The notes under the pieces: model-generated
The model's database searches: none
The model's input: only the letters and a program-made list of their open reading frames with translations
Told to the model about the DNA's origin: nothing
Origin: a virus
Virus record (IMG/VR): IMGVR_UViG_3300037852_000186
Location: 1 to 64,000 of that record
Direction: 5' to 3' (one strand)
Length of the DNA: 64,000 bases
Translations under genes and position numbers: made by a program
Shown here: piece after piece, positions 1-64,000 of the stretch
Layout of the letters: each line of letters starts with the position of its first letter
How positions within the stretch are numbered: the stretch's first letter is position 1

Positions 1-10
1 TGACAGCCCG

Positions 11-1381
11 TCACGAATGTTCCGTGCTGATCGCTTGCGTTAAAGTGATCGCCGTACAGTTGGCCCAAGAACCCGCTGCCAACTGTGTATAGCTCGGCTG
101 TGTTAGTACTATATTATATACTCCAGGAACGCTTCCTATTGCCGCAACGATCTCGGCTGGCACTATATCCCTGGCGATCCTTGACCCGATATTCAGCGCA
201 AACTGCGTCGCCGCTGTATTCGCCGCCGACATCGTAGTCGCTGGGTCCGCGTCAGAATAAAGCGTCACGGTGCCGACGATGGCGTAATCCACTTCAGTTA
301 CCGCGAGTGCATTGACAGTGTCCGTGAGCGGTCGGATCGAGTCCGAGTTAACGATAGCAAAAACCTTGGCGAGTATCGCACCGCTGGCGATAGCCGAAGT
401 GTTCGGGTTGCTGAACGGCTGCACGATAGGCCCCATCAGCACGTACACGTTCACAGTCCCTGGCACTGGCGTCGTTATCAGCACATCGATGATTCCAGGG
501 TCCGCTGACCGCGCCCAGAATTGATAAGCGCCATTCGGCCCCGCCACGCTGAAACGATTAGGCGCGGCTCGGATGCGGTCGCGTAGGTGCGCGTCAGACT
601 CAGTTTGGTTGCCGCCGCTCGTCACGGTCGTGTTCGTCACCGCCGAAACTAGAGTATTCGGGTTAAGCTGGACGGTGAGTTGCCCGATGGCGTAATTGTT
701 CGCGGTCGGCCCCGGCGTCGTGCAAACCGCGTTGATTACGCCGGTCGTGTTGCCGGCTGGAATCGTGAGGTCGCCGAGCGTGGCGAACGAAAACACGCCG
801 TCCTGGGTGCCTACAAGCGTTGCTGACGGCACCACGAAGGGAAGTGTCTGTGCTGCCCCAAGCGCGAATTGCAGAGTGCAGGAGGCGCCTACGGCTGGCA
901 ACCGCGTGACGCCGACCAGTTGCCCGAGATAGTCGAGCATCGGGTAAGCAGAAAACGCCACGAGGCATTGCATGGCCGCGTACTGAATCGCGTTGCGGAC
1001 GAGGGACTCGCGATAGGCATAGAGGTCGATCAGCAGGCGCTCGACTTGCGCTGGGTAAAGCGTGCGGCCGGCTAGGGCTTGGAAGGAGGCGATCATATCG
1101 TTGAGTATCGCGCCGGGGTCTAATCCATCCGCATCGTTAACGAAATTCGGGATCGGAAGAGAAACGATGCCCGTGGGAAGAGATACTACCTGCAAAACTG
1201 CCACACATGACCAGCCGCCCGTGCCATCAGTAGTGAAGGAACCGAGCACAGCTCCCCATGTTGGCGGTATTGGACCAGTAGACCCCGACAACGATGACCA
1301 CTGCTGAATATTTCCTGAGGGGTCCACGATAATTTTTCCAGCCGCTACACTGGAATTTGGCGCCCATGCGGGATTTGGCAT
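11..1381 (-). CDS. gpJ: Baseplate J/gp47 family protein with an extra N-terminal Trp-rich module
   Basis: LDYLG..GVTRL, ESDAHLRDRI, AGP.GAY.FWA, PGTV.VY and IRPLTD.V motifs of Baseplate_J. Confidence 0.92.
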   Translation of the reverse strand: MPNPAWAPNSSVAAGKIIVDPSGNIQQWSSLSGSTGPIPPTWGAVLGSFTTDGTGGWSCVAVLQVVSLPTGIVSLPIPNFVNDADGLDPGAILNDMIASFQALAGRTLYPAQVERLLIDLYAYRESLVRNAIQYAAMQCLVAFSAYPMLDYLGQLVGVTRLPAVGASCTLQFALGAAQTLPFVVPSATLVGTQDGVFSFATLGDLTIPAGNTTGVINAVCTTPGPTANNYAIGQLTVQLNPNTLVSAVTNTTVTSGGNQTESDAHLRDRIRAAPNRFSVAGPNGAYQFWARSADPGIIDVLITTPVPGTVNVYVLMGPIVQPFSNPNTSAIASGAILAKVFAIVNSDSIRPLTDTVNALAVTEVDYAIVGTVTLYSDADPATTMSAANTAATQFALNIGSRIARDIVPAEIVAAIGSVPGVYNIVLTQPSYTQLAAGSWANCTAITLTQAISTEHS

Positions 1382-2043
1382 TACAAGAGCAAGCCCAATT
1401 TGCGAGCAAACTTTTCAGGTGGAAGATTCTTTTTTTTGAGATTGCACGGCGGACAGAGAAGCTGGATATTGCGAATAGTGTTAGAGCCTCGTCGCTCCCC
1501 TGCTTGCGGTGTTAGTGGAACGATATGGTCGATGTGATATCCATCTTTAAGTTTCGCAGGGCAGTAAGCACAGCGATAGTGCTGTCTCCGTTTTAGAGTC
1601 TCAATCTGCTGGGCAGTGAATTTTCCGCCCGCTGCTTTTTTATTGGCTCGTCGTCGTGCAACACGCGCTCGGTCATATTCCGGCGTGGCGGACAAGCCGT
1701 GTTTATAATAATGTTGTCCTATTTGAGCTCGGCGTCTCGCCGCGCAAGATCCGGAACAGCATATGATTTGGACTTGTCGAAGTCGGTAAGCGTTGACCGT
1801 AAAGGTTGCATCGCAGATTGGGCATGTTAGCTGAATCCGTCCACCCTGATAGTGGGGATTTTTGTCACCTGTGCGGCTTTTCCCTAGACAGAAACGGGAG
1901 CAGAAGCGCCCATCTCCGCGTTTTACTGTTGACGATTTGGGCGTGAACACACCCCCACAAATAATGCACGCCTGAAGGATTCTACCCGACAGTTCTGGAC
2001 GATAGGAGGTCTTGGTGGTGGTAGACAAAAGTGTATTTTGCAC
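1381..2043 (-). CDS. HNH endonuclease with N-terminal Cys (zinc) repeats
   Basis: CxxC..F..FCS..C repeats; HIDHIVPL...NIQLLCPPCN. Confidence 0.88.
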   Translation of the reverse strand: MQNTLLSTTTKTSYRPELSGRILQACIICGGVFTPKSSTVKRGDGRFCSRFCLGKSRTGDKNPHYQGGRIQLTCPICDATFTVNAYRLRQVQIICCSGSCAARRRAQIGQHYYKHGLSATPEYDRARVARRRANKKAAGGKFTAQQIETLKRRQHYRCAYCPAKLKDGYHIDHIVPLTPQAGERRGSNTIRNIQLLCPPCNLKKKNLPPEKFARKLGLLL

Positions 2044-2049
2044 GATGGC

Positions 2050-2496
2050 TTAGGCTAAGCTCCGTGGAACCGTAATGGTGAGTTGCTGATTCCCTATATT
2101 AGCAACATCTAGAGCCAATTGCCAGACGATTGTAATCAATAAGTTAGCAAGGGTTCCGGGGACTAAATCGACGACCACGGAAAGGATCCGGACTCTCGGC
2201 TCGAATTTCAAGACACTCTCAACTATCTCGCGCACTAGCGCTGGTCGCGCCACATCAATCGGGGTGTCCAGTAAACTCCAAAGATCGCACGCAAACGTAG
2301 GCCGCAACGGGTCACTCCCTGGCGGCGTAGAAAGGATAATCCCGATGCACTGATTGACATCCGCTACTCCTTGCACCACTAGTCCAATCCCCGCCCCCGG
2401 CGTAACCGCCTGCAACTGAGTGCCGATAGAAGAATCAAGAGCCAGACTCCAATCTGCACTTTGAATATCGTCAAGTGTTACCGCGTTAGCACTCAT
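2050..2496 (-). CDS. gpW: Baseplate wedge protein GPW/gp25 family
   Basis: QCIGIILSTPPGSDPLRPTFACDL...FEPRVRI; position next to J. Confidence 0.9.
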   Translation of the reverse strand: MSANAVTLDDIQSADWSLALDSSIGTQLQAVTPGAGIGLVVQGVADVNQCIGIILSTPPGSDPLRPTFACDLWSLLDTPIDVARPALVREIVESVLKFEPRVRILSVVVDLVPGTLANLLITIVWQLALDVANIGNQQLTITVPRSLA

Positions 2497-2499
2497 TGT

Positions 2500-2811
2500 T
2501 CAGTGATTCCGGGCTATATCAACGTTGGTTAAAGTTCCGCCGAATCGCGTAGCTCCGGTTTGTGGACACGCACTCGCATCACCCGTCAGCGTGACTATTT
2601 CACTGGATGTTTGCGCGCTCGTAAGCATTGACACCAATTGATTATCGGCTGTGCTGAAGTAAATAATAGGCGCCGCCTTCGTGCCGACGGGCATTGTGGG
2701 CACCGGGCCTTGTATGCGGTCAATTGTGCCACGCACTACGCAGGCTGCGTTAGAAATCGCGGCGATAGCTGTAACACTTATCAGCACGATCATCGTTAGA
2801 AAGTGTTTCAC
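2500..2811 (-). CDS. Secreted hypothetical protein
   Basis: GTG at 2811 follows AGGAGAG; MKHFLTMIVLISVTAIAAISNA signal peptide. Confidence 0.65.
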   Translation of the reverse strand: MKHFLTMIVLISVTAIAAISNAACVVRGTIDRIQGPVPTMPVGTKAAPIIYFSTADNQLVSMLTSAQTSSEIVTLTGDASACPQTGATRFGGTLTNVDIARNH

Positions 2812-2850
2812 GTGAAACTCTCCTATGCCGTCGCCGCGCCAAAGACCCAA

Positions 2851-3186
2851 TCATGGGGCATTGTATACAAGAGTCAGCATGCCGTTATAAGGTCTGGCCC
2901 CAGTAGGTCTAAACCTGACAGATATACTACACGCTGCATGTGCGGCCAGCATTGCACCACAAGTATTTGTTTGCGAATATCCTGTCGGCGCTGTGATGCT
3001 ATTAATTCGCAGGGCTACATTCTGTCTATTATTTAAGATTGCTGTTTTGGCGGGGCTGGTTGTGTTTATTTTTTGATTGCCGAACGATAAGTTACCAGGG
3101 AATAGTGTTACAGATCGTGTCCAAATTGCCCGCGCAGTTCCCGTGATGGCTATGATAAATATTACGATGCCGAGTTGTCGTTTCAT
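2851..3186 (-). CDS. Secreted Ig-like (choice-of-anchor D/ASH-like) domain protein, ending before the usual last strand
   Basis: Signal peptide; LSFGNQ..TTSPAKT...NTCGA.LA..A.CSISVRF.PT. Confidence 0.8.
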   Translation of the reverse strand: MKRQLGIVIFIIAITGTARAIWTRSVTLFPGNLSFGNQKINTTSPAKTAILNNRQNVALRINSITAPTGYSQTNTCGAMLAAHAACSISVRFRPTGARPYNGMLTLVYNAP

Positions 3187-3188
3187 AT

Positions 3189-6100
3189 TTATGCTGCTGC
3201 TGCGTCCGCTGCGACTACGTCAAACACCACTTCGCTCGAATAGACCGGACCGACTGGTCCAGGGAACATCAGGGCTACTGCCGCGTGCCAGCGTCCTATT
3301 GCGAAATCGCCAGGTACAACCGAGTATTCCCACTGCTGAGTGATTGTGTTCCAAGTCAGAGGGCGGGTCGTAAGATTATGGTTTTGGTCGCGAAGACAAA
3401 GGGTTGCGACAACCCCAGTGAAATCGTTGTAGCCACGGTTTACTGGCGAGAGTGGAAATCCCAGCACCTTGCCATTGTCCGCGAGCGTGACCGTGAAATA
3501 GCGATTGAAGCCTGTGCGTTCCCCTAGCATTGCGAAAACTGGCGCTCTGTAACCAAGGAGGCTCGCTATCGTGGTTTGGAGAGCGCTGAGTACGCTTTGG
3601 GCGAATTGTCTGATTGCTTGAATTGTAGTCACAACGGGCGCCATTAAGGTCATCGCGCCTTGGGCAATGAATGGTCCAATTCCGCTGAGCCCGAGCGCCG
3701 TGAGCTGCATGGTTACTTGTGCTGGCAACTTGCCCGCGAGGTTGGCGAGTACGGTTACGGTCTGATGAGTTACCGAGACTGCGGTAGCGACAAGCGCCTT
3801 GGTGGTGGAGTTTATCGCAAGTCCGATAATGGTCACTGCAATGATAGGCTTTCGGACTAGAACTCCCAGACTCGCCAATCGTGATGTGGAAATGGATGCA
3901 GCAATGCGGGCAATTAGTCGCGCGCTAGGAGTGAGGGCTTGATTAAGGATTGCACCAGCCGCCGAGATCCTAACCTTGACGGCCGCGATAACGTTTATGG
4001 CTTGGCTGATCGTCGCAAACGCCACATTGCGCGAGACTCGGAATAGAGAGATAAAGCTGGCAGCTACTGCGGGCGACAATATAACGAGCAGGGGTTTGCT
4101 GACGAATCTGGCGGCTGGAGTTACGGCTCGTCCAATTATTGCGTATGCTAAGGTCGCTGCGGTTTTAACTGGCGCCGCCGCGAGCAGCGCAATCGCCGCA
4201 ATCGATGCTGTTGCTTTGCCAATAAACCGGGCCGTAGCGCCTAGTGCCCGCGCGGTGATGGTCACGCTTGCTTTCGCCAGAAACCGCGCCGCCGACGTGA
4301 ATGCCTTGGCGGTTATCGCGTAGGTAGAAATCGCGCCAAGCTTGATCGTCTGAACCGTGGTCGCTGCTTGGCTTACTACGAGAAAAACTACTTGCTTGGT
4401 CATGCTCGTGCTGGCGGTCGCGGCAGCGACGAGCTTGGTGAGTGTGGCAGCGAGTTGGGCTGTAGGTATCAACCGAGAGGCTACGGCAAATGCTCGGCTA
4501 AGAATTGTATAGGTGGCCGTTACGGAGGTCTTGATTGCCGTTAACAGTGTGAGTGCTTGGGTGGAGATTGCTGCGGAAGCGTGTCCGATGAACCGAGATG
4601 CTGGGGTGAAGGCTTTGGCCGCGATGCTCGCGGATGCCTTACCGATGAACCGCGCTGTCACCGCGACGAGCGGGCTGGTCGCTGCATAAATTATTGTGGC
4701 GGTGGTCTTGATGGCCCCTGCTGCATTCAGTGCTTGCGCGCTGATGGCTGCGATGCTCTTGGTGAGAAACGAAGCCTTGGGAGCAAGGGCTTGCGCGAGC
4801 ACGGCGAAGCTTCTGCTCACGGCGGTCTTTACTGATTCGCTAGCGTTGACTGCGCGGTTCGCAATAGCTATCGCAACTGGCCCGAGGAAGCGCGCCGCTG
4901 GTGTAAGTGCCTGAATTGTAATTGCGAGCGCTATACTTGCTGCTGTTTTGATTGTGCCGCTGACATTGAGCGCTCGATTCGATACAGCAAGCGACACTTT
5001 GCCAAGAAGGCGCGAGGCTACTGTCAAGGCTTGGGAGGCTACGGTTAGGATCGCAACTCCCGTGGTTTTGACCGACCCAGCAGGGCTAAATGCCTTCGTT
5101 CCAATGATGACGGTTGCAGTTCCCGCGAACCTCGCGACTGGTGTGAGTGCGTCCGCCGATATTATGAGAATCGCGCTGAGAGTAGACTTTAGAAATTTGG
5201 CGAGATTGTGGGCACGTGGAATTCTTGTTCTCTGCGGTACGGCGTAACGACGCCTCGGGCGCATGCGCCGTGCGGTAGCGTAAATAAATCGCGCGGGCCT
5301 GATTCCGAACCGTCGCTTAATTGGTTGCACAGTAACAACCCGCCTTTTGCGTGTGAGTGCGTGGCGCGCTATTACCAGAAAGCCATTGAGTCGGGGAGCT
5401 GTTCGGCGTTTGAAATTGACAGTGGGAGATAGGAGCTTTTTGCGTTTAACGGCTCGCGCAACCCTGACGAACGGCATTCCGATGGCGTAAGTAAGGTGGT
5501 GTGCAATCCGATTACGGCGTGGCCGTTGCACCGCGCTAGGCCGCTTGCGTATTTGCGCTCGCCTGATTGTGGCCAGAAGCGGCGCGAATCGTCGCTCAGC
5601 TCGGCGCCTTGCCGCTGCCGCTGCAACTCGCGTCATCTTTCGCTTGATCCCGTGCGCGACACGAATGAACGGCATTCCGATGGGATAATAAAGATGTCTC
5701 GCGATTCGAGATCGCCGACGCTGTGCCGCTGCTGGCATGGCCGGTCGAACTCGCAAGCGGAGCGCTGCGTGAGCGGTATGAACTATAAACGTATGGACGT
5801 GCGGCGTAGGACGGAATCGTCGTGGTTGAGGTTGTGGTTGGGATAGGGCGTAACGGCGGCGGGGAGCGTGAGGTCGAGCGCTGCCGACAATCGCTGCTAT
5901 CGCCTGAAGAGCGATAATGATCGCTCCGCCATTGGTATTCCCACCGGCAGTAGCTTGAAATCCGTATGTGCCCGTTGCCGTGACGATCTGATAGGCCGAA
6001 TTAAATCCGTATCCATTGCCATTTACGACAGTTAATGCAGTAAACGTCCCACCCGTCGCGCCATAATCACTAAGTGTTGGCGTAAAGGTGCTACTATTGA

Positions 6101-6578
6101 CAGCCGTCCCAACCAATAGGTCATTGGCGTTAGTTGTGGTAATCGTGCCACTTTGCACATTCGCCGAAACGTTAGCATCAGTTCCGACACTTGACTTATC
6201 TACGGCCGCAGTAGTCGCCACACCGGAATAAGTAGATAGATTCGCCGCTATCCCATTGCCCGTCGAACCGGGGAATGTGCATGCTAACGTTACAATGGTC
6301 GCGCCTGATGGATGATTCAGTGAATAATGAATATCTACCTGAATACCCACAGAAGGAAACGCTGAAACCGGGCAAGACGTTAATTCAGTCCATACAGCGG
6401 AGCCTTGGTTATTATCAGAGACAGAAAATGTACCGAGAGATGTAAATCCCGTGTTTGGTTGCGATGATGAAGCTAGGACAAGACAATTTTCTCCAGCCGC
6501 TAACGTCAATGAGGGGAGAATCAGCGAACTACCGGACCCATTGTTGCCGCTAGTCTGCTGTTTAAAGACAATCGCCAC
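3189..6578 (-). CDS. Giant putative fibre protein: N-terminal beta domain, Arg-rich linker, Ala/Thr/Ile repeats, C-terminal BppU-like domain
   Basis: 1129-aa ORF tightly packed with neighbours; ALTPAARF/ALNAAGAIKT repeats; C-terminus paralogous to 11811..12113. Confidence 0.7.
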   Translation of the reverse strand: MAIVFKQQTSGNNGSGSSLILPSLTLAAGENCLVLASSSQPNTGFTSLGTFSVSDNNQGSAVWTELTSCPVSAFPSVGIQVDIHYSLNHPSGATIVTLACTFPGSTGNGIAANLSTYSGVATTAAVDKSSVGTDANVSANVQSGTITTTNANDLLVGTAVNSSTFTPTLSDYGATGGTFTALTVVNGNGYGFNSAYQIVTATGTYGFQATAGGNTNGGAIIIALQAIAAIVGSARPHAPRRRYALSQPQPQPRRFRPTPHVHTFIVHTAHAALRLRVRPAMPAAAQRRRSRIARHLYYPIGMPFIRVAHGIKRKMTRVAAAAARRRAERRFAPLLATIRRAQIRKRPSAVQRPRRNRIAHHLTYAIGMPFVRVARAVKRKKLLSPTVNFKRRTAPRLNGFLVIARHALTRKRRVVTVQPIKRRFGIRPARFIYATARRMRPRRRYAVPQRTRIPRAHNLAKFLKSTLSAILIISADALTPVARFAGTATVIIGTKAFSPAGSVKTTGVAILTVASQALTVASRLLGKVSLAVSNRALNVSGTIKTAASIALAITIQALTPAARFLGPVAIAIANRAVNASESVKTAVSRSFAVLAQALAPKASFLTKSIAAISAQALNAAGAIKTTATIIYAATSPLVAVTARFIGKASASIAAKAFTPASRFIGHASAAISTQALTLLTAIKTSVTATYTILSRAFAVASRLIPTAQLAATLTKLVAAATASTSMTKQVVFLVVSQAATTVQTIKLGAISTYAITAKAFTSAARFLAKASVTITARALGATARFIGKATASIAAIALLAAAPVKTAATLAYAIIGRAVTPAARFVSKPLLVILSPAVAASFISLFRVSRNVAFATISQAINVIAAVKVRISAAGAILNQALTPSARLIARIAASISTSRLASLGVLVRKPIIAVTIIGLAINSTTKALVATAVSVTHQTVTVLANLAGKLPAQVTMQLTALGLSGIGPFIAQGAMTLMAPVVTTIQAIRQFAQSVLSALQTTIASLLGYRAPVFAMLGERTGFNRYFTVTLADNGKVLGFPLSPVNRGYNDFTGVVATLCLRDQNHNLTTRPLTWNTITQQWEYSVVPGDFAIGRWHAAVALMFPGPVGPVYSSEVVFDVVAADAAAA

Positions 6579-7178
6579 TTAACTATCGCTTTGTATCGTG
6601 GAGGCGTGGAATACTATTGCGGGAGAAGTACCAGGAAAGTCTAACTCGAACGTTGCTAAGGGCGTCAAGAGTCCTGCCGTGAATGTTACCAACGAATTTG
6701 CTGTCGCTGTTACGACCGTCAGAGATGGGGCATGCGTGCCTACTCCCGTCGCATTAATAACTAACGGTGGCGGTGTTTCTGGTACGGGCGGTGGCATGGT
6801 TATAGGCAATACGAACTGCTGACTCAAAGTCGAGAAACAACCCACAACGATCAATGGTGCCGTACTATTGCTGACTGTCAATGGCTTCGTTGCCACGGCT
6901 GACGGGGAAATTGAGATCGCGCCCGTAACAGATGTCGCACCGCGCACTCCGAGTACAAGGCATGCCACGTAAGCGCTCGTCGAGAACGGAAACGCAAATA
7001 TGCGCCCGGCATCGCCGCTAGCTACTGTATAAGATAGAATTGTGATAGGGGCAGTATGGGCGACGAGATTCCAGCCACCGACTACTCCAAGTACGGGGCC
7101 GACGATACCGACTATATAGATATCGCCGACTTGTGCGTCGTTCTGGACAGCAACGTTATATCCGGTGGCATAAGACAT
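6579..7178 (-). CDS. Hypothetical beta-rich virion-associated protein
   Basis: GD(I/L)...GW motif resembles the N-terminal domain of 12113..15814; ATG 7178 avoids overlap with the upstream gene. Confidence 0.55.
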   Translation of the reverse strand: MSYATGYNVAVQNDAQVGDIYIVGIVGPVLGVVGGWNLVAHTAPITILSYTVASGDAGRIFAFPFSTSAYVACLVLGVRGATSVTGAISISPSAVATKPLTVSNSTAPLIVVGCFSTLSQQFVLPITMPPPVPETPPPLVINATGVGTHAPSLTVVTATANSLVTFTAGLLTPLATFELDFPGTSPAIVFHASTIQSDS

Positions 7179-7209
7179 GACATTAGTACGCTTAACGCAT
7201 TCGATGATA

Positions 7210-9825
7210 TCAAGGTCCGCAGCCGCTGGCGCCCGCCTTGCACACAGTAAGGAAAGTACCGCCGCTGCTGTTGCATGTGACAGCATTATGAATAAGATGG
7301 ACATCTGTCACGCCAGCAGGTAATACGAAGTCTGGTGTCGATGATTGTTCTATCCCACCCGGTCGAAACAACGCATATTGAGCGAGAATCTGTGCATCGT
7401 GCGTTCCATCAAATAGCCCGTTGGGATTATCGTTGCTCATTACATTGTTCGCTCCTGGTTGACCCCACCAATTCATATACGTAGAAATCCCACTTCCAGA
7501 AGAACCATAGTTGATAGTGCCCGAAAACGTGCTAGCGAAACCATTGTCATTCACGAGCACTTTTGAAGGGCCGCTGATATTAACCGTGCCAGAGCCTGGT
7601 CCAAATGACTGCCCGAGGTGAGTAAGAGTATATGTGACATTAGCGCCACCGTTGATCGTGATAAATGGATTCGAGTTAGGATTCGCCATCCCTATGTCAC
7701 TTACGATCACAGATCCCGAGTTGCCAGTATCCGCATAAAGGATTGGGTTATTCCCGCCAGCGAGGTTGAGTTCATCCCAATTATGCTCCGCAACAACGTG
7801 CCCTTGATTGGTCACGCTTGCTACAGGCCCGATATTGTCATTGTATTCCCATACACGCAGCGCCGATGGGGACGCGAAATTGCCATCGCCATTAGCCGTG
7901 TATGACGATGTTAAGCAGGGGCACGTCCTCCAATAATCGCCAGCCGATGATCCACCATTCCAATCTACTATAGTATTAGTTAGCCCGGTGGTTTCAACAT
8001 TAAATGCGAGATTGCCATTGACTATGGCCAGATGCTGCCATGCAGTCACGCGAGCAGCGCCGACATTTCCCGGACCTGTAGCCGCACTATCTTCTGAATC
8101 TACTTGAACAATTACGGACTCGCTCGTCCCGCCTAAGTTCATATATTCCAGGCTAGCCTTACCTGGAGATTGTATCTGTATCATTGGCGTAATAGTGGAA
8201 TTTGTAGTGAGATATGTCGGCCCTGAAAAATACGCTCCCTCCCCTACGATATGTACATCGCAATGACCGGGAATAACCAATGTCGCATTTAAAGTGTGCG
8301 TGCCCGACGTTAGGTGAATTTGTGGGTGATTGCCGCCTTGGTATCCACTCGGACAAGCAGCGTTGACATCGCCTTGAATGTTACTACCTGCCTCGTCGCT
8401 ACCCGCTGAACCGCACTGCGCCGACGATCCACCGTTGAAATAGCATAGGCGATGTGGATTCCCTGATCCAGAATCTATTCCGGTGTTTGGTGGCGTCGGG
8501 TAACAACTAGATAAGTCTGTACTGGTGCTTCCCGAGATAGTCGGACAGGCGGTGCTGATACCAGTAACGCCATAGGTGTCGTTAATCTCTTTCAAACGAG
8601 GATTGCTACCGAGATTAAAACCTCCCGAACCTACGCTGAATTGATTGCCGATGGCCATAGCCGAACCTTGGTTAGCATTGCCGGTGAATGGAGTGCCGCT
8701 ACTTACAATTTGATTATCGAGTGCTAGATATCCAGTCTCACCAGCCATATTTACTGCGTTGCCGCTAGTTGGATTGAGAATGCGGTTGCCACGTAAGGTG
8801 ACGCCCGTGTCTCTACCGTCATTGTTCTGATAAAACCTACCAGAGCCAGAGCTTACATTATTGACCATCGAGAACGAGATGTAGTTACCTGATTGAGTAT
8901 CTATATCGTATGTGTTCGAGTGTATAAATACAGATCCTACGGAGTACCAGCCGCCAAAGGCGTTGGCGTAAATGCTTATATTGTTATTGATGAACGTGTC
9001 AAACATGGACGAGTTATTTTGATTATTGCCGCCCGACGTGATAGGGCCACAGGGGTCACCAGCGCCGTTGTCACCTTCGTAGATTGCGCAAGTAAAGTTA
9101 TAGAAGCGCCCGCGTATAATTTGGGTGTCAGGCGGCTGTAGATTAAGTCCTACGCCACCCTGTGCGCAAGGAAATGATGGGGGATTCAAAGAGGTGGGAG
9201 CACATCGTTCAAACGTGACATCCGTGATTGCTCCTTGCCAGCCCCCAACGGAGACACTGCCAGATTCCAGGAATTGCATACCCACCGATGCGGTAGCATT
9301 CAGATTCCAAGTCAACCTGTGAATATCCAGGAGAGACACGTCATAACCGGCCGGACTGGAGAACATCGGCGATACGCTACCACTATTCCATTTAAGTATG
9401 GTATCCGTGGGGCTGTGACCATACATGCGCGGTGGATAATATATAGCGGAATAGCCCGCACAGCCAGAGTTAGTACTGTTGCAAGCCGTCCATGTCAGAG
9501 TGCTGCCGAGCAGATACGTTCCAGCGGGGAAATAGAGTGCGCCGCCGTTATGTTGCTCGTAGGTGATACAGGATTGCAACGCAGCATCCACATTACCCGT
9601 CAAGCTCGTACCCGTGCCGGTACATACCGCACCCCCTCCACCGACCGGAGCCCCCGTCTGAACATTAATCCATGAAGCGTAGGGACCAGCGAATTCATCC
9701 TCGGGGGTGTTGGCCGACACTACAGTTCCCGTTCCGCTTAGATTCACGGTTCTAGTCGCGGCAATCGCGGACGTAACGCTGAAGTTGAGTAGAATGAGAA
9801 ATATGAGAAATAGTTTACGGACCAT
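7210..9825 (-). CDS. Secreted pectin-lyase-fold (parallel beta-helix) protein, tailspike/depolymerase-like
   Basis: Signal peptide MVRKLFLIFLILLNFSVTSAIA; D.ALQ.CI...GALYFPAGTYLL cap motif, and a second cap (AAC...IHLTSGTHTL). Confidence 0.75.
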   Translation of the reverse strand: MVRKLFLIFLILLNFSVTSAIAATRTVNLSGTGTVVSANTPEDEFAGPYASWINVQTGAPVGGGGAVCTGTGTSLTGNVDAALQSCITYEQHNGGALYFPAGTYLLGSTLTWTACNSTNSGCAGYSAIYYPPRMYGHSPTDTILKWNSGSVSPMFSSPAGYDVSLLDIHRLTWNLNATASVGMQFLESGSVSVGGWQGAITDVTFERCAPTSLNPPSFPCAQGGVGLNLQPPDTQIIRGRFYNFTCAIYEGDNGAGDPCGPITSGGNNQNNSSMFDTFINNNISIYANAFGGWYSVGSVFIHSNTYDIDTQSGNYISFSMVNNVSSGSGRFYQNNDGRDTGVTLRGNRILNPTSGNAVNMAGETGYLALDNQIVSSGTPFTGNANQGSAMAIGNQFSVGSGGFNLGSNPRLKEINDTYGVTGISTACPTISGSTSTDLSSCYPTPPNTGIDSGSGNPHRLCYFNGGSSAQCGSAGSDEAGSNIQGDVNAACPSGYQGGNHPQIHLTSGTHTLNATLVIPGHCDVHIVGEGAYFSGPTYLTTNSTITPMIQIQSPGKASLEYMNLGGTSESVIVQVDSEDSAATGPGNVGAARVTAWQHLAIVNGNLAFNVETTGLTNTIVDWNGGSSAGDYWRTCPCLTSSYTANGDGNFASPSALRVWEYNDNIGPVASVTNQGHVVAEHNWDELNLAGGNNPILYADTGNSGSVIVSDIGMANPNSNPFITINGGANVTYTLTHLGQSFGPGSGTVNISGPSKVLVNDNGFASTFSGTINYGSSGSGISTYMNWWGQPGANNVMSNDNPNGLFDGTHDAQILAQYALFRPGGIEQSSTPDFVLPAGVTDVHLIHNAVTCNSSGGTFLTVCKAGASGCGP

Positions 9826-10867
9826 TGTCAACTACCGTGAGTGAACCGTTTACAGTTGTTTGGCTAGCGGGCGTGAAAGTTACGGACACTGAGCAATTGG
9901 CGCCAGCGCCTATTGATGCGCCGCAAGTGTTAGCCGAGATCGCATAACTAGCGGGCGATATAGTGATGCTGGTAAAGTTCAGCGGTACGGCTTGCACATT
10001 GCTGATGGTGACGGACTGCGCCGCACTGGTTTGTCCTACCGTTACGCTGCCGAAGGCTAGAGTGTTCGGAACGACTGAGACATGAGGCACGCTCGGCGCC
10101 AGGGCCACAATACCGCCGCAAAAATTACCGGTTGGGGTGAAAGCGCGTTGGAGGCTGGTATTTTGAGAGACGACAGCAGGTTCGGTTGCTGCCCCGATTG
10201 CTATGAAAGCATTAGAACCGATAGGGCCAAGGTCTGTGGGCGTGCCCGCGCCGACATTATTAGAAGATGCACCAGAAAATGCAGGACTGGTCGCTTCGGT
10301 GTAGAATAAACCAAAGAGTGTGTCGTTGGGCAAGGTAGCCGCGTTGGTGCCAGTAATTGCGGTTGCGCCTGCCGTGTATGGAGTGCCCGTACCGTTGTCG
10401 ATTAGCCCTAGATTATTGACCGTGCATAGGTATGCACCGTTGTTGCTTCCTTGATTGGGTTCGTGTGCGGTTACAGTGTCGGCACCTGTGAGGGGTGCGA
10501 GTACGTACTCGAAATTAATACAGTTATTAGATACCGCACCGACATTAGAAATAGTTGCCCAAGTATTGCCTTGGGTGTCAGTAACTGCGGGGTCGCCTGT
10601 TTGACCTTTATGGAATATTACCAACGATTGGCCAGCGGTCACGGTAACTGGTGCTAACACTACGTCATCGGCGCCCGCTGTGGCCCCGCCCGACGCCACG
10701 CCAGCAACGCAAGTACCAATAGTGGGAGCGTTGGAGACTACGACTGGGGAGCCTGCACTTGTGCCGATGAAGAAGATTCCCGTCGCGTTCGCAGGAGATG
10801 CGCGTGTACCGAGTATTGTACAGAGGCAAATAAGGATAGATATTCGCACGAGGCGTGAATGGTTCAT
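9815..10867 (-). CDS. Secreted protein: beta-sandwich domain plus C-terminal Ig-like (choice-of-anchor D/ASH-like) domain lacking its last strand
   Basis: Signal peptide; PNTLAFGSVTVGQTSAAQSVTISN...NTCGASIGAGANCSVSVTFTP; stops at LTVVDNGP. Confidence 0.78.
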   Translation of the reverse strand: MNHSRLVRISILICLCTILGTRASPANATGIFFIGTSAGSPVVVSNAPTIGTCVAGVASGGATAGADDVVLAPVTVTAGQSLVIFHKGQTGDPAVTDTQGNTWATISNVGAVSNNCINFEYVLAPLTGADTVTAHEPNQGSNNGAYLCTVNNLGLIDNGTGTPYTAGATAITGTNAATLPNDTLFGLFYTEATSPAFSGASSNNVGAGTPTDLGPIGSNAFIAIGAATEPAVVSQNTSLQRAFTPTGNFCGGIVALAPSVPHVSVVPNTLAFGSVTVGQTSAAQSVTISNVQAVPLNFTSITISPASYAISANTCGASIGAGANCSVSVTFTPASQTTVNGSLTVVDNGP

Positions 10868-10898
10868 TTAATTTGCGATGGCCGAGGCTTAGGCCAAA

Positions 10899-11432
10899 TT
10901 AGGCGATGGTCTGAGTTATTGCAGCGTAATATAGAATGTTGTGCGATTGCGTAGCGTCGAGCGCTTGTCCCTGCATGTTTATGGTGCCGATGCCGAACTG
11001 AAGGGGAGGATTCAGGCCACCGGCGTTGAAAGCCTGCGAGATGTTGAACGACTGTATACCTACTGCGGTCGCCAAGGGTAATCCACGCATTGGCACTTTA
11101 CAGCCAAAGACCAACTCCGTTCCCGGCAGGACATCGCCGTAACGCATAGCATCCAATCCTGTGTATGCAGCGCGCGGTAACGTGGTTATGGCAAGATTGG
11201 AGCCTGTGGCCGGATAAGAATAGTTATTTCCATCATAGCTGTAGAGGACTATATACATATCGCCAGTTGCAACAGCGGCGCCAACTGTCAAAAGGCCGGA
11301 TATTTGATAGTCAAGTGCCAGCGTTACCGCATTCGTGATAACCGCAGATAAATAAATACTTTGATCCGCTTGGCTGACATTCGTAATCGCAAACGAAGTG
11401 ACGCTCCCATATTTGGTATTAGCGGTAGCCAT
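10899..11432 (-). CDS. Hypothetical phage structural-type protein
   Basis: Beta-rich 177-aa ORF in the fibre cluster. Confidence 0.6.
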   Translation of the reverse strand: MATANTKYGSVTSFAITNVSQADQSIYLSAVITNAVTLALDYQISGLLTVGAAVATGDMYIVLYSYDGNNYSYPATGSNLAITTLPRAAYTGLDAMRYGDVLPGTELVFGCKVPMRGLPLATAVGIQSFNISQAFNAGGLNPPLQFGIGTINMQGQALDATQSHNILYYAAITQTIA

Positions 11433-11433
11433 G

Positions 11434-11787
11434 TTACTTCATTACCTCCTGGCAAGCGGCAATCATTCCATTGAGTCGCGACATTAATTCACCCCATGAT
11501 AGGGACCCATGCGTTCCGTCGGCTATCCATTTAAGGAGCTGATATCCGCCTGCTTGCTGGGCTAGAAGCTCATAAGGAATTTCAGCCACCTTATCCTTGA
11601 ACAGTTTTTTCCCAGCTTCATTTTGCGACAGATCCGCTAACTCCATGAGTTGGCGGTACTCAGCCAGTTTGACATGACATTCATCGAAACTATGTGCGCC
11701 AGATTTAGCTGCACAGGTATCTAGGGTGGTGGTGAGTGTCTGGGTCGCTTCGACCAGTTCCTTCATCTGTTCTTCGAGACTAGGCAT
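11434..11787 (-). CDS. Hypothetical helical protein
   Basis: GAGG-type RBS upstream; tight packing. Confidence 0.6.
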   Translation of the reverse strand: MPSLEEQMKELVEATQTLTTTLDTCAAKSGAHSFDECHVKLAEYRQLMELADLSQNEAGKKLFKDKVAEIPYELLAQQAGGYQLLKWIADGTHGSLSWGELMSRLNGMIAACQEVMK

Positions 11788-11810
11788 TTCATTTCCTCAT
11801 GCGCATATTG

Positions 11811-12113
11811 TTAATCCGGTGGTAGCACGTCAAAAATAACTTCACTCGAATATATCGGCCCGCGAGGACCAGGAAACGTTACCGCGACTTCTGCCCAATA
11901 GCGTCCCGCTGGAAACTCCCCAGCAAAGACCGCATATTCCCATTCGATAGTTATCGTGTTCCACGCCATAGTGCGCGTGCGCAGCAGGTTGCCTTGGTCG
12001 CGGATATTGAGTACGGCGGACGCTCCGGTGAAATCATTAGGATCGCCCGAATGCTTGCGGAGCGGAAAGCCGAGCACTTTGCCGTTGTCTGCTGTCGTGA
12101 ATGATGGATACAT
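11811..12113 (-). CDS. Stand-alone BppU-N-like (Ig-fold adaptor) protein
   Basis: DFTGASA.L.IRD, WEY.V..G.F..G.Y.AEV.VTFP; TAATG overlap with the upstream gene. Confidence 0.7.
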   Translation of the reverse strand: MYPSFTTADNGKVLGFPLRKHSGDPNDFTGASAVLNIRDQGNLLRTRTMAWNTITIEWEYAVFAGEFPAGRYWAEVAVTFPGPRGPIYSSEVIFDVLPPD

Positions 12114-15100
12114 TACAGCGTTGCATCGAAAGCAATGACCGCATCTAGCTCCGCGTCAAATACGATAACGACAGGCGGTGATGCGTGCGCAAATGGGAAT
12201 TGTTGGGCCAGCAGAGATAATCGAGCGTAGAAGGCTGCTGCGATTTGCCTGACGCCTCCACCCAATATAAAGCCACCACCCCAGGCCAAGTTACGTATAT
12301 TAAACGCCGCCGCGAACGATCCTTTAATTGTTGTCAGTGTAGAAAATGCGGTTCCAACAATCGCGAATATACGGTTCGCGGCCAATCGTAGAGATGAGGT
12401 AACCGCGCTGACACCTACCGCGAGTGTGCCCAATACGCGGGTTCTAGTTATTGCTGTCGTTGTGAAGCGTGGAAGATGTAGCGCAAACGCCACGGCGGCG
12501 CCAGCCAATTGTGAGCTTAGGGTAATGAAGATAGTGAGCGGGGTCCGAATTGCGACGATTACGCTGGTCGCTTTCTTTACTAGGCTGATGTTTGAAAAAG
12601 ATGTTGCCGTAGCCGAGAGTAAAGTAGAGATTCGGGTAATGATTCGCGTGGTAGTAGTTAGAGCTTGTGTGATGATGGCAAAAGCGGTCAGTGGCAGAGG
12701 TCGAACCTTGGCTAAGTTAGTAAAGCTGGGAAGTTGCGCGACCAACGTAGAGACTGTTTGTTGAAAACGCGTGCCGCCTGCTGCTAAGACTCGGGGCGAT
12801 GCCAATATCGTTATTGTGGTGGTGGCAACGGTTTTAATAGTAGCAAGTCGCGATAACGCAGTGGTTAGGGCGCTGAGTCCTACTCTTGTGGTTAGCCGTG
12901 CTGAAGCGGTGAGTGCCCGAGCGGTGAGTGTGAAAATTGCCGTTGTTGCTGTTTTGATAGTCGGCGAGATGCCGAGTGCGGAACTGAGGATTGACGTGTT
13001 TGCAGTAAGAACATCAATAATTCTGCTGAATACATAGCCTGCCGCCAGCGCTGGTTGCGAAATGCTAAACGGCAATACCCGCGAAATTCGTACAGACATT
13101 ACCGCGCCGAGGGCGCGGTTTATAATTGAGTAGGTAACGTTAGGTCGAAGCTTGAATATCGTCAGCGCGGTTACCGCGCGGTTGATGATGGTCACCGCCA
13201 CAGCCACGGGCATTTTCATGACTGCGGCGGGCGTAAAAGACTGCGTCAAAATAAGAAACGATCCGGAAATATTGCGAATTGTAGTCGCGATGGACGCGGC
13301 GGCACCCAATGCGTCCGTCAGAATAGTGCTAGTGGCTTTCGCCATGAGCCTAGCGGACGGTGCTAGGGCTTTCGTTGTAATGCTGAGGGTCGTAACGGTG
13401 GAGGTGCGAATCAAACCCGCAGCGTTGAGGACGCGGCCTAGCAATACGAGACTGGCGCTTGTAGCGGTTCTGATGAGCGATGTTGGAGTTAGTGCTTGAG
13501 TCAGGATTCCGAGCACTACATTGGCGCCATAGCGGGGGGTTTTAAGCAGTGTACCCGCACCGAGAATTGGAGTTAATATGGCCGCGAAGATTGTGCGAGC
13601 AAGGCGCGGCGCGGTGACTACGCGTGGAGAAAGTGCGGTTAGTGCTGAGCGTCCAATAAAGCGTGCGCTCGTCTTCGCTGCGGTTATCGCTGCGCTTAAT
13701 GAAACTTTAGTTGCTAGACGTGAAGCAGGCGTGAGAGCTTGCGCGATGATCGCTATTGCCGCAGTCGGAATACTCTTGACTGCGCCCGTCGTCCCGAGGG
13801 TTCTATTGATAATAGTAGATGTTGTTTTGGAGATTAGGCGAGCGACGATGTTTGCTTTAGACTGTAAGAGCGGAAAAGTGAGTCTAGTAATTAATTGCGC
13901 GCCGGTTCCGAGAACTTGGGTCAGCAAGCTAAAAGTTGGTCTGGAAAGAAAGCGGCTTGCAGCTCCGAGCGTATCTGCCAAGATTGCCACAGTTTGGTTT
14001 GCGACTTTCTTGATGGCTCCCGTTGCATTCAAAGCCTTAGCAATTAAGGCTAAAGTGGCTGTAGGCACGTAGCGCAGACCAGATATGGAATTAAGGACCG
14101 TTGTCAACGCGGGCACAAGCACGCCGAGTATTATTTTCGGTCGAATCGTCAGCGCTTGAGCATTGATAGGAAGTGTTGATTTACTAAGAAGTAGCGCGCG
14201 CGCGGTGACTGCACGTCCCAATCGCAAGGGCTGCCAAGGCACGGCGAAGGCCCATCTGGAAAATTTAGCCGCAAAGTTAACCGTGGCTGCTAGGATAAAG
14301 TGTTGCGTAACGACCGTGGTCAGCGTAGTGGTCGGATGCCCAAGCCGTATAGGTTGCCATGGTAATGCAAATACCCATTTGCTGAATCGGGTAGAGATAG
14401 GTATGCGCGCAAGCGCCACGAGGCGCGGAAGTGCGGCCGCTGGAGTAAGTGCTTGAACATTGATCGGTGTACTTACTCGGTCGGTCAATCGAGACGCGGG
14501 CAACAGGGTGCTCGCGGGTATTGTCACCGCCGCGATAGGGGTAGCTCCTTGTTTAAAGACGACCAGAGCTGTAGCCCAGTTACCAGAACCCGCAGTCATT
14601 CCTGTTGCGTATGTGCTAGTTGCCGTGACAGTGAGGTCGCTGAGGGCGTATCCAAGTGGTCCGCCTAAATCATTTCCCGCTCCAGCCCCAACCCCACCAG
14701 TAGCAAACTCTGAAATAAATGAATTAGTAGGTACGGTCGGCGTTGTTTGTATATCGCTGGCCACGCCAAATACTAACAAGTCATTCGCGTGAGTAGTAAT
14801 CGCATTGCCACTAATCGGTGCGGCACTCGTCCCTGAGTTGACAGCGGAGGGGAGAGCATCGATACCCTCGCCGTAGGTCGCGTATTCGGCGACTATGCTG
14901 CCCACTGTGATATGGCTGGTTCCTGTCTGACCGTTGAACAACGGATTTATTGTAGCTCCCGCCGTTACGCATACCGCCGACCATATCTCTATTCGCGCGC
15001 CCGCAACGCCGCTTCCGTTTGAGCGAGCCGCTCGCAGATTCCACAGTGCTCCCAGGCCAACTATAGTCGAAATCGTCGGCGAAGGATTATTCACCGATCC

Positions 15101-15814
15101 ATTAAGCGCGAAGATGCCGACTACCAAGTGGCCCACAGCCACATTGCCACCAAAGGTGATGACATCGCCACCGAGAGTCCCGGTAAATACGTGATGCCCG
15201 ACTTGAACGGGAATCGGGGCGGCTGGAGCAATAGCGATAGTTACTGTCGTCCATCGGCATGCAACGCTTTCCGTAGCTAGTTGCGTGGAGGACGAGTTGG
15301 TCGCCAGCGCTAAATGCCCGGTCATCAGGCCATAGGTCGAACCGTATGGTAGATTCTGATCAATGGTTAAAGAACCGTTCTCCGAACAAGTAGGGCTGCC
15401 ACTCGCAAAACTGCCGTTATTGTAGACTCCGATTAGCAAATCGGAATTACTTGATAACGGTCCAGCGAGCGCGGGGATATTGAAAGTGAGAGCTGTATTT
15501 GTACTGCTGTCGGTGAACAGTATTGCGTCTGGAGTAGTGCTTGGATTGGCCCCTTGAATGGCATACATCACAGAGCCCGGACCGCCTCCCACTCCGCTAA
15601 CCGTATACGAAGCTGGCTCACTGCTTGCGATACGAGCAGCCACCCACGTTACACTGGTAACTTGAAGGTGGTAGCCAATTTGCGTCCAACCAACAGAGCT
15701 GGGAGTAGCGCTACTATCTGTGACCAGTATTAGCAGCAGCAGATCGCCATCAACGTGCGTAGGAACATTGATGGTAGCAGTGCCGTTGGTCGAAGCCCGG
15801 ACTGAAGGAGCCAT
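12113..15814 (-). CDS. Giant putative fibre protein: two N-terminal beta domains plus Ala/Thr/Ile/Arg repeats
   Basis: 1233-aa ORF; QALTPA.R repeats; TTHANDLLV domain shared with 3189..6578. Confidence 0.7.
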   Translation of the reverse strand: MAPSVRASTNGTATINVPTHVDGDLLLLILVTDSSATPSSVGWTQIGYHLQVTSVTWVAARIASSEPASYTVSGVGGGPGSVMYAIQGANPSTTPDAILFTDSSTNTALTFNIPALAGPLSSNSDLLIGVYNNGSFASGSPTCSENGSLTIDQNLPYGSTYGLMTGHLALATNSSSTQLATESVACRWTTVTIAIAPAAPIPVQVGHHVFTGTLGGDVITFGGNVAVGHLVVGIFALNGSVNNPSPTISTIVGLGALWNLRAARSNGSGVAGARIEIWSAVCVTAGATINPLFNGQTGTSHITVGSIVAEYATYGEGIDALPSAVNSGTSAAPISGNAITTHANDLLVFGVASDIQTTPTVPTNSFISEFATGGVGAGAGNDLGGPLGYALSDLTVTATSTYATGMTAGSGNWATALVVFKQGATPIAAVTIPASTLLPASRLTDRVSTPINVQALTPAAALPRLVALARIPISTRFSKWVFALPWQPIRLGHPTTTLTTVVTQHFILAATVNFAAKFSRWAFAVPWQPLRLGRAVTARALLLSKSTLPINAQALTIRPKIILGVLVPALTTVLNSISGLRYVPTATLALIAKALNATGAIKKVANQTVAILADTLGAASRFLSRPTFSLLTQVLGTGAQLITRLTFPLLQSKANIVARLISKTTSTIINRTLGTTGAVKSIPTAAIAIIAQALTPASRLATKVSLSAAITAAKTSARFIGRSALTALSPRVVTAPRLARTIFAAILTPILGAGTLLKTPRYGANVVLGILTQALTPTSLIRTATSASLVLLGRVLNAAGLIRTSTVTTLSITTKALAPSARLMAKATSTILTDALGAAASIATTIRNISGSFLILTQSFTPAAVMKMPVAVAVTIINRAVTALTIFKLRPNVTYSIINRALGAVMSVRISRVLPFSISQPALAAGYVFSRIIDVLTANTSILSSALGISPTIKTATTAIFTLTARALTASARLTTRVGLSALTTALSRLATIKTVATTTITILASPRVLAAGGTRFQQTVSTLVAQLPSFTNLAKVRPLPLTAFAIITQALTTTTRIITRISTLLSATATSFSNISLVKKATSVIVAIRTPLTIFITLSSQLAGAAVAFALHLPRFTTTAITRTRVLGTLAVGVSAVTSSLRLAANRIFAIVGTAFSTLTTIKGSFAAAFNIRNLAWGGGFILGGGVRQIAAAFYARLSLLAQQFPFAHASPPVVIVFDAELDAVIAFDATL

Positions 15815-15820
15815 AAACCG

Positions 15821-16102
15821 CTATGCTTTGTGGCCAGTCACCATCTTCCAACGCTTTAAAGCATGGGGGCTAATGGCTGCTGCCTTCTCTTCGCTTTCCC
15901 AATGCTCCTGCGCATGTTTGAGGAGGTCGGTAGACTTCGGTTTGCCGTCTAGGGGTTTACCGCAACCGCCGCAAAATGCGTGACCTTGCGGATTGAAGCG
16001 ACCGCAAACGCATACACCAGCTAGGTGCATGCGACACTCCGGACAGATAGATCGCGCGATGTCCGCTTCGTCCATAGCAATCTGTTCAGGGGTTAGGGGC
16101 AT
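15821..16102 (-). CDS. Small Cys-rich (zinc-ribbon) protein
   Basis: CPEC, CVCG and FCGGCG motifs; AAGGAG RBS. Confidence 0.6.
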   Translation of the reverse strand: MPLTPEQIAMDEADIARSICPECRMHLAGVCVCGRFNPQGHAFCGGCGKPLDGKPKSTDLLKHAQEHWESEEKAAAISPHALKRWKMVTGHKA

Positions 16103-16916
16103 GGTCGTCGTTCTCCTTTAGTTCTGTATTGCGAAAGTGAATTATTTTGCCGTCGATTCCGGTGATGTTGATCGCTTCTGCGAGGGTGGGTCCTTGGGTG
16201 TCGTGGTCTTGTCCGAATGGATAATCATTCGGCCATATCCCGCCGCCGTAATGATCAACCGCAAGTGTGCGCGTGACGAATATGCTGGCGCCAAGGGCGC
16301 GCGCTTGCCGTGAGAAACCCCAGTCTTCGGGGATTGTCAGCGGTATCCAGTTGCCATCTTGGTCGCGCACGATGCGGTCTTCGATGTGGAAACAGATTTC
16401 TTCGACCCAAGGCTTACGAAGGTCTATGAGCAGAAGGCCAGTATTGACGAGAAGCTTGTCCGAGGTCCAGGTGGCTGGCAGATCGTAGAGTTCTTTCATC
16501 GTAAACCGCATCGGATGCCAGGGATCGGTATCTAGCGCGGTCGATGTCAATCCTGTCGGTTCGTGAAACGGAATGGCTACACTGAGCACGTCCGCCTTCA
16601 TCGCCACCATTTCACGCATTAGGACTTGGAACCAATCATCGCCGCGCGGTTTCACGTCCGCATGCATCATAAGGAAGTGAGTAAATCCGAGCTTCTCACG
16701 ACCAGTAAGCGCTGCGCACCAACAGGTATTGAAGCCGCGAGTTAACAGGGAAGATGTAGCCTCGAATAAGTAGACTTCAAGACCTTGGATTAACGGAAGG
16801 TGAAAGATCGCTGCGCCACCGACCCAGCCAGATTGATAGGAGGGGATCGCGACCATGAGTTTGACTTTTGGTCGGCTTCCGTTAGTGGAGGTAAGTCGTT
16901 CGGGGATTATGGGCAT
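16086..16916 (-). CDS. GT-A fold (GT2-like) glycosyltransferase
   Basis: VAIPSY, THFLMMHADV (DxD-like), NTGLLLIDL, PEDWGFSR...H. Confidence 0.75.
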   Translation of the reverse strand: MPIIPERLTSTNGSRPKVKLMVAIPSYQSGWVGGAAIFHLPLIQGLEVYLFEATSSLLTRGFNTCWCAALTGREKLGFTHFLMMHADVKPRGDDWFQVLMREMVAMKADVLSVAIPFHEPTGLTSTALDTDPWHPMRFTMKELYDLPATWTSDKLLVNTGLLLIDLRKPWVEEICFHIEDRIVRDQDGNWIPLTIPEDWGFSRQARALGASIFVTRTLAVDHYGGGIWPNDYPFGQDHDTQGPTLAEAINITGIDGKIIHFRNTELKENDDHAPNP

Positions 16917-16971
16917 TTCGACCGGTCGTTCTCTTGAGACTTATTAGTAGTTCTATGAAGTTATTAGGCGT

Positions 16972-17607
16972 TTATCCAGCGGTCGCGCTCAAAGTCGCCT
17001 GTACGTCCACCTCATAGCCAAGTTGAACTGCTAATGCAGTGCCGTAGTGAGTCATGCCGTATAAGATATCGCCGGTGTAACCCGCGCTGGTTCCAGCGGA
17101 GCTGACACTGAACAATTGCAGTCCGTAGACGGTGATCGACCCTTGGTGATTGAACACAGCTTTGAGTGCGGAGTTATCTACTGAGGTTAAATCGGCGCCC
17201 GTCGAGATTGCTCCAAGAGTAAGTGTCGGTCGCACGGTTTGATTGACATCGCCTGAGTTGTAAGTAATTTCGGTACCCGTTGGAGTGGTAGCGGTTGCTG
17301 TGGTAGTTTCGCCAGTATTGGTCGTCTTGTACTGCGTAACATACCAAGTCGTTTTTTGTGCCGCGCCAGTGCCGCCCTTGAAGCCTACATTGAGCAAATA
17401 ACCCAAGCCTTCTCGCGTGACGAGGTTATCGGCTGCGCGAAAATCGACCAGCTTGGCATCGGAATAAAGACAGCGGGGTTTATCGAACACCTCTACGTCA
17501 TAATGCCACTTCGGAGCAGCCGATATGATTTGCGCATTCGTGGGTCGGACTATCTTTCCCGACTTGTTCATTTTGAAGAAGCTGGAAAAGGGCATTGTGT
17601 CTGGCAT
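16972..17607 (-). CDS. Phage structural protein (fibre/filament subunit-like)
   Basis: NLVT.EGL.YLL.V...TWYV pattern typical of small virion proteins found upstream of long repeat proteins; AAGGAG before ATG 17607. Confidence 0.6.
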   Translation of the reverse strand: MPDTMPFSSFFKMNKSGKIVRPTNAQIISAAPKWHYDVEVFDKPRCLYSDAKLVDFRAADNLVTREGLGYLLNVGFKGGTGAAQKTTWYVTQYKTTNTGETTTATATTPTGTEITYNSGDVNQTVRPTLTLGAISTGADLTSVDNSALKAVFNHQGSITVYGLQLFSVSSAGTSAGYTGDILYGMTHYGTALAVQLGYEVDVQATLSATAG

Positions 17608-17633
17608 TAGAGTGGTTCTCCTTTTGTTGTTGG

Positions 17634-18056
17634 TTAGAGCGGTCCCGCTGCTGACCCAGTTAAATAGGCGTGAGTTATTGAATCGTAGGTAAGGCTGAAA
17701 TCGCCGCATTTACTGGCCGTGGTCGTAAAGGTTGGGAAGGTGCCCACGATGGTCAGGCCAGCAATTGGGGTAAAGGTTGGAGTAAAGCCGCCCGTGCCAT
17801 TTTGGCAGACTATCGCGTTCAACACTTGGCCAGTGAAATTAGCTTGAGGAATAGTCACCGCTGCTGTCGCGGAGAACGTGAATATCTCAGTAGTGACTAT
17901 GGATGGTTGAAGTATTTCTGTCGCGCCCGACGCTATCGTTCGAGCGTGGATAAGATTGGTCGGCCAGACGTAGGGGGGGCTTTGTACGCCAGCGAATGCC
18001 GTACCTACGAGCGCAAGAAAAATTAGCGAGAATATGGCTTTACGTACCAACCGCAT
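17634..18056 (-). CDS. Secreted protein with a tail-fibre-type QxGTGG domain
   Basis: Signal peptide ending AFA; GQ.LN.IVCQNGTGGFT...PTFTTTA....F...YD. Confidence 0.65.
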   Translation of the reverse strand: MRLVRKAIFSLIFLALVGTAFAGVQSPPYVWPTNLIHARTIASGATEILQPSIVTTEIFTFSATAAVTIPQANFTGQVLNAIVCQNGTGGFTPTFTPIAGLTIVGTFPTFTTTASKCGDFSLTYDSITHAYLTGSAAGPL

Positions 18057-18504
18057 AGAACTCTACCGTGCCTGTCATGTCTGTATTTGCCGTTGCTGTG
18101 AATTGGCCCCCGGTTGTGGATATCGCTACCCAGATGCCAGATGATACGTAACGCGGAGTTGCTGGGCTAAGAGACCACGGTTGATCGACGCCGCCAGTAG
18201 CAGGGCCAACGGGCGTGGAATAAAGAGGGACCGTACCGTTGCCCGGTGCTGTGGTGGAATTAAACACCATAATCCAGGCCGCCACTGCGCCTTTGTAAGC
18301 GCCGAGTCCGCCCTTGAACCAGCCAGCCGCCCCTAGCGCTTGCGCGCCGAAGTGATATCCCAGAGCATTGCCCGCAGCGCCGCCGATAGCGAAGGTGTTG
18401 ATGGTCGCGAAGGCGTACCACGCGCTTAGTATGGGGTCCCATACCTGCGGTATCGGATTGCCATTCGGATCTACTAGTAGGGCAGTGCTGGTCGGAGTCG
18501 CCAT
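18040..18504 (-). CDS. Hypothetical beta-sandwich structural protein
   Basis: WIMVFNSTTAP.NGTVP...GIWVAISTT pattern. Confidence 0.6.
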   Translation of the reverse strand: MATPTSTALLVDPNGNPIPQVWDPILSAWYAFATINTFAIGGAAGNALGYHFGAQALGAAGWFKGGLGAYKGAVAAWIMVFNSTTAPGNGTVPLYSTPVGPATGGVDQPWSLSPATPRYVSSGIWVAISTTGGQFTATANTDMTGTVEFYAVGT

Positions 18505-18516
18505 TAATTATTATCC

Positions 18517-19098
18517 TTAAGGCATCAACTGACCAGGAATCGTTGTGTTGCCTTCGCTCGGGTCGCCGTGGGTGTGAGAATCGTAAGTATCGATCATGGT
18601 ATTAACCGAATCTGTATGTTCGTTGGTATGGAACGTGATATCTCCATTCGGCGCTGCAAGATTAAGATTGCCGCCATTCGCTGTGATGTTGGCGCTTCCA
18701 CCATTGACCGTGATGTTAATGGTCCCTGTTGTAACGACGTTTACCGCGAGCGTATGAGTACTGCGGTCATACTCGAACGTGCTGCCGTCTTTCATGGTCG
18801 CGTGCCACTTGTCCGCCGACTGCACGGGCGTAGTATCTGCGCTCGAATAGATCGCGCCGAGCACCGCGCCGTCTTCGTCATGCGAGTCCATTAAGCAGAC
18901 GACTTGCTCGCCGAGATCCGGGATGTTGTAAATCTTGTCGTTTTGTGTTTTGCCCATAACGACCGGCAGCCACCACGACACGAGTTGGTTGCGGTCGGGG
19001 AAGGTTACTCGCACTCGGCAATTCTGTATGTCCTGCGCTTGGACTAAGCCCACGCGAAAGACTGAGGTTGTGGTGCGTTCTGGTTCGCGATCTTCCAT
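18517..19098 (-). CDS. gpV: Baseplate spike protein V
   Basis: RVRV.FPD..LVSWWLP, PDLGEQVVCL...GAVLGAIY, DGSTFEYDR, C-terminal HTH metal-binding tip motif. Confidence 0.92.
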   Translation of the reverse strand: MEDREPERTTTSVFRVGLVQAQDIQNCRVRVTFPDRNQLVSWWLPVVMGKTQNDKIYNIPDLGEQVVCLMDSHDEDGAVLGAIYSSADTTPVQSADKWHATMKDGSTFEYDRSTHTLAVNVVTTGTINITVNGGSANITANGGNLNLAAPNGDITFHTNEHTDSVNTMIDTYDSHTHGDPSEGNTTIPGQLMP

Positions 19099-19100
19099 AT

Positions 19101-21050
19101 TTAGGGCGTAGCCGATCCGTTCGGGTCTTGCGGTGTTGCGATGGCCGTTCCGTTGCCCTGCCACCAGGTCCAATTATTTGAAACGACCGCGTTGTTGCCT
19201 GAAGCCGTTGCCCACGACCAGTTGTTTTGACTCTTGTCAGCCGGACTAACAAAGGTCCAAGCGTTGTGATCGAAAAAAGCTGGTACGCAGAGAGGCCCAG
19301 TGCCGTTGCCGGTGCAACAATTCATGGTTATGCCAGAAGGCCCAACATTTGCGGAAGTGCAATCCTGCACGGGATGGAACATATGAAAGACTAGGCTGCT
19401 GTTGCTACTCGCCCCCGATGGCTGTCCGGTATTACCTCGCATAGTGATGTTGTTGTATTGTACCTTATCTGCGTAGACTTCGTTTCTGCTGCCCTGATTA
19501 AGTATTATTGCGCCGCAATGTGTATCGATGGAGTTGGAATGTTGGAACTCGCCGAGCAAAGTATTCGATGAGTTATTCAAATTCACTTCCCAATATTGAC
19601 CGGGAAAACAAGCTGTTCCGCACGTACCAGTTTGAAAGCCTGTACAACAATCAGGATTGAGACGCGGCACGTGATTTCCGAGGCAGGCGAGATTGTTCCA
19701 CTGCGCGTCGTTTGTGAGAGTATTGTCCTCGATGATGGATGGCGCTTGCGCGCCACTCACGCGTGGTGAGTCGCCGCTGATTTCCTCTACTATGCCGTCA
19801 AGAAGATTATCGTGGACGATGTTGAAGGTATCGCGGACGGTAATACTGTGTGAATCGTGCCAGATGCCATGAGAGTTGTTATACTGAATGGTGTTATTGG
19901 TAACGGTGAGCCCCGTGTCGGCGTTAAATTTGTCGCCGACTTCGGTGCCGTAGCCCGTTGAATCAACATTCAGATATTCTGCCACGTTATTGGAAAAAGT
20001 ATCATTCGTGCCCGCGCCAGAACATAAACCGCCTTGTCCCATCTGCGCCACTTCGTTGCTGTCAACTAGAATACCGGATGCCCCGGTTTTAGCTTTGATG
20101 GCTTCTCCGTGGCTACGCCAAACAAGGTTATTTCTGATTTGGTTGTTAGTTCCTTGCGGTATGATGACCGCCGATTGATTGGGCGCGGCAAAATATTGGA
20201 ACGTCAGATTCTTGAATACCCAGTTTGGATTTCCGCTGACTACTGCATTTTGTACTACAGCTAGATTAACTGTGTGTGGGCCAGTAGGATCGCACGCCAT
20301 ATAGACGGTGTTGGCCCCGTGCCCGCCGACGTTCGCGTAATCCATGTACCAGTAGCAGGCCGGACTTGAGGGTGGGGGATAAGTCAAAGTGCGATTGACG
20401 AGTAAGCCGTCGTACCACAAATCCTGATGGTAAGTGCAAGCTGCGTTAGAAGCATCGTTGCAGGTCCCGTTTGTACCACCAACGGCATAGGTTGCGCCGA
20501 CGGTGTTGTACCATAGATGTGCGGATGCTTGATGCCAAGCATTATCTGGGCTATCGGTCGGAATAATTATCGAGCCATCGATGACCGCGCAGGGAGTATT
20601 GGTCCAATGGTCGGATGCGATAACGTGAGTACCCGCATCGCGTGGTGAATATAGTCCGCCCTGATTCTGATTGGTCGTTCCAACGCCAATAAATTGTTGG
20701 CCACCAGAAGAATCGCCTTTGGGGACTATAGCGGCCAACGATCCACTGTCATCTAGAGCCATCTTGTAGAAACCGCAAGCCAAAATAAACACTTTATGAT
20801 TGGTCACATCCCCACTGGCAGTAGTCACTAAATTGGTACGCGCGGCGATATTGGGTGTAGGTCCAGATGTCGGAGTTGGCGTAGGTGTAGGAGTGGGCGT
20901 TGGTGAGGCCGTGGGCATACCACCATTGAACGGCCCGCCGAAAAAATCTGGTTGCTGCGTGTAGGGTAAAACCTGCGGTTCCGCATAAAGTCGATGCAAC
21001 ACGAATAGCATATAGGCAAAGACTATAATTATGGGAATCGCGCGAGACAT
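19101..21050 (-). CDS. Secreted right-handed beta-helix protein with a PT linker
   Basis: Signal peptide; (PT)n; Asn-ladder repeats (NNTIQYNNSHGIWHD); two CCTG.xTG motifs. Confidence 0.75.
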   Translation of the reverse strand: MSRAIPIIIVFAYMLFVLHRLYAEPQVLPYTQQPDFFGGPFNGGMPTASPTPTPTPTPTPTSGPTPNIAARTNLVTTASGDVTNHKVFILACGFYKMALDDSGSLAAIVPKGDSSGGQQFIGVGTTNQNQGGLYSPRDAGTHVIASDHWTNTPCAVIDGSIIIPTDSPDNAWHQASAHLWYNTVGATYAVGGTNGTCNDASNAACTYHQDLWYDGLLVNRTLTYPPPSSPACYWYMDYANVGGHGANTVYMACDPTGPHTVNLAVVQNAVVSGNPNWVFKNLTFQYFAAPNQSAVIIPQGTNNQIRNNLVWRSHGEAIKAKTGASGILVDSNEVAQMGQGGLCSGAGTNDTFSNNVAEYLNVDSTGYGTEVGDKFNADTGLTVTNNTIQYNNSHGIWHDSHSITVRDTFNIVHDNLLDGIVEEISGDSPRVSGAQAPSIIEDNTLTNDAQWNNLACLGNHVPRLNPDCCTGFQTGTCGTACFPGQYWEVNLNNSSNTLLGEFQHSNSIDTHCGAIILNQGSRNEVYADKVQYNNITMRGNTGQPSGASSNSSLVFHMFHPVQDCTSANVGPSGITMNCCTGNGTGPLCVPAFFDHNAWTFVSPADKSQNNWSWATASGNNAVVSNNWTWWQGNGTAIATPQDPNGSATP

Positions 21051-24000
21051 TTAATTCAAAGTGTACTTAGCTGACCAACCATCGCAGCCGTTACCACCTT
21101 GTCCCGCCGAGCCGGTCGCGCCCGTTCCGCCCGCCCCTTTGGTGATCGTGATGGTTGGGGTATCCGCAACATAGGTGTGGGCAGCGCGAAGAAAGAACCC
21201 GCCACCACCTCCACCGCAGGCCCCGTTACCGGCGCTACCACTTGCACCAGCCCCACCACTTACGTTTATGGTTCCAGTAAGATTGATGTTGTTACAGATC
21301 AGTATAACGGCCCCTCCAGCCGCCCCCTTGGTGCATCCATTTGCGCCGCCGCCAGGACCGCCACCCAAACGACCGGGCATGTTAGCGAGGTTGGCCGCAA
21401 CAAAGTTTTTAGTCGCTGTGGTTAGTCCAGCGGGACAGTTGCCGCCATTGTTGGCGCCGAGGGCTCCGAGACTGCCAAATCCTGATAGTTGTTGTACGGC
21501 TGTACCACCGGGCCAAAGCCCAGCCGACCCAGCGGTGCCCGCAAGGGCAGAACTCCCACCGCCTCCACCGCCAGCAGATCCGCCGTCGCCGATTGCGGGG
21601 CCTTGAATAATGGCAGCAGCATTTATAGTGCCGGCAATTGTGCAAGTACCGGGTGAGACAACAACTAGCGCATCCTCTGGCATGTCTGCCGATGCTCCGC
21701 CCGTCTGCGGTTGGTCAGTTACGGATAGAGTGCCAGATGCTTCTACCGTAAAATTCGCGTAGTAGTGCGTCCCGACGATGGTTTGAGCAGCGGTAGTGCA
21801 GGGACCAACATTTCCGACGCATGGGTCGGCTTCTGCGCCTGTTCCTAGATAGTGCATCCACACTGGGGCGTCTTGCAGGGGTTGTCCCGCGCTAGTTAGA
21901 TTGCCCCAACTGTTTGAAATTCGATCCCAAGCATGCGCTCCCGCCGCGCCCTCACGTATATGCAGTAAGCCATTGGTATTGTTTATGACAATGTCTGTAC
22001 TCGATCCGTCGATGGTATCAGGGGCGGTCTGGTCGGGATGAATGATGCAGACGTGACCGTTGGTTGATTTATTCTTGATTAGATAGTCGCGTTTTTGTGT
22101 CTGTCCAGCGACAGGCAGGTTGACAGTGATATCGATTGTCGAACTAGAGCAATCGATATTCTGATCGTAGCTGAGTGGAACGTAAGGACTAGTGGTAAGT
22201 GTGGTGAGGTTAGTTGACGACGCAACCGTTGGGACAAACTGTCCGCAGTTAACTGTCCAATATGGAGTCGCCCCCGCCGTGAACGTATAATATCGTTCTT
22301 CTTGGTTGCCGGCAGCTAAGCCGAGATTTGGACACGCTGTACCTTTGATGCCGCCCGCCGCCGATGTCACGAAATTAGCGTCGGTGATTGCGTGTGTCGA
22401 GTCTTGAATAACTAGAAAGGCAATCCCGCTTCCATCAACGCAAGTCTGCCCCGCGGTTACTCCATCAGGTAGTGTCCAGGTTGGACTGACCCCAGAGAGA
22501 GTGCCTGCGTATCTATCCCATGCGGGGTAGTTACCGGTCGCATTGGAAGTACAAGAGACGGTCGCTGAGGTGGTTGGTAAGGTATGGTTTATTGTTTGTT
22601 CGAGTGATGAAAAATTCCCCGGTGCTCCAATTGTCGGAAGGCTAGAAGTGCCAGCGCTTCCTATTCCCAGATTGGCTAAAACGGGATTGGGATTCCCCGC
22701 AAACTCATTTAGATTATTCGCCGTGAGCAGTCCGCCGCCCGCGCCAATCACGGCTGATGTCACCGGTGCCCCGTTCTGGCACTCCGTTAGCCATTGCGAT
22801 TGTTGCGCATTCCATTGGAATTCCCAGGTCTCTGTGTTGCCGGCGACGAGGCCGAGAGCTGGACAGGTTGGACCAACGATGGTAGCGCCGCCAGCAGCGA
22901 CGAAAGTCACTGTGTTAGTCGCGTTCTGAACTGCCTTGACACCAATGGTGGCCGCGTCTACACAGCCCGAGGCTGGTAGGGTAAACGTGACAGACCCAGC
23001 GAGAGTGCCGCTATACCAATGTGTGTCGGGATAAACCCCATTCGATCCGCTGAGACAAGCGAGAGTTGAGGTTCCTGGTAACGGATCGACTTTGGTTTGC
23101 ATCAGCGGCGCAAAGTTGCCCGGTGTTCCCGCTGTCGGTAAAGGTTCGATTGCTGTCGCTGTTAACCCGAAATTGGTTCGCGCTCCCGCAGCCGTGCTAG
23201 CATTCGTAAATCCTTGCGCGATGGGTCCGGGCACCGAGAGATGTGTGCTAATGATCGTTGGCGCCGCATTTGTTCCACCGATATCGTTAGCAACTTGAAC
23301 CCCCCCGCTAGCTGCGGATGCAGCATTGCCAGCGGGCATCCAAACCGTACCATTCCAAGTTCCCGCACAACCCGCCCCGCTGCCAGCCACGGCCGTTTGC
23401 GCTGTGCATGTTCCATCCGTAAACCAACAAGTCTCACCAACGACTGGTGATGGATCTCTACTAGCGTAAGTTCCGGGAGGTACTTGGCATGCAGTGCCGC
23501 CAGCGGCGAGTCCAAGCGAGACAGCGGGAACTGGAACGCCGCAACTCCGTACCCATGAAGTTCGCGCGGCGTTATATTGAAATATCCAAGTTTGTTGATT
23601 GCCTGCGGTTGTTCCTAGGGTTGAGCAAGCTGTTCCTTCAAAGCCGCCAGCAGCCGTGGTAGAGAATCCAACGGTGTGTGCGGCGTCCTGAACCGCTGTA
23701 ACGATTATCTGGGCGCGGTCTACGCAGTTCGTTGCTGAGAGCGGATAGGTGACATTCCCAGAGAGGGTGCCCGAATAATAATGAATATCCGGGTACGTGC
23801 CCGTTGGATTTAGACAAGTGAGGGTTGTGGTAGTTACAGGTAAAGTGCTGAGTTGCGTTTGTTCAAGTGGAGAAAATGCGCCTGGTACGCCCGCTGTCGG
23901 TAGGGGCTGCTGTCCAGCGGCCATGCCGCCGAGCCCGCCCCACGTGACGTTAGCTCCATTATTACCGCTGATTCCGCCGCCGCCGATAGATTGCGCGAAC

Positions 24001-24101
24001 GCTGCCGGAATGGCGAGCAGAAGAAGCGTTATGAGAGTTAGGAGCGGCCGACAGAGGGCTGAAACCTCGTAGTGCCGGTCGCCCCACTTAGGGACGATCA
24101 T
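21051..24101 (-). CDS. Secreted Gly/Cys-rich fibre-like protein with three internal repeats
   Basis: Signal peptide ending AFA-Q; 3x LPT.G.PG.F..L.QT...YP....YxGTL.G...C..LG..AGN repeats; GGGGGG-rich C-terminus. Confidence 0.72.
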   Translation of the reverse strand: MIVPKWGDRHYEVSALCRPLLTLITLLLLAIPAAFAQSIGGGGISGNNGANVTWGGLGGMAAGQQPLPTAGVPGAFSPLEQTQLSTLPVTTTTLTCLNPTGTYPDIHYYSGTLSGNVTYPLSATNCVDRAQIIVTAVQDAAHTVGFSTTAAGGFEGTACSTLGTTAGNQQTWIFQYNAARTSWVRSCGVPVPAVSLGLAAGGTACQVPPGTYASRDPSPVVGETCWFTDGTCTAQTAVAGSGAGCAGTWNGTVWMPAGNAASAASGGVQVANDIGGTNAAPTIISTHLSVPGPIAQGFTNASTAAGARTNFGLTATAIEPLPTAGTPGNFAPLMQTKVDPLPGTSTLACLSGSNGVYPDTHWYSGTLAGSVTFTLPASGCVDAATIGVKAVQNATNTVTFVAAGGATIVGPTCPALGLVAGNTETWEFQWNAQQSQWLTECQNGAPVTSAVIGAGGGLLTANNLNEFAGNPNPVLANLGIGSAGTSSLPTIGAPGNFSSLEQTINHTLPTTSATVSCTSNATGNYPAWDRYAGTLSGVSPTWTLPDGVTAGQTCVDGSGIAFLVIQDSTHAITDANFVTSAAGGIKGTACPNLGLAAGNQEERYYTFTAGATPYWTVNCGQFVPTVASSTNLTTLTTSPYVPLSYDQNIDCSSSTIDITVNLPVAGQTQKRDYLIKNKSTNGHVCIIHPDQTAPDTIDGSSTDIVINNTNGLLHIREGAAGAHAWDRISNSWGNLTSAGQPLQDAPVWMHYLGTGAEADPCVGNVGPCTTAAQTIVGTHYYANFTVEASGTLSVTDQPQTGGASADMPEDALVVVSPGTCTIAGTINAAAIIQGPAIGDGGSAGGGGGGSSALAGTAGSAGLWPGGTAVQQLSGFGSLGALGANNGGNCPAGLTTATKNFVAANLANMPGRLGGGPGGGANGCTKGAAGGAVILICNNINLTGTINVSGGAGASGSAGNGACGGGGGGFFLRAAHTYVADTPTITITKGAGGTGATGSAGQGGNGCDGWSAKYTLN

Positions 24102-24104
24102 GCT

Positions 24105-24692
24105 TTATCCAGCTTTCTTACGGTACGTACCAAAATATTCACGAAAATAAGCACTTCGATCTGGACGAGTTTGCTCCGCTGCCGCTGAGTGTTTCGCCCT
24201 GCATGCCCGACAATGTCTCCGTTCGCGCCATAAATAAGTATTGTCGGGAGTGAATTCGTGCCCTTGTTCGCAATGCGTTTGGGCCATCTTGCTTGCTACT
24301 AGACCTTGCCCTCGTCGAAGATTTTCACGTCGCGTCACTGGCTCGAGATGACTCGGTCTAATGCAAGGATGCACCCTACAGAGATGGTCAGGTTCCAGCC
24401 CTTCGGGTATTGGGCCGACTCCAGTTTCGTAAGCGTAACGATGGGCAAGAACCTTAGAACCATTTGCGTAAAATTGTCCGTAATCATGCGCATCTCGGCT
24501 ACCAGTCCATATCCAGCATGGGCCTAAGTCTGGTCTGTATGTAGGAACAGGGCCATTTTTATCTACCTTCGTCCAAAAACGTTCATTGGGTGGCTTCTTT
24601 CTGCCTATTTCGTAGCACGCCCGCGAACAGAATTTCTGGTGCCTTCCTGAGTGTTCGAACGATTGGTGACAATATGTGCATACGTCTATCAT
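24105..24692 (-). CDS. HNH endonuclease (HNH_3 type)
   Basis: RFW.KVDK...CWIWTG...YG.F...AHR.AYE...DHLC...C..PSHLEPVT..EN..RG; THC..GH. Confidence 0.92.
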   Translation of the reverse strand: MIDVCTYCHQSFEHSGRHQKFCSRACYEIGRKKPPNERFWTKVDKNGPVPTYRPDLGPCWIWTGSRDAHDYGQFYANGSKVLAHRYAYETGVGPIPEGLEPDHLCRVHPCIRPSHLEPVTRRENLRRGQGLVASKMAQTHCEQGHEFTPDNTYLWRERRHCRACRAKHSAAAEQTRPDRSAYFREYFGTYRKKAG

Positions 24693-24698
24693 ACAAAC

Positions 24699-24727
24699 AG
24701 TCTACACCATCATGCTACCAATCGCAA
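24699..24727 (-). promoter_or_regulatory. Sigma70-like promoter giving a leaderless transcript of the HNH gene
   Basis: TTGCGA-17 bp-TAGACT-6 bp-ATG(24692); no Shine-Dalgarno. Confidence 0.55.
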
Positions 24728-24741
24728 GTTAGCACCCGTAG

Positions 24742-25089
24742 TCACCAATCGCAGAAGGAATAAGTCGTACCGCTCGCACTAATCACCGCTACGTCGCCCC
24801 CCGGTAGCATCTTCGGTCCAATGGCCGTCATTACCCAACTCGCTCCGGGCGCAAGGTAAGTATCCGCCGCTGTTGCCGCGTTGCCTGAGCCAATTGCCAC
24901 GTTCATCGCGTTCGTAACGCCTGTATTCTGAATTAGAAAGTAGTGTCGGCCAGTGAGTCCAGCCAGATCGTTCGCGCCGACAACTGCACTTGATGATGCT
25001 GTGACAGTCCCGTGCTGCGAGCAGACGGCAAAGGCCGGACGTGCGCATCCAAGCAGCGCCAATAGAATTAAGACTCTACTTTTGAACAT
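24742..25089 (-). CDS. Secreted small beta-sandwich protein, paralogue of 43863..44150
   Basis: Signal peptide ending AFA; ANDL..GRHY..QNTG.TN.MN.AIG. Confidence 0.72.
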   Translation of the reverse strand: MFKSRVLILLALLGCARPAFAVCSQHGTVTASSSAVVGANDLAGLTGRHYFLIQNTGVTNAMNVAIGSGNAATAADTYLAPGASWVMTAIGPKMLPGGDVAVISASGTTYSFCDW

Positions 25090-25522
25090 ACGTGATGAAT
25101 CCAAGTGCGGTTGGAGTAGTGCCGCCCAACTTTAAGCAGAGTTGTTTCGCGGCTGGCGCCGTAAAATAATCTACAGATCCCGTCATCCAGTTTGGCGTTG
25201 CTACCATTGCTCCAGTAAGCGCGGTGGGCGCGGTATCGCAAGCGGTTGAGACCGCTGTGCCGTAGTCAAATTCAGCACTAGGTGTAGTGCCCGCTAATTC
25301 GAGACGGTAAGAACATACTTGAATGGTCTGCCCAGCGACCGCGTCAACTAATAGATGCTCTCCCGCACCGCTGGTCGTGATTGAGATGGCAGCACTTTGC
25401 TTCGCCGGATTCGGCCCTTGGCAGAAATCCGCGCCCGTCATTTGCGCACTTGCACTTACGGCGATCAGCGCGAGATATAGAAAGACCGCGAGAGTGAATA
25501 AATCTGGGCGTAACCGTTTCAC
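25076..25522 (-). CDS. Secreted Cys-containing hypothetical protein
   Basis: GTG 25522; signal peptide ending ASA-Q; 4 Cys. Confidence 0.65.
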   Translation of the reverse strand: MKRLRPDLFTLAVFLYLALIAVSASAQMTGADFCQGPNPAKQSAAISITTSGAGEHLLVDAVAGQTIQVCSYRLELAGTTPSAEFDYGTAVSTACDTAPTALTGAMVATPNWMTGSVDYFTAPAAKQLCLKLGGTTPTALGFITYVQK

Positions 25523-25667
25523 GATTTCCCTATTTTCGGGTTTTGTGGTGCAGACACCGCGCCCGCCGGTTGTGATATACACTTGTATCCGATTCTTGTC
25601 AGCTCGCCCACCAACACACCTGCGCTGCTACATATCCACCAAAATAATATCCACAGAATAAGTCGCG

Positions 25668-26711
25668 TCACAGTTTTCTAATCTCGACTTCAGTCGTGTA
25701 TCCGCTACTCCGCTCCAGCCGATGTTTGCTGGACTCGATATGGTACTTGCCGTCGAACGCCTTGAATCCGCTGATGTCGATGTTTATGCCAGCAACCAGC
25801 AGCACGGTTCCTTCCAGGTTGATCGTACCGGTGGTCTGCCACATGTTAGCGTCGTGCAGGGCGCTATCTGCCTTGAGTTGTGCCTGTTGCGGAGTCTCGA
25901 CGCGATGGATGATGTTCAAATCGTCGCCGGTTGGGGAACTCGAATCGGTTGCGGTCTTGGTAATTAGCTGCTTGGTCGCCGGATTCTGATAGCTAACGGT
26001 CGCGCTTTTATAGATTTTCTGTGTCCCGGTTTTAAATTCTGCTGACTTACATTGTGTGCGTATAATTTGCAGCACGGTTGCGGCTTGCTCCAGCGCGGCC
26101 TTTGCGTAAAAGGTCAGTTGCGAGCCGTGGATTGTGAAATCATAGCCGTGCGCAAGCGCGAGGTTACGTAGAAAGTTAAGGTCTGTTTCGTGTCGCTGGC
26201 TCAATCGCTGCCACATCACATTGATGTTGGCTGGCGCGTTGAGCACCGTCATGCCGTGGCGACTTGCAATCTTTTGTGCAACTTGAATCAAGGTCGCATT
26301 CTCGTAGCGGTCGCTTCGATGCGTACGCAGCGACGGCTTGATACCCGCCGCAATGCACTTCATGTGGAAGGTGTCGCCGCTACTTGCGTCAGTTTTTAGC
26401 TCCAGTTCGTCAACCTCGAAATCGCCGCAGTCGAGCATCTTTTCGCCGTCATAGCCCATCCATAACTCAACAAAATCGCCGCGCTGCGGAATCCAAGGCC
26501 CCTGCCATCTGCGGTCGCGGTCTTCAAGGGTCACTTCTATCTCGTCGCTCTCGGCACCTATGGTTTGATGATCGTGTGTATGGTGCGCCTTACCTTCTGT
26601 GTAAGTAATTTCGACCACCATTCTAGAGATGTCGGCGCTCCAATCTTTGCCAGTGTACTTGAGCTTCCAGCGGGGATGGCGGACTGGTAAGGATTTGGGG
26701 GCTGCGGCCAT
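25668..26711 (-). CDS. gpD: Baseplate hub / phage late control D family protein
   Basis: SDEIEVTLED, G.FEVDE, Q..ETDLNFL..LA...G, L.AG..I.ISGF..FDGKY.I...HRL..SGYTT. Confidence 0.92.
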   Translation of the reverse strand: MAAAPKSLPVRHPRWKLKYTGKDWSADISRMVVEITYTEGKAHHTHDHQTIGAESDEIEVTLEDRDRRWQGPWIPQRGDFVELWMGYDGEKMLDCGDFEVDELELKTDASSGDTFHMKCIAAGIKPSLRTHRSDRYENATLIQVAQKIASRHGMTVLNAPANINVMWQRLSQRHETDLNFLRNLALAHGYDFTIHGSQLTFYAKAALEQAATVLQIIRTQCKSAEFKTGTQKIYKSATVSYQNPATKQLITKTATDSSSPTGDDLNIIHRVETPQQAQLKADSALHDANMWQTTGTINLEGTVLLVAGINIDISGFKAFDGKYHIESSKHRLERSSGYTTEVEIRKL

Positions 26712-26718
26712 TTAATGT

Positions 26719-26991
26719 TCAGCAATATCGCTGTTTTAGTTGCGCGCGATATCGCGCTAGTGTTTCGTCTGAGGCGTTCAGCTCGATAGTTAGTCCTGTA
26801 AGATTCTCGATACGTTCAAGATCCCCAGGAGCCAACGCACCGTTCGCGTCGCGGCCTACCGGTATTAATTCAACCCAGCCTTCCTCGTCGTCTGCTGCTT
26901 GAACGAAGTCGAGCATGATATTGTTAAGCCGCACGATAGTTTTTTGCCAGCCTGGTGTTTGTTCTGCGATTACTCTCATTGCTATATCCAC
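26719..26991 (-). CDS. Hypothetical protein
   Basis: ORF packing only. Confidence 0.45.
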   Translation of the reverse strand: MDIAMRVIAEQTPGWQKTIVRLNNIMLDFVQAADDEEGWVELIPVGRDANGALAPGDLERIENLTGLTIELNASDETLARYRAQLKQRYC

Positions 26992-27197
26992 GGCGTGCGG
27001 GACAATAAACGCCCACGCACTGCACGATTAATGTATTCAAGTAACCACTGAAATTCCTGGTCTGACATCTTATCGAGAAGAGTACACAGTACAGCGATAC
27101 GGCCGGCAATAGGACTGGTTGTGCTGTTCGCTAACAAATCGCTGCGAAAGCGATCGAGCGCATCAATAATATTTGCTGGGTCGTCTTGTATTGACAT
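26982..27197 (-). CDS. Hypothetical protein
   Basis: TAATG overlap with the tail X stop. Confidence 0.45.
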   Translation of the reverse strand: MSIQDDPANIIDALDRFRSDLLANSTTSPIAGRIAVLCTLLDKMSDQEFQWLLEYINRAVRGRLLSRTPWI

Positions 27198-27424
27198 TAT
27201 CGCTTCCAAGGCGGCAAGTCCGCCGCATCCTGAATACTTGGATCAACCATCAACAACGGCACTCCAATCACCAAGCCAGCCTCGAACACGGCCTCAATTG
27301 GGATTTGTGGATTCGTCTGTATGATCGGGCTGAACAAAGTTGCGTCGCCGTAATATTGCCAGGCCAACAAGTCCCACCTTTCGCCGGCAGAAGTCACGTG
27401 AGTGATAAAGGCGCCGGTCGCCAT
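27197..27424 (-). CDS. gpX: Tail protein X (LysM-like)
   Basis: GERWDLLAWQYYGD...II.TNP...G..I.VP...LPPWKR. Confidence 0.92.
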   Translation of the reverse strand: MATGAFITHVTSAGERWDLLAWQYYGDATLFSPIIQTNPQIPIEAVFEAGLVIGVPLLMVDPSIQDAADLPPWKR

Positions 27425-27595
27425 TATTTCAGGAAAGCTTGATAGAGTTCGTTCAATAGCCTATCCCGTTCGCTTTGAACTACGCCGCTATCTGCTGCTG
27501 TTACGTTGAGAAGTTCTGCAAGCTTTGCCGTTGCTGAAGATGTTCCATCATGGTCGGCCATCGACCGCCCGATCACGATGCCCAAGGCCATATCT

Positions 27596-27796
27596 TTAGT
27601 CATGTTGCCAGCCTCCGAACCACGACCAGCTATCGTTGCCGGGGTAGTAGGGGCGAAATAGCACAGTTAAATCGATACCAGCTTCTACGAGAGTCGCGAG
27701 ATCCCATTCCTTCTTCGGCTCATGTTCTAGGCCGCATCGCAAACATTGCTTGGGATTCTTCGGGTCCGGGCTGAATCGAAAACAAGGCTCACTCAC
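27596..27796 (-). CDS. Small Cys-containing hypothetical protein
   Basis: GTGA overlap; CLRCG motif. Confidence 0.4.
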   Translation of the reverse strand: MSEPCFRFSPDPKNPKQCLRCGLEHEPKKEWDLATLVEAGIDLTVLFRPYYPGNDSWSWFGGWQHD

Positions 27797-28299
27797 AGCA
27801 GTATCACGTCCTTAGCTTCGACCATCGGTATAGCCGCCTTAACGTACCCATCTTGAATTTCGGGATGTCCAGGGACAAGGAGTGATGGGCTATTTGGATT
27901 GTTCGTGTCGCCGCCGCCGCCGCTTGGACCAGCCACATAAAGGTCGCCAGTCGAGAGCCGAAATAGTGGCGGCGTCCCTGGATAAGCACTGGGAATGGTA
28001 ACATACGCAAAACTGTGCTGCTGGTCGGTCATTAACGCCACCGCGCGCGCTTCGAGTGTCGGCGGTACCTTGGGAATAGGCACTCGCGTCATTCGATCTT
28101 TAGATTCTGGCATTTCATCTCCGCTTAACCGCTGCATGAACTTCATCAGGCAGATTGATTCTTTTGAATCAGCGGGGTAGGTCAGGATGTCTTTGTCGAG
28201 CATCCGAGTAATCACGTTGACGGTGTCTATGTCGATTCTCGGCGGTTTATCCATCAGCGCTTTCGCGAGGTCGGATTTATGCTTGCGATGTTTGCCCAT
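27793..28299 (-). CDS. Hypothetical protein
   Basis: 168-aa ORF within the operon. Confidence 0.5.
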   Translation of the reverse strand: MGKHRKHKSDLAKALMDKPPRIDIDTVNVITRMLDKDILTYPADSKESICLMKFMQRLSGDEMPESKDRMTRVPIPKVPPTLEARAVALMTDQQHSFAYVTIPSAYPGTPPLFRLSTGDLYVAGPSGGGGDTNNPNSPSLLVPGHPEIQDGYVKAAIPMVEAKDVILL

Positions 28300-28306
28300 T
28301 TAGAAG

Positions 28307-28684
28307 TTATAAGTTCGTGTCTGGCGAAGGCTCTGATTGTGGCACCGCTTCACTGCTCGGGGCTGGTTCGACGTAAACTTTAGGCGGTGGTATTTTAGCC
28401 GCAACCATAGGCGCTATCATCGCTGCGAGCGCCATCAAGTCCATGCCGCTCACGAGCACGGTATTGCCGCCTCCAGGTATTTCAGCGCACGTCACCGTGG
28501 TTGTGCCGAATAGCCCGAGTCCTTTATAGGAAACGTTGCTTACCTTGTCTGGGCAGAGCATTGAAGCGTTAATGCAGCCAGTCAGCAGGAATACAATGAC
28601 CATGACAAGCCAAACCATCGCTAGAAACCCGTGGCTTATCGTGTTAGCCCACCAAGCTTGATCGTACTCAGTATTGAGTTTCAC
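28307..28684 (-). CDS. Putative lipoprotein
   Basis: Hydrophobic stretch ending in LLTGC lipobox; Pro-rich tail. Confidence 0.5.
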   Translation of the reverse strand: MKLNTEYDQAWWANTISHGFLAMVWLVMVIVFLLTGCINASMLCPDKVSNVSYKGLGLFGTTTVTCAEIPGGGNTVLVSGMDLMALAAMIAPMVAAKIPPPKVYVEPAPSSEAVPQSEPSPDTNL

Positions 28685-29415
28685 CCTGCCCTCGTGATTG
28701 TCGCGGTAGAAACGTTGCCGATATTCCCCGGTGGTGCCGCCGTTGGACCGCTGCCTACCAACGCACTAACGCCCGGTCGTGAATACGGTGTGGGGCTATA
28801 CATAACGCCTGCCGTCACGCCTGCGTTGTTGAGTCCAGTGATAACATTCGCTGGTGCAAGGTTGTGCGGCCCTATTGGTAGATTAGGATTGTAGACAGTT
28901 GGACTACCTACAGTCGTGGTTGTGACGTTGCCGACGTGAGTAACGGTCGTGAGGTTTGCGCCCGTGCCTGTGGTTCGCACAATTCCTGGCGGCGGTGTAG
29001 CGCGGCGCGGCGGTGCTAGCGGGTCGAACTCCGCTCCTTGCACCCATTCGGCCAATTCAATCTTTGCCGATATCGCGATAAAGCTGCCGTCGCCCGCAAG
29101 TTGCTGATGCGTTTCTTCGATGCTCTCGATCACGAAATAGCCGCGATGCACTCCGTTGCCGAACACGAGCGCCCGAGCTTGATGATCTTCTGCCGCTTTG
29201 CGGAGGCGGTTCATCTGTGTTGCGGGATTCGTGAACTTGATGTGAAAGCCCAGCTCAAGCGATATTTTCTGTAACTCAAGCGCCATCCACTGTAAGCGGG
29301 GCCGCGCCTCAACAACCTTATGCTCGGCGTAGTGGTAATCCGTCATTGAGCGGAACGACTCGGGCGAAGTAAGCACCTCAAATACAATCTCGCCTAAGAT
29401 GGCAAAAGTGGACAT
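28681..29415 (-). CDS. gpU: P2 GpU-family tail tube initiator with a C-terminal extension
   Basis: FAILGEIVF, YAEH.V....PRLQW, LVFGNG...GYFVIESI. Confidence 0.88.
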   Translation of the reverse strand: MSTFAILGEIVFEVLTSPESFRSMTDYHYAEHKVVEARPRLQWMALELQKISLELGFHIKFTNPATQMNRLRKAAEDHQARALVFGNGVHRGYFVIESIEETHQQLAGDGSFIAISAKIELAEWVQGAEFDPLAPPRRATPPPGIVRTTGTGANLTTVTHVGNVTTTTVGSPTVYNPNLPIGPHNLAPANVITGLNNAGVTAGVMYSPTPYSRPGVSALVGSGPTAAPPGNIGNVSTATITRAG

Positions 29416-29421
29416 TGATAC

Positions 29422-29904
29422 TTAGAGCCTATTCGATCTAACGCAATGGTTGTTACGTCGTCTTCGTCGATTCTCGGTAATAGAGCGACGTATGTCGGAC
29501 GCGTGCCGCACGATGTTGAATTGGCTTAGCCCAGATATGCCATCTTGAGGCAGCTTGCGAAGCTCCGTGCGAATCCAATTAGGTTCCAGTGAACTACCGT
29601 CAGCATGACATAAGTAGTCGCATACTTGTTCTAAGCTGAACGGGGATTCGTAGTTGCCGAATAGCCACTTATTGGCTTCGACTTGTAGTCGGACTCGATG
29701 CGCGACTGTCCACGTTCCCTTGCCGATCCAGCATCGCAAAGCGTCTTCCAACAGCGCGGCCATCAGTTTGTGTTCAGGCGTAGGTTCGTGCGACCGCAAC
29801 ACAATGTCGTAAAATTGCGAGGGTAGAAGCGCGTCGTTGGCCATCATTGGATTGTGGTCCAGTGATAGGTAGGGCGCTCCTTCCGCGTATCCAATATCAG
29901 TCAT
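29422..29904 (-). CDS. Hypothetical protein (LLPSQF...PE..LM.A.LEDA family)
   Basis: LLPSQFY, PEHKLMAALLEDALRC, WLF...PFSLEQVCDYL. Confidence 0.65.
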   Translation of the reverse strand: MTDIGYAEGAPYLSLDHNPMMANDALLPSQFYDIVLRSHEPTPEHKLMAALLEDALRCWIGKGTWTVAHRVRLQVEANKWLFGNYESPFSLEQVCDYLCHADGSSLEPNWIRTELRKLPQDGISGLSQFNIVRHASDIRRSITENRRRRRNNHCVRSNRL

Positions 29905-32299
29905 AACGCAACCGCGCCTCTCGGCCTAACTTGTTCTTAACGATTCTAACAATGTGATCCGCGTGTTTATTAAGATCCTCGGGGGTGGCGCCGTGAATGG
30001 TCGGAGCGTAGTGGAGATTGATAGTGACGCCAGCACTGCCCGCAGCGCTCGCTGGCGTGTGACGCATGACGCTGTTGACGTAGTCGCTATCAACGCCGTG
30101 GCTGCGGACCCAGCCTTCGCCCTGATGCCAAGCAGAAAGCGCTTTATTGATGTCTCCACCGAACTCGGGCATGTACTTGCCAAAAATTACCCTGTTGGCG
30201 ACATCGGTGCTCGTCCCCATCGACATCGCTTGCTCAGGTGTCACACCCCAGGTCTGGCGGAAGCCGCGAGTCATCTGAAAGGGGCCGATGGCGCTACTCG
30301 CAGGGTTAGTTAGCATCTTGCCGTAGCTGCTTTCGGTGCCCATCAGACCGTGGAGAATTCTGTCGGCACCAACCCCCGCAAAGGATTTGATTGATTGCCA
30401 AGCTTGGTGCATAGATCCACCAAGCGTTTTTGATAGAGCGTTACCTAGCAGCGAAGACGAACGCAGAATCGCCTCAGCGATAGTCTCGACAATTGTTATA
30501 TTCTCAAGGTCTTGTAGTGGTCCTTCCTTTACTGGCGAGTGCGGGAAGAAGCCCATGATCTTCTTCCCTACCGCCTTGAGAACATCGGAGAGATTGAATT
30601 CGACGGCGTGAAGGATTCCGCGTCCCAACTCTGTTATTATCCGCCCGCCGAAATGATACATCTCTGGGATGAAATCAAGAATTACGTAACGTATTGATTT
30701 TGTGATGCCTTCTACTGCTGTGCCCAAAAAAGATAGTGCATTGTGAGTTTCTACGATGGCAAGCGAAGATGTGCCACCCGCAGCGTCGGGAGCTTTGATG
30801 CTTGCCCAGAGAGATTTAATATCAGCCCAGTGTTCGTAGATTTCATACGAGGCAACTACGATTCCCGCAATGATAGCGACTGGCCAAGCGATAGTAAGGA
30901 GCGCGGCGCTAAATCCCTCGGTGGCTACTGTCAGGCCCTCCGTAGCCCCGGTGGTGATAACTTCGGCGGTTCTCATCCACTCGATGATTTTGCCGGTGAG
31001 CTTTATTGCTTCCCCACCGAGAATCATGGTAGCGCCAAGAGCGTTCATGGCTTGCATGGCGCGATACAGGCCGGACCCCAAGAGTTGGATACTACCAGTA
31101 GCAAGGCCAGCTACTATTGAATGGTGCTCGGTAGCGCCCGTAAGGCGTGTTATCGCTTTGGTGAGTTCATCGGTTAAGTAGGTTTCCGTAGGAAGGGCTG
31201 GGGTTGTCAGAGCATCGCCGAAGTTGCTCCACGCTTGGTGAAGCTTCGTGGTGGCGTCCTTCATGTTGTCTGTGGCAGTAGTATATTTCTTTTGCAACGT
31301 GCCTGACGAATCAGCAACTTGCCCTTGAGATTTAACCATCTCGTCGTAATGAGCGAGCAGGTTAACCATTGCCACGGGGTTGCTAATGCCTAGAGCTGCT
31401 GCTCGTTGAATTTCGTCTCCGCTCAGTTGTTGCAGCATCTCGTCTTGCTTTTTAGCAGACAGATGGTAGAAGTTTTCGGGGAGGATTACGTTGCCACCAA
31501 TTTGATCTTTTAACTGTTTAAGTGCGGAGAACAAACCGTGCGTGAAATCAAGAGCTACTTTGCCCTGTTCCGATGCCTTGATGAGTTGAGGAATCATGGC
31601 ATTGAGCATCATCGTGCCACGCCCGCCCCCCATCAGTCGCGATGCTTCACCAGTCAACGCAATAGTTTCCGAGAGCGGAGAATTAGATAGTGCTGCGCTT
31701 GCCCCTAGCTTGGCCACGGCCATAGAAAATTGGCCGACTTTGTCTGGTGCAATAGCGTAGACTTCAACTGCTTTAGCAATTTCGTCGCCCGTAGTCTTTG
31801 CATCAGTACGTTGATTAGACCAGGAGACTTGCATGAGATTGGTAACAGCGTCGGTCGCGATCCCTAATCGGCCTAGCTCTGCCGCGATGTCCTCCGCTTG
31901 CATAGCTTTGGCCGTATCATGGTAAACTCCCTGGAAACGAGTAAAGCCCGCGATCCATTCTTCCGCTGTAGTGCCTGGATGTGTATCTGAAAATGCTATT
32001 GCAGCTTCTTTTAGCTTGGTAAGTTGCTCGCCTGCGAGTCTAGTAGTTGCAGCCATGGTCGCCATCGCATGCTCCATATCGATGGCGGGTTCCGTGATGC
32101 TTGCTCCCAGTTCACGGAGTTGCGAAATCCCTTCTGAGGCGAGTCCGCTTGCCAGCGCCAGTCTCTCACCCGCGTTGATTAAAGCTTCGCCGGTTCCCTT
32201 GACTCGCTCGGTCAGCGTATTAAAGCGTTTGCCGATATTATCGACAGTGCCGCTAAGGCTGTCGATTGCTTTAAATACTACTGCGAACGGGAGTTCCAT
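29897..32299 (-). CDS. Tail tape measure protein with C-terminal lytic transglycosylase (SLT-like) domain
   Basis: Helical Ala-rich 800-aa ORF after the chaperone; TESS...SSAIGPFQM...FGGDINKALSAWHQG. Confidence 0.88.
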   Translation of the reverse strand: MELPFAVVFKAIDSLSGTVDNIGKRFNTLTERVKGTGEALINAGERLALASGLASEGISQLRELGASITEPAIDMEHAMATMAATTRLAGEQLTKLKEAAIAFSDTHPGTTAEEWIAGFTRFQGVYHDTAKAMQAEDIAAELGRLGIATDAVTNLMQVSWSNQRTDAKTTGDEIAKAVEVYAIAPDKVGQFSMAVAKLGASAALSNSPLSETIALTGEASRLMGGGRGTMMLNAMIPQLIKASEQGKVALDFTHGLFSALKQLKDQIGGNVILPENFYHLSAKKQDEMLQQLSGDEIQRAAALGISNPVAMVNLLAHYDEMVKSQGQVADSSGTLQKKYTTATDNMKDATTKLHQAWSNFGDALTTPALPTETYLTDELTKAITRLTGATEHHSIVAGLATGSIQLLGSGLYRAMQAMNALGATMILGGEAIKLTGKIIEWMRTAEVITTGATEGLTVATEGFSAALLTIAWPVAIIAGIVVASYEIYEHWADIKSLWASIKAPDAAGGTSSLAIVETHNALSFLGTAVEGITKSIRYVILDFIPEMYHFGGRIITELGRGILHAVEFNLSDVLKAVGKKIMGFFPHSPVKEGPLQDLENITIVETIAEAILRSSSLLGNALSKTLGGSMHQAWQSIKSFAGVGADRILHGLMGTESSYGKMLTNPASSAIGPFQMTRGFRQTWGVTPEQAMSMGTSTDVANRVIFGKYMPEFGGDINKALSAWHQGEGWVRSHGVDSDYVNSVMRHTPASAAGSAGVTINLHYAPTIHGATPEDLNKHADHIVRIVKNKLGREARLRYD

Positions 32300-32328
32300 T
32301 AGACAAACACGCGGATATGTGTTATCGT
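32300..32328 (+). promoter_or_regulatory. Sigma70-like promoter for an antisense moron gene
   Basis: TAGACA-17 bp-TATCGT with TG extension, 9 bp before ATG 32338. Confidence 0.45.
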
Positions 32329-32337
32329 GCAGCTATA

Positions 32338-32523
32338 ATGAAACTTGAAAAATGCAAAACCTGCGGCGGGCAAGTTGGCGGCATGTCGTTAACGTGTCCG
32401 CACTGCGGAGAGTTACACCCCACTCTTACGTTTTGGCAGGCGATTAAAACGTTGGCAACGCTCGGGGCGATTGTTGTAGTTCTTGGGGGCTTGTTCATAG
32501 GTTGTTGCTTACTGTTGCCCTGA
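32338..32523 (+). CDS. Zinc-ribbon membrane protein (moron)
   Basis: CKTCG..CPHCG plus C-terminal TM helix. Confidence 0.65.
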   Translation: MKLEKCKTCGGQVGGMSLTCPHCGELHPTLTFWQAIKTLATLGAIVVVLGGLFIGCCLLLP

Positions 32524-32597
32524 TCGCGTTAAGATTTCCTGCATTCTGGCCTTGAACGCCTCAATGGCTCCACTAAATCCCGGCCACGGTTCTTCTC

Positions 32598-32758
32598 TCA
32601 ACTGCTCTTGCGTAGGTGCTCCGCTCTCACCTGATGAATCTTGCTGATCGTCTCGAACCACGATTTAAGCTCACTGGTCGTCATTTCGTAGAGTTCGGAA
32701 TAGTGGAAACCCCATTCAATGAGGAGGGCGAAGGCTGTTCGGTCAAGGGCAAAAAACC
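32598..32758 (-). other. Programmed -1 frameshift site (T TTT TTG) and E' extension
   Basis: GGT TTT TTG at 32750-32758; -1 frame reads FALDRTAFALLIEWGFHYSELYEMTTSELKSWFETISKIHQVRAEHLRKSS, stop at 32598. Confidence 0.8.
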
Positions 32759-33013
32759 TTCTTCCGCTGTCGCCTCCTTAGAGAGCTTGTCGATGTCCAA
32801 CGACCACAGCTCTTCGATGTCTTCCATCACGCAGGGCTCGCCATCCAGCTCGGTTATTTGCGCGAGCATGGCGCATACGTACTTGAATCTGTTCGTGGTG
32901 GTCGCGATATCTTCCGCTCGAATCAGGTGGCCGCCGCGAGGGCGATGAATGGTGGCGACTGTGCCGTCACTGAGCGTGATGGTTTTTACTTGATCTGGTG
33001 CTCTGCGTTTCAT
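32681..33013 (-). CDS. gpE: Tail assembly chaperone (P2 gpE/FluMu gp41-like)
   Basis: Between tube and tape measure; RPRG.HL..A, EDIEEL...D..KL. Confidence 0.82.
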   Translation of the reverse strand: MKRRAPDQVKTITLSDGTVATIHRPRGGHLIRAEDIATTTNRFKYVCAMLAQITELDGEPCVMEDIEELWSLDIDKLSKEATAEEGFLPLTEQPSPSSLNGVSTIPNSTK

Positions 33014-33022
33014 GATGTTGTT

Positions 33023-33544
33023 CTAGATCGCGCCGACATTCGCTTTAAAACCGAATAAGCGGTCTGTCCCCGCAACGGTATAGATGTTAGCAAACACGTC
33101 GTACAGGAGATGTTGGACGCCAGCTATGATGTATTCGCAGTGGTACACAATTAGAGTACTCGGGAAATCGACGTTCTCGTGTTGCTTGAAATTGAGCGGC
33201 CCGCCGTCTTTGAACTGCGCCGTCATCAGACCAATGAATGGCACTTCCTGTGTGCGTCCTTGTGAAGTGTATACTTCTTTGGATGCGCGAATTTGAAATT
33301 GATGCGAGTCGAAGATACTCATGGAATTGAGCACTTCACCGTATATCGAGATCCATTTGATCTTCGCTTCGAGCTTGTCGATACCTACGGGTATCTCGGC
33401 AGTGCCAGCCATGCCGAGCCCCTTGTGGTCGATAGTCTTGGCTTTGGGCCACGCGAGTTCTACTTCTTCGGCGCGACCTAACAGGGAAGTGCCATCAAGG
33501 TAAATATTCGCGTTGTGGACCGACGAGACATTAATCAGGGCCAC
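33023..33544 (-). CDS. Major tail tube protein (P2 FII-type)
   Basis: NANIYLDG.SLLGRAEEVEL, GIDKLEAKI.W, DVFANIY.V.G.D. Confidence 0.92.
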   Translation of the reverse strand: MALINVSSVHNANIYLDGTSLLGRAEEVELAWPKAKTIDHKGLGMAGTAEIPVGIDKLEAKIKWISIYGEVLNSMSIFDSHQFQIRASKEVYTSQGRTQEVPFIGLMTAQFKDGGPLNFKQHENVDFPSTLIVYHCEYIIAGVQHLLYDVFANIYTVAGTDRLFGFKANVGAI

Positions 33545-33558
33545 GACCGTTTCTCCTT

Positions 33559-35718
33559 TTACTGTGCTGCGGTAGTAGCCGCCCCAGTTAATTGCGCCAG
33601 CAGGTTCTGGTCAATAAAGACGTTGAAGGTGAGCCGTTCAGCGGGGGGTGGCGGCATACAGTCTATATCGAAAACCAAATGGCCGGCCGCGGTTTCGGAA
33701 GGGGGATTTTCGGCGGGATTATATGTAGCAGTACCAGCGACCAGCGCTCCGCGTCCAATTAAGGTACGCAGAAAGCTATTGGCGCTGGCAAGAATGGTGG
33801 TGATGAGGGAGTTACTAATCGGCTGATCCAAAAATTGCATCATCGACAGCATCACGCTCTGTTCGATGACATCCATAGTGCGGCGAATCGGGATAAATAC
33901 GTCAGGCGTGGTGTTGGATGGGAAGCCCGCGCTGCGATTGCCCCACACGCGCAGACCGGTGCCGAAGGCTTGGAACGCTGTCACGATGCCCTGTGAGTTA
34001 AGCACGTTGGTATCGCTGGCCGCGTCGATGAAGCTCGCGTAAATGTTCGTGTCTGGTCCGAGCATGCCGAATATCTGCGTGTTCGACGGCGACCACCAGT
34101 AGCCTTGTGCGAGGTCTTTTGCAGAGGTCGCGCCAGCTACCCAAGGGCTGAAAGGTCCGCTGTGCGTTACGTTCGCGATGGTCGCTACTGCATTGCCGCT
34201 GATTGGGTCGATGCCTATGCTGTTCGGTACGACGCCGCTGTCGAGAAATAGTTCTTGTGGGCCGCAGAGGATCGCGCGCTTGTCGCTGGTATTAAACGAA
34301 TTGCCAGAGGCCCCGCGATTACTGAGCAACGTGGCTGGTGCTGTAAGGGGTGGGCAATCGACGAAGTACATTGCGCGCATTGCAAAAGCGACAGTTGCCA
34401 TTCCAGCGGATACGGTTGCATCTTGAGACCCTACGGTTTGTCCAGTCGGGATATAGGTTCCGAAACTCGGGGCAATTAGGAGTTTCGGGAAGAAACCCAT
34501 CAGATTGTAGCTGAGCTTCCACGCCTGCATTCCTGTGTAGACGTTGCTGGCGACGGAGCCGACGAGGTCAGAGTCCACCAGCTTACTTGGATCGGTGTAA
34601 TTGCATGTGATTTTGATTGTTTGGCCTGCCACAAGCAGCCCGCCACCAATAGCTTTGACAATTCCGTTAACTCTATCGACGGTAAAATCCGCACCTTCAA
34701 CATAGGTAGTAGAGACCGCACTATTTGTAATCTTGATCGTGGACAGCCCCATGTGGCCGACGTTGATCGCTTGAGAGCCCGAGGCCGGGAAGGTATAAGA
34801 CACAGCCGTAAGCGTTGAAAAATGTTTGGTTTGGTCGAAGACATTGACCGCGATCACTTGCCCTGCGCCCTGTGCAAAGACTTGATTAAGCGCATAGGGA
34901 ATCGTGAAACCCTGAATCATCGGGCCGAAGGTGCCGGATTGGCCGGGTGCTAAGGAGTTCGGATTCGAGCCGGCGACGAGCATTGGCGTTTGAAGGTTCG
35001 CGATTGGTCCTTTCGCGGTTAAGGTCCAGGTAACCGTTCCGGTAGCCGTCGCAATCGTGTCCGCTGTGGTGGCGCCGACAGTAGTTGCCCAGCTTGGCGC
35101 GGCTGTGGCGCTCGTTATGGCCGCCTTGCCTATCGCGACTAGCGTCCAGATGACTCCATTGTCGGTAGGCGAGGCTGTGCCGAGTGTGGTTGCCCAAACT
35201 GGAGGTGCACCGCCCGAGGTGCCAGCAGTCGTGCAGCGCTGGGTATTTCCATTCGAATCTAAGACTAAATAGCCAACAACGTATGATGTGCCGAGTACCC
35301 AGACTGGTAGCACGATTCCGGTCGCGGTCTGAATATTGCCATTCGCGTCAATGCACTGCTGACCAGCCGCCGCGCCGATTGCCGAGAGAGTCCAGACTAC
35401 AGAACCGTCACTAACAGTAGAACCGATCGTGCGGCCCCAGGCTGGCGTTGCGCCGTTCGTGGTGCCAGGGGTGGTACATTTCTGAGTGTTGCCGTTTGAG
35501 TCGAGGAGAAGATTGCCGACTACTTGCGCGGTGTTGGGACTCCATGCGGCGGCGGCTTGCACTAACCACGAAAGATCCCAAAGTGGTATCGCACCGGGGA
35601 CGGCGAAGAGCGGAGCAGAGCCGACTAGCCCGATGACTGCGCTGTTAACGACGGTTATCGGCGTTGGACCTATCGCGAATTCAAATGTCTCTACGCCATG
35701 AAGGAAACTAGCAGGCAT
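33559..35718 (-). CDS. Tail sheath protein (P2 FI-type) with inserted accessory domains
   Basis: MPASFLHGVET, SAVIGLVG.AP, GYWWSPSN, LN..GI, G.R.WGNRS, PPPPAERL.F. Confidence 0.95.
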   Translation of the reverse strand: MPASFLHGVETFEFAIGPTPITVVNSAVIGLVGSAPLFAVPGAIPLWDLSWLVQAAAAWSPNTAQVVGNLLLDSNGNTQKCTTPGTTNGATPAWGRTIGSTVSDGSVVWTLSAIGAAAGQQCIDANGNIQTATGIVLPVWVLGTSYVVGYLVLDSNGNTQRCTTAGTSGGAPPVWATTLGTASPTDNGVIWTLVAIGKAAITSATAAPSWATTVGATTADTIATATGTVTWTLTAKGPIANLQTPMLVAGSNPNSLAPGQSGTFGPMIQGFTIPYALNQVFAQGAGQVIAVNVFDQTKHFSTLTAVSYTFPASGSQAINVGHMGLSTIKITNSAVSTTYVEGADFTVDRVNGIVKAIGGGLLVAGQTIKITCNYTDPSKLVDSDLVGSVASNVYTGMQAWKLSYNLMGFFPKLLIAPSFGTYIPTGQTVGSQDATVSAGMATVAFAMRAMYFVDCPPLTAPATLLSNRGASGNSFNTSDKRAILCGPQELFLDSGVVPNSIGIDPISGNAVATIANVTHSGPFSPWVAGATSAKDLAQGYWWSPSNTQIFGMLGPDTNIYASFIDAASDTNVLNSQGIVTAFQAFGTGLRVWGNRSAGFPSNTTPDVFIPIRRTMDVIEQSVMLSMMQFLDQPISNSLITTILASANSFLRTLIGRGALVAGTATYNPAENPPSETAAGHLVFDIDCMPPPPAERLTFNVFIDQNLLAQLTGAATTAAQ

Positions 35719-35745
35719 TAGTATGTACTCCCATTGACTAAGTGC

Positions 35746-35774
35746 TTGACGGCGCGTCGATACCGTGCAAGACT
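35746..35774 (+). promoter_or_regulatory. Possible promoter for the antisense HNH gene
   Basis: TTGACG-17 bp-AAGACT (TG-extended), 9 bp before ATG 35784. Confidence 0.4.
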
Positions 35775-35783
35775 GTCGGTAGA

Positions 35784-36446
35784 ATGAACACATGCGCTGC
35801 CTGCCATCAAGAGAAACCCATCGTCGCTAAAGGTCTCTGCAAGCGCTGCTACAGCGCGCAATGGCGTGCTGAGCACCTTAACGCGGCTCGTGCCTATGCC
35901 GCCTCGTACCAGCGCGAATGGCGCGCTAAGCATCCTGAAGAGTACGCGGAAGCGGAACGCGCTCGGCACGCCCGTCGAGTTGCCGCCGATCCCGAAGGGA
36001 TGAAAGCTGCCGCTAAAGAGCGCAGCCACAAGCATTATTTGAATAACAAGGAAGACGTGAAAGAACGCGCCCGTCTTTGGCATTTGGCCAATATCGAAAA
36101 AGCCAGAGAAGCCTGTCGCCGCTGGCGCGCTGCTCATGGTCGTGAATGGTATTTGAAATGGAAAGCAGAGCATCCAGAAGAATACCAACAACACTCCAGC
36201 GCTCATCGCCTTCGTATGCGAATCGCCGAAGGGCATTTCACGGTCACAGATATCCAACGCATCTTCGTGGAACAAGGCGGTTTTTGCGCTAATCCAGCGT
36301 GCGACGAGTCGCTTGAAGCTGAGTACGATATCGACCACAAGATTCCGCTCAGTCAGCCAGGGACTAGCAACTGGCCGCACAACATTCAGCTTCTCTGTCC
36401 GCCCTGCAATGGTCATAAGGGAAATCGCATCGACCTCGGCTATTAA
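35784..36446 (+). CDS. HNH endonuclease (antisense to the late operon)
   Basis: GLCKRCY; helical basic repeats; DIDHKIPL...NIQLLCPPCN..KG. Confidence 0.88.
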   Translation: MNTCAACHQEKPIVAKGLCKRCYSAQWRAEHLNAARAYAASYQREWRAKHPEEYAEAERARHARRVAADPEGMKAAAKERSHKHYLNNKEDVKERARLWHLANIEKAREACRRWRAAHGREWYLKWKAEHPEEYQQHSSAHRLRMRIAEGHFTVTDIQRIFVEQGGFCANPACDESLEAEYDIDHKIPLSQPGTSNWPHNIQLLCPPCNGHKGNRIDLGY

Positions 36447-36639
36447 TCGTCATCCATGCCGTATCGAAGTGCTGCAGCGGGTTTAAGAATAATATCTACA
36501 AGCGCAGAGCTAACCTTTGAGTGAGTTAGGATTTGATAAATACTCGTCGCCGCCCGTGACAGTCTGCTCGGATGAGCGTTCGGATAACCTGCCTCCAGCG
36601 CGATAACGATATCGCTAAGTCTCAGCTTGTTTTTCATTG

Positions 36640-36870
36640 CTAATACCGCCAGCCGTATCCGTGTCCAGGTGCTCCACCAAATCCCGCGAGTATGCCAGTG
36701 CAATTCAAAAACCATAACAACACGAGTAACCCGACCAGCAGCTTAATCAGCACCCACACCTGCGGCGGCAAAACCAGCATGGAGCTAAACGCCACCTGAA
36801 TAATGTAGAAGACGATTGCCAAGACAATTGCGATGATGATTAGACCAATCAGGCAGGGTATCAAGGCCAT
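36640..36870 (-). CDS. Small two-TM membrane protein (holin candidate)
   Basis: Two hydrophobic helices; adjacent to the lysozyme-like gene. Confidence 0.55.
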   Translation of the reverse strand: MALIPCLIGLIIIAIVLAIVFYIIQVAFSSMLVLPPQVWVLIKLLVGLLVLLWFLNCTGILAGFGGAPGHGYGWRY

Positions 36871-36875
36871 GCTCT

Positions 36876-37310
36876 TTACATCTCCTCTATGGCGGTAGTT
36901 TTTGCCTCAATCTCTGTCCAGCGCGCCGCATAGGGTATATCCCAACCAGTCCCGCGAATCTGGCCGTGAAGGTGGTAATCCATAGCGATAGCGATATCTG
37001 TGACTGCAGGATGCCTTACTAAGTAAGCGCGGACAAACTTGCGCACAGCAATCTCGTAAGCTTTATCCCACGTTAATTCCAGATACTTATCGTCATGGAT
37101 TAACGTACTAGGATCGACATTTGAGTCAGTGCCGTACACTAAGCAAACAAAATCACCAACAGTCGGCCCCCAGCTCAAATAGAATGAAGGGTGTTGTTGC
37201 CAGCGTCCGCAGGCGCAGCCGTGATCGCCCCATGCGTAAGGGTTGTTGGTACTCTCCACCTCCGCGAGAATGAGGACGAAGCGGTCTTCTCTGGACATCG
37301 TCATGGTCAT
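36876..37310 (-). CDS. Lysozyme-fold protein (endolysin candidate)
   Basis: VES...AWGD.G.A.G.WQ catalytic-Glu motif; exact start uncertain (37310/37304/37298). Confidence 0.6.
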   Translation of the reverse strand: MTMTMSREDRFVLILAEVESTNNPYAWGDHGCACGRWQQHPSFYLSWGPTVGDFVCLVYGTDSNVDPSTLIHDDKYLELTWDKAYEIAVRKFVRAYLVRHPAVTDIAIAMDYHLHGQIRGTGWDIPYAARWTEIEAKTTAIEEM

Positions 37311-37579
37311 CGACTTAGTCGCAGCAGGAGTGTATGTACCCGCAGCGCTCGCAAATGTGCTTGCCTCCGCTGCTTTTGCGCATCGCAGCCGCACACCACG
37401 GACAAGTCATGCGCGCCAGGGCCTCGTTCCCACCATTCGCTTGCGCATGGGCAATACGTTCGCCCGCTTCTTTTGTCGCCGTCTCTGCTTCCACACTTCA
37501 ATCGCGTAGCACAGCGCGTAGCCAATACTGATAGCGACGAGCATGATGCCAACGCCGATGCCCATTAGGAAGTCGGTGT

Positions 37580-37918
37580 TCATCGAACTGTAATCGCATG
37601 CGCCGTCCGAAAGAATGCGGCATAGTCAAGCACAAGCGGGTCGTCTTCGGGGACGGTCGTCTGAGTGCCGGGAATGATTGCGCGCCACGAAGCCGAGTAC
37701 GCTTTGCGGTAGCCCATACCGTTGGCGTTAGCGACTGGCCCGAGATAGAGTGTATCTGGCGAATAAGGTGGTAATGGCAAAGCGTGGACGGCAACGCTCA
37801 ACCAGAAGTCTTTATTCATCGACGGTACGCAATATAGATCGCGGCTCTGCGAGTAGAGGATCGTAACGAGCCGCTTGCCTTCGGGCTCTTTCTCTTCGTC
37901 GGGCTTTAGTTCATCCAC
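37580..37918 (-). CDS. Hypothetical protein, tandem paralogue of 37911..38336
   Basis: ILYS.S.D.Y, WLSVA.H.LP.PP, DD.LV.DY; start uncertain. Confidence 0.55.
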   Translation of the reverse strand: MDELKPDEEKEPEGKRLVTILYSQSRDLYCVPSMNKDFWLSVAVHALPLPPYSPDTLYLGPVANANGMGYRKAYSASWRAIIPGTQTTVPEDDPLVLDYAAFFRTAHAITVR

Positions 37919-38336
37919 GAGTGCTCGCCCCCTTTTGTGGCGCGTTCTGCGGCGCCGCAGGGCCACTTCTCGGAGTATGAAAAGCATCAACGCGAAGTTT
38001 GGTGGCCTCGCAGAGCGCTTCGTTGAGTCCTTGAATCTCTGTCCACGCTTCTTCTAATGACGGCGTCCACCACGCTGCTTCGCGATAATCTTTGACTAAC
38101 TCATCGTCCGCGCTGATGAATTTAGGCTGTGTGCCGTTTTGCGGCGTAACCGTACAAACGCGGTAATAGTCTCGGCCGCGAATGAGGCAGGCCATCGCCA
38201 CGCCAGGTCGATGCCATTCAGGCGGCACGGGCAGGGGATGCTTCGCGATGCTCAGCCAGATACCGCATTCGCGCACGCCGATGACGGCGTAGAAGTCGCC
38301 GCTTGAGCTGTAGACGATTTGTGTTTCTGCGCTCAT
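37911..38336 (-). CDS. Hypothetical protein
   Basis: IVYS.S.D.Y, WLSIA.H.LP.PP, DD.LV.DY; ATGA overlap. Confidence 0.6.
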   Translation of the reverse strand: MSAETQIVYSSSGDFYAVIGVRECGIWLSIAKHPLPVPPEWHRPGVAMACLIRGRDYYRVCTVTPQNGTQPKFISADDELVKDYREAAWWTPSLEEAWTEIQGLNEALCEATKLRVDAFHTPRSGPAAPQNAPQKGASTRG

Positions 38337-38647
38337 GGTTTGATTTGAATTATCTCTGGCCCTTCTTGCGCCAACATCTTGAGAAGGTCCGTGGCTAGCA
38401 CTCTCGCAACATCAAGGTTCGGTACGGTCAACGTCAAAGTACCGCCAACACCAGGCATGCCCGCCAAGCGCGGATATGAGACGTTGATCTGCATGTCGGC
38501 TGTCGGCGGGTCAGCTAGCGGCACGTGAACAGCATGCAGAGTGAAACGCTTCCAACTGTTATTTAAGTCTTCGCGAGGCTGGCGAGAGACGGCAATCATA
38601 ACAGCGCGAGGTGCTAGTTGGCCGTTACGATGAATATCAAGACTCAT
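38333..38647 (-). CDS. Hypothetical protein
   Basis: Tight packing. Confidence 0.5.
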   Translation of the reverse strand: MSLDIHRNGQLAPRAVMIAVSRQPREDLNNSWKRFTLHAVHVPLADPPTADMQINVSYPRLAGMPGVGGTLTLTVPNLDVARVLATDLLKMLAQEGPEIIQIKP

Positions 38648-39190
38648 TTATTCTTTGCCTTTGGTATCGAGCGGTACGGCGGAATCTACATTCCACTTTT
38701 TCCAGGCTTCGTTAAGGTGCTTCGCGCAAATTGGCGTCTCGCGCGGTCTGTCAGTGAAACGTCCTCGCCCCTTCACGCTGTAGACTCGATCTTCCGATCC
38801 GCACTGCCGCGTAGACGATGCGCCTTGTGAGTGCTCGGTAATCGGCCAGCCGCAAGAAGGTCGTTTATCTTCTCGTTCTGATTCGACGCCTGAGATGATT
38901 GGATCGCCGTGCATATACTTGATGTTCAAGCCCGCCCGCTTCGCGACATAGCGTGCTAGCAAATAACTTGGGTTGGCTGCACCGCCTTCCGCGCGAAATT
39001 GTTCCGACTCTTGCGGGTCTAGTATCAACATCTGAAAGTTCTTACAGGGGCAGTAAGTGACGGTGCATGCGCCTAATGGATAATTAGTTTCATCGCCGGC
39101 AAGGAACGTTTGCCACACGGTCCTTCTTGGCGAGCCCGCCCGATGTTCGTCCATTGAGTGTACGCACTCACACATCCAAGGGAATTTCAT
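38648..39190 (-). CDS. Cys/His-rich hypothetical protein
   Basis: CEC.H...H, C....CPC..F and further Cys pairs. Confidence 0.5.
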   Translation of the reverse strand: MKFPWMCECVHSMDEHRAGSPRRTVWQTFLAGDETNYPLGACTVTYCPCKNFQMLILDPQESEQFRAEGGAANPSYLLARYVAKRAGLNIKYMHGDPIISGVESEREDKRPSCGWPITEHSQGASSTRQCGSEDRVYSVKGRGRFTDRPRETPICAKHLNEAWKKWNVDSAVPLDTKGKE

Positions 39191-39191
39191 G

Positions 39192-39422
39192 TTAACTTAC
39201 GCGCTCCGCAGAGTAGGCGCCGATTTGTTCGTCGAGCTTCAATCTGTAACCCTGTGCTTTAAGAAGGGCGCATACTTTCTTGACTTCATTAATTGGCCGC
39301 CATCCAGTCTCAGAGCGGATCGCTGCGATCAGTTCACCAGCCATCAGAGCGAGTACTATTTCTTGGGTTGGCACAACCCTAAGCTCAGATAAGTCGAAAG
39401 TGCTCGTCATTCGCAGCGCCAT
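39192..39422 (-). CDS. Hypothetical protein
   Basis: Tight packing. Confidence 0.45.
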   Translation of the reverse strand: MALRMTSTFDLSELRVVPTQEIVLALMAGELIAAIRSETGWRPINEVKKVCALLKAQGYRLKLDEQIGAYSAERVS

Positions 39423-39428
39423 ATTTAA

Positions 39429-39725
39429 TTATTCCGGATGTACGTTTCCCGGCTCGCGTTCATTGCCCCGATGCTTGGAATCGCGGTCGTCTTTCCATCG
39501 GGGGAAATGTCGCTTGGCTTCACTCGGACGATTATCCGCCCACCAGTATGAATCGTGATATTGGCCAGATTCGTCAGCACACCATTTATTCTGGATACAC
39601 TTGGCATGATGCGGGGCTGGGTGGTGATAGTAATGATGCTGGGCGTACGCGGGAGCCGAAGTACTTGCGCTTACACAGCCGGTTAGAAGAATCAGAGTGA
39701 GTATTGCGGTTAGTCGGTTTGCCAT
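39429..39725 (-). CDS. Putative His-rich lipoprotein
   Basis: MANRLTAILTLILLTGC lipobox; AAGGGA RBS. Confidence 0.6.
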   Translation of the reverse strand: MANRLTAILTLILLTGCVSASTSAPAYAQHHYYHHPAPHHAKCIQNKWCADESGQYHDSYWWADNRPSEAKRHFPRWKDDRDSKHRGNEREPGNVHPE

Positions 39726-39732
39726 AGTTCCC

Positions 39733-40593
39733 TTAGTTGTTTGGATAAAACGGTACGTTGCCACCACTCGCCAGTGCGGTCACGATATCCGAATACGTAT
39801 AGCTGACCGCCACTGTTGCTCCACTCGCAATCCCGCCTCCGTTTACTCGCGTGATTATTCCGTTGACGTTGTCGAGTAAGTAGTCGGTTTGCGCGAGATA
39901 GGTGGTGGTCAACGCTTGATTCTTGATTATGAGGTCTGTGATATTGCCTTGCGGCAGTGCAATCGTGTCCGACGCGAAGGTCAGCAACTCCACACCTATT
40001 TTCGTCGCGGTAACTCGCAATGCAGATTCCTCTAATACCTTGCCTTGCACGAAAGGAGGGAACGTCGGCGTTTGGAAGTTCTCAATAACAACAGTGCGAG
40101 TACTGAAGGTTGACTCGTAGACCCAGACACCACCTTGCTTATCGCGGTCGATGAAGCGTTCGCGAATTGCTTTCATGGGTGTGCAGCCTGTGTTGGCTTG
40201 AAAGCCCAGCAGAGCAAGGCGCACAGCTTCAATTATTTGGTAAGCCCCTGGACTCGTGCCGCTCGGCGGTCCGCCGAATGCCCAGCCTAAATCGCGTATG
40301 CGGAGGCCAACAGCAAATTCTAGTGTACGTTCCTGTGCGACATGGCCGATATCTTCGATGACGCCAAAGTCTGAGCCCATGAAAATAACCATCGCTACTC
40401 CGATGCGATGGCGCATTTCGTAAGCCTCGGGCTTGTCGGGGAAGTGTGTAACTTCTATCATCTGTGGGCCGAGCGCAGCGCCGAGATAAGTCTGTAGCTG
40501 TCGAACTATCGCCGCCTCGATGGTTGCGATACCCAGATCTGTGGGCGGGTTGAATGTTTGTCCGGTCCAAGGACTATCTAGAAACGCCGCCAC
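39733..40593 (-). CDS. Mu Gp37-family tail terminator/neck protein with an extra C-terminal domain
   Basis: IE.AIV..L, FPDKPE.Y, Q.RT..F, GAY..IE.VR.ALLGF; GTG start at 40593. Confidence 0.8.
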   Translation of the reverse strand: MAAFLDSPWTGQTFNPPTDLGIATIEAAIVRQLQTYLGAALGPQMIEVTHFPDKPEAYEMRHRIGVAMVIFMGSDFGVIEDIGHVAQERTLEFAVGLRIRDLGWAFGGPPSGTSPGAYQIIEAVRLALLGFQANTGCTPMKAIRERFIDRDKQGGVWVYESTFSTRTVVIENFQTPTFPPFVQGKVLEESALRVTATKIGVELLTFASDTIALPQGNITDLIIKNQALTTTYLAQTDYLLDNVNGIITRVNGGGIASGATVAVSYTYSDIVTALASGGNVPFYPNN

Positions 40594-40595
40594 GT

Positions 40596-41075
40596 TTATT
40601 GTCCTATAGTACCTACAACCGTCTGGCCCACAATCCAATGACCATCGCCGTCATTAAGATCGACCGCTGTCCCTACGAAAGGGTTAGGCCGCGTCGGCAC
40701 GATACTCGCCGAATAGTAATTGAAGCTGATTGATCCGCCGACGTTGTTCACGGAATGTTCCGGTTCCGTCGCGCGATAACAGCGGTCGCCCGAACTTACC
40801 GTTAGTGTCAGTGTTTTGGGATTTCCTAGGCCGAAGTGCAAATCATTTGGGTTGGTAAATACACAAACGATGCCATCGCGCGGGTCGTCGCTATCCTGAT
40901 AGGAAAGTGTGATGTTCAACGTCTCATGATCGCCGAACCCTCCCGCTATTCCAATCGTGCCGTGATCATTGTGAGTGTCGCTGGCGCCGCCAAAACCTGA
41001 GATATTCGCAGCGTTTGCCGCTGTCGCAAACGAGAACGCGATGCCTAATGCTATTAGCGTGTGGCGTCGTATCAT
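40596..41075 (-). CDS. Secreted hypothetical protein between gp36 and gp37
   Basis: Signal peptide ending ANA; 2 Cys. Confidence 0.65.
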   Translation of the reverse strand: MIRRHTLIALGIAFSFATAANAANISGFGGASDTHNDHGTIGIAGGFGDHETLNITLSYQDSDDPRDGIVCVFTNPNDLHFGLGNPKTLTLTVSSGDRCYRATEPEHSVNNVGGSISFNYYSASIVPTRPNPFVGTAVDLNDGDGHWIVGQTVVGTIGQ

Positions 41076-41081
41076 TGATAG

Positions 41082-41549
41082 TTAGAAACCCTTCATCGTG
41101 CTGCGTCTAAAAATGCGCTGCGGCAAACATGGGTCGCCGCCGAAATTCACGTCCATTACAACTGCTGGCACTGACGGATCTGCCGGTTCTGTGCCTGTTG
41201 CTGTATTGAGTCCGAGGGTTAGTTGCCCTTCGCTCACTTCGTCGAGGAACTTGCAATTCTTCTCGTAAATTAGCTTGGCGTATTCGAGGTCGTGGATTGG
41301 CCGCAAAGCTTGCAAGTGAAACATCGCAATCTCGCAGCACACGCGAGTCAAGATCGACGGGGGGTTTATTAGCGGGAGCGCGAAGCGAGCTTCGATGTAG
41401 GAATCGATCTCATCCGAAGCGTCGTCAAGGAAGGTCTGGAGATAAGTAGCATTGATGGTGGTGACGGTCGGGTCCTCGTTGGTCAACTGGACCAGATCGC
41501 GATTGGGGTAGCGCAAGGCCATGTCGTTTGTAGTAGCGTATCCCATCAC
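41082..41549 (-). CDS. Mu gp36/DUF1320 head-tail adaptor
   Basis: YAT..D...RY...L.QLT, DAS.EIDSY...R..LPL..P..L...CCEIA. Confidence 0.9.
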   Translation of the reverse strand: MMGYATTNDMALRYPNRDLVQLTNEDPTVTTINATYLQTFLDDASDEIDSYIEARFALPLINPPSILTRVCCEIAMFHLQALRPIHDLEYAKLIYEKNCKFLDEVSEGQLTLGLNTATGTEPADPSVPAVVMDVNFGGDPCLPQRIFRRSTMKGF

Positions 41550-41713
41550 TTATACCGTCACCGTCCACGATCCGCTAATCCATTCGTACTCTTGACAACG
41601 GCACAATCCGACCATCCTTGCGTACCACCCACTCGCTGCCATCGTTAAATGCAATAACCCAATAGTGCAGGCCAAGAGTTAAACGCTTCCGCCAAGCGCG
41701 CTTGATATTGAAA

Positions 41714-42682
41714 TTAATTAGCATCAAGAATATTTTGGATATCCGTTTTCATCGCGGCTTCGTCCATGTACTTATTCGCCTCGTCCGCCTTCATCGCCAT
41801 ACCCACGAGGAACCGCAACTCTTTCTTAGAAATGCGCACTGCGGGCGGCTTAGGGGGCGGGGGCCCTGGTACTGGGGGTGGAATCGGCGGCGGGGGCGAA
41901 GTGTCGATAACAGCAGTAAGGTCGCGCTCAAGCTCGGGTAGATTTATTCCGCTTGGCGCCTTTTGTACCGCGTTGACCCAATCGAAGGCTAACTCTGCAT
42001 GCGCCTCTTCGATGTAGGGCGTGCCGTCTTCGTAGTGCGCAGTCATGAACGCTTGAGTAATTGGCTGGAGTTTGCCCCAAGTGACGATGTAGAACATGCC
42101 CGCGCCGTCGTACTGAACGACCGGGACATCGTGTCCGCCCGCGAGCGGCGAACCGGGTATATAGTCCCACGGCTTGCCCGCGTTGAACTGGTCAACCGCG
42201 CTGTTCGGGAGATTGACTCCGAGCCGACAAGCTCCGAATAGACATATCACCCACTTGATTTGGTCGATGTGCTTAGGATCGAGATTGGCTGAGGCGTCGA
42301 GCTTACGTCCCAGCCAGCCGTTCGCGGTTAGATACTGAATCACCGTTAGCTCGTCCGCGCCCGTGTCGGTATTCGGATTGGTGGAGTCGAAGCCGCAAAC
42401 TGCGGTGTAGAGGGCCAGCACATCGGCCGTGGAGGGAATTGAGATGTTACCGACATTCGCAGTGCGCAGCATTTCTTGATGCGCGCAATCACTGAAGACA
42501 CAACAGCCATACAGATCGTTGCCGTCCATCCCCCAGCCGTGGGGCGACTGCTGCATTACTGCTGCCACCCAATCAGGAGACTGCGGCGGCGGCGGCCCTA
42601 GCGCGCTCAGATGGCTCGCGAGAATGGATTGACGAACGCGGCTATAGCGCGTATGCCGTGCTGGTTTGCGGCCAAATTTCAA
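41714..42682 (-). CDS. Papain-like cysteine peptidase-fold protein
   Basis: GND.YGCC (Cys), GGH.V..V.YD (His), VTWG. Confidence 0.6.
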   Translation of the reverse strand: MKFGRKPARHTRYSRVRQSILASHLSALGPPPPQSPDWVAAVMQQSPHGWGMDGNDLYGCCVFSDCAHQEMLRTANVGNISIPSTADVLALYTAVCGFDSTNPNTDTGADELTVIQYLTANGWLGRKLDASANLDPKHIDQIKWVICLFGACRLGVNLPNSAVDQFNAGKPWDYIPGSPLAGGHDVPVVQYDGAGMFYIVTWGKLQPITQAFMTAHYEDGTPYIEEAHAELAFDWVNAVQKAPSGINLPELERDLTAVIDTSPPPPIPPPVPGPPPPKPPAVRISKKELRFLVGMAMKADEANKYMDEAAMKTDIQNILDAN

Positions 42683-42791
42683 AGGCTACTCCTTGGATGC
42701 TTTGCTGAGTATGGTTCGCCGTGTCGCAACCAGCACCACGCATAGGCAGGATGACGTATTGCCCAAGCAATAGTCTGCAACTTCAACTTCA

Positions 42792-43133
42792 TTAGTTGTG
42801 GACCGGAACCCCGAACTTCATGTCGATTGCGCTAAGAGCGCCAGCGCCGACAGTTACGTCGCCGCCCACACCGGTATATGGCGAATGCGGATCACCGGGC
42901 ACGGTCACTTGCAGCATGACGCTCGCGACTCCGAGTTTGCCAGTCGAAGTGACGAGCGCGGTCATTCCGGTCGCGTCAGCCGGATCTGGAACAACGGTGA
43001 TAACTGTTGCGTCGGACGAGGACCAAACCGCTGCGGCGCCAGCCGGCGCGGGAACCACATTGGGCGGAACCGCATCGTCTACGAATTCAATCGTTGCGGA
43101 TACGTGTGAATCGTCGGGTAGAGCGAAAGGCAT
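42792..43133 (-). CDS. Small Ig-like (Big_2-like) protein
   Basis: WSSSDATV.TV, G..GVA.V; AAGGAG RBS. Confidence 0.7.
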   Translation of the reverse strand: MPFALPDDSHVSATIEFVDDAVPPNVVPAPAGAAAVWSSSDATVITVVPDPADATGMTALVTSTGKLGVASVMLQVTVPGDPHSPYTGVGGDVTVGAGALSAIDMKFGVPVHN

Positions 43134-43145
43134 TAAATCATCTCC

Positions 43146-43378
43146 TTACTTGTGGTGAACCACTCCAAACTTTATCGCGACGTGGTCCAGTTGTGGCGTC
43201 AGCGTCTTTATGATTGTGTCAAGTTTCGTTCCGAGTGCTGTTACGCGGAGCGTCAGCGCCAAGAACCCCGCATCAAGCTTCGCGCCGTTCGCGGCCAATT
43301 CGGTAGTTTGCTTCTGTAGCAACACGGTCTGCTTTTGAAGCTCCGCGAGGATTTGGCCGAAGATCCACGTCTCGTCCA
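43146..43378 (-). CDS. Short coiled-coil protein
   Basis: Heptads LQKQT.LLQKQT...KLD; ATG directly after the upstream stop. Confidence 0.6.
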
Positions 43379-43858
43379 TTATGGACAGCTCAGCATCGCC
43401 GAACAAGAATATCTCGGAACGGTACAAGTGCCGGGAGTGCCAGTCTGAGCAAGGCCAATTATGTTGCCCGCCGTGACAGCCAAGGTTTCAGCAGAGCTAG
43501 CTACGGTTGCTACTGTTGTCGTTGGACTTACCGCTGTTCCTACTGTTGAGCCAGTGATGTTTGTGATGTTTACTGTCGGTCCAGTTGTGCAGGCTCCGGT
43601 CAATGTGGCCGTACACATCAGACTGATGAACTTGCCAGTGCATGGAGCTTTCTGCGGAGCAACTGCCGTTGCGGGTAGAGTGCCCAAGTCGCCGCTCCAG
43701 TAGATAGGATAATATTGAGTTACTGGCGGTAGTATTGTACCGTGTTGAGTTCCGGATGACTGCCCGATTGCAGCGTATACATAACTCGCAGGACTTGGAG
43801 CATATATGCCCAAGCCGACAACAAGCATTAGGAGAACGGCAAATTTAATAACCTTCAC
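43379..43858 (-). CDS. Secreted Cys-rich protein downstream of the capsid gene
   Basis: Signal peptide; 6 Cys; AGNII.L...GT pattern. Confidence 0.65.
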   Translation of the reverse strand: MKVIKFAVLLMLVVGLGIYAPSPASYVYAAIGQSSGTQHGTILPPVTQYYPIYWSGDLGTLPATAVAPQKAPCTGKFISLMCTATLTGACTTGPTVNITNITGSTVGTAVSPTTTVATVASSAETLAVTAGNIIGLAQTGTPGTCTVPRYSCSAMLSCP

Positions 43859-43862
43859 GGCT

Positions 43863-44150
43863 CTAGTAACTCACCCAAGCGCACGTGGTGCCGCTCGCGC
43901 TGATGGCGCTGATATAGCCGCCTGGAGCTAACCCGCCCGTTTCGGCCCTCACGACCCACGAATCGCCAGGACCTAGATAGATCGAGGCTGAAGTCGCGGT
44001 TTTTCCAATCGCTAAGTTCATCGGATTGGTCGTGCCCGTATTTTGCACCATCAGATAATGGCGCCCGTCGGGGGGACTGCCAAGGTCGTTGGCGGCTATG
44101 ATGGTAGCCGCCGTGGACGTAAGTGTTGTGTCGCCGTAGGTATATGCCAT
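43863..44150 (-). CDS. Small beta-sandwich protein (head decoration-like), no signal peptide
   Basis: Directly after the MCP; paralogue of 24742..25089. Confidence 0.7.
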   Translation of the reverse strand: MAYTYGDTTLTSTAATIIAANDLGSPPDGRHYLMVQNTGTTNPMNLAIGKTATSASIYLGPGDSWVVRAETGGLAPGGYISAISASGTTCAWVSY

Positions 44151-44162
44151 CTGACCCGTTAC

Positions 44163-45146
44163 CTACGCCAGCCAGGGGCTGACTATCAATGTTGCGTCAT
44201 TCAGATAGATGTTGGACATCGGAATTGTGCTTATCGTTCCCGCCCCGAAGTTGCCATGCAGGAGTTGTGTCGCTACTTGCCTCAGCGATGGAGGCACAAC
44301 CAAGAATCGTGTATTGGGCGGCCCGCTCCACGCGCCGAACGGAATACCCGCATCAGTCTTAAACCCTTCTAATGCCGCAACGGCCTTTCCGTAGTTGACT
44401 GGATTGGTAAGGTCCTGATTGCTTGCGTAAGTCAACTGCCATAGTCCGACGCCGGCGTTGTAACGACCATCGACACCGTAGCGAAAGGTACGTTGATTAT
44501 AAACCGCCTCGTCAGTCAGGGCGTTCATATGAGTTACTGCGAACTCGCGGCGCTTCTGGAGAATGAACGAGCGAATAGGGCGATGGGCGTCTACCAGATA
44601 CCAATATACTCCGCTTCCGCCAGAGTCGATGTTGGAGACGGGGGTTGTCGGTCCAGTTGCGCTGGTTTGCCCCAGAAGCCCTACGGGATGGTTGGCGGAG
44701 TAGAGGTTCTGGCCGTCGTAACCAATAGGCACCGGAACGGTGATGTGGCCGATGGTTTGCGGAGCGTTAGAACTCGCTGCCTTCATCATGCCAAAGATTA
44801 GCTGATTCGGAAATAACTTCGCGTCCCAGCCGAGATTACGGATTGCCGGCCCGTAGACTTCGTATTCGTCGTCTTCGATTTTTTCACGCTCGATGGCAAT
44901 GGAATTTTCCCAGGTCTTATTGACGATGGTATAGGCTGTGGCTTCGAGTGCCTGATGCACGCGGTCGCCGATCCATTCACGAAAGCCAGTCGTCATCTTC
45001 AGCCAAGGATACATCTGTTGACCACTGCCGCTGGGCGCTATTGTAGTTAGGGGCTCATAGTCGGACGGCGCCATCTCGTAGCCTTGCTGGAAGATGGGGT
45101 CAAACGTGGTGAATAGAATGGTGAGGTTTTGAGCCGAAATTTGCAT
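44163..45146 (-). CDS. gpT: Mu-like major capsid protein
   Basis: Y.WL....FREWIGDR, Y.I.NK.WE..I.I.R..IEDD, YDGQ.....HP, RYGVD.R.N.G.G.WQL, LVVPPSL. Confidence 0.95.
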   Translation of the reverse strand: MQISAQNLTILFTTFDPIFQQGYEMAPSDYEPLTTIAPSGSGQQMYPWLKMTTGFREWIGDRVHQALEATAYTIVNKTWENSIAIEREKIEDDEYEVYGPAIRNLGWDAKLFPNQLIFGMMKAASSNAPQTIGHITVPVPIGYDGQNLYSANHPVGLLGQTSATGPTTPVSNIDSGGSGVYWYLVDAHRPIRSFILQKRREFAVTHMNALTDEAVYNQRTFRYGVDGRYNAGVGLWQLTYASNQDLTNPVNYGKAVAALEGFKTDAGIPFGAWSGPPNTRFLVVPPSLRQVATQLLHGNFGAGTISTIPMSNIYLNDATLIVSPWLA

Positions 45147-45158
45147 AGCAGTAGTTCC

Positions 45159-45356
45159 CTAACTCGGAGTGCCTATTCCTTTGATTTCTGTGATCGCTAC
45201 GTAGCGACCGTATATTGCACCGAGCGCACCAATGAGTGCTGTTATGTTGGCTGGATTCGCCCCGCCGTTAATAAACATATCGCCGACGGCCCCAACGACC
45301 GCGACAATGCCGCAGATGATTGCTTTGCTTGTGTACCAATGCTTATTAGCTGGCAC
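45159..45356 (-). CDS. Small two-TM protein (holin-like)
   Basis: KHWYTSK.I start, two hydrophobic segments, AIYGR. Confidence 0.6.
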   Translation of the reverse strand: MPANKHWYTSKAIICGIVAVVGAVGDMFINGGANPANITALIGALGAIYGRYVAITEIKGIGTPS

Positions 45357-46125
45357 TGGCTTCGCTCGCGATCACTGTCGGTTGAAAAAGAATCGTTGCG
45401 CCGGTTGTGTCGGTTATTTGGATGTCGAAGGCGCGCACTGAGTCGTTGTCAGTCTCGATGCCCCAAGCTGGATTGTTGGAGTAGATGCTGATGCCCGAAT
45501 GTTCGACGCCGACCGCGCGAGTAACGAAAAGCCGAAGCCCTCGGGCACTACATTGGCGCGAGAAGTTCCAGTCTTCGGATTGATGATAGGCGGTAAATGT
45601 GCCCGCCACGTACTCAATTCGGTCATTGACCATAAAGTACGGAAGGTGTGTTGCACGATTGGAGATCGCAGCTAGATCAATTAATAGCAGCCCGGTATTT
45701 AATAATAGATTGTTGGCAGTCCACGTAACTGGCAAAGCCTTGGCTTCTCGGAGAGTTAACCGCTGCGGCAACCACTCATCTGTATCGATTGCTGTTGAGG
45801 TTAGACCGAGCGGATTCTTAATAGGAATAAAGCAACCGAGCGCGTCCGCCCTTGCGTTCTGCATCTCAGTGATGAGCACTTCGATCCAATGTGGATGCTG
45901 AGGTTTGATGTCGGAGTGCAGAAGCAGGAGATGAGAGAGCCGACCAGCACGATATTCATTGAGTCCCCAACACAAACACTTATTGTGACTAAGCGTAAGC
46001 ATGGAGCTGGTATACTCGAAGAAAGCGAAGTTGCCTTCGACCAGCGGACACGTATTGATATGTAGCAACGCGGAGGTTGCTATGTTGCCACGTGCATGGC
46101 TGGGTATAGCTACTCCGAGACGCAT
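45346..46125 (-). CDS. GT-A fold (GT2-like) glycosyltransferase, paralogue of 16086..16916
   Basis: VAIPS, SHLLLLHSDI, GLTSTAIDTD, NTGLLLIDL, SEDWNFSRQ. Confidence 0.75.
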   Translation of the reverse strand: MRLGVAIPSHARGNIATSALLHINTCPLVEGNFAFFEYTSSMLTLSHNKCLCWGLNEYRAGRLSHLLLLHSDIKPQHPHWIEVLITEMQNARADALGCFIPIKNPLGLTSTAIDTDEWLPQRLTLREAKALPVTWTANNLLLNTGLLLIDLAAISNRATHLPYFMVNDRIEYVAGTFTAYHQSEDWNFSRQCSARGLRLFVTRAVGVEHSGISIYSNNPAWGIETDNDSVRAFDIQITDTTGATILFQPTVIASEASAS

Positions 46126-46131
46126 CGTGCT

Positions 46132-46896
46132 TTAGAGCACCACGGCCTTATCTGCGAAGTTCACATAAGCAAGCCCGTTCTCGATGGAGACAATGCGGCC
46201 CGCTATCGGAAATGTGCTGTGGTAGTAAGAGACGAAGAACGCGGCATTTGCATTGGCCAGTGCGCCGCCTGCAACTGCTTCGACTAAGCCCGTGTTGTAA
46301 TCAACTGTGAAATCAACGCCTTCGGCGTAGTGCGTGCCAGTTCCGCCTGTATTCTGATAAGCGTTGAACGAGCCTGGCGTAATATTCGGTAACAGTTGTA
46401 CTTCAAACGGCGCGGCAGCGGACATTGCTGCTGCTGTGGAGTTAGGAACAAGAGTTCCGAGACTTACAGTATGATCGTCTGCGGCAAAGCACAGAGATCC
46501 GATCTGTGTCGTTATCGTACTGTCGATATCCATGCCGAATGTGCCGACTGCTACGATAATAGAGATAGCGCCCGCCGTGCCGAGCGTTGCGGTCGCTCCA
46601 GGGAAGAACCCGCCATTACCGGTTTGATTGAGCGCATTGATACCAGGAGGAACGGCGCCGCCTGCGTAAACGGATTCGCAGATACCGACGCACATGAGCT
46701 TATCGAGCGGCGCCGTGCCTATGGCTTGGGCTTTGACGGCGCGATAGTTGCCGTTCAGGCAAACCATACCGCCGATGAAGATTGAGGATGCTGCTTCAAC
46801 TGGAACACCAGCGCCAGCAACACCAGCGCCGCCGTAATGAAATCGGTTAGAGCTGTTCCATTCTGGGGTGTTGCGTGATGTGGTGAGTGCCGCCAT
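46132..46896 (-). CDS. Head decoration (cement) protein with an inserted domain
   Basis: MAALTT.RNTP, IF.G.MV.L, IG..CFAADDHTV, AGRIV; Mu-like position between protease and MCP. Confidence 0.75.
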   Translation of the reverse strand: MAALTTSRNTPEWNSSNRFHYGGAGVAGAGVPVEAASSIFIGGMVCLNGNYRAVKAQAIGTAPLDKLMCVGICESVYAGGAVPPGINALNQTGNGGFFPGATATLGTAGAISIIVAVGTFGMDIDSTITTQIGSLCFAADDHTVSLGTLVPNSTAAAMSAAAPFEVQLLPNITPGSFNAYQNTGGTGTHYAEGVDFTVDYNTGLVEAVAGGALANANAAFFVSYYHSTFPIAGRIVSIENGLAYVNFADKAVVL

Positions 46897-48714
46897 TTAC
46901 TGATCCTCCCCGGCGAGATAGGTTTCGACCGAGCGCGCCTTTTTGGCCGCGGCGAATTGCTCTACGGTAACTCCCAGCTTTCGAGTGACCATCAACTCCT
47001 GATGAGTTACGGCATTTTCGGGGGCTTCGCCGATTTGCCCCGTGAATTTGCCGTCAGCGCCGGCCGTGATAATTCTGGGTGCTTTATCAATGAAGGTTTT
47101 GAAGGCATCGGGATTTGTGGTGCAAAGAGTGATGCCCCAATCGCGCAACGAAGGTATCAATCGACCTTCGCGAATGCCTGCATCCACTTTTTGGATGGCC
47201 GCATCCTTTGCCCTTTCTGCCCGCAGATTATTTATTTCGGCCATCGCCTCGATCATTTGTGGGTCTTGCGCGACCAGTGCTGAAATTTCTGCCTTCGTCA
47301 TTTCCTTTTCTCGTTTGGGCACTCGGAGAAACTCACGCTTCATGGATTCTGGAAGCACAGCCACTGGTTTCTTCTCGGGCTCTTTGGTCATTTGCTGCGG
47401 TGGAGGCTTGCTAGCCATTTCTGCTCGTTTAGCGAATCGTTCTTTCTCGGCTGCGTGGCGAGATGTACAGGCGGCTTTTTCGTCGTCTGATGCGCACCGG
47501 GCCATTTCATCAGCCTGTCTCGCAGCCATCGCGTCTGCGCTTTCGTTGGCATAGGGATCTGCCCCTGGATTGGGTGCGGGCGCGGCGTACTGCGCCGCGT
47601 GCTCATCACCGTCTGGCTCCGCGTGTCCGTCGCCTTCGTCGCCGTCGGGCTCGCCATCAGGGTCAGGCTCCATCTCCATGAGGACGTGCTTCATGATTTG
47701 ATGATGCTCGGCGCCAGGCATAGCAGCCTCGAATCGTTTGACGATGTCGGATAGCTCTTCTTTCTTGCCACCTTCGGCCATTGTTGAATAAACCTCCGCA
47801 GCGGCTATCGCCGGCAGGCTCACGAGAGCGGGATTATTGGTGAGGGCCGCGCGCAAGATGCGCTCGACCTTGCCGTCTTTGTCGTGCTCGAAAACCGGCG
47901 AGATGTACCGGTAAAGCTTTTCTTTCAGCCCCTCGGCGGCCGCTTTGGTCCACTCGATGCGCGCAAAAATAGCCCCCGCCTCGACCTTGAAACCTTTTAT
48001 CCAACCAGCCGCAGGCGCAGGCCGGCCCTCGGGGGCAGCTAGATCGGTGGAGTGATCATAGTCAAGGACCAGCCCGACCTGTGGCATTTTCGCGATTGAG
48101 GCGGCGACGGTGCGAAAGGGATTGTCATTCTCGAAGGGGCCACGACCATCAACGGCGGAGAACTTGCCAGCGGGGATTATCTCTATCCACTCGGGCGCGT
48201 CGTCGCCGGGAATGGCGATGGTACACATCGCGATGCCAGCGCCGTTCTGAGTGAACCTTGGGGAGTGGATATAACAATTTTCAATAGGACAGGTAGTCAA
48301 TAAGGCGCTCGCTGGTTCCGCCGTCACCTTCGGAGTAGGCATCGGTCCTTCGTGCTTGATACCGAAGCGCTTTGCAGCGCTAATAATTTTGCTCCACGCG
48401 GACTTGGCCGCGCCTTCAGACGTGAAGTGAGTCTGCCCGAATCGAGCAAGCGCGTTGCGGACGTGCGCTGCGTCGCCTATCGGCAAGTGTTTTCCACCCT
48501 TTGGATCGGTCCAAGCATAGCTGCTTGTGCCGCTGCCTTCGGCGAAACGTGAGATGAGCCGTCTGACTGCTGCCGCCTCGCGCATGCGGCCAAAAATGTG
48601 CATGACCAGGGCGTAGAAGGAATCCCCTTTGAGATGAGGCGATGATTTGCGAGCGAGCTTCTTAGCACGTTGCCATTTACGCTCATCAGATGGAGTTTTG
48701 ACGACACCCGGCAC
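46897..48714 (-). CDS. Mu-like prohead protease I / scaffold with N-terminal extra domains
   Basis: PEWIE..PAG, DGRGP, LVLDYDH, APAAGWI, YRYISPVF, AALTNNPAL; helical scaffold C-terminus. Confidence 0.92.
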   Translation of the reverse strand: MPGVVKTPSDERKWQRAKKLARKSSPHLKGDSFYALVMHIFGRMREAAAVRRLISRFAEGSGTSSYAWTDPKGGKHLPIGDAAHVRNALARFGQTHFTSEGAAKSAWSKIISAAKRFGIKHEGPMPTPKVTAEPASALLTTCPIENCYIHSPRFTQNGAGIAMCTIAIPGDDAPEWIEIIPAGKFSAVDGRGPFENDNPFRTVAASIAKMPQVGLVLDYDHSTDLAAPEGRPAPAAGWIKGFKVEAGAIFARIEWTKAAAEGLKEKLYRYISPVFEHDKDGKVERILRAALTNNPALVSLPAIAAAEVYSTMAEGGKKEELSDIVKRFEAAMPGAEHHQIMKHVLMEMEPDPDGEPDGDEGDGHAEPDGDEHAAQYAAPAPNPGADPYANESADAMAARQADEMARCASDDEKAACTSRHAAEKERFAKRAEMASKPPPQQMTKEPEKKPVAVLPESMKREFLRVPKREKEMTKAEISALVAQDPQMIEAMAEINNLRAERAKDAAIQKVDAGIREGRLIPSLRDWGITLCTTNPDAFKTFIDKAPRIITAGADGKFTGQIGEAPENAVTHQELMVTRKLGVTVEQFAAAKKARSVETYLAGEDQ

Positions 48715-48970
48715 ACTAGCTACTCACCTTTAAATTCTGGTAGAATAGAGAGCGATGGCTATCAGAAAGAACAATGTCCGCGTTAGCTCTCGCCCATTTT
48801 TTTTCGTCGGCTGGCGACTTGACGTTTCCAGGCAATTCACTTACTCGCCTTCATGCTCAGAGGCCGCGTTCATCTTTTTATAGATCAGGTATCCAATTCC
48901 GCAGGACCATCCGCCAATAAAACCGACTGCAAGTCCAAGAATGAATGCGGCGTATACCCAAGAGTCCACG

Positions 48971-49201
48971 CTAGTCGCTCACTCTTTTGACGCTGCCTGG
49001 CTCGCTGTAGCACTTTTCGGTAGCGTGGATCGCTTTCAGCATTTCTAGAAACTCGGGACGAAGTCGCCGTAGAAGTTGTCGCGCGTCGAGTAATTCAGCG
49101 GCTATCGAGTTGACTTGATCGTCATCGGGTCCAGATATGAACGCGGCCGAATTTGGATCGCGCCATACTCGTAACTGGTCATCTGTGGGCCTGTCGATCA
49201 C
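48971..49201 (-). CDS. Hypothetical protein
   Basis: GTGA overlap with the upstream gene. Confidence 0.45.
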   Translation of the reverse strand: MIDRPTDDQLRVWRDPNSAAFISGPDDDQVNSIAAELLDARQLLRRLRPEFLEMLKAIHATEKCYSEPGSVKRVSD

Positions 49202-49791
49202 GCCGCCGCCTTCCCCTGAAACAGCGTCACCATCGCGTTATACATCCGGTCTTGAAAAATCGGCCCAACTTCTTCCATCGCGGGCCGCGCATAGGGGCGT
49301 TCGGGGATGCGAACGGATTTCTTCAGCGCGAACAGCGGCTGGTAACTGCCATCATCGTGTTTACCGAAGATGACGTTTTGTGCGGAGAACGTTCCACTAA
49401 ACCCGTAGCTTTCGGGAGACGAGATGACATCGCGCGCTGTTCCACGTGAAACACCGCGTCCAGTCAGCATCGCGGGCAGCGGAATCGTCAGGTTCGCAAC
49501 GTTCTTCGCGTTGACGGTGCCGCCGAATTCGTGAATCTGGGCGTAGGGTGCCGGCGAGCCGACCTTGCCCTCCATCGCGCCACCAGTCTCAACGACTGGC
49601 TCCATGACGATGTTTTCCAGGAGGCCCGTGCGGCGGGTAAACTGGCGGCTGATGTTCTCCTTCATGGCGCTGCGCAACAGCAACATCGCCGAGTTCAGCT
49701 CGCGACGCATGACGCGGCGCACTTCGGGGCTCGTCACAAAGTGGCCCTTGAGACGACTGCTGGCGACTATGGTGAGTGTCAGGTCTGCCAT
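49198..49791 (-). CDS. Phage virion morphogenesis protein (Mu gpG / HK97 gp10-like)
   Basis: RTG.L, VGS..PYA.IHEFGG, IPERPY.RP. Confidence 0.85.
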   Translation of the reverse strand: MADLTLTIVASSRLKGHFVTSPEVRRVMRRELNSAMLLLRSAMKENISRQFTRRTGLLENIVMEPVVETGGAMEGKVGSPAPYAQIHEFGGTVNAKNVANLTIPLPAMLTGRGVSRGTARDVISSPESYGFSGTFSAQNVIFGKHDDGSYQPLFALKKSVRIPERPYARPAMEEVGPIFQDRMYNAMVTLFQGKAAA

Positions 49792-49945
49792 TAAGTAAGA
49801 TTCATCTGGTTCATTCTTCGGGCGTCCGCACGTCCCTTGAGTCCAGATTCATGTTGAACAGCGAAAACAACACGTGTAAACTGAGCGAACGAAGATTGCA
49901 CATTGTTGATATGTATTGACGAATCGTTATAGCGGGGAGCGAGCT

Positions 49946-50119
49946 ATGCCGAGAGGAGAGGAAGGGCGGTGGCTATCGTTGAAAGAGGCCGCCGTGAAAT
50001 CGGACGTGTCGGTGGGTACGATGCGACGATGGATTAAACGTCAGGAGATTAAGGCGCGGAAGGTGGGCGGACTGTGGCGGATTCGGCCCGAGGATTTGGA
50101 GGCGAAGTGGAGGGAGTGA
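49946..50119 (+). CDS. Excisionase-like helix-turn-helix (HTH_17) protein
   Basis: WLSLKEAA...VS..T.RRWI...I.A.KVG..WRI..EDL; GGGGAG RBS. Confidence 0.85.
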   Translation: MPRGEEGRWLSLKEAAVKSDVSVGTMRRWIKRQEIKARKVGGLWRIRPEDLEAKWRE

Positions 50120-50433
50120 TGAATCCGATGCGAGCAACCGAAGCTGGTAGGGCATCAGACAGACGAGATAACGCACGCCGAAGGGCTGCGTTAAGTTCCG
50201 AACAGGCAACGCTGACAGCCGCCGAATGGACAGACATCCGCGAACGCCACAAATATCGCTGCCATTGGTGTAAGAAAAAGTTCAAACGCCTGACTCAAGA
50301 CCACGTTATCCCTTTGAGTAAAGGAGGGTTGCACGTTAAGGAAAACGTGGTTCCGTCGTGTCTTTCTTGTAATTCTGCGCGAGGTAATCGGCTACTACAC
50401 ATCAAGACTGGTCAATACTTACTCGCAGTCTAG
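50119..50433 (+). CDS. HNH endonuclease
   Basis: TGATG coupling to the HTH gene; CHWC...LT.DHVIPLSKGG.H...N.V.SC..CN. Confidence 0.88.
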   Translation: MNPMRATEAGRASDRRDNARRRAALSSEQATLTAAEWTDIRERHKYRCHWCKKKFKRLTQDHVIPLSKGGLHVKENVVPSCLSCNSARGNRLLHIKTGQYLLAV

Positions 50434-52058
50434 AACGTGCCGTGCTTTGGTAGCCCGTGTCCCCTCCGCCCGCTACTTCCCCACGCCCGTTCGCTGCCAC
50501 GATAGTCTTCCTCTAAGTCGCGCTGGCGCTGGGGATCATAAGCAACGGGGATTTGACTACCGGGGGTGATGTAGGCGTATTCCTGGCGCTGCCCTTGGTA
50601 GCTGGCATAAAGCGCGAGCGCGCCAGCAATCGCTGAGTCACCGTGGCGCATTCCGGCGCCGCTAGTTTCCTTCGACCTTGATTCTGGCACGCGAGCAACG
50701 CCCTTCTCCATGCGCAGCATCCGATGGTCTGCCAGTATATCGGCGTCCTTTGGCAGCGTTATCATGTCGTCCTCGAAGGCCGCCTTGTACTTCGGCATTT
50801 GTTCGCGATACCACTCGATGTTCATAACGACCGGCGTAATCAGCCCTGGCCGCTCCTTCGTACCGCCGTAGCGCAACCCCGCAACCTCTGCGAGAAACGC
50901 GCCGTTGCCCGAGGCGTCCATCGCGCCGCCAATGAAGCGCGTGCCGGCGCGCAGACGGTCTACTATCGTGAACAGAATCTCTTTCTGCTTCTCGTACTCC
51001 ACGTCGCGAAGCTCCACAACGAACGCCGTGCGCCGCTTCGTGTTCTGCTCAATCTGCAATACCCAAATAACCGTTAGGTCTCCGCTGCGACCGAAGTCAA
51101 CACCAAAAATCGACATTTGGTGAGGATGCAAAGTGCGCAGCGCCATATCCAGCCCCGGCCAGATTTGGTCTAACGCTGTGGGGCCTTTGCCGCGAAGTAC
51201 CGGGATGCCCTCGCGCATCTGGCGCTCGATTAGCGCGGCAGAGAGGAAGACACCGCCTGATTCGGATGGGATAACGAGAAGTTCTTCGTCCGCATTCTCT
51301 CGAAAGGTAGCGAACAGCTCCGCACGATACTGTGCTTCATTCTGAGAAGTCGGTTCTTCGTGACGAAGCGGCGCGGCCACACGCTGGTAGTATCCATCGG
51401 CTAAGGCATCGTCAATTGTGACCCTATGCAGCGAGTAGCTGTGCGACATTCGGCCAGCTCGGATATCTGTAACCAAAGTATTAAAAGGCGAGGTCGCGCC
51501 GTTGTGCGTAGAGATGATATGCACATGCCCACCAAGCTGAGTGAAAGCGAGAGCAGCTTTTAGTACGTCAGCTAAGCGGTCGTGAAATGCGGCCTCGTCG
51601 ATAATGACCAGCTCCCCAGGACGGCCCCGCGAACGGATAGAACGTGCGCGAGAAGTTAGACCATAGATTTTGTGCCCCGAAGCAAATTCAACATGGTATG
51701 CGTAGACCGACTCATGCGCCTCGTCGTCCTGCTCCCAAAGTGTCTGCCCAGCTTGGCGTGCCTGCGCGTTTAGAGTAATCGCCCATTCTTTAACGTCGTG
51801 GTCAATCCACGCACGGGCCGCCTCGAAGTTATAAACCATATAGAAAACATCAGCCCCATCTTGACCCGCAGCATTAAGGACTGCCCGCGCCGCTTCTGCC
51901 CAGCTTATTCCCACTCGGCGACTTTTTTCGCAGACAACGATAGGGTGATCGTCAGCAAGGAAGCGCTTCTGATAGTCAAGCAGGATGTTGCCCAAGGATG
52001 GGCTCGGTTGAGGAATAGGCGGTAACTGGACGAGCTTAGGGCTTGGCTTTGGCGGCAT
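50430..52058 (-). CDS. terL: Terminase large subunit (Mu gp28-like)
   Basis: LL.YQ, EKSRRVGISW (Walker A), VIIDEAAFH, ISTHNG, GVDFGRSGDL, MDASG.G, HGD.A.A. Confidence 0.95.
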   Translation of the reverse strand: MPPKPSPKLVQLPPIPQPSPSLGNILLDYQKRFLADDHPIVVCEKSRRVGISWAEAARAVLNAAGQDGADVFYMVYNFEAARAWIDHDVKEWAITLNAQARQAGQTLWEQDDEAHESVYAYHVEFASGHKIYGLTSRARSIRSRGRPGELVIIDEAAFHDRLADVLKAALAFTQLGGHVHIISTHNGATSPFNTLVTDIRAGRMSHSYSLHRVTIDDALADGYYQRVAAPLRHEEPTSQNEAQYRAELFATFRENADEELLVIPSESGGVFLSAALIERQMREGIPVLRGKGPTALDQIWPGLDMALRTLHPHQMSIFGVDFGRSGDLTVIWVLQIEQNTKRRTAFVVELRDVEYEKQKEILFTIVDRLRAGTRFIGGAMDASGNGAFLAEVAGLRYGGTKERPGLITPVVMNIEWYREQMPKYKAAFEDDMITLPKDADILADHRMLRMEKGVARVPESRSKETSGAGMRHGDSAIAGALALYASYQGQRQEYAYITPGSQIPVAYDPQRQRDLEEDYRGSERAWGSSGRRGHGLPKHGTF

Positions 52059-52170
52059 TCTTACGTCCGTTGGCCCGCGCCGTTTCGGCCTTACGCGGCG
52101 ACTTAACCTTCCCGCCGAGCCGCCCGAGGGCGATGGCGGCGGGGTTTTTTAGTTTAGTCGGAGTGGCCAA
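52036..52170 (-). CDS. 44-aa basic peptide (KNPAA.ALGRLGG family), not in the ORF track
   Basis: TTG start; MATPTKLKNPAAIALGRLGGKVKSPRKAETARANGRKNAAKAKP; overlaps the terL start. Confidence 0.55.
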   Translation of the reverse strand: MATPTKLKNPAAIALGRLGGKVKSPRKAETARANGRKNAAKAKP

Positions 52171-52411
52171 TCAATTCACCATCTTCGTCGTATTGATGGA
52201 TATCGCAGCCCGTCCATCCGAGGACTTCTACAATCTCGGGCGTCTCACCTATCGGCGAATTGTTGCACCTCATAACGACAGCCTCGCAACCGCATTTCAT
52301 CGTCGCGTATTGCTCGCCGTCGATGACATCGCGGGAATCGGGAATGCGCCCCGGCGCACTTTCAAAGCACTCTTTGGCTAGTCGATCTTGATCCATGAGC
52401 GCATCGTACAC
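52154..52411 (-). CDS. Hypothetical protein
   Basis: Acidic Cys-containing ORF. Confidence 0.4.
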   Translation of the reverse strand: MYDALMDQDRLAKECFESAPGRIPDSRDVIDGEQYATMKCGCEAVVMRCNNSPIGETPEIVEVLGWTGCDIHQYDEDGELIGHSD

Positions 52412-52575
52412 TCAAGCGCTTGGCATGTCCAGTGGAAGATGGCGTGTTCGATTTACGATCAGAATTGAGCTTGTTCGCGGGCGGGGTCGCGGATGTTAGG
52501 AGTCCGAGTCGTTGCTAGTGCCATCAGCTCGCCTATCGATACCCTTATGTGGATATCGGCATGGCCCCCGCAACG

Positions 52576-52766
52576 CTAAAGATATTCTGCCGCATATCGG
52601 ACCTTCGTAAGTAGTACCTGGCGGATCACGTCTTCAATCTGAAGCTTCGACATTCCATAGTCAGACGCCATTTGTTCCAAGGAATCTCTGCGCATGAATC
52701 GCGCAACGATGCGCGCATTGCGGTCCCGCAGGCGTTGGACCGTATCATCAGTCGTTGTGTTTACCA
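52576..52766 (-). CDS. Small HTH-like protein
   Basis: RN..I......SLE.MA..YGMS...I..VIR; GGGAGG RBS. Confidence 0.55.
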
Positions 52767-53263
52767 TTGCGTCCTCCCAGCAGCTCCGCGCGCTTATCAT
52801 TAATGGTCAGCGGCTCGCGGCGCACTGGCTGAACCTCGATAGAGCGCTCGTCGGTCGGTTGCGCCGCTTGCAATTGATTGAGCAGGGTCTGGCGGAGCAA
52901 CGAGACGAGGTCGGAGGATAGACCAGCTTGGCGTATCGTTTGGCTCGGGGTTTCGGACTCGGAGGGCTTCGTCCAGCCGCACCGCCGTTCGAGAAAGAAA
53001 GCTTTGTCAGGGAATGAACCGGCCAAGGCGTCTTGAACTAAACGGTCTGATACTAGAGATTCAATCTCGGCTTTTCCTTTTTGTAAGGCTTCCGCAAAAT
53101 GCGCATAATCACGTTTCCGTTGATAGAGAGTCGTAAGAGAAATATCAAGCACACTAGCGATTTTCTCTTGGGTCAGCCCCCGCCCAGCAAGCGTCCTTAC
53201 TTGCGCTAGATCGGGGGGTTCCCATCGCGGTCTGCCTCTTGGGCGTTTAACTTCAGTATCCAT
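52748..53263 (-). CDS. Terminase small subunit-like HTH protein
   Basis: GRP, LA..GLT...IA..L.IS..TLY, F.EAL.KGK, FFLERR.GW; upstream of terL. Confidence 0.75.
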   Translation of the reverse strand: MDTEVKRPRGRPRWEPPDLAQVRTLAGRGLTQEKIASVLDISLTTLYQRKRDYAHFAEALQKGKAEIESLVSDRLVQDALAGSFPDKAFFLERRCGWTKPSESETPSQTIRQAGLSSDLVSLLRQTLLNQLQAAQPTDERSIEVQPVRREPLTINDKRAELLGGRNGKHND

Positions 53264-53327
53264 AATAAAAGCCGCCGCCCCTTACCGTAGCACGGGCGCG
53301 GTGTCGGCCCAATAGACAGGTGGGTGG

Positions 53328-53357
53328 TTGACAAACGTCGTCAGTGTGTGCAAGTAT
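53328..53357 (+). promoter_or_regulatory. Possible leaderless promoter for the Arc-like gene
   Basis: TTGACA-18 bp-AAGTAT (TG-extended)-6 bp-ATG 53364. Confidence 0.45.
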
Positions 53358-53363
53358 GCAGTT

Positions 53364-53537
53364 ATGCAAGCACAAAGCATTATGAACGTTCAGATAAGAA
53401 TGTCGCCAGAGCTGCGAGTAGAGCTGGGACAACTTGCACTTTCACGTAACGCCAGCCTAAACGCCACGATTTGTGAACTACTCGAACGGGCCGTTAAGGT
53501 CCTCAACGCTACTAGCCCTCGAAAGGGAACAGAATAA
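53364..53537 (+). CDS. Arc-like ribbon-helix-helix DNA-binding protein
   Basis: VQIRMSPELR..L...A..RN.SLN..I..LLE.A. Confidence 0.8.
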   Translation: MQAQSIMNVQIRMSPELRVELGQLALSRNASLNATICELLERAVKVLNATSPRKGTE

Positions 53538-53831
53538 ATGGCAATACCTTTAGTGCGAGAACAAGCGGGCTCCCTCTACGCCCGATTTCAAAGCAGCATG
53601 AATAATCCAACCCAAGCCTGCCAGCCAGCGAAAGGGAACAGAATGAGAACGACAAAGCCCAAGTTTGAAGTCTATCTCGGCGGCGAATGGTGCCGCACCA
53701 CGCAAGCCACCATTCAGTCTAGCGGCTGGCTCCATTACGAGTTGAGAGATCGAACCATCGGCCTCATGCCGCCTAAGAAGTGGCGCCTTGTCGAAGCCAA
53801 CGCTACTAACCGAACCAAGGAAACCACGTGA
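53538..53831 (+). CDS. Hypothetical protein
   Basis: Follows the Arc-like gene; start uncertain. Confidence 0.45.
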   Translation: MAIPLVREQAGSLYARFQSSMNNPTQACQPAKGNRMRTTKPKFEVYLGGEWCRTTQATIQSSGWLHYELRDRTIGLMPPKKWRLVEANATNRTKETT

Positions 53832-54112
53832 AAACGAATCTGAAACCATGTAGAAAATGCGGCAGAGAAGTCGCGATAGGCGCAACTATTTGCCCCGGTT
53901 GCGGAGTGCTGGGTCCCGCGCCCTGGATGCCCTTCTCACCGTGGTATGCAGTCGGCGGCTTTGTTGTTTTAGTTGTGTCGTTGGCGTCTGTTGGTCGGAT
54001 AAAAACACATTGCGAACTAACCGAAGGCTCAGCAATCACGCTGGGCCTTTTCATTTCCCTTCTGGCACCAGCTTCGCCAGCATCTCACGAATGTGCGCGT
54101 CAATCATCGTAA
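53828..54112 (+). CDS. Zinc-ribbon membrane protein
   Basis: CRKCG..CPGCG plus TM helix; GTGA overlap. Confidence 0.6.
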   Translation: MKTNLKPCRKCGREVAIGATICPGCGVLGPAPWMPFSPWYAVGGFVVLVVSLASVGRIKTHCELTEGSAITLGLFISLLAPASPASHECARQSS

Positions 54113-54260
54113 TCCGAATCCCCGAAGCGTGCAGATACTCGTAGAGGATTAGATGGTGGCAGCGCTCTTCCGGCGTTGAGTCCTCTACGAGCTTACGAAC
54201 GGCATCTTCTATCTTTTTCCGCTTCGCTAGGCGCTTCGCGACAGTGTCTGGCGATACCAT
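54051..54260 (-). CDS. Hypothetical protein
   Basis: TGATG coupling. Confidence 0.45.
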   Translation of the reverse strand: MVSPDTVAKRLAKRKKIEDAVRKLVEDSTPEERCHHLILYEYLHASGIRITMIDAHIREMLAKLVPEGK

Positions 54261-54751
54261 CAGTTCGGCAATTCCTTCTCTGCGTGCGCCGCCATCTCGT
54301 CGCCTGCCCGCAACTCCGCAATCAACTCGTCTTCGCTGGCGTAGGCATGCAAAGCGTGCGAGAAAATGCGGCCCGAGGGATCACGAAAGGCTACCCAAAG
54401 ATCGGCCATCGAAGAGAAGCCGTCGGGCGAAATGCCGATAACGTCGTCGCAGCCGACTGTCCCGTCGTCGTGCTCGGGACAGGGTTCGGTGGTGTGTTCA
54501 ACGCGCCATGCAATGATGCGAACGGAGAAGAGTTGACCGTCGAGCCAGCCGAGATTCCACCAGCCGTGTTCGCGGGGTAGGACGGTTGCGGGTTCTTTCT
54601 TTTTCAAAGCAGTTCTCCTTGTTGCGTTAGTGTCCCATTCCGCGCGATTGCCCGTACTCTCGGCTACGCCCATATTTATAATCATCGTCCTCGAAAGATC
54701 CCACTTTCGGGCTTCCGTCATGCTCGTATGTGGGCGTCGGCGTGAGGCCAA
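54260..54751 (-). CDS. Hypothetical protein (start uncertain, probably near 54630)
   Basis: 5' part overlaps the relaxase. Confidence 0.4.
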   Translation of the reverse strand: MASRRRPHTSMTEARKWDLSRTMIINMGVAESTGNRAEWDTNATRRTALKKKEPATVLPREHGWWNLGWLDGQLFSVRIIAWRVEHTTEPCPEHDDGTVGCDDVIGISPDGFSSMADLWVAFRDPSGRIFSHALHAYASEDELIAELRAGDEMAAHAEKELPN

Positions 54752-55577
54752 TTCCTAGCTGCAAGTCGCGTTCTTTCCATTGCTGTTTAAGATAATTCAT
54801 GTCGAAGGTTCCGCGCGCACGACGGTCAATGACCGATGCTAAGTTCGCCGCGTGTGGATGCCAACCGTGCGCTGAGATAATCTGCTCGATTTGTTCTTTA
54901 CGCTGCGAGAATGCACGGATATGAAGGCGGTCGTATCCAGCTAATTCCCATTCGCCTTTCGCGCTGGTGGTTTTGATGTCGTACCCCAATTGCTTAACGC
55001 GATACTGCATCTCCTCTCGATAGACGTTAGTGCCTTGCTGGCTGTGTCGAAAGATCTGGTATTTGTCGAGCGCTCGCCACTCACCATCCGGACGCTGCGT
55101 CATGTTCATTAGAACAACGTGCGTGTGAACTTGCGGATCGGGCAGTTGCAGACCAACTGGTCGTGCGAGCGTGTGCTGGAAGGATGCTGCCACGAGCTTG
55201 CCAGTAATCGTAGAGTATTGACCGTGATGACTCACCATCGCATAGCGTTCCATGTGGTAGAAGGCTGCTTCTGCTGCGGCAGCATGCGCTGGAATCAGCC
55301 GCTCGTCTCCGCGTACAAGGGCCTGAATCGAAATGGACTTGGGAGCAGAGTACCCTACTTGCCAGCCGGCGCGGTGTTCCGTCCCTTCGCGAGTCGCAAC
55401 AAGCAACCCCCCGAATGGACTATAGCCACGGAGCGCGCAGCCAAAATCAAATCCATTAGCACGCGCGTCGCCGATCAATCCGAGGCTCTCGGCACCATGT
55501 CCAATCCACTGACCGACTTCGTTGATGAAATATCTTTGCGTTCCCGTTGCGGTCAGTGGCACTGGCGAGATCGTCAT
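54627..55577 (-). CDS. trwC: MOB_F (TrwC/TraI-type) relaxase, relaxase domain only
   Basis: G.W.G.GA..LGL.G, SAPKS.S, FQH..AR...DPQVHTH.V..N, DG.WRAL, FSQR..QI; C-terminal RGMG tail. Confidence 0.92.
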   Translation of the reverse strand: MTISPVPLTATGTQRYFINEVGQWIGHGAESLGLIGDARANGFDFGCALRGYSPFGGLLVATREGTEHRAGWQVGYSAPKSISIQALVRGDERLIPAHAAAAEAAFYHMERYAMVSHHGQYSTITGKLVAASFQHTLARPVGLQLPDPQVHTHVVLMNMTQRPDGEWRALDKYQIFRHSQQGTNVYREEMQYRVKQLGYDIKTTSAKGEWELAGYDRLHIRAFSQRKEQIEQIISAHGWHPHAANLASVIDRRARGTFDMNYLKQQWKERDLQLGIGLTPTPTYEHDGSPKVGSFEDDDYKYGRSREYGQSRGMGH

Positions 55578-55595
55578 CAAGTGGGGCAACACCTC

Positions 55596-56183
55596 CTAGA
55601 ATAGAGTGATACGCCTAGAACCTTTCGCGGAATTGCAAGGCCGACAGGCAGCAACCACGTTTTCTTTAACGTGCAAACCACCCTTGCAAAGTGGAATTAC
55701 ATGGTCCATCGTAAGGCGTTTGCATTTTTTCTTGCACCAGTAACAGCGCCCCTTCGCTCGCGATAAAATCGCGCGCCATTCACTCCTAGCTAGAGTGGTT
55801 ACGGGGGTTGCATATTTTCTAGCTCGCCGCCGTTGGTCATCTATTACGCGTTGTTCTTTGTTACGATCCGAACTGCGATAAATCAGAGAGCGTAAGGAAT
55901 GCTTACGCCATGTATTGAAATATAATCGTCGCGGAGCGGTGGCGTTGTAATGTCGACGAGTGGATACGCCTTTTGGTGAAGACCTGTATCGTTTTCTGGT
56001 TAAGACTCCGCGTTGCGATTGACCGTATCGTTGCGCTGCACGAGCCCAGCTTTGCTTAGTCGCGATTATCTTACAGGCTGGACAAAATGCTGGTCTCCTA
56101 AGTCCTTTTGTAATGACGACTGCTGGAGCTTGGCATCGAGGACAATCTCTTAATAGACCTGGAAATATACTTTCACCTGGCAT
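55596..56183 (-). CDS. HNH endonuclease
   Basis: CYWCKKK.KRLT.DHVIPL.KGGLHVKENVV..C..CNS.KG. Confidence 0.88.
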   Translation of the reverse strand: MPGESIFPGLLRDCPRCQAPAVVITKGLRRPAFCPACKIIATKQSWARAAQRYGQSQRGVLTRKRYRSSPKGVSTRRHYNATAPRRLYFNTWRKHSLRSLIYRSSDRNKEQRVIDDQRRRARKYATPVTTLARSEWRAILSRAKGRCYWCKKKCKRLTMDHVIPLCKGGLHVKENVVAACRPCNSAKGSRRITLF

Positions 56184-56189
56184 ATTGTT

Positions 56190-57941
56190 TTATCGAGGCA
56201 AGAACCCCGCGATGTTTTGAATCATATGTGCCTCCTCGATCTTAATTGGCGCGCGGTCACGACCAGCGCAACAGAGATAGCCGTGGAAGCGTTCAAGGAG
56301 AAGCAATTCCGCTGGCGTAACCAAATGACGGCTGAGCCGATGCGGCGCGAGATTCAGCCCTTCCCGATAGTCGCTAACACCCGTGACCATCGTAGTATCG
56401 AAACGATCCGCTTCTTGGCTGTTTAATACTTTGCTCGCCCATTCTGCTGTTTCGGCTCCTCCACATTGCAAGATGACTTTAGTCGCCGCACCGTTGGTGA
56501 GCACGCTTGCTTCATCGCGTCCGTAAATTCGATTAAGCTGGGCGACATCCTGAAAGCCGAGGTATACAGCGATGCCCCTCTTTCGCCCCCGCGCGATAGC
56601 CTTCTCAACATTGCTCTGGTGACCGAGACTCGGAAGTTCGTCGAGCATAACATGAACCCGTTGAGTATAAGTTTCTTGAAACATTAGCCATCTAATCAGT
56701 GTGTCGATCCAAATGGCTTGCAGGGGAAAAAGGGCGTCCTTAGTGTCTTCACTAGAAGTGAGGAAAATCCATCCTTCTGGTTTAGCCGCCCATTCGCGAG
56801 CACTCCACGTGCGCGCGCCTTGTGTCGGTAAATGATAGAACGGTTTGAGTGCGTTCGACGCGGTCGCGACGATTCCAGAACCTTGGTCGTGTGCTTGCGG
56901 ATCGATTAGGTTATACGCAGCATCTGTGAGCACGCCTCGATTGGCTCGAAACTGTTTCTGCATCTCGATACGCGGCATCGCAAGAAATGAGTGCAAGGCT
57001 GGAATGTCCCTCGCTACTGCGAAGATACCTTCAATCAAAGTACGCGCTGATAGACGGAAGAATTCACCTGAGTCGCTAGCAGCTCCTCTCGGATTCGGTC
57101 GAACAAGAGAAGCAGCCATCGCTTGTACATCAACCTCGAACATGGTGGGCCGGAACTCGAACCAAGGCGTCCATCTCAGATCGTAACGCTGGTCGAATGG
57201 ATTGAGAATGATGTCGCTCGGCTTGTAGAACTCTTGAACAAATTCACAATCAGGATCGAAAATAACCGCGATTTCTCCACGCTGCCGAATCTGTCGGAGA
57301 AGATGACGAAGAATAGTAGACTTGCCCATGCCAGATTTGCCAGCGATAAGCATGTGCTCGGTTTCGATGTTAGGTTCTAGGGTGACATCACCGATACGCA
57401 GCCCGGTTGATACGGGCGCCTTGGGTGTGACGTACGGGCGGACTCGCTGCCAGTATGAACGCCATCCGTGTATCCGATAGTTAAGCGCGGACGCTGAAAT
57501 CATTTGAACTCCTCGAATGTGTTGCAGCTCCTTTGCGCTTCGTTGTGCGAAGAGTGCAACTCCAATGATTGCGATTGGCGGTAACAGTGGCCAGCCCCAA
57601 CAAGATTGTACACACCACGCCGGAAAGCTTTGATGATAGCCGGCTGGACCGGATAGCCATGCACTCAACGATCCAAGTTCATACCATTGTCTGTTGAAGG
57701 GGACGGGCGCATTGGTGAGGTATGTACCGACAAATGGAATATTCGCGATCAAGCTGTACGGCGCCCACGACCAGAAATATACATGATGTAACAGTGGATA
57801 AGTTCTTCGCCACACAACGATAAGCGTGCAAACTACCCAAGCCAGCAGCGCACCACGGAAGATTTTGCTCCATATACTGCTGGCCATCCGACCCATAATT
57901 CCGACGGCTTGTAGTCGCGCAATTCCAGCCGAATATGCCAT
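56190..57941 (-). CDS. traD: Type IV coupling protein (TraD/TrwB family)
   Basis: N-terminal TMs, H.RG, Walker A GKSGMGKS, FDP..EF, NPFD.R, Walker B LDELPSL, GRK.G, QL..IYG. Confidence 0.92.
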   Translation of the reverse strand: MAYSAGIARLQAVGIMGRMASSIWSKIFRGALLAWVVCTLIVVWRRTYPLLHHVYFWSWAPYSLIANIPFVGTYLTNAPVPFNRQWYELGSLSAWLSGPAGYHQSFPAWCVQSCWGWPLLPPIAIIGVALFAQRSAKELQHIRGVQMISASALNYRIHGWRSYWQRVRPYVTPKAPVSTGLRIGDVTLEPNIETEHMLIAGKSGMGKSTILRHLLRQIRQRGEIAVIFDPDCEFVQEFYKPSDIILNPFDQRYDLRWTPWFEFRPTMFEVDVQAMAASLVRPNPRGAASDSGEFFRLSARTLIEGIFAVARDIPALHSFLAMPRIEMQKQFRANRGVLTDAAYNLIDPQAHDQGSGIVATASNALKPFYHLPTQGARTWSAREWAAKPEGWIFLTSSEDTKDALFPLQAIWIDTLIRWLMFQETYTQRVHVMLDELPSLGHQSNVEKAIARGRKRGIAVYLGFQDVAQLNRIYGRDEASVLTNGAATKVILQCGGAETAEWASKVLNSQEADRFDTTMVTGVSDYREGLNLAPHRLSRHLVTPAELLLLERFHGYLCCAGRDRAPIKIEEAHMIQNIAGFLPR

Positions 57942-58149
57942 TTATAGTTTCGCCTTTTGTTTGTGAGGGTGGGTTAGACGCGAACGGATTCAGGCATAGT
58001 TCCTTGCCAACATAACGCTCCGTCATTCGCCTAACGAAGAGCTGTTTCGCAAGGACTATGACTGCACATCACCAATACTAATTGCCCCGACGTTAAGGGA
58101 TCTGTAATCGCGCCTTGGGGGAGGGTTTACAAAGTTGGCGCGTACCATT

Positions 58150-58557
58150 TCAGATAACCCCAGCAAAGGCCAAGCACACAATATTGACGAGAAACCAGCC
58201 GACAAAAAAACGAAGCGGCCAGTGTCCCTCGGCTCTGACGACGAGGTCAATTAGCAGTGCGGTAGGAATGATCGCCCAAGGTGGATGAGCCGTGCAAAGC
58301 CAGTACAACCAGACCGCAACCAATAGAATTCTGAGCTTGCCATAGAACGGATTGCCGTAGCGATCTCGGGTTATCCACCATCGTGGGAAGCGGTTTAGGA
58401 AGATGCTTGTCCATGAGTGAGATGCGATTTGGATGGTGGTTTTTCCCCGGTTCGGCAGCTTGTCCTGCTCGTTCCATTCATGGAGGCAGTCAGCCCATCC
58501 CTGCTCGTGACCACGGTAGTAGGATCGTTCGTCGGTATCCGTCCAGCTTGGGTTCAT
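58150..58557 (-). CDS. Hypothetical membrane protein
   Basis: C-terminal TM segments; ATGA overlap. Confidence 0.5.
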   Translation of the reverse strand: MNPSWTDTDERSYYRGHEQGWADCLHEWNEQDKLPNRGKTTIQIASHSWTSIFLNRFPRWWITRDRYGNPFYGKLRILLVAVWLYWLCTAHPPWAIIPTALLIDLVVRAEGHWPLRFFVGWFLVNIVCLAFAGVI

Positions 58558-59102
58558 TCGGGACTCCTAATGTGAGGAATTCGCAGCGCTTCCAAGTAAG
58601 TTTTCATGTAATCGGCGTCACGTTCGCTGAGGATTCGGATAGCTGCTTGAACGGGGCCGCCAAACAAAACAGCGACAACCGCGAGATGCCAGTTCAGGTT
58701 CATCAGGGCCCACAATCCTAAGAGCATGGTGATGCTGATATTGATCTGGGAGAGTTCCCGTTCGCCGCCCATGAGGAGCTTGTCTTTTTGCAGACAGGTA
58801 AAAACCCTATGTCCAGAGCCGCTGTGCCCACTGGTGGAAGGTGATGGCGTGCTGCCGATGGATGTTGCGAGCTTGCCCTTTGGGCGTTGGACGGGTGGTC
58901 CATACTGGCGTTTTTGAACTTGGGACTTTGTAGGTTCTGGAATCAATGCGCCAGTTGGAATGGCTGGTGGAGGACTAACCGCTGGTGCCGGCGCGAGTGG
59001 TCGCGGTCTCCCACCGGAGAGTTCCCAGTTGTCCGCTGGAATGCCATCCCCGCTGCTAGCCCATGCCTGATTTCCTAAGTAATGATCGCCTCTGTCGTAC
59101 AA
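58554..59102 (-). CDS. virB3: VirB3/TrbD-like protein with a Pro-rich N-terminal extension
   Basis: L....LLMGGEREL + two TMs + D..Y...Y; start uncertain. Confidence 0.72.
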   Translation of the reverse strand: MYDRGDHYLGNQAWASSGDGIPADNWELSGGRPRPLAPAPAVSPPPAIPTGALIPEPTKSQVQKRQYGPPVQRPKGKLATSIGSTPSPSTSGHSGSGHRVFTCLQKDKLLMGGERELSQINISITMLLGLWALMNLNWHLAVVAVLFGGPVQAAIRILSERDADYMKTYLEALRIPHIRSPE

Positions 59103-59122
59103 TGAGCGAGTCCCCCTATTTA

Positions 59123-59596
59123 TTAGCTGGCATTACCGATGTTGGCCTTGAGGCGATGATACCGTCGGTTCGCAGCAGCTCTGTGGCAAACGCTGCATCT
59201 TCGGTGTCCCGTTTTTTTGTTGACTATATCGAGCGGATGGCCATGTATGCAGAGGCCATTGCGTATAGGTCTTCGGCCAGCAATTTGTTCTTTCGGTGTT
59301 GCCCACCTACAATTTGACGGTTCATAGTTACCGTTCGGATCTGGATACCGGTCTAACGTCTTGCCTACTGGCCGTTCATTCATATCAGCTAGAAAGTTGG
59401 CAAAGTCGCTCCATCGTTCGCAGATAGTTATGCCCCTCCCTCCATAAAGATCGTAATGGACATGTTTAGGATTGAGACAACGTTCCCGCATGTGAACCCA
59501 GCTTCGATAAGTGGGTGTGTCTGTATGTCGATGTGTGCTACGGCCCATTATTACCCCTATCATGCGGCTTGTGGTTGCCCCCTGCCCGTAAGCCAC
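59123..59596 (-). CDS. HNH-type endonuclease (YGGRGI family)
   Basis: Y.SW..M..RC, YGGRGI.ICERW..F.NFLADM, TLDR...NGNYEP.NCRWAT. Confidence 0.9.
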   Translation of the reverse strand: MAYGQGATTSRMIGVIMGRSTHRHTDTPTYRSWVHMRERCLNPKHVHYDLYGGRGITICERWSDFANFLADMNERPVGKTLDRYPDPNGNYEPSNCRWATPKEQIAGRRPIRNGLCIHGHPLDIVNKKTGHRRCSVCHRAAANRRYHRLKANIGNAS

Positions 59597-61962
59597 ATCT
59601 CAAGAAAATCTCCGCCTTGCTCCAGCAGTTGCCGCGCCGCCTGTACGTCCTGATACCCCGTAGAAGCACAGATTTTCTGCCCAGTCGGCCCTAATGCTAA
59701 GGTGAACATTCGAGACCCGATAGACGACTTAAAGTAGTAATCCTGTCGCGCTACAGCGTTCCCTATACGATTAAGCTCATGATCGTTGAGACCTATCTGG
59801 GTGTAGGCTTCGCGCACATAGGTGCTACTACGCAGGGCCGAATTCGGCAGGAAAATTTGCGCTGGCGCACTCTCCAATAGCAACGGCCCAAAGGGGCTGT
59901 TCACTATTTCCCCGGCCGATTGGGTAGCGCCAACGAAGCCACAATTGCGCTTGCGCATGGTCCGTATGGAGTCGAAGAGCCATTCCGCTGAGACTTCATC
60001 TCCGAGCATGTTCCAGAATTCGTCAGCAAATATCCAAGCAGGGGACACGCCGTCTAATGATGAAACGATCGAGTGCAGGATGAGTTCGGTTGCGGGCGCC
60101 GAAGCCCGCTTACCGAGACCTTGAAGTCCGCGCATCTCGAATACACGGAGTTGAATGTCGGCGTCAGTTTGGGGCTCGCCGTTAAAAATGTGCTTCCAGT
60201 AAGTGGTGTAGTGTCGAAGGATTCGACGGATGCGTTGTTGTTCGCCAGGGATAATCGCGAACAGTCCGCTCATGGTCCGAATGCCTTGACGTTGTGCTTG
60301 GCGAAGTCGAGAGGCGAACTCTTCGGATTGGTATTCGTCGAGTTCAAATTTACCGACACCATAATCTCCCGGCCATCGAGCAAAAAGTCGTTCAAACCAA
60401 CCAAAGAGCCATTCGACGCCGTCTTCCTTGTCGAGCATGGCCAGTGGGCAGAGGGCTGGAGTATTCTGAGCGCCCATATCCCGGTAGTCTATCCCGAGTA
60501 GATGGGATAGCACGAAGGACGAGTAATCGAGGTCGAGCCATGCGATCCTGACTTTGGGTATTCCGAGGTAGGCGCAGACCATAGCGGCGATAAGTGAGCT
60601 TTTGCCACTACCCACGGGGCCCAGGATAAGCTGATTGGCGACTCCACCGATATGAGTTGGGAAATAAAAAGGTTCCGAGCCTGTGCCACCACAAACCAAT
60701 GGCGCTGGCGTTTGTGCAGGCAGCATAGGGCTGTGAATATAGGGAGTTCCTTCCCAATATTTTGCGGGTATCGCCAGGTCTGCGAAGTTCTCACCAGTGA
60801 GCGGAATCTTGTGGCGGTTGGCCTCGTGCTCGTCCGACCTCATCGTCAAATAACCTGGCAAAGTGGTCCTAATTGCTTTGGCCGCGCCGATGGTTTCTGG
60901 GCGACACATGACGCCCTTTCCTTGCAGGAGACCTATGAGGGTGTGCATGCGGTAGTCGGCCTCTGCGGGGTCGCGGTCGCGAACGATAGCAACACATCCT
61001 ACGGTGCCAAAGCTGGTGCCGTCCTTAGAAGCGTTGATAGCTTCTTGGATTTCCGCGATCTGCTCGTAGGCATGCTGAGTGTTTTCTTTCTTGGCGCCAA
61101 AGAAGGACTTGATGATTTCGATGAAGTCGCCGATGGCCGTTTGATTCCAAAACGGTTTTTCTTTTTCAAGCTTCTTTTGGGCATCGTAGGGGCTGAGGCA
61201 GCGGTAACGAATGCTGAGGGTGAGATAACCGGGATGCTGCAAGAGGATAGAGAGCATCTGGGGTAGGGTCTCGCTCGGGTATGCGGTAATGACGATGGGT
61301 CGAAGGTGCCAGCCGTTTATCACGGGATAGAGGCCGTTTACTTGCCATTCGCAGGCGATGGCCTGGTTGAGTCGGACGTGAGGCTCGGGAAGCACAGCGG
61401 GGTAATCGTGGTAGGTGACGAGATGGAGGAGATCGCGGAACATCTCAAGGTTCGACATGGGTTCGAGTCCGACAGCGCCCTTGACTGCGTCCTCGATAGC
61501 CTGAAAGCGGCCGAGCGCGTGCGCGCGAAGCAAGTCGTGGTTGCTCAAGTGCTGCGGCTCGTTTCCCCCGAGGAGGATAGCTCGAACCGTATTCTTGATG
61601 GGCGGCCCGAACTGATGGGAAAGATAGAGACGGGTCGGGGTAATCCAGTGTTCTTCGGCCGCGAACCGCTCGCGGATCTCGGCCATGACAAGCGCGGCGG
61701 CAGGACGCGCGTAGTGTAGGTCGGGCGGCAAGGGTGCTGGCTGACGGTCGAAGACGACTTGAATGGCGTCGCCGGTACGCAAGTGGACTGGTGACCTTCC
61801 GAATTGTTCGGCGCGAGCCAGAAGCTTGGCCGCGTCGTCCGAATCGGGCGATGGGCCGATGAGCCGATAGCCTTTGACGATGCCGTTATCGCGCTCGTCT
61901 ATCACGCCTTCGTGGCCTTTGAGGAATTGACGGTATGGAAGTGAGTCGGCTAGTGTGGCCAT
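59560..61962 (-). CDS. virB4: VirB4/TrbE ATPase
   Basis: L.D.LPY, GP..DS, Walker A GPVGSGKS, ADEFW, T.RK.N....ATQS, IFLPN; GAAGGTGA RBS. Confidence 0.93.
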   Translation of the reverse strand: MATLADSLPYRQFLKGHEGVIDERDNGIVKGYRLIGPSPDSDDAAKLLARAEQFGRSPVHLRTGDAIQVVFDRQPAPLPPDLHYARPAAALVMAEIRERFAAEEHWITPTRLYLSHQFGPPIKNTVRAILLGGNEPQHLSNHDLLRAHALGRFQAIEDAVKGAVGLEPMSNLEMFRDLLHLVTYHDYPAVLPEPHVRLNQAIACEWQVNGLYPVINGWHLRPIVITAYPSETLPQMLSILLQHPGYLTLSIRYRCLSPYDAQKKLEKEKPFWNQTAIGDFIEIIKSFFGAKKENTQHAYEQIAEIQEAINASKDGTSFGTVGCVAIVRDRDPAEADYRMHTLIGLLQGKGVMCRPETIGAAKAIRTTLPGYLTMRSDEHEANRHKIPLTGENFADLAIPAKYWEGTPYIHSPMLPAQTPAPLVCGGTGSEPFYFPTHIGGVANQLILGPVGSGKSSLIAAMVCAYLGIPKVRIAWLDLDYSSFVLSHLLGIDYRDMGAQNTPALCPLAMLDKEDGVEWLFGWFERLFARWPGDYGVGKFELDEYQSEEFASRLRQAQRQGIRTMSGLFAIIPGEQQRIRRILRHYTTYWKHIFNGEPQTDADIQLRVFEMRGLQGLGKRASAPATELILHSIVSSLDGVSPAWIFADEFWNMLGDEVSAEWLFDSIRTMRKRNCGFVGATQSAGEIVNSPFGPLLLESAPAQIFLPNSALRSSTYVREAYTQIGLNDHELNRIGNAVARQDYYFKSSIGSRMFTLALGPTGQKICASTGYQDVQAARQLLEQGGDFLEMWLTGRGQPQAA

Positions 61963-62387
61963 ATTTGAGTCACCTTCCCTGCTACAAGACTGAGCGGTAA
62001 CCAACATAAATACCGACTGTCCCAACTGTCTGGGTCGTTCGTACCCATACCGAGAAACATCTCAGGCGGTACGGTGTAGCTGCCGAATGGGCAGACCCGC
62101 GCGAGTCTGGGCTCCGGGGCGCTATTCGGTATCAGTTTGCCCTCGCGGTACACGCCTTCGGGCGCGAACCGCACGTGATCGCCCGGTAGGGCGAGCGCTC
62201 TTTTAATTGGCATCCGCAGCAGCACGAGGTCGCCATAGCGCACCTTGGCGATTGGCTTGATTCGATAGACGCCGACTGGGGTCGCGCTATCGGAGACGTT
62301 GAACGTAAGGTTCCCCATCAACAGAAGGACTAGGCCGCCAAACAGGACCAGGCGAGTTGGGAACCACTTGAGGAGCGTTGTAAACAT
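61950..62387 (-). CDS. traF: TraF-type S26 conjugative signal peptidase
   Basis: N.S.S.TP.G.Y (Ser), IKR..ALPGD (Lys), SWDSRY. Confidence 0.85.
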   Translation of the reverse strand: MFTTLLKWFPTRLVLFGGLVLLLMGNLTFNVSDSATPVGVYRIKPIAKVRYGDLVLLRMPIKRALALPGDHVRFAPEGVYREGKLIPNSAPEPRLARVCPFGSYTVPPEMFLGMGTNDPDSWDSRYLCWLPLSLVAGKVTQIWPH

Positions 62388-62739
62388 TTGGTTTCTCTTC
62401 CCGGTTGTCAGCGCCGGCCCCGGTACGAATAGCCGTTAGGTAGCGCTGTAGAACCTCATTTGCTGCCTCGATACAGGGCTGGCAGGGGGTTGGCTTCGCC
62501 TTGGGGGTTGGCGTGGCTTGTAGGGGCGTTATCGGCAGTATTTTGGTTAGCGAAGGCGTGGGGATAGGGCTTGGCGCCGCTTGGAAGTGCGTGACTGGCA
62601 CCTCGGGGATCGAGGCGTTGGCGTGCCAGAGATGCGGCCAAATGATGATGCCAAGGAATACGCTAATGATGAAGCCAATCCCGATTTTCGCAAGTCGCCG
62701 ACTAACTTTAGTGCCCGGTGCGTTAGTATTGGTGTTCAT
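62287..62739 (-). CDS. VirB10/TrbI-like N-terminal fragment (TM + Pro-rich linker + helix); no TrbI beta-barrel domain
   Basis: Position after VirB9 and architecture only; 3' end overlaps traF by about 100 nt. Confidence 0.45.
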   Translation of the reverse strand: MNTNTNAPGTKVSRRLAKIGIGFIISVFLGIIIWPHLWHANASIPEVPVTHFQAAPSPIPTPSLTKILPITPLQATPTPKAKPTPCQPCIEAANEVLQRYLTAIRTGAGADNREEKPNVYNAPQVVPNSPGPVWRPSPSVDGEPYVQRLR

Positions 62740-62948
62740 TGCGGCGCCACCGTTGCTAAACACTGAATGTAATAGTTGCCATTCGGCTCCTGCCGAAGTG
62801 TGCCGTAGCCGGATGGGCATTGCGGATAGGTTTGCACTTGTGCCTGCGGGTTGGCTTGGTTGTGGAAAGTCTGGACTTGGGAATATGTTGAGGTCCCTAA
62901 ACCAACCGCGCTAAGCAGCATGCCAAAAATGCTTATGATTGCACTCAC
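62736..62948 (-). CDS. Small exported Gln-rich protein
   Basis: Hydrophobic N-terminus, one Cys pair; GGAGGTGA RBS. Confidence 0.55.
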   Translation of the reverse strand: MSAIISIFGMLLSAVGLGTSTYSQVQTFHNQANPQAQVQTYPQCPSGYGTLRQEPNGNYYIQCLATVAPQ

Positions 62949-62959
62949 CGAATCACCTC

Positions 62960-63652
62960 CTACGGAGCTTGCTGTCCTGCTTTGATAGCCGCATCGCGCG
63001 CCGCCGCCTGCGCCTTAACCAAACCTGGGTAGTAGAATTCGATTGCTTGCGTGAAATTTTTCGTGCCTTTTATTTCCTTCACGGGATTAAATACGTAGTT
63101 ATTGCCAGCAGATGTCTGAATGGCCAAATTTGTAACCATGTCAGGCTCTGCCGGAATTCTGACTGGCGCACCGGGGACCGTGATAGCTGTAGTTGAGGCC
63201 AACGGAAAGACCAGTACGCTATGCTCCCCGACGATAGTGCCCCATCGTTCACGGTCACCGATTTTTACATTGTCCTTCGATGTAGTTTCATCGTCGCGCA
63301 GGCGGATTTGCGTTACGTGTAGCTTTTGGCAATTGAGCGGATATGCAACGTCGGGACTGTAGGGATAGATCACGGTTATCCCGTGCTGTAAAGTTGGGGT
63401 CTGATTGTGCTTGATTGCCTCCGCCACGTCCGACGATAGGGAAGCATACGGATCTGGGATCGGAACCGGCGTAGGCGCCGGCGTCGGGACTATGACTGGT
63501 GCTGGCGGTGGAGTAGCAGCGCACCCGGTAAACAGACCGACTCCTATAACCAACGCAGTAATTCCGAAAAGAAAAACAAGCGCAGCGCAAGCACGTTTGT
63601 TGATCACCGTTGAACCTCCCAAGCGTTCTGCTGTAGGAATTCTTGTTCTCAT
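62960..63652 (-). CDS. virB9: VirB9/TrbG family protein, N-terminal domain only
   Basis: YPY...Y..C....VT.I.L, IGD..RW, TNL.I.T, F.YP; lipobox-like FTGC; ends about 20 aa after FYYP. Confidence 0.78.
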   Translation of the reverse strand: MRTRIPTAERLGGSTVINKRACAALVFLFGITALVIGVGLFTGCAATPPPAPVIVPTPAPTPVPIPDPYASLSSDVAEAIKHNQTPTLQHGITVIYPYSPDVAYPLNCQKLHVTQIRLRDDETTSKDNVKIGDRERWGTIVGEHSVLVFPLASTTAITVPGAPVRIPAEPDMVTNLAIQTSAGNNYVFNPVKEIKGTKNFTQAIEFYYPGLVKAQAAARDAAIKAGQQAP

Positions 63653-64000
63653 TGGTGGACTTCGGCTAAGTCGATTTCGTCGACGAAAAGTCCTAAACTC
63701 TCCGGGTCCTTAGAGCGCGCCACTATCACATGTAAAACCGCGCGCCACTTTTGGGTGGTACGTGCTTGGTCGTTGCGATCGTGCGTGACAGTGTTCCAAT
63801 CGGCCTGGTAGGTGTCTTTTTCTGCTAGTTTGAGGGTGTCAGTGACCGATGTTTCTATCCAACTATAAGGCCCGATAGACTTCGGGTGGTGCTTGCCGCC
63901 ATCGCGGTTGTACCAGCCGTCGAGCTTTTGCGCGGCCTGCCCGGTGACCATCGCTTGGGTTTTGTTGTAGAGGTAGTCTTCCTCGTCGGAGTCGCGGTCA
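63649..64000 (-). CDS. virB8: VirB8/TrbF family protein (5' part outside the window)
   Basis: Frame open to the window edge; TYQ.DW, W.A, terminal LGLFVDEI (NPLG-like). Confidence 0.75.
   Translation of the reverse strand, partial: DRDSDEEDYLYNKTQAMVTGQAAQKLDGWYNRDGGKHHPKSIGPYSWIETSVTDTLKLAEKDTYQADWNTVTHDRNDQARTTQKWRAVLHVIVARSKDPESLGLFVDEIDLAEVHQ

Follow-up and report, generated by a model that had tools for sequence, protein, structure and literature searches.

Predicted exported, cysteine-rich accessory proteins interspersed among the virion genes of a Mu-like Binatia phage

Results

Organisation of the virion operon

The virion operon of a Mu-like phage of the uncultured soil bacteria Binatia was found to carry 11 genes with predicted signal peptides (SP1 to SP11) and two genes for putative lipoproteins, which probably encode exported, non-core accessory proteins acting on envelope glycans. 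This set occupies 11.5 kb, or 24% of the 48.7-kb operon, and both it and the remaining genes of the operon lie on the minus strand of the window analysed here (positions 1–64,000 of contig C1, 64,000 nt; Table 1).

Table 1. Putative exported proteins (each SP entry has a predicted signal peptide) and landmark virion genes in the window
Feature	Coordinates	Strand	Start scored	Signal peptide score	Mature Cys	Other properties
Baseplate_J (gpJ)	11..1381	-				PF04865 at 2.5e-48; contig ends just after
Baseplate gpW	2050..2496	-				83% identity to L003 gpW; before gpJ
SP1	2500..2811	-	2811	4.9	2	103 aa
SP2	2851..3186	-	3186	5.49	2	111 aa; choice-of-anchor D / ASH Ig-like domain
SP3	7210..9825	-	9825/9831	5.39	19	871 aa; pectate-lyase-type beta-helix relative
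SP4	9815..10867	-	10867	5.01	6	350 aa; C-terminal choice-of-anchor D / ASH domain
SP5	17634..18056	-	18056	5.65	2	140 aa; cleavage site between AFA and G
Baseplate spike gpV	18517..19173	-				PF04717; 52% identity to L001 gpV
SP6	19101..21050	-	21050		17	649 aa; right-handed beta-helix
SP7	21051..24101	-	24101	4.75	26	1016 aa
SP8	24742..25089	-	25089	5.38	2	115 aa; 94-aa jellyroll
SP9	25076..25522	-	25522	5.42	4	148 aa
Baseplate hub gpD	25668..26711	-				P2 gpD / Mu gp44 type; phrog_52 at 2.1e-79
Lipoprotein 1	28307..28684	-				Lipobox LLTGC; between gpU-like and gpD-like genes
Lipoprotein 2	39429..39725	-				98 aa; lipobox LLTGC (pattern match); SD upstream
SP10	40596..41075	-	41075	4.8	2	159 aa; SD upstream
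Adaptor	41082..41549	-				
SP11	43379..43858	-	43858	4.76	6	159 aa; two genes after MCP
SP8 paralogue	43863..44150	-				95 aa; directly after MCP; no signal peptide, no terminal Cys pair
MCP	44163..45146	-				

Genes of the exported set occupy every junction between gpD, gpV, gpW and gpJ, as well as the head-neck region, and the interleaving with capsid, neck and baseplate genes described in an earlier note on this DNA is real (MCP, adaptor, gpD-like, gpV, gpW and gpJ genes were all located). The gpD-gpV-gpW-gpJ cluster is stretched over 26.7 kb by some 20 inserted genes, nine of which encode a signal peptide. Signal peptides are absent from all 17 recognisable core virion genes but present in 11 of the 43 accessory (lineage-specific) genes, and pooled third-position GC content (GC3) was 0.504 in the signal-peptide genes versus 0.597 in the core genes. 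Intergenic gaps in the SP block range from -17 to +55 nt, leaving little space for separate transcription units, and promoter- and terminator-like sites showed no excess, their number being at or below the shuffled expectation (the scan used the sigma-70 consensus, from which Binatia promoters may differ). The gaps and site counts suggest that the SP genes are co-expressed with the structural genes.

Signal peptides and cysteine content

Signal peptides were called with a rule-based scorer of n-, h- and c-regions and the -3/-1 site at a threshold of 4.7. All 11 N-termini named in the earlier note displayed the n-h-c architecture with scores of 4.75–5.65, and each combined a positively charged n-region with an AxA-type site (small residues at -3 and -1). 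Their h-regions were 10–13 residues long, as in cleavable signal peptides, whereas a membrane anchor would have to be longer. Under one match was expected from the controls: a single decoy ORF out of 146 on the plus strand reached 4.7, and sets of shuffled N-termini yielded 0.06 hits each, with a maximum of 1. In the rest of the 100-kb contig, scores of at least 4.7 were confined to T4SS components and a single membrane peptide of 65 aa, and with the same scorer no protein of the replication/regulation part (67–100 kb) attained this value. The two lipobox proteins were likewise present, both with L-[ASTVI]-[GAS]-C closing the h-region. Despite differing h-region sequence, the signal peptide was retained in every homologue found of SP3, SP6, SP7 and SP8.

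Density of cysteine in the mature SP proteins was 2.47%, versus 0.89% in other proteins of the virion operon (odds ratio 2.8, p = 7e-12), and the mature counts were even in nine of 11 cases, in line with the paired cysteines noted earlier. Three to four DsbA-like genes were present in each of three Binatia genomes with related prophages. Predicted signal peptides, their conservation in homologues and the cysteine statistics support true export of SP1–SP11. Oxidative folding, the other half of the export pathway previously put forward, is also supported, by the same conserved signal peptides and cysteine enrichment together with the DsbA-like genes of these Binatia genomes and the covariation in the SP8 family described below.

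Domains and homologues of individual proteins

The recognisable domains of the SP proteins are of carbohydrate or surface types (beta-helix, choice-of-anchor D, jellyroll), and the beta-helix and Ig-type domains expected from the first reading were both recovered; seven of the 11 proteins have no recognisable domain. SP2 and SP4 scored 61.1 and 59.1 bits, respectively, against NF012200 (curated NCBIfam cut-off 45), SP4 also matched PF15780 (2.7e-11), and SP2 shares 42% identity with the SP4 C-terminus. For SP3, only two homologues were found among 5.8 billion proteins, both with PF12708 and a signal peptide; the relation of SP3 itself to PF12708 runs via these homologues. SP6 matched PF13229 (Beta_helix, 2.3e-8), and its ESM Atlas neighbours were Beta_helix/NosD clusters (score 0.95). 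The SP6 start is ambiguous, as another gene caller begins 13 codons further in and the n-region is then lost; a signal peptide is nonetheless clear in its 702-aa homologue in locus L003. The AF2 model of SP6 had a pLDDT of 30.

SP7 consists of three ~200-aa repeats with about four Cys each (by eye), followed by a Gly-rich C-terminal part. Its n-region is long (19 residues); all three homologues carry a signal peptide, and two (P0002 and P0003) have the mature N-terminus QSIGGGG in common. A homologous fragment of SP9 in L028 has kept the same cleavage region. The start of SP1 requires GTG at 2811 (GGAG upstream) and not TTG at 2850. No family match was obtained for SP1, SP5 or SP11. SP10, encoded between the adaptor and a Gp37-like gene, has twin Arg in its n-region. 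Lipoprotein 1 has counterparts in L002 and L003 that retain the lipobox (LLSGC and CAGC, respectively) as well as two further Cys.

The jellyroll protein SP8 (AF2 pLDDT 96) has its mature Cys at position +2 and at -3 from the C-terminus. It is 49% identical (BLASTP, E = 3e-25) to the product of the gene directly following MCP, and it follows gpD in four related loci (L002, L003, L005 and L028). Across the family, the terminal Cys pair was present in 22 of 25 forms with a signal peptide versus none of eight forms lacking one (p = 1.2e-5). The SP8 fold is common to many phage proteins of ~90–100 aa and weakly resembles a phage cement protein (Z 5.6). Its best fold match in PDB was the Ena pilus subunit 7a02 (Z 8.3, rmsd 2.8 over 81 residues), with Z 7.0–7.2 for three other Ena entries; a Z of ~8 is the usual best for unrelated small beta-sandwiches.

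Distribution among related loci

The gpD-like hub has 38 related loci, mostly Binatia MAGs. Across 41 loci, core genes recurred in 14–34, SP6–SP9 in one to four, and SP1–SP5, SP10, SP11 and lipoprotein 2 in none; no homologue of the SP proteins tested was found in 50,697 GenBank phages. Canonical relatives have the order gpD-gpV-gpW-gpJ-gpI-fibres with no inserts, and after the fibres a signal-peptide protein with PF12708 and LamG, then a GT87 membrane glycosyltransferase. Other relatives carry different signal-peptide genes at the junction of gpD and gpV (L001, L003, L005, L006 and L011), provirus G001 has such genes at the junction of gpW and gpJ, and they also occur after the fibres. In related Binataceae prophages the slots are filled differently or empty.

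VirB4 had no match in G001 (~62% complete), the nearest relative to share the SP6/7/8-type genes, nor in two Binatia genomes that carry related prophages; a third genome gave a marginal match (23.1 bits, E = 1.3e-4, cut-off 21 bits) on another contig.

Discussion

A role on envelope glycans is favoured because of the Beta_helix domain in SP6, the PF12708 relatives of SP3 and the choice-of-anchor D domains in SP2 and SP4; since the other seven SP proteins have no recognisable domain, this role rests on four proteins and their relatives. The signal-peptide protein with PF12708 and LamG and the GT87 glycosyltransferase of canonical relatives fit the same theme. The genes would be transcribed together with the structural genes, with partial translational coupling, and their products would pass through Sec into the periplasm. 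Signal peptidase I would presumably cleave the SP proteins and signal peptidase II the lipoproteins, with disulfides probably formed by a host Dsb-type system. Most likely the exported proteins would then act on envelope or extracellular glycans by binding, cutting or modifying them. Phage receptor or matrix around the dying cell may in this way be stripped or masked, so that progeny could escape rather than be lost on debris, and other phages might be kept out too; after lysis, the proteins would be free soluble enzymes or lectins.

Other explanations have to be weighed against this one. The SP genes may be lysogenic-conversion or superinfection-exclusion genes, expressed from internal promoters, chiefly in the lysogen, and remodelling or shielding the envelope against other phages, after the manner of lambda Lom and Bor, HK97 gp15, T5 Llp or gtr-type O-antigen conversion. 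Their accessory nature, variability among relatives and low GC3 agree with such a function, as does the GT87 membrane glycosyltransferase adjoining the signal-peptide beta-helix protein in canonical relatives. However, no excess of sigma-70-like promoters or terminators was seen (with the same reservation on Binatia promoters), and known exclusion proteins are small, while three of the present ones measure 649–1016 aa; we regard this explanation as unlikely. In another reading, the N-termini would be start-codon artefacts, or uncleaved anchors by which structural proteins are held at the inner membrane while assembly proceeds. The ambiguous start of SP6 and the long n-region of SP7 could be taken in this sense, but the h-regions are too short for anchors, diverged homologues keep the signal-peptide architecture, and cytoplasmic proteins would hardly be expected to show either the cysteine enrichment or the joint occurrence of signal peptide and Cys pair. 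A non-export reading is largely contradicted and deserves hardly any credence.

The earlier note had envisaged two further roles, neither of which was supported. One was that of appendages or decorations whose oxidative folding takes place in the periplasm and which join finished virions when lysis mixes the compartments. The location of the SP genes inside head, neck and baseplate clusters with probable co-expression, the beta-helix as the usual tailspike form, and the identity of SP8 to the MCP-adjoining gene product that has no signal peptide, along with the weak cement-protein likeness, would agree with such a role, and close paralogy to a gene at the usual head-decoration position could hint at virion binding by SP8. 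Yet the core virion genes are free of signal peptides, all 11 SP genes are lineage-specific insertions, relatives assemble the same baseplate without them, slot contents vary among close relatives, and none of the SP proteins was found to have an anchor domain in common with the virion. Among cultured phages, no homologue of the SP proteins tested was found that could lend proteomic support, and we know of no tailed phage that adds periplasm-matured parts. In the sequences compared, we found no evidence for exported proteins as parts of the virus particle, and such appendages appear distinctly unlikely. Equally doubtful is the narrower proposal that some SP proteins (e.g. SP8, or SP3 and SP6) are disulfide-matured add-ons docking at lysis; if true, assembly would take place in two compartments, a route so far not described in tailed phages. 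The other role was that of cell-surface adhesins for mating, considered here together with matrix fibres that would stabilise mating pairs for a T4SS/conjugation module and with disulfide-linked jellyroll surface fibres. A relaxase-T4CP-VirB module does lie on the same contig and strand (~54.6–66 kb), choice-of-anchor D domains are typical of surface proteins, and the best fold match of SP8 is a disulfide-linked pilus subunit. Against this, the SP genes are 30–60 kb away from the T4SS genes, inside baseplate genes, the Ena match scores in the range usually reached by unrelated small beta-sandwiches, and SP-type genes are carried by relatives with no VirB4 match (G001, ~62% complete, and the two Binatia genomes), which argues against mating adhesins and makes this role very unlikely.

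Envelope-directed accessory proteins remain our preferred reading, and several known systems bear on it. In phage late operons, the exported accessory proteins known so far are mostly encoded by single small genes. Phage morons (lambda Lom and Bor, HK97 gp15, T5 Llp, T4 Spackle) are signal-peptide or lipobox genes among virion genes, as here. Relatives lack them, as they lack the SP genes, and the particle does not need their products, which act on the envelope, as would probably be the case for the SP proteins too. Two marks of morons, presence or absence among syntenic relatives and a base composition apart from that of the neighbours, are found in the SP genes. Unlike those morons, the present set comprises 11 + 2 genes over 11.5 kb, including proteins of 649–1016 aa, with no promoter or terminator of its own visible in the sigma-70-based scan; classical morons are not usually packed so tightly within baseplate genes, an arrangement that would fit structural proteins as well.

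To our knowledge, soluble phage depolymerases get outside by lysis, without a signal peptide. They and WceF have a right-handed beta-helix fold of carbohydrate type like that predicted for SP3 and SP6, which in combination with an export signal would place an EPS-directed protein in the periplasm or outside. WceF of Pantoea stewartii is a Tat-exported, tailspike-like EPS hydrolase (PMC7949094); unlike the SP genes, it is chromosomal and Tat-dependent, and the glycan activity of SP3 and SP6 is a prediction. Tailspikes and virion depolymerases also have the right-handed parallel beta-helix (PF13229 in SP6, PF12708 in SP3 homologues). SP3 and SP6 differ from typical tailspikes, their N-termini being predicted signal peptides and not particle-binding domains, with no homologue in the GenBank phages searched.

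Bacillus Ena endospore-appendage subunits (7a02, 8pdz, 9i0y, 9t3p), the best fold match of SP8, would share with it a ~95-aa eight-strand jellyroll with Cys near a terminus. Ena has a flexible N-terminal connector of ~15 residues with a Cys-Cys motif (10.1101/2020.08.21.260141), whereas mature SP8-family proteins begin with x-C and pass straight into strand 1, having one Cys there and neither connector nor Cys-Cys motif; moreover, no sequence relation exists, the SP8 host is Gram-negative and the match score is within the range of unrelated folds. In the SP8 family, gain of a signal peptide accompanies gain of the terminal Cys pair, which could be a sequence rule for recognising paralogues of phage proteins that are exported. 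In practice, work is limited by the lack of a cultured host or phage; the lineage nevertheless offers a natural catalogue of fast-evolving, putatively disulfide-stabilised proteins that would be directed at the envelope or at glycans, among them candidate depolymerases, lectins and exclusion factors.

With respect to the baseplate itself, gpD, gpV, gpW and gpJ occur here in the same order as in Mu/BcepMu-type (Mu gp44-48) and P2-type (D, V, W, J, I) modules. Unlike those modules, the normally contiguous cluster is widely spread out, and about a quarter of the virion operon (~24%) would encode a secretome of 13 proteins, some very large, with relatives displaying the same habit and different cargo.

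Genome organisation and host

The virus record is linear and 99,974 bp long; the window comprises its initial 64 kb, and all long ORFs in it lie on the minus strand (see table, arranged by descending coordinate). Because the contig stops 10 bases past gpJ, the record lacks gpI and the fibres. Relatives of the hub protein were found at 38 loci, nearly all in MAGs named Candidatus Binataceae, Binatia or 'Deltaproteobacteria', a distribution that points to a member of Binatia, a Gram-negative lineage of soil and peat, as the phage host. No description of Binatota prophages was found in literature searches.

Features of the window discussed in the text
Feature	Position	Strand	Remarks
Relaxase/T4SS block	about 54.6-66 kb	minus	
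Large terminase	50430-52058	minus	
Mu-type protease/scaffold	46897-48714	minus	PF10123
Head protein	46132-46896		
GT-A-like paralogue	45346-46125	minus	just before MCP
65-aa peptide	45159-45356	minus	before MCP
Major capsid protein (MCP), Mu gpT-like	44163-45146	minus	phrog_371; 37% identity to B3/D3112-like phages
SP8 paralogue	43863-44150		95 aa; adjoins MCP
SP11	43379-43858	minus	
Head-tail adaptor	41082-41549	minus	
SP10	40596-41075	minus	
Gp37-like protein	39733-40638	minus	
Lipoprotein 2	39429-39725	minus	lipobox LLTGC
Sheath	33559-35718	minus	
Tube	33023-33544	minus	
Tape measure	29897-32299	minus	
gpU-like	28681-29415	minus	
Lipoprotein 1	28307-28684	minus	lipobox LLTGC
Baseplate hub gpD-like	25668-26711	minus	
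SP9	25076-25522	minus	
SP8	24742-25089	minus	
HNH endonuclease	24105-24692	minus	SP8/SP7 junction
SP7	21051-24101	minus	
SP6	19101-21050	minus	
Spike gpV	18517-19173	minus	PF04717; far downstream of gpD
SP5	17634-18056	minus	
GT-A-like paralogue	16086-16916	minus	baseplate block
Duplicated module	3189-6578, 11811-12113, 12113-15814		
SP4	9815-10867	minus	
SP3	7210-9825	minus	
SP2	2851-3186	minus	
SP1	2500-2811	minus	
gpW	2050-2496	minus	
HNH endonuclease	1381-2043	minus	gpW/gpJ junction
Baseplate_J (gpJ)	11-1381	minus	

Additional insertions of Ig-like or repeat type (phrog_807, phrog_20240, phrog_20658) were seen in the sheath, gpJ, the Gp37-like protein and a head protein, and the N-terminal ~80 residues of gpJ reappear in short fibre-region proteins of relatives. 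Only two small ORFs separate the large terminase from the protease/scaffold (46897-52058); the Mu-type portal domain PF06074 had no match on the 100-kb contig, nor in the control genomes used to check the search. The 65-aa Gly/Ala-rich hydrophobic peptide encoded before the MCP gene has two likely membrane segments and a signal-peptide-like score, yet resembles a small membrane protein. The two GT-A-like proteins of the table are paralogues with 40% identity over 254 aa and fall in a mainly viral family of ~230-270 aa, the predicted fold of which resembles GT-A (GT2) glycosyltransferases (Atlas TM 0.67-0.69), making glycosylation of the virion or of glycans a possibility. In the related locus L002 (IMG/VR UViG 3300017448_000010), peptide strings such as GINSV and KTRDPS…REGDKQG recur in unrelated ORFs at several intergenic places, suggesting that copies of a short DNA element are dispersed among the gaps between its genes.

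Signal peptides in the virion operon

N-termini were evaluated with our own rule-based scorer, requiring net positive charge followed by an uncharged, hydrophobic segment 7-20 residues long and a small-residue -3/-1 site, with plus-strand decoy ORFs and shuffles of the first 60 residues of virion-region proteins as controls. All 11 proteins for which the earlier note had proposed signal peptides (SP1-SP11) scored 4.75-5.65 at the named starts, with h-regions of 10-13 residues; 1 of 146 decoy ORFs exceeded the same threshold and shuffled N-termini gave 0.06 hits per set, confirming that claim. Elsewhere on the contig, scores reaching the threshold were limited to T4SS components and a single membrane peptide of 65 aa, with none among the ORFs in the 67-100 kb replication part. 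The two lipobox proteins were likewise present, the lipobox of lipoprotein 1 being kept in two relatives. Inspection by eye of the C-termini of SP3 and SP7 revealed no PEP-CTERM-type sorting signals.

Conservation of export signals and cysteine content

Signal peptides were found in all homologues of SP7 (P0002-P0004), SP3 (P0060, P0061) and SP6 (L003), as well as in the L003 homologue and 25 database representatives of the SP8 family, while the sequence of the hydrophobic core differed among them. Two of the three SP7 homologues (P0002, P0003) share the mature start QSIGGGG.

Mature SP1-SP11 contain 88 Cys in 3,560 residues (2.47%) versus 105 in 11,758 (0.89%) for the other virion-operon proteins (odds ratio 2.8, p = 7e-12), and the Cys count is even in 9 of the 11. 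Two giant proteins of the same block that have no signal peptide (1233 and 1129 aa) contain 3 and 4 Cys.

SP8 is 49% identical to its paralogue next to the MCP gene, which has no signal peptide and for which a related-locus search found nothing. Searched exhaustively, the family came to no more than 54 representative clusters. Among full-length members, a Cys pair, with one residue directly past the cleavage site and the other three residues from the C-terminus (…FCDW/Y/F), was present in 22 of 25 proteins with a signal peptide and in none of 8 without (p = 1.2e-5); of the three exceptions, one is truncated and another has a longer linker. Three Binatia genomes with related prophages each encode 3-4 DsbA-like genes. 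Judged from three independent lines, namely conserved signal peptides, Cys content and the covariation of signal peptide and Cys pair in the SP8 family, export and disulfide formation of the SP proteins are well supported.

Core and accessory genes

Across a comparison set of 41 loci around the hub gene, the sheath recurred in 34, the Gp37-like protein in 28, the tube in 24 and the adaptor in 17; MCP, protease, gpU, gpV, gpW, gpJ and gpI were present in most loci that extend to them. SP1-5, SP10, SP11 and lipoprotein 2 recurred in 0 of 41, and SP6, SP9, SP7 and SP8 in one, one, two and four loci, respectively. The commonest Binatia architecture, free of inserts, runs gpD-gpV-gpW-gpJ-gpI and continues with a protein of 215 aa and a fibre of 190 aa. 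Evidently, the particle of this lineage can be built without the SP genes.

Within the window, signal peptides were confined to accessory genes (11 of 43 versus 0 of 17 core genes, p = 0.025), and GC3 of the signal-peptide genes was lower (0.50 versus 0.60). Five relatives (L001, L003, L005, L006 and L011) carry different signal-peptide or lipoprotein genes at the gpD/gpV junction, and the closest provirus, G001, has a 541-aa, 18-Cys signal-peptide protein at the gpW/gpJ junction, a position taken by an HNH gene in this phage. SP3, SP6 and SP7 are near-orphans, for which 5.8 billion proteins yielded 2, 1 and 3 homologues, respectively, and tblastn gave no match in GenBank phages for SP3, SP6 (50,697 searched for these two) or the 1233-aa protein. 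The SP genes are fast-turning cargo in fixed slots of the baseplate cluster and the head-neck region. With the lipoproteins, the exported set in the window numbers 13 genes, which take up 11.5 kb or 24% of the virion operon, and is an extreme case, unusual in number, size and placement.

No other gene of the block has GC3 as low as the two HNH genes within the baseplate cluster (phrog_826 at 5.5e-50; PF01844), at 0.40 and 0.46; these two may be homing elements aiding slot turnover. The block also contains a duplicated module: the two giants align at 25% identity over 828 residues, and the final ~100 residues of the 1129-aa one match, at 58% identity, a separate 100-aa gene product encoded after the 1233-aa protein. 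Downstream of each module, directly or past two small genes, comes one of the choice-of-anchor D proteins with a signal peptide (SP2, SP4). The 100-aa gene lies immediately before gpW in L003 and L028. A second paralogue pair with and without signal peptide was considered and dropped, as jackhmmer started from the N-terminus of the 1233-aa protein gave no link to the signal-peptide proteins of L001 and L008.

Predicted domains and folds

SP6 is a right-handed beta-helix protein (PF13229), with bacterial Beta_helix/NosD clusters as ESM Atlas neighbours; its AF2 model (3-sequence alignment, pLDDT 29.8) was left unused. Both known homologues of SP3 carry PF12708 (pectate-lyase/rhamnogalacturonase/epimerase type), and what we take to be the usual cap motif of this fold appears twice in SP3. 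When SP3 was compared by BLASTP with the beta-helix proteins that bear signal peptides in canonical relatives, no match reached significance. Choice-of-anchor D/ASH Ig-like domains, a type typical of bacterial surface proteins, make up SP2 and the C-terminal part of SP4, with scores exceeding the NCBIfam cut-off. SP7 comprises three repeats of ~200 aa, with about four Cys apiece when read by eye, together with a C-terminal part rich in Gly. SP6, SP7 and SP3 had no significant match among PDB sequences, EspP matches (E about 0.02) being regarded as noise, and SP1, SP5, SP9, SP10 and SP11 had no recognisable domain.

The mature domain of SP8 is predicted to form an eight-strand jellyroll (pLDDT 96) that resembles many uncharacterised 90-100 aa proteins encoded by uncultured tailed phages (TM 0.6-0.8). 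Ena spore-pilus subunits ranked highest in the PDB (Z 8.3), followed by PirA, viral turret and spike domains and a phage cement protein, with scores within the range of unrelated small sandwiches; an Ena-type pilus subunit was ruled out, since SP8 lacks Ena's Cys-Cys connector.

Canonical relatives encode a 590-1300 aa signal-peptide protein with PF12708 and LamG after the fibre genes, and next a GT87 membrane glycosyltransferase. Taken together, these domain types suggest that the recognisable part of the secretome is carbohydrate-directed. The post-fibre signal-peptide proteins (L008, L009, L010, L012, L013, L030, L035 and L040 at about 15.4-19.7 kb; L042 at 8927-9709) range from 215 to 1228 aa. 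They have a common mature N-terminal module of ~85-125 aa (QYQ/QYR…, 40-54% identity) and, except in L012 and L042, a common module of ~54 aa at the C-terminus (54-72%), itself related to a portion of the N-terminal module, flanking a far more divergent beta-helix/LamG middle (23-29%).

Expression and possible function

Setting aside overlaps from uncertain starts, intergenic gaps in the 2.5-25.6 kb block span -17 to +55 nt, and several start codons overlap or abut the preceding stop. Between 1 and 20 kb neither sigma-70-like promoters (9 versus 17.7 expected, by a sigma-70 consensus from which that of Binatia may differ) nor intrinsic terminator-like sites (20 versus 19.3) were enriched, and counts were similar at 20-40 kb. 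The tight gaps, start/stop overlaps and lack of promoter or terminator excess suggest that the SP genes are co-transcribed with late genes.

The mechanism we consider most likely, and probably correct, is that of late-made, Sec-exported, oxidised proteins acting on envelope or matrix glycans. The sequences themselves show the signal-peptide architecture, the Cys pattern, the accessory distribution and the domain types; timing, route and target are inferred. SP proteins would be produced alongside the late gene products, pass through Sec, undergo cleavage and oxidation, and act on glycans in the periplasm first and in the surroundings once lysis occurs. Receptors and matrix would thereby be destroyed or masked, so that progeny would be released and not wasted on debris; other phages would perhaps be excluded as well.

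Expression from the lysogen, as conversion or exclusion genes, would fit both the cargo behaviour and the GT87 neighbour, but the block seems to leave little room for promoters, and we hold this to be unlikely. The interpretation in the earlier note stood as regards export and oxidative folding, and not as regards virion appendages or mating adhesins. Addition of SP proteins to virions after lysis, to which the paralogy of SP8 and the position of the genes lend some appeal, is somewhat less probable still: the genes are dispensable in relatives, and no anchor domain common to these proteins and the virion was found. Literature searches found no tailed-phage virion protein matured via Sec. Even less credence is given to mating adhesins or surface fibres, as VirB4 had no match in G001 (same genes; about 62% complete) or in two Binatia genomes with related prophages. 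That the N-termini are artefacts or membrane anchors is the least plausible explanation, being contradicted by h-region lengths, conservation and Cys statistics.

For late-made exported proteins acting on glycans, soluble phage depolymerases and receptor-blocking lipoproteins such as T5 Llp offer precedents. Another is WceF, an exported tailspike-like EPS hydrolase (PMC7949094). Exported phage accessory proteins and soluble depolymerases are already known, and the SP set is a variant of these.

Follow-up and report, generated by a model that had tools for sequence, protein, structure and literature searches.

Within the window, the whole 64,000-nucleotide stretch of viral DNA that we analysed, two overlapping genes raise the question of whether one Ig domain can be divided between two exported proteins. 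The first gene, P1 (9815..10867, minus strand), encodes a 350-aa protein with a predicted signal peptide, a phage-type N-domain and an Ig domain that lacks its last strand. The second, P2 (7210..9825, minus strand), encodes 871 aa from the ATG at 9825 and comprises a predicted signal peptide, a candidate donor strand, a short linker and a β-helix. The genes overlap by 11 nt (9815..9825, minus strand), with P2 in the +1 frame. Both sit at the tail-fibre end of the sheath and tape-measure module of a 100-kb tailed phage.

The incomplete Ig domain of P1

By open reading frame and translation, P1 ends ...GSLTVVDNGP-TAA, with the stop codon at 9815-9817. Its Ig domain (9818..10102, minus strand) contains strands A to F only and closes with DNGP in the F-G loop. 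Residues 257-350 match the choice-of-anchor D/ASH family (NF012200, 59.1 bits against a cut-off of 45; PF15780, the ASH profile, 44 bits against a cut-off of 27, E = 2.7e-11), and several Ig profiles end 15-20 positions early on P1. We built a custom choice-of-anchor D HMM (length 111) from 74 homologous domain segments. The G strand, with the pattern ...DNAxGSPQ-TV-x-L-[ST]-G-[ST]-G, is present in 74 of the 74 segments, and five proteins with a C-terminal choice-of-anchor D domain stop one residue past the ...G-x-G of this strand. P1 spans only HMM positions 3-94 of 111, and its single chain does not hold a complete sandwich. The open reading frame, HMM and profiles agree with an earlier, sequence-only reading of the locus in which P1 stops just before the final Ig strand. 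Judged by its sequence, the P1 domain is without its G strand and is cut exactly in the F-G loop.

We assessed the signal peptides of P1 and P2, and those of a second gene pair, Q1 and Q2, by eye, looking for a basic n-region, an h-region of 10-15 residues and small residues at -3/-1. All four N-termini fit the Sec pattern on this inspection. The predicted Sec signal peptide of P1 (residues 1-28, MNHSRLVRISILICLCTILGTRASPANA; 10784..10867, minus strand) has two Arg within its first 8 residues and a best 10-residue hydropathy window of 2.91. The IMG gene call puts the P1 start at V70 rather than at the signal peptide. A Cys pair, C56 and C66, lies in nearly invariant alignment columns and is common to P1 and Q1; this conserved Ig pair, together with the 19 Cys in P2, fits an extracytoplasmic location.

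The N-domain of P1 (residues 29-255; 10103..10783, minus strand) has no Pfam family. In a MAFFT alignment it is 31% identical to the second N-module of a 1233-aa protein; BLASTP gave E = 0.007 for part of the domain, and pairwise BLASTP of P1 against neighbouring proteins was weak. It is probably the same module as the N-termini of two neighbouring giant repeat, fibre-like proteins. The nearest ESM Atlas clusters are viral proteins without names (score 0.95), which we take as a lead only.

The N-terminus of P2 and a proposed composite domain

The P2 open reading frame opens at TTG 9831, and ATG 9825 is the likely start, giving MVRKLFLIFLILLNFSVTSAIA and then ATRTVNLSGTGT. By inspection, residues 1-22 (9760..9825, minus strand) form a predicted Sec signal peptide that ends A-I-A, with R3 and K4 as basic residues and a hydropathy window of 3.01. 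The overlapping gene thus has the form that the sequence-only reading had described, a predicted signal peptide followed by ATRTVNLSGTG. The candidate donor strand is the predicted mature N-terminus ATRTVNLSGTGT (9724..9759, minus strand), and it is joined to the β-helix by the linker VVSANTPE (9700..9723, minus strand; pLDDT about 71).

When the mature P2 N-terminus was added to P1, HMM coverage extended to position 109 and the score rose by 9.2 bits. This gain was matched by 0 of 1000 shuffled P2 peptides and by 7 of 5000 genome peptides, at least 4 of which, among the 5 best listed, are pieces of P1's own Ig domain. With ungapped G-strand scoring, TRTVNLSGTGT ranks first among 45,996 windows of the 100-kb genome at 19.2 bits, ahead of runners-up at 15.2 (second) and 12.5 bits (third). 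As a sequence match to the G strand, the P2 peptide is well beyond chance even before its exact placement at a predicted mature N-terminus is counted. MAFFT also places the G strands of complete domains on the P2 donor strand, bypassing the signal peptide, in the six rows shown.

We then modelled a P1-P2 read-through construct in AlphaFold2 with a supplied alignment. The P1 Ig strands were placed at model residues 13-98 (pLDDT about 90) and the donor peptide took the last-strand position at residues 120-131 (pLDDT about 95), while the signal-peptide linker had a pLDDT of about 55. The Ig domain with its donor strand superposed on the ASH domain of CEP192 (7ptb) with Z 13.9 and 1.7 Å over 105 residues (model 11..131), of which at most 90 can belong to P1. 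The placement indicates compatibility only, because the supplied alignment already carried the G strands of homologues on the donor peptide. In a Pfam search of the read-through fusion, HMMER did not span the 20-residue insert.

From these sequence comparisons, the mature N-terminus of P2 reads as the G strand missing from the P1 Ig domain. The earlier claim that this N-terminus completes the P1 fold is upheld in part: sequence, MAFFT and the AlphaFold2/ASH superposition support the identity of the strand, and for completion itself the model speaks only to compatibility. The P2 peptide ATRTVNLSGTGTVV is a predicted ligand of the isolated P1 Ig domain.

We favour, as slightly better than an even bet, an arrangement in which P1 and P2 dock non-covalently by donor-strand complementation after export. 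The two proteins would be translated separately and exported by Sec, with one Ig domain common to both. P1 would supply strands A-F of a choice-of-anchor D/ASH (PapD-like) sandwich. Signal peptidase would cut P2 after A-I-A to expose ATRTVNLSGTG as a free N-terminus, and this peptide would slot in beside strand F, taking the place of the absent G strand and completing the fold. The outcome would be a GH55-like β-helix enzyme, P2, held non-covalently on an adaptor, P1. Here we infer the export of both proteins, the cleavage of P2, the binding and its purpose.

A domain divided between two frames might instead reflect a single fused protein, made by recoding (a +1 frameshift at CCG-TAA or ribosome hopping), or an assembly error. 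CCGT read as one step would fuse the frames cleanly, and a Pro codon followed by a stop is a classic +1-shift context. However, the F-G loop of the fusion would have to bury a hydrophobic segment of 19-22 residues, and slippery re-pairing is not available, because CGU cannot accept the tRNA-Pro that reads CCG; we rejected the +1 frameshift on these two grounds, even though the frames join. Hopping of the T4 gene 60 type was also rejected: no take-off and landing codons match in the productive frame, and the downstream CCGs all lie in the third frame, with a stop soon after. The same 350-aa P1 with the same stop was recovered in an independent Logan assembly, which speaks against a frameshift error in a single fused gene, raised in the sequence-only reading as an explanation of the split. 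Between Q1 and Q2, moreover, lies a true intergenic spacer containing AGGAGAG. Overall, a fused product or an assembly error is highly improbable.

The start and the putative enzyme body of P2

Donor-strand docking depends on where P2 begins. The IMG call (P0199) starts it at the GTG of V36, past the donor strand, so that the protein begins VSANTPEDEF. Such a start would make P2 a cytoplasmic, tailspike-like enzyme that lacks both signal peptide and donor strand, and the upstream frame would be untranslated; β-helix depolymerases of phage tail modules are indeed usually virion tailspikes. Several observations make this start very unlikely. The P2 signal peptide aligns by MAFFT with the N-terminal signal peptides of the homologues P0053, P0089 and P0062, and in P0053, the closest (46-49% identity), and others the alignment begins at the protein's own initial Met. 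Signal peptides occur almost throughout the family, and in nearly all members the signal peptide stands right before a DEEFVGPF motif. With the V36 start, moreover, the tightly packed operon would contain an untranslated stretch of about 100 nt, the tailspike would have no attachment domain, and there would be no reason for the genome's best G-strand match to lie in that stretch. We found no duplicated source of the P2 signal-peptide DNA in the phage genome.

A choice-of-anchor D-like strand occurs in 0 of 119 P2 homologues (best score, 9.9 bits), and most of the roughly 150 relatives listed start their mature chain at DEEFVGPF, or within a few residues of it, after the signal peptide. Because structural matches to β-helix enzymes start at model residue 141-148, the donor strand lies outside the enzyme fold.

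The putative catalytic body of P2 (7213..9699, minus strand) is modelled as two tandem right-handed β-helix domains and is GH55-like. The model aligns with Lam55A (3eqn) with Z 17.1 and an rmsd of 3.3 over 503 residues (model 142..854), and further matches are 5m5z (Z 16.3) and 8jhh (Z 15.7). The top Foldseek matches are GH55 proteins, and the modelled P2 has the tandem β-helices of that family, as seen in the β-1,3-glucanases Lam55A (3eqn) and SacteLam55A (4pew). Taken alone, the first helix resembles alginate epimerases and lyases, RbmB and phage tailspikes (Z 15-18.7), a likeness that extends to tailspike depolymerases. Unlike GH55 enzymes, P2 has no Pfam match at E 0.1 or below and has low identity to its relatives (21-38%); PF12708 is found in distant homologues (28-29% identity), one of which is named GH55. 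On the basis of the model, we regard P2 as a putative GH55-like polysaccharide depolymerase.

A second strand-less domain and the search for other pairs

The phage encodes only one other choice-of-anchor D domain, in Q1 (2851..3186, minus strand). This 111-aa protein consists of a predicted signal peptide and a single Ig domain, and it ends ...LTLVYNAP-TGA. Q1 spans HMM positions 5-95 of 111 (E = 2e-23) and is cut in the same loop as P1; its Ig domain is 40% identical to that of P1, and its AlphaFold2 core has a pLDDT above 90. In structure, Q1 falls in the PapD-like and MSP fold class, with Z about 10 to FimC and Caf1M. Because Q1 is cut alike despite only 40% identity to P1, the strand-less form looks old and maintained and not like a fresh accident.

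Q2 (2500..2811, minus strand), a small predicted exported protein of 103 aa adjoining Q1, has a GTG start after the AGGAGAG and is a possible partner of Q1. Q2 contains no recognisable donor strand, its best G-strand score being 8.9 bits at an internal site, and it is OB-fold-like in the ESM Atlas (a lead only). When Q1 and Q2 were modelled together without bias, AlphaFold2 placed the hydrophobic core of the Q2 signal peptide in the vacant strand position of Q1 (pLDDT 57) and left Q2 unfolded. TGA read-through from Q1 into Q2, which share a frame, was considered and rejected, because neither the read-through peptide nor the Q2 N-terminus gives a good G-strand score.

The presence of two strand-less domains against one clear donor, and the ease with which an unrelated hydrophobic strand fills the Q1 groove in AlphaFold2, raise the alternative that P1 (like Q1) has an Ig domain that receives another partner or acts as a PapD-like open groove, the P2 strand being one of several ligands or a non-physiological one. 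The grouping of the fold with PapD-like and MSP domains points the same way. We consider this quite unlikely, given that the P2 peptide is a native-like G strand, is the genome's top match and belongs to the gene immediately downstream, which overlaps the P1 stop.

The sequence-only reading had proposed that homologues be checked for the same split. We found no homologous pair in a second genome, whether among viral contigs, in word-based searches or at 160 loci, and the split is known from one genome. In scans of viral contigs with P1, P2, Q1, P0089 and two alignments, every match was either a complete choice-of-anchor D domain (L002-L004) or a generic β-helix N-terminus. Word-based searches returned two distant P2 relatives, Ig-only matches for P1 and none for Q1. 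The choice-of-anchor D domain HMM was also run over 160 loci, from metagenomes and genomes, that encode P2 relatives (L005-L167). Besides the complete domains in L002-L004, it matched only P1 and Q1 of the window itself, and upstream of the P2 relatives at these loci it found no truncated choice-of-anchor D domain.

That the pair is found nowhere else as a conserved unit leaves room for an evolutionary leftover. Fission or recombination could have cut an Ig-β-helix gene at the F-G loop into products that are now independent or decaying; the P1 Ig domain would be unfolded, tolerated or otherwise completed, and the P2 strand a harmless remnant. The region bears further cut-and-paste traces, namely a G-strand-like motif inside P3 (15.2 bits) and a 100-aa gene at 11811..12113 that matches, by eye, the fused C-terminus of a 1129-aa protein; the neighbour of Q1, too, is without a donor strand. 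Decay sits poorly, however, with two long and intact open reading frames, with the full consensus T-V-x-L-S-G-T-G retained in the P2 strand and with a cut that leaves neither gap nor overlap. Two copies at 40% identity truncated at the same point also speak for a maintained state. We therefore judge the leftover account unlikely, though it keeps an appreciable chance of being right.

Relation to known systems and possible role

Donor-strand complementation is an apt analogy for the docking that we favour. In chaperone-usher pili (Fim, Pap, Caf1 and Saf), a Sec-exported Ig-like subunit lacks its C-terminal G strand, which is supplied by the N-terminal extension of another subunit. By sequence and model, P1 and P2 would likewise pair an acceptor without strand G with a donor at a mature N-terminus, and, as the Q1 comparisons indicate, the fold classes are related. 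The differences are that the P1 domain is of the choice-of-anchor D/ASH type and not a pilin, that the cargo is an 870-aa enzyme and that the genes lie in a tailed phage. Since P2 has no incomplete Ig domain of its own, P1 and P2 would form a 1:1 joint and no polymer. PapD-type chaperones (PF00345) and ushers (PF00577) had no match in the 99,974-b phage record, and the control genomes did match. A literature search covering donor-strand complementation in phages, as well as choice-of-anchor D domains, found nothing relevant.

A solved phage precedent exists for a composite Ig-like domain built from two proteins. In the crystal structure of BppU-BppA from Tuc2009, a terminal β element of one protein completes the sandwich of the other to give a composite titin-like Ig domain (PMC4742702). 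The P1/P2 model likewise shows a composite β-sandwich formed by the products of two adjacent genes of the tail/fibre module. In Tuc2009, the donor is a C-terminal β-hairpin, whereas in P2 it is a single N-terminal strand exposed by predicted cleavage. The Tuc2009 proteins are also cytoplasmic virion parts without signal peptides, and their acceptor is another Ig type than P1. The signal-peptide-like N-termini on both P1 and P2 argue against virion assembly in the cytoplasm. At least 11 genes of the virion module carry predicted Sec signal peptides.

SpyTag/SpyCatcher is an engineered split of CnaB2 in which a peptide and a truncated domain rebuild the fold and are locked by a Lys-Asp isopeptide bond. 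Both systems divide an Ig-like domain at the last strand, the P1/P2 split being natural and that of SpyTag engineered. The coupling had been called SpyTag-like, a label that does not hold in the covalent sense: P1 residues 256-350 and the first 20 mature P2 residues each contain 0 Lys, so that a Lys-Asn/Asp isopeptide is impossible and any P1/P2 joint would be non-covalent.

The pair probably arose from an ordinary split-Ig joint of consecutive phage fibre genes, in a lineage whose fibre-module proteins gained signal peptides. The docking would probably serve to hold a polysaccharide depolymerase outside the cytoplasm, for instance for clearing capsule or exopolysaccharide at release or for receptor destruction; such a purpose is a guess, because these are exported proteins of a virion gene module with no obvious route into virions. 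More broadly, and in our view rather doubtfully, the pair may belong to a fibre/enzyme assembly outside the cytoplasm, in which N-terminal donor strands made by cleavage plug strand-less Ig sockets (P1 and Q1) by donor-strand complementation without chaperone or usher. The resulting enzyme-adaptor complexes would reside at the cell surface or in the periplasm and might decorate virions or strip receptors at release.

If P1 and P2 dock as proposed, donor-strand complementation would extend beyond pilus systems with dedicated chaperones and ushers, and in a phage a simple plug and socket would let an adaptor hold a large enzyme once both had been exported by Sec. The pair would also constitute a small natural non-covalent tag (about 12 residues) and socket (about 95 residues), drawn from an Ig family that is very common in bacteria. 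With the joint placed in an Ig loop, recombination at the gene boundary could exchange one depolymerase for another.

Truncated Ig domain of P1 and a matching strand in P2

Over residues 257-350, P1 (9815..10867, minus strand, 350 aa) scores 59.1 bits with the choice-of-anchor D profile NF012200 (cut-off 45) and matches ASH (PF15780) with E 2.7e-11. With several related Ig profiles, the match ends 15-20 positions before the profile C-terminus. The missing part is well defined in homologues: BLAST gave 110 segments, drawn from 42 homologous proteins, in which the domain continues as ...DNAxGSPQ-TV-x-L-[ST]-G-[ST]-G, and where the domain comes last, the chain stops one residue past the ...G-x-G motif, never earlier. 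The ending in two related viral loci is ...TNASTSPNNAPLSGTGV. A domain HMM of 111 positions, built from 74 homologous segments, covers P1 at positions 3-94 only. Translation, profile matches, and HMM coverage thus bear out the sequence-only reading that P1 ends before its final Ig strand, at GSLTVVDNGP followed by the stop codon TAA.

That reading also placed ATRTVNLSGTG directly past the signal peptide of the overlapping next gene, P2 (7210..9825, minus strand, 871 aa), and the ORF read from ATG 9825 begins in this way. The predicted donor-strand peptide is ATRTVNLSGTGTVV. Adding the mature N-terminus of P2 to P1 extended HMM coverage to position 109, a gain of 9.2 bits. None of 1,000 shuffled peptides reached the score of the P2 N-terminus; 7 of 5,000 peptides from the genome did, and at least four of the five best listed were pieces of the P1 Ig domain itself. 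We then scored 11 G-strand positions without gaps across minus-strand ORFs. TRTVNLSGTGT ranked first among 45,996 windows with 19.2 bits, followed by scores of 15.2 and 12.5.

The second-best match in the genome (15.2 bits), PLVINATGVGT, lies at 6735..6767 in P3, the gene after P2 (ORF 6579..7304, minus strand, starting at 7304 or about 7178). It is downstream of a Pro-rich linker and is followed by an A-strand-like stretch, APSLTVVTATANSLVTF. By sequence, this may be a further donor strand or a piece of a domain.

Gene boundaries at the P1/P2 junction

The P2 frame opens at TTG 9831, and ATG 9825 is its likely start, giving an 11-nt overlap with P1 in the +1 frame. From this ATG, P2 encodes a predicted signal peptide, MVRKLFLIFLILLNFSVTSAIA, then ATRTVNLSGTGTVVSANTPEDEFAGPY. 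This signal peptide includes R3 and K4, its ten-residue hydropathy window reaches 3.0, and A-I-A precedes the predicted cleavage site. In alignments it falls on the N-terminal signal peptides of P0053 (46-49% identity), P0089, and P0062, the relatives closest to P2.

A simple frameshift or assembly slip within one fused gene is ruled against by two observations. The interval of ~66 nt from DNGP to ATRTV encodes, in the P2 frame, a segment with the features of a typical Sec signal peptide, so that a single-base error would leave a 20-residue hydrophobic insert in the F-G loop and no normal domain. In addition, an identical 350-aa P1 with the same C-terminus is called on contigs of independent Logan assemblies. 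No plausible ribosome hop or slippery site was found at the junction. IMG starts both genes further downstream, P1 at V70 (281 aa, about 10658..10660, minus strand) and P2 at V36 (836 aa, 9718..9720, minus strand). We consider these starts less likely. The V36 start drops both the signal peptide and the donor strand of P2; Logan calls the full 350-aa P1.

Structural models and a second strand-less domain

We modeled the split domain using a read-through construct (P0196), in which CCGT was read as one step, joining P1 residues 251-350 to P2 with the P2 signal peptide as linker. The alignment held nine complete choice-of-anchor D domains, the Ig domain of Q1 (described below), and 25 P2 relatives. 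MAFFT gapped over the signal peptide unprompted, and the G strands of the complete domains fell on ATRTVNLSGTG (six rows shown). AlphaFold2 returned a pTM of 0.82, with pLDDT of about 90-96 for the Ig strands, about 55 for the linker, and about 95 for strand 120-131 (ATRTVNLSGTGT, 12 residues). VIA-align superposed model residues 11..131 on the CEP192 ASH domain 7ptb (Z 13.9, 1.7 Å, 105 residues). Because P1 can supply only 90 of the 105 superposed residues, the donor strand occupies the last-strand position in the model. As the alignment carried the answer, the model shows compatibility and is not an independent discovery.

A genome-wide scan with the domain HMM found exactly two choice-of-anchor D domains, in P1 and Q1, both cut at the same loop. 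Q1 (2851..3186, minus strand, 111 aa) consists of a predicted signal peptide and a single domain. This domain ends LTLVYNAP-TGA, spans positions 5-95 of the HMM, and shares 40% identity with the Ig domain of P1. That two copies at this level of identity have the same truncation point argues for an old, maintained strand-less state, from which we infer that the perfectly preserved P2 strand is under selection. The main rival explanation, that P1 and P2 are a functionless remnant of gene fission, seems to us rather unlikely.

Downstream of Q1 and in the same frame lies Q2 (GTG 2811 after AGGAGAG, minus strand, 103 aa; the pair spans 2500..3186), a small protein predicted to be exported. For this pair we used an unbiased design, with TGA read through (table 4) and alignment rows cut off ahead of the G strand. 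AlphaFold2 modeled the Q1 core confidently, did not fold Q2, and filled the vacant strand position with the hydrophobic core of the Q2 signal peptide at a pLDDT of 57. The socket of Q1 is therefore open in the model, and no donor is pinpointed. Within Q2, the highest G-strand score (8.9 bits) belonged to an internal site. An OB-fold for Q2 is hinted at by the ESM Atlas, as a lead only.

The P2 enzyme, the P1 adaptor, and their proposed coupling

An exhaustive HMMER search recovered 179 P2 relatives at E ≤0.001, four of them below 1e-30, including P2's own fragment. In most of ~150 metagenome and genome relatives, the mature chain starts at DEEFVGPF or a few residues away from it, right after the signal peptide, which places the 20-residue N-terminal extension of P2 outside the conserved enzyme; other relatives have unrelated domains fused upstream. 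A few of the nearest carry short strand-like extensions (e.g., DITITVTA and VSVGISVTSTG). A choice-of-anchor D-like G strand was present in 0 of 119 relatives, the best scoring 9.9 bits vs 19.2 for P2. In P0053, P0089, P0061, P0073, and P0117, which are among the nearest relatives, a short strand-like stretch and then a Gly-rich or small-residue turn lie between the signal peptide and DEEFVGPF (DITITVTAVSAGGG, VSVGISVTSTGS, SVTVPIEVTPGGTS). By sequence, such stretches might serve other sockets as donor strands.

P2 has no Pfam match. Its AlphaFold2 model is a double beta-helix resembling GH55 Lam55A (3eqn; Z 17.1 over 503 residues, model 142..854), and the first helix alone resembles alginate epimerases/lyases, RbmB, and phage tailspike depolymerases (Z 15-18.7). 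We class P2 as GH55-like and as a probable polysaccharide depolymerase.

No family was found for the P1 N-domain (residues 29-255); in the ESM Atlas, the clusters closest to it consist of unnamed viral proteins. An alignment with the second N-terminal module of a 1233-aa repeat protein gives 31% identity and shared motifs such as VTAG, GQTG, and NDxL-FG; P1 therefore looks like an adaptor with a module common to neighboring giant fibre-like proteins. A 100-aa gene (11811..12113, minus strand) adjoins that of the repeat protein, with an ATGA overlap at 12113. By eye, its product clearly resembles the last ~100 residues of a 1129-aa protein (3189..6578, minus strand); one copy of the module thus stands alone, and the other is part of a fusion. 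On a 178-kb viral contig, two secreted enzymes of 863 and 805 aa (L002:1829-4420 and L003:1994-4411) have unrelated N-terminal bodies and a near-identical C-terminal module, comprising a complete choice-of-anchor D domain and a tail ending ...QQKYACHP, apparently a docking or anchoring cassette that both enzymes have in common.

The source IMG/VR virus record is 99,974 bases long and complete by CheckV, the window being its first 64 kb, in which all long ORFs are on the minus strand. PHROGs names a tail sheath (33559..35793), a tape measure (29897..32299), and a tail protein (25668..26711), identifying a contractile-tailed phage, and P1 and P2 lie at the distal, fibre-like end of the tail module. 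Convincing candidates for Sec-type signal peptides (e.g., MRLVRKAIFSLIFLALVGTAFA, MFKSRVLILLALLGCARPAFA) occur on at least 11 tail or virion-module genes, with minus-strand starts at 2811, 3186, 9825, 10867, 18056, 21050, 24101, 25089, 25522, 41075, and 43858. A tailed phage would be expected to assemble in the cytoplasm, which makes these N-termini odd.

In the mechanism we propose, Sec would export both P1 and P2, signal peptidase would free A23 of P2, and the N-terminal strand of P2 would complete the P1 sandwich, tethering the depolymerase to P1 non-covalently. As a prediction from one genome, we consider a functional plug-and-socket somewhat better than an even prospect. The conserved Ig Cys pair and the 19 Cys of P2 fit an oxidising compartment. 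Of the donor-strand coupling originally suggested, the truncated Ig domain and matching P2 strand stand, as the HMM, G-strand score, and AlphaFold2 compatibility indicate; a covalent, SpyTag-like isopeptide lock is excluded because neither the Ig part of P1 nor the donor strand contains Lys.

The logic of donor-strand exchange is common to P1/P2 and chaperone-usher pili. Unlike the pili, P1/P2 would be a 1:1 joint with enzyme cargo and without assembly machinery; the phage encodes no usher or PapD-type chaperone. A phage likeness is the solved Tuc2009 tripod, in which the C-terminal hairpin of BppU completes the BppA sandwich to form a titin-like composite domain (PMC4742702), an Ig-like domain composed from two proteins. 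A separate signal peptide on each half of P1/P2 would be unusual, and because of it the joint would have to form after export. If true, the P1/P2 pair is a new variant of donor-strand complementation.

Follow-up and report, generated by a model that had tools for sequence, protein, structure and literature searches.

The portal gene expected between terL and the gpG-like gene is missing from that junction in the viral record IMGVR_UViG_3300037852_000186, and we conclude from comparative sequence analysis that this is most likely a gene-order variant of a whole clade rather than a loss. Judging from its relatives, the element very probably does encode a portal, in sequence that was not assembled. 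A clade-wide relocation of the portal and MuF genes, a truncated contig and a selfish cassette at the old junction together form an explanation that we hold with good confidence. The finding is a lineage-specific rearrangement of a known module, viewed through a truncated contig, together with an ordinary HNH cassette.

Layout of the virion module

The record is a linear fragment of 99,974 bp without terminal overlap, rated 100% complete by CheckV; its first 64 kb constitute the window, meaning the whole stretch of DNA presented here. For comparison, we relied chiefly on the two closest virion modules found, referred to as G008 (IMGVR_UViG_3300021560_000020; 59,179 bp, rated 98% complete) and G001 (the 37-kb provirus IMGVR_UViG_3300022557_000250). 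The Mu head and packaging module, which comes in types such as BcepMu, RcapMu/RC1 and D3112, is ordered gp27-gp28-gp29-gp30-G-I-T.

Nearly all genes of the window are carried by the minus strand, where the order is terS, terL, a gpG-like gene, a 76-aa ORF, the I gene, two ORFs of about 255 aa and the gpT capsid gene, followed by the gp36 and gp37 neck proteins, sheath, tube, tape measure, hub and baseplate J. The element is a Mu-headed, contractile-tailed phage, and its virion genes other than the absent block, covering head, neck, tail and packaging and including MuF, gp36 and gp37, are intact long ORFs. The terminase small subunit (52748-53263, minus strand) was recognized by phrog_309 (terS, 2.7e-17) and has an HTH N-terminus with a weak HTH_7 match. 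The large subunit is a full-length Mu gp28-type terL (50430-52058, minus strand; PHROG terL, 2e-30) with a probable true start at 51995, giving 521 aa; it has 4825 homologs, the best at 52-54% identity and named FluMu gp28-like, and can be aligned end to end with 23 relatives. Next comes the gpG-like virion morphogenesis or tail-completion gene (49198-49791, minus strand), which scored above the cut-off for HK97-gp10_like (PF04883, 27.2 bits), matched phrog_5 (tail completion/Neck1, 6.7e-10) and fell below the threshold for Phage_tail_S (PF05069, 0.0026); close homologs of this gene are absent from G001, G006 and G008.

The Mu I-type head protease/scaffold (46897-48714, minus strand; PF10123, 1.2e-55; phrog_328, 6.7e-66) is extended at its N-terminus by an additional domain (DUF6582) of some 170-200 aa. 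This extension is common to the I proteins of G001 (608 aa) and G008 (585 aa) and is not found in those of the canonical loci L004 and L006 (~385 aa). The extended I protein occurs together with a relocated portal. Pfam matches identify the Mu gpT-type major capsid protein (44163-45146, minus strand; PF10124, 4e-77) and the Mu gp47-like baseplate J (11-1381, minus strand; PF04865, 2.5e-48). The interval from the hub (25668-26711) to J spans about 24 kb (window 1381-25668) against about 2 kb for G008 and some 12 kb for G001, which points to a lineage-specific expansion of the tail region; its ORFs include products of 1016, 649, 1233, 873 and 1129 aa, and many have signal peptides or an extreme pI.

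Portal searches and a MuF gene at the far end of the record

The sequence-only reading had proposed that a portal be sought by profile across the whole contig, and a six-frame search of all 99,974 bp with the Mu-type family PF06074 (Portal_Mu/DUF935) recovered none. The HK97 (PF04860), SPP1 (PF05133) and portal-MuF fusion (phrog_2662) families likewise gave no portal in a six-frame search of the record, the last profile matching solely through its MuF part (98266-98718). Profiles built for this purpose behaved in the same way: an HMM made from 62 portals encoded right after terL in relatives reached a best E-value of 2.6 on the record, and HMMs from the four nearest portals and from 14 clade portals gave no match there, the best E-value of all three custom profiles lying above 1.7. 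As positive controls, the portal profiles recovered the G001 portal at 308.6 bits and the portal of locus L236 at 1e-120 (phrog_113).

A Pfam and PHROGs scan of all record ORFs of at least 300 aa found none that was portal-like. The unannotated ORFs in this size class were dismissed as candidates, as they are mostly secreted, very basic or hydrophobic products of the tail region or have clade homologs whose position is not that of a portal; those without an assigned family role are a 322-aa ORF (phrog_19005, unknown function) and a 357-aa ORF at 71588-72661. Two further candidates were rejected. The ORF at 39733-40638 matches phrog_209 and phrog_490, whose "portal" labels are wrong in this case, since it is a Gp37 tail terminator (PF09646). 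The possibility that the portal is divided between two neighboring ORFs of 254 and 259 aa was also considered, but homologs of the 254-aa ORF sit between I and T in relatives that bear a normal portal.

Both the portal and gpF had been reported missing by the sequence-only reading. For the window this stands, as PF04233, searched in six frames, detected no Mu F there either. For the element it stands only in part: the record contains no portal, but it does encode a MuF-like head morphogenesis protein outside the window (record 97318-98769, corresponding to L002:15318-16769; minus strand), 1.2 kb from the record end opposite baseplate J. The gene was recognized by PHROG head-morphogenesis and head-protein families (3e-16 to 9e-23) and scored below the PF04233 threshold (21.9 versus 29.6 bits) because an intein splits the MuF domain. 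This intein of about 265 aa lies inside the conserved C-terminal HPxCxC motif (HPN|C...HN|CVC), and alignment with four intein-less homologs places HPN|intein|CVC at their HxxCxC motif; when it is removed, the family HPxCxC motif is restored. The profile matches and this motif place the protein in the Mu F/SPP1 gp7 family. At 51% identity (E 5e-55), the closest homolog of the N-extein is the intein-less 198-aa MuF of L236, which directly follows a clade portal. Within the intein, on the opposite strand, is a 256-aa ORF with an HTH-like N-terminus (L002:15474-16244, plus strand) that had no match in the PHROG search. Read along the minus strand, this far end has an HNH gene (99591-99935), then a pair of small ORFs on the plus strand that includes another HNH gene, and finally MuF.

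Portal position in relatives

Synteny was compared through terL on the one hand and through the virion genes on the other. The first comparison drew on 80 viral contigs that encode a related terL, at 40-50% identity; there a Mu portal of about 500 aa comes next after terL at a median gap of about 80 nt, and after the portal come F and/or G, then I and T. The nearest terL relatives are therefore canonical, which bears out the expectation of a terL-portal-F-G-I-T slot. Relatives of baseplate J are much closer, at 70-80% identity, and every one of them continues beyond J with a conserved gene of 287-319 aa and then with fiber genes. The G001 copy of this conserved gene scored 21.8 bits for Tail_P2_I against a cut-off of 20.6, and one of the G001 fiber genes matches Gp53-like_C.

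In G001, as well as in G002 and L095, a PF06074 portal follows J on the same strand at a distance of 6-7 kb; the G001 protein, of 486 aa, matches the family at 7.7e-92. We collected 140 loci around relatives of this portal. Wherever a portal at least 66% identical to that of G001 had enough upstream sequence, the order was J, an Ig-like protein, fibers and portal (12 of 12 loci), with the portal starting 5.8-9.3 kb downstream of the J stop in L172-L175, L238 and L244. Besides these six, five loci that do not extend as far as J likewise have the Ig-like tail gene immediately before the portal. Roughly 90 loci with portals at most 59% identical to that of G001 are arranged as terL-portal-I-T-sheath. 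Some clade portal ORFs carry C- or N-terminal extensions and measure 557-702 aa (L236:1642-3750, L235:10001-11884, L234:678-2351 and L175:9461-11500).

The G008 record, which shares 60-72% identity with the window in capsid, sheath, tube and J, shows the same arrangement from its two ends. Toward the record end its order is I-T-neck-sheath-tube-TMP-hub-J-319aa-339aa-965aa, and from the record start it reads 508aa-HNH-portal-82aa-MuF (477 aa)-early genes. In G008, terL is encoded on the other strand at a distance of 2.6 kb from I, and neither a portal nor an HNH gene adjoins it. Of the fates that had been suggested for the portal, relocation is thus strongly supported by the synteny of the closest relatives, in all 12 informative loci and in G008, and the position of the portal after the fibers in the closest virion relatives argues against loss.

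The HTH-HNH cassette at the junction

The gap between terL and the gpG-like gene measures 638 bp (49792-50429), in agreement with the roughly 640 bp given by the sequence-only reading, and the antisense excisionase-like HTH plus HNH cassette described there was recovered as a two-gene operon on the plus strand, antisense to both terL and the gpG-like gene. The first gene encodes a 57-aa DNA-binding protein of the HTH_17 (MerR/excisionase) type (49946-50119; PF12728, 48.6 bits, E 1e-12; six-frame match at 49970-50104), and the second a 104-aa single-domain HNH endonuclease (50119-50433; PF01844, 43 bits, E 5e-11; PF14279, 41 bits). A purine-rich ribosome-binding site precedes each of them, and the TGA stop of the HTH_17 gene overlaps the ATG of the HNH gene as ATGA. 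The HNH gene is convergent with terL, their stop codons overlapping by 4 nt. Its product displays the motif CxxC...DH...N...CxxC, with the catalytic H...N and the (CxxC)2 zinc site of an HNH endonuclease, and its best solved relative is 4H9D (112-aa zinc HNH, E 9e-9), described as a Mn-dependent nickase of that length (PMC3765158). Its closest relative overall is a paralog in the same element, a zinc ribbon plus HNH protein (55596-56183, minus strand; PF14279/PF01844) encoded between the coupling protein and the relaxase, with 55% amino acid and 74% nucleotide identity. The divergent intergenic region that separates the operon from the gpG-like gene (49792-49945, 154 nt) shows no consensus sigma-70 promoter, terminator or significant repeat.

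The excisionase-like gene had been taken as a hint of a recombination scar. HTH_17 is a generic MerR/excisionase-type fold, and the cassette protein does have the fold of an excisionase; its linkage is a different matter, as the only integrase (a tyrosine integrase, 90872-92020, minus strand) lies 40 kb away. The excision-scar reading is without support and was rejected, given that the HTH gene is coupled to an HNH gene, that the integrase is so distant and that other HTH_17 sequence lies by the integrase. No repeats or att-like scars beyond chance flank the cassette. A weak, partial HTH_17 match (92142-92204, minus strand) in a 78-aa frame directly upstream of the integrase would be the better-placed excisionase candidate, and a strong HTH_17 gene is also present at 75616-75762 (minus strand).

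We regard it as reasonably likely that the cassette is a selfish element of the free-standing homing-endonuclease type, its homing being presumed. This rests on the presence of at least seven HNH genes and an intein in the record and on the absence of the cassette from relatives: none of the 64 terL relatives has a counterpart at this junction, and no homolog of the cassette was found anywhere in about 310 fetched related loci. Like free-standing phage HNH homing endonucleases, it combines an HNH core with sporadic insertion between conserved genes, and here too several paralogs occur per genome, alongside an intein in a structural gene; unlike them, it seemingly relies for DNA binding on a separate, coupled 57-aa HTH_17 protein rather than on a fused domain. 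We also considered whether the 3' flank of terL is a hot spot for homing endonucleases and rejected this, as the gaps in the 64 relatives are mostly below 250 nt and the larger ones lack an HNH gene. The HNH-type genes are scattered over the virion, conjugation and end regions, with five in the window (1381-2043, minus; 35742-36446, plus; 50119-50433, plus; 55596-56183, minus; 59123-59596, minus) and further ones outside it (record 98816-99247, plus; 99591-99935, minus), which indicates a genome heavily colonized by selfish nucleases.

HNH genes occur widely beside terminase genes and cos sites, where they can be essential (PMC12967558, PMC3592412), and the cassette HNH could in principle be a packaging accessory nuclease that aids end cutting by the terminase, as in the HK97 gp74, staphylococcal cos-phage or Skunavirus HrdP type. 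In its size, its single zinc HNH domain with a (CxxC)2 site and its direct adjacency to terL, it does resemble HK97 gp74, GVE2 HNHE and Skunavirus HrdP (PMC12967558). It differs from them, however, in being encoded on the strand opposite to terS and terL and coupled to an HTH_17 gene, beside a terminase of the Mu gp28 type rather than the HK97 type. It is not part of a terS/terL transcription unit by a cos site that is conserved with the same terminase: none of the 64 terL relatives has an HNH gene at the junction, none adjoins the G008 terL, and its closest relative is the paralog in the conjugation module. We therefore consider a packaging role, the main alternative for the cassette, unlikely.

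Contig ends and a probable unassembled late-operon segment

The record starts only 10 nt past the stop codon of baseplate J, and with no terminal overlap this means that the late operon breaks off at the end of the contig. The genes that follow J in relatives are missing as well: neither P2-I-like nor fiber proteins have a counterpart in the record, where the P2-I-like HMM reached a best E-value of 3.2, PF10076 found no match, and PF09684 gave one weak, sub-threshold match containing a stop codon. Because P2-I, fibers and portal lie between J and MuF in relatives, the portal is probably located in the missing segment. When the last 36 nt of the record were matched exactly against viral and metagenome collections, no overlapping contig was returned, and near-identical DNA was absent from every fetched locus.

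A true loss would imply that the portal, P2-I-like and fiber genes were deleted from an otherwise intact 50-kb virion module and that the element spreads through its own type IV secretion system and relaxase or with a helper portal. The lack of a portal across the full record length, the CheckV completeness of 100 and the location of relaxase, coupling protein and VirB3/4/6/9 genes next to terS are all compatible with such a state. Yet the absent genes form one contiguous block in relatives that falls exactly between the two contig ends, a coincidence that loss leaves unexplained; no terminal overlap shows circular closure; and the remaining virion genes are intact, including MuF, gp36 and gp37, which need a portal. 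The completeness value is itself probably a saturated estimate, since relatives measure about 60 kb against a contig of 100 kb. We consider a true loss very improbable. Neither of the further options raised by the sequence-only reading is needed, be it a portal lost with DNA transfer handed to conjugation or one borrowed from a helper phage, as the record is a truncated contig that is also without the baseplate and fiber genes encoded between J and the portal in relatives.

The conjugation genes themselves (window 54627-63652 and record 63649-65311) lie directly upstream of terS on the same strand and comprise a TrwC relaxase, a TrwB/VirD4 coupling protein, VirB3, VirB4, a VirB9-like protein and VirB6/TrbL. 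No homolog of any of them is present in G008, which indicates that the conjugation module was added in this element.

A misassembly at 49.8-50.4 kb, through omission of a portal-MuF segment or fusion of two strains, might be suspected from the metagenomic origin of the record and the slightly lower GC of the cassette (0.51-0.56 versus 0.58-0.62 in the flanks), but it is the least credible of the readings and can be set aside, as neither cassette gene is disrupted, both having ribosome-binding sites and meeting in an exact stop/start overlap, the adjoining ends of terL and G are likewise intact, no flanking repeats could cause a mis-join, clade relatives independently lack a portal beside terL, and MuF is present elsewhere in the same contig.

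A model for the rearrangement and its relation to known systems

The relocation that we favor may have proceeded from an ancestor with the order terL-portal-(F/G)-I-T. In the ancestor of the clade, portal and MuF would have moved as a block to the end of the late operon, and in the clade the block now stands at its far end, after J, the P2-I-like gene and the tail fibers. In the present element terL and G-I would have stayed collinear while the HTH-HNH cassette was gained at the old junction, and in G008 the terL block would additionally have been inverted. HNH genes flank the portal-MuF block both in G008 and here, a possible hint of endonuclease-associated recombination; the window's HNH gene at 59123-59596 has a homolog directly upstream of the portal in G008. 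The two ends of our contig would border a single unassembled segment of about 7-11 kb with the P2-I-like, fiber and portal genes. Within the cassette, it is probably the HTH protein that directs the minimal HNH nuclease to its DNA targets.

Set against the Mu-like module, the element retains the gp28-type terL, the I protease/scaffold, the gpT capsid, the gp36 and gp37 neck proteins and a G-like protein, and its relatives add a PF06074 portal and a MuF protein. It departs from that module in that the clade places portal and MuF after the tail fibers rather than between terL and G, and in that this element also carries a tyrosine integrase and type IV secretion genes. With G008 and G001 it shares the virion module at 66-68% identity for the capsid, 60-79% for the sheath, 72-77% for the tube and 64-80% for J. 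Both of them, in contrast to the present record, include the stretch with the portal after the fibers, and neither has the HTH-HNH cassette or a G-like gene; G008 further differs in its oppositely oriented terL and the lack of a type IV secretion homolog. Neither for the clade portal nor for baseplate J do deposited phages exceed about 40% identity, and in the three top portal matches with an annotated neighbor the portal abuts terL. Given these limits of identity and the portal position by terL where a neighbor is annotated, we regard the arrangement as modestly new.

Implications

The apparent portal-less phage with conjugative transfer is most likely an artifact that arises where an unusual gene order coincides with contig truncation, and it illustrates that a CheckV rating of 100% on a linear contig can mask the absence of a hallmark gene. 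For any claim of a phage-conjugation hybrid, this means that the virion module of the element is probably complete. More broadly, the analysis points to an uncultured Mu-headed clade, represented by many JGI Ga-numbered and other public metagenome contigs, in which portal and MuF have moved to the end of the late operon; adjacency of terL and portal is therefore not obligatory for the Mu head type.
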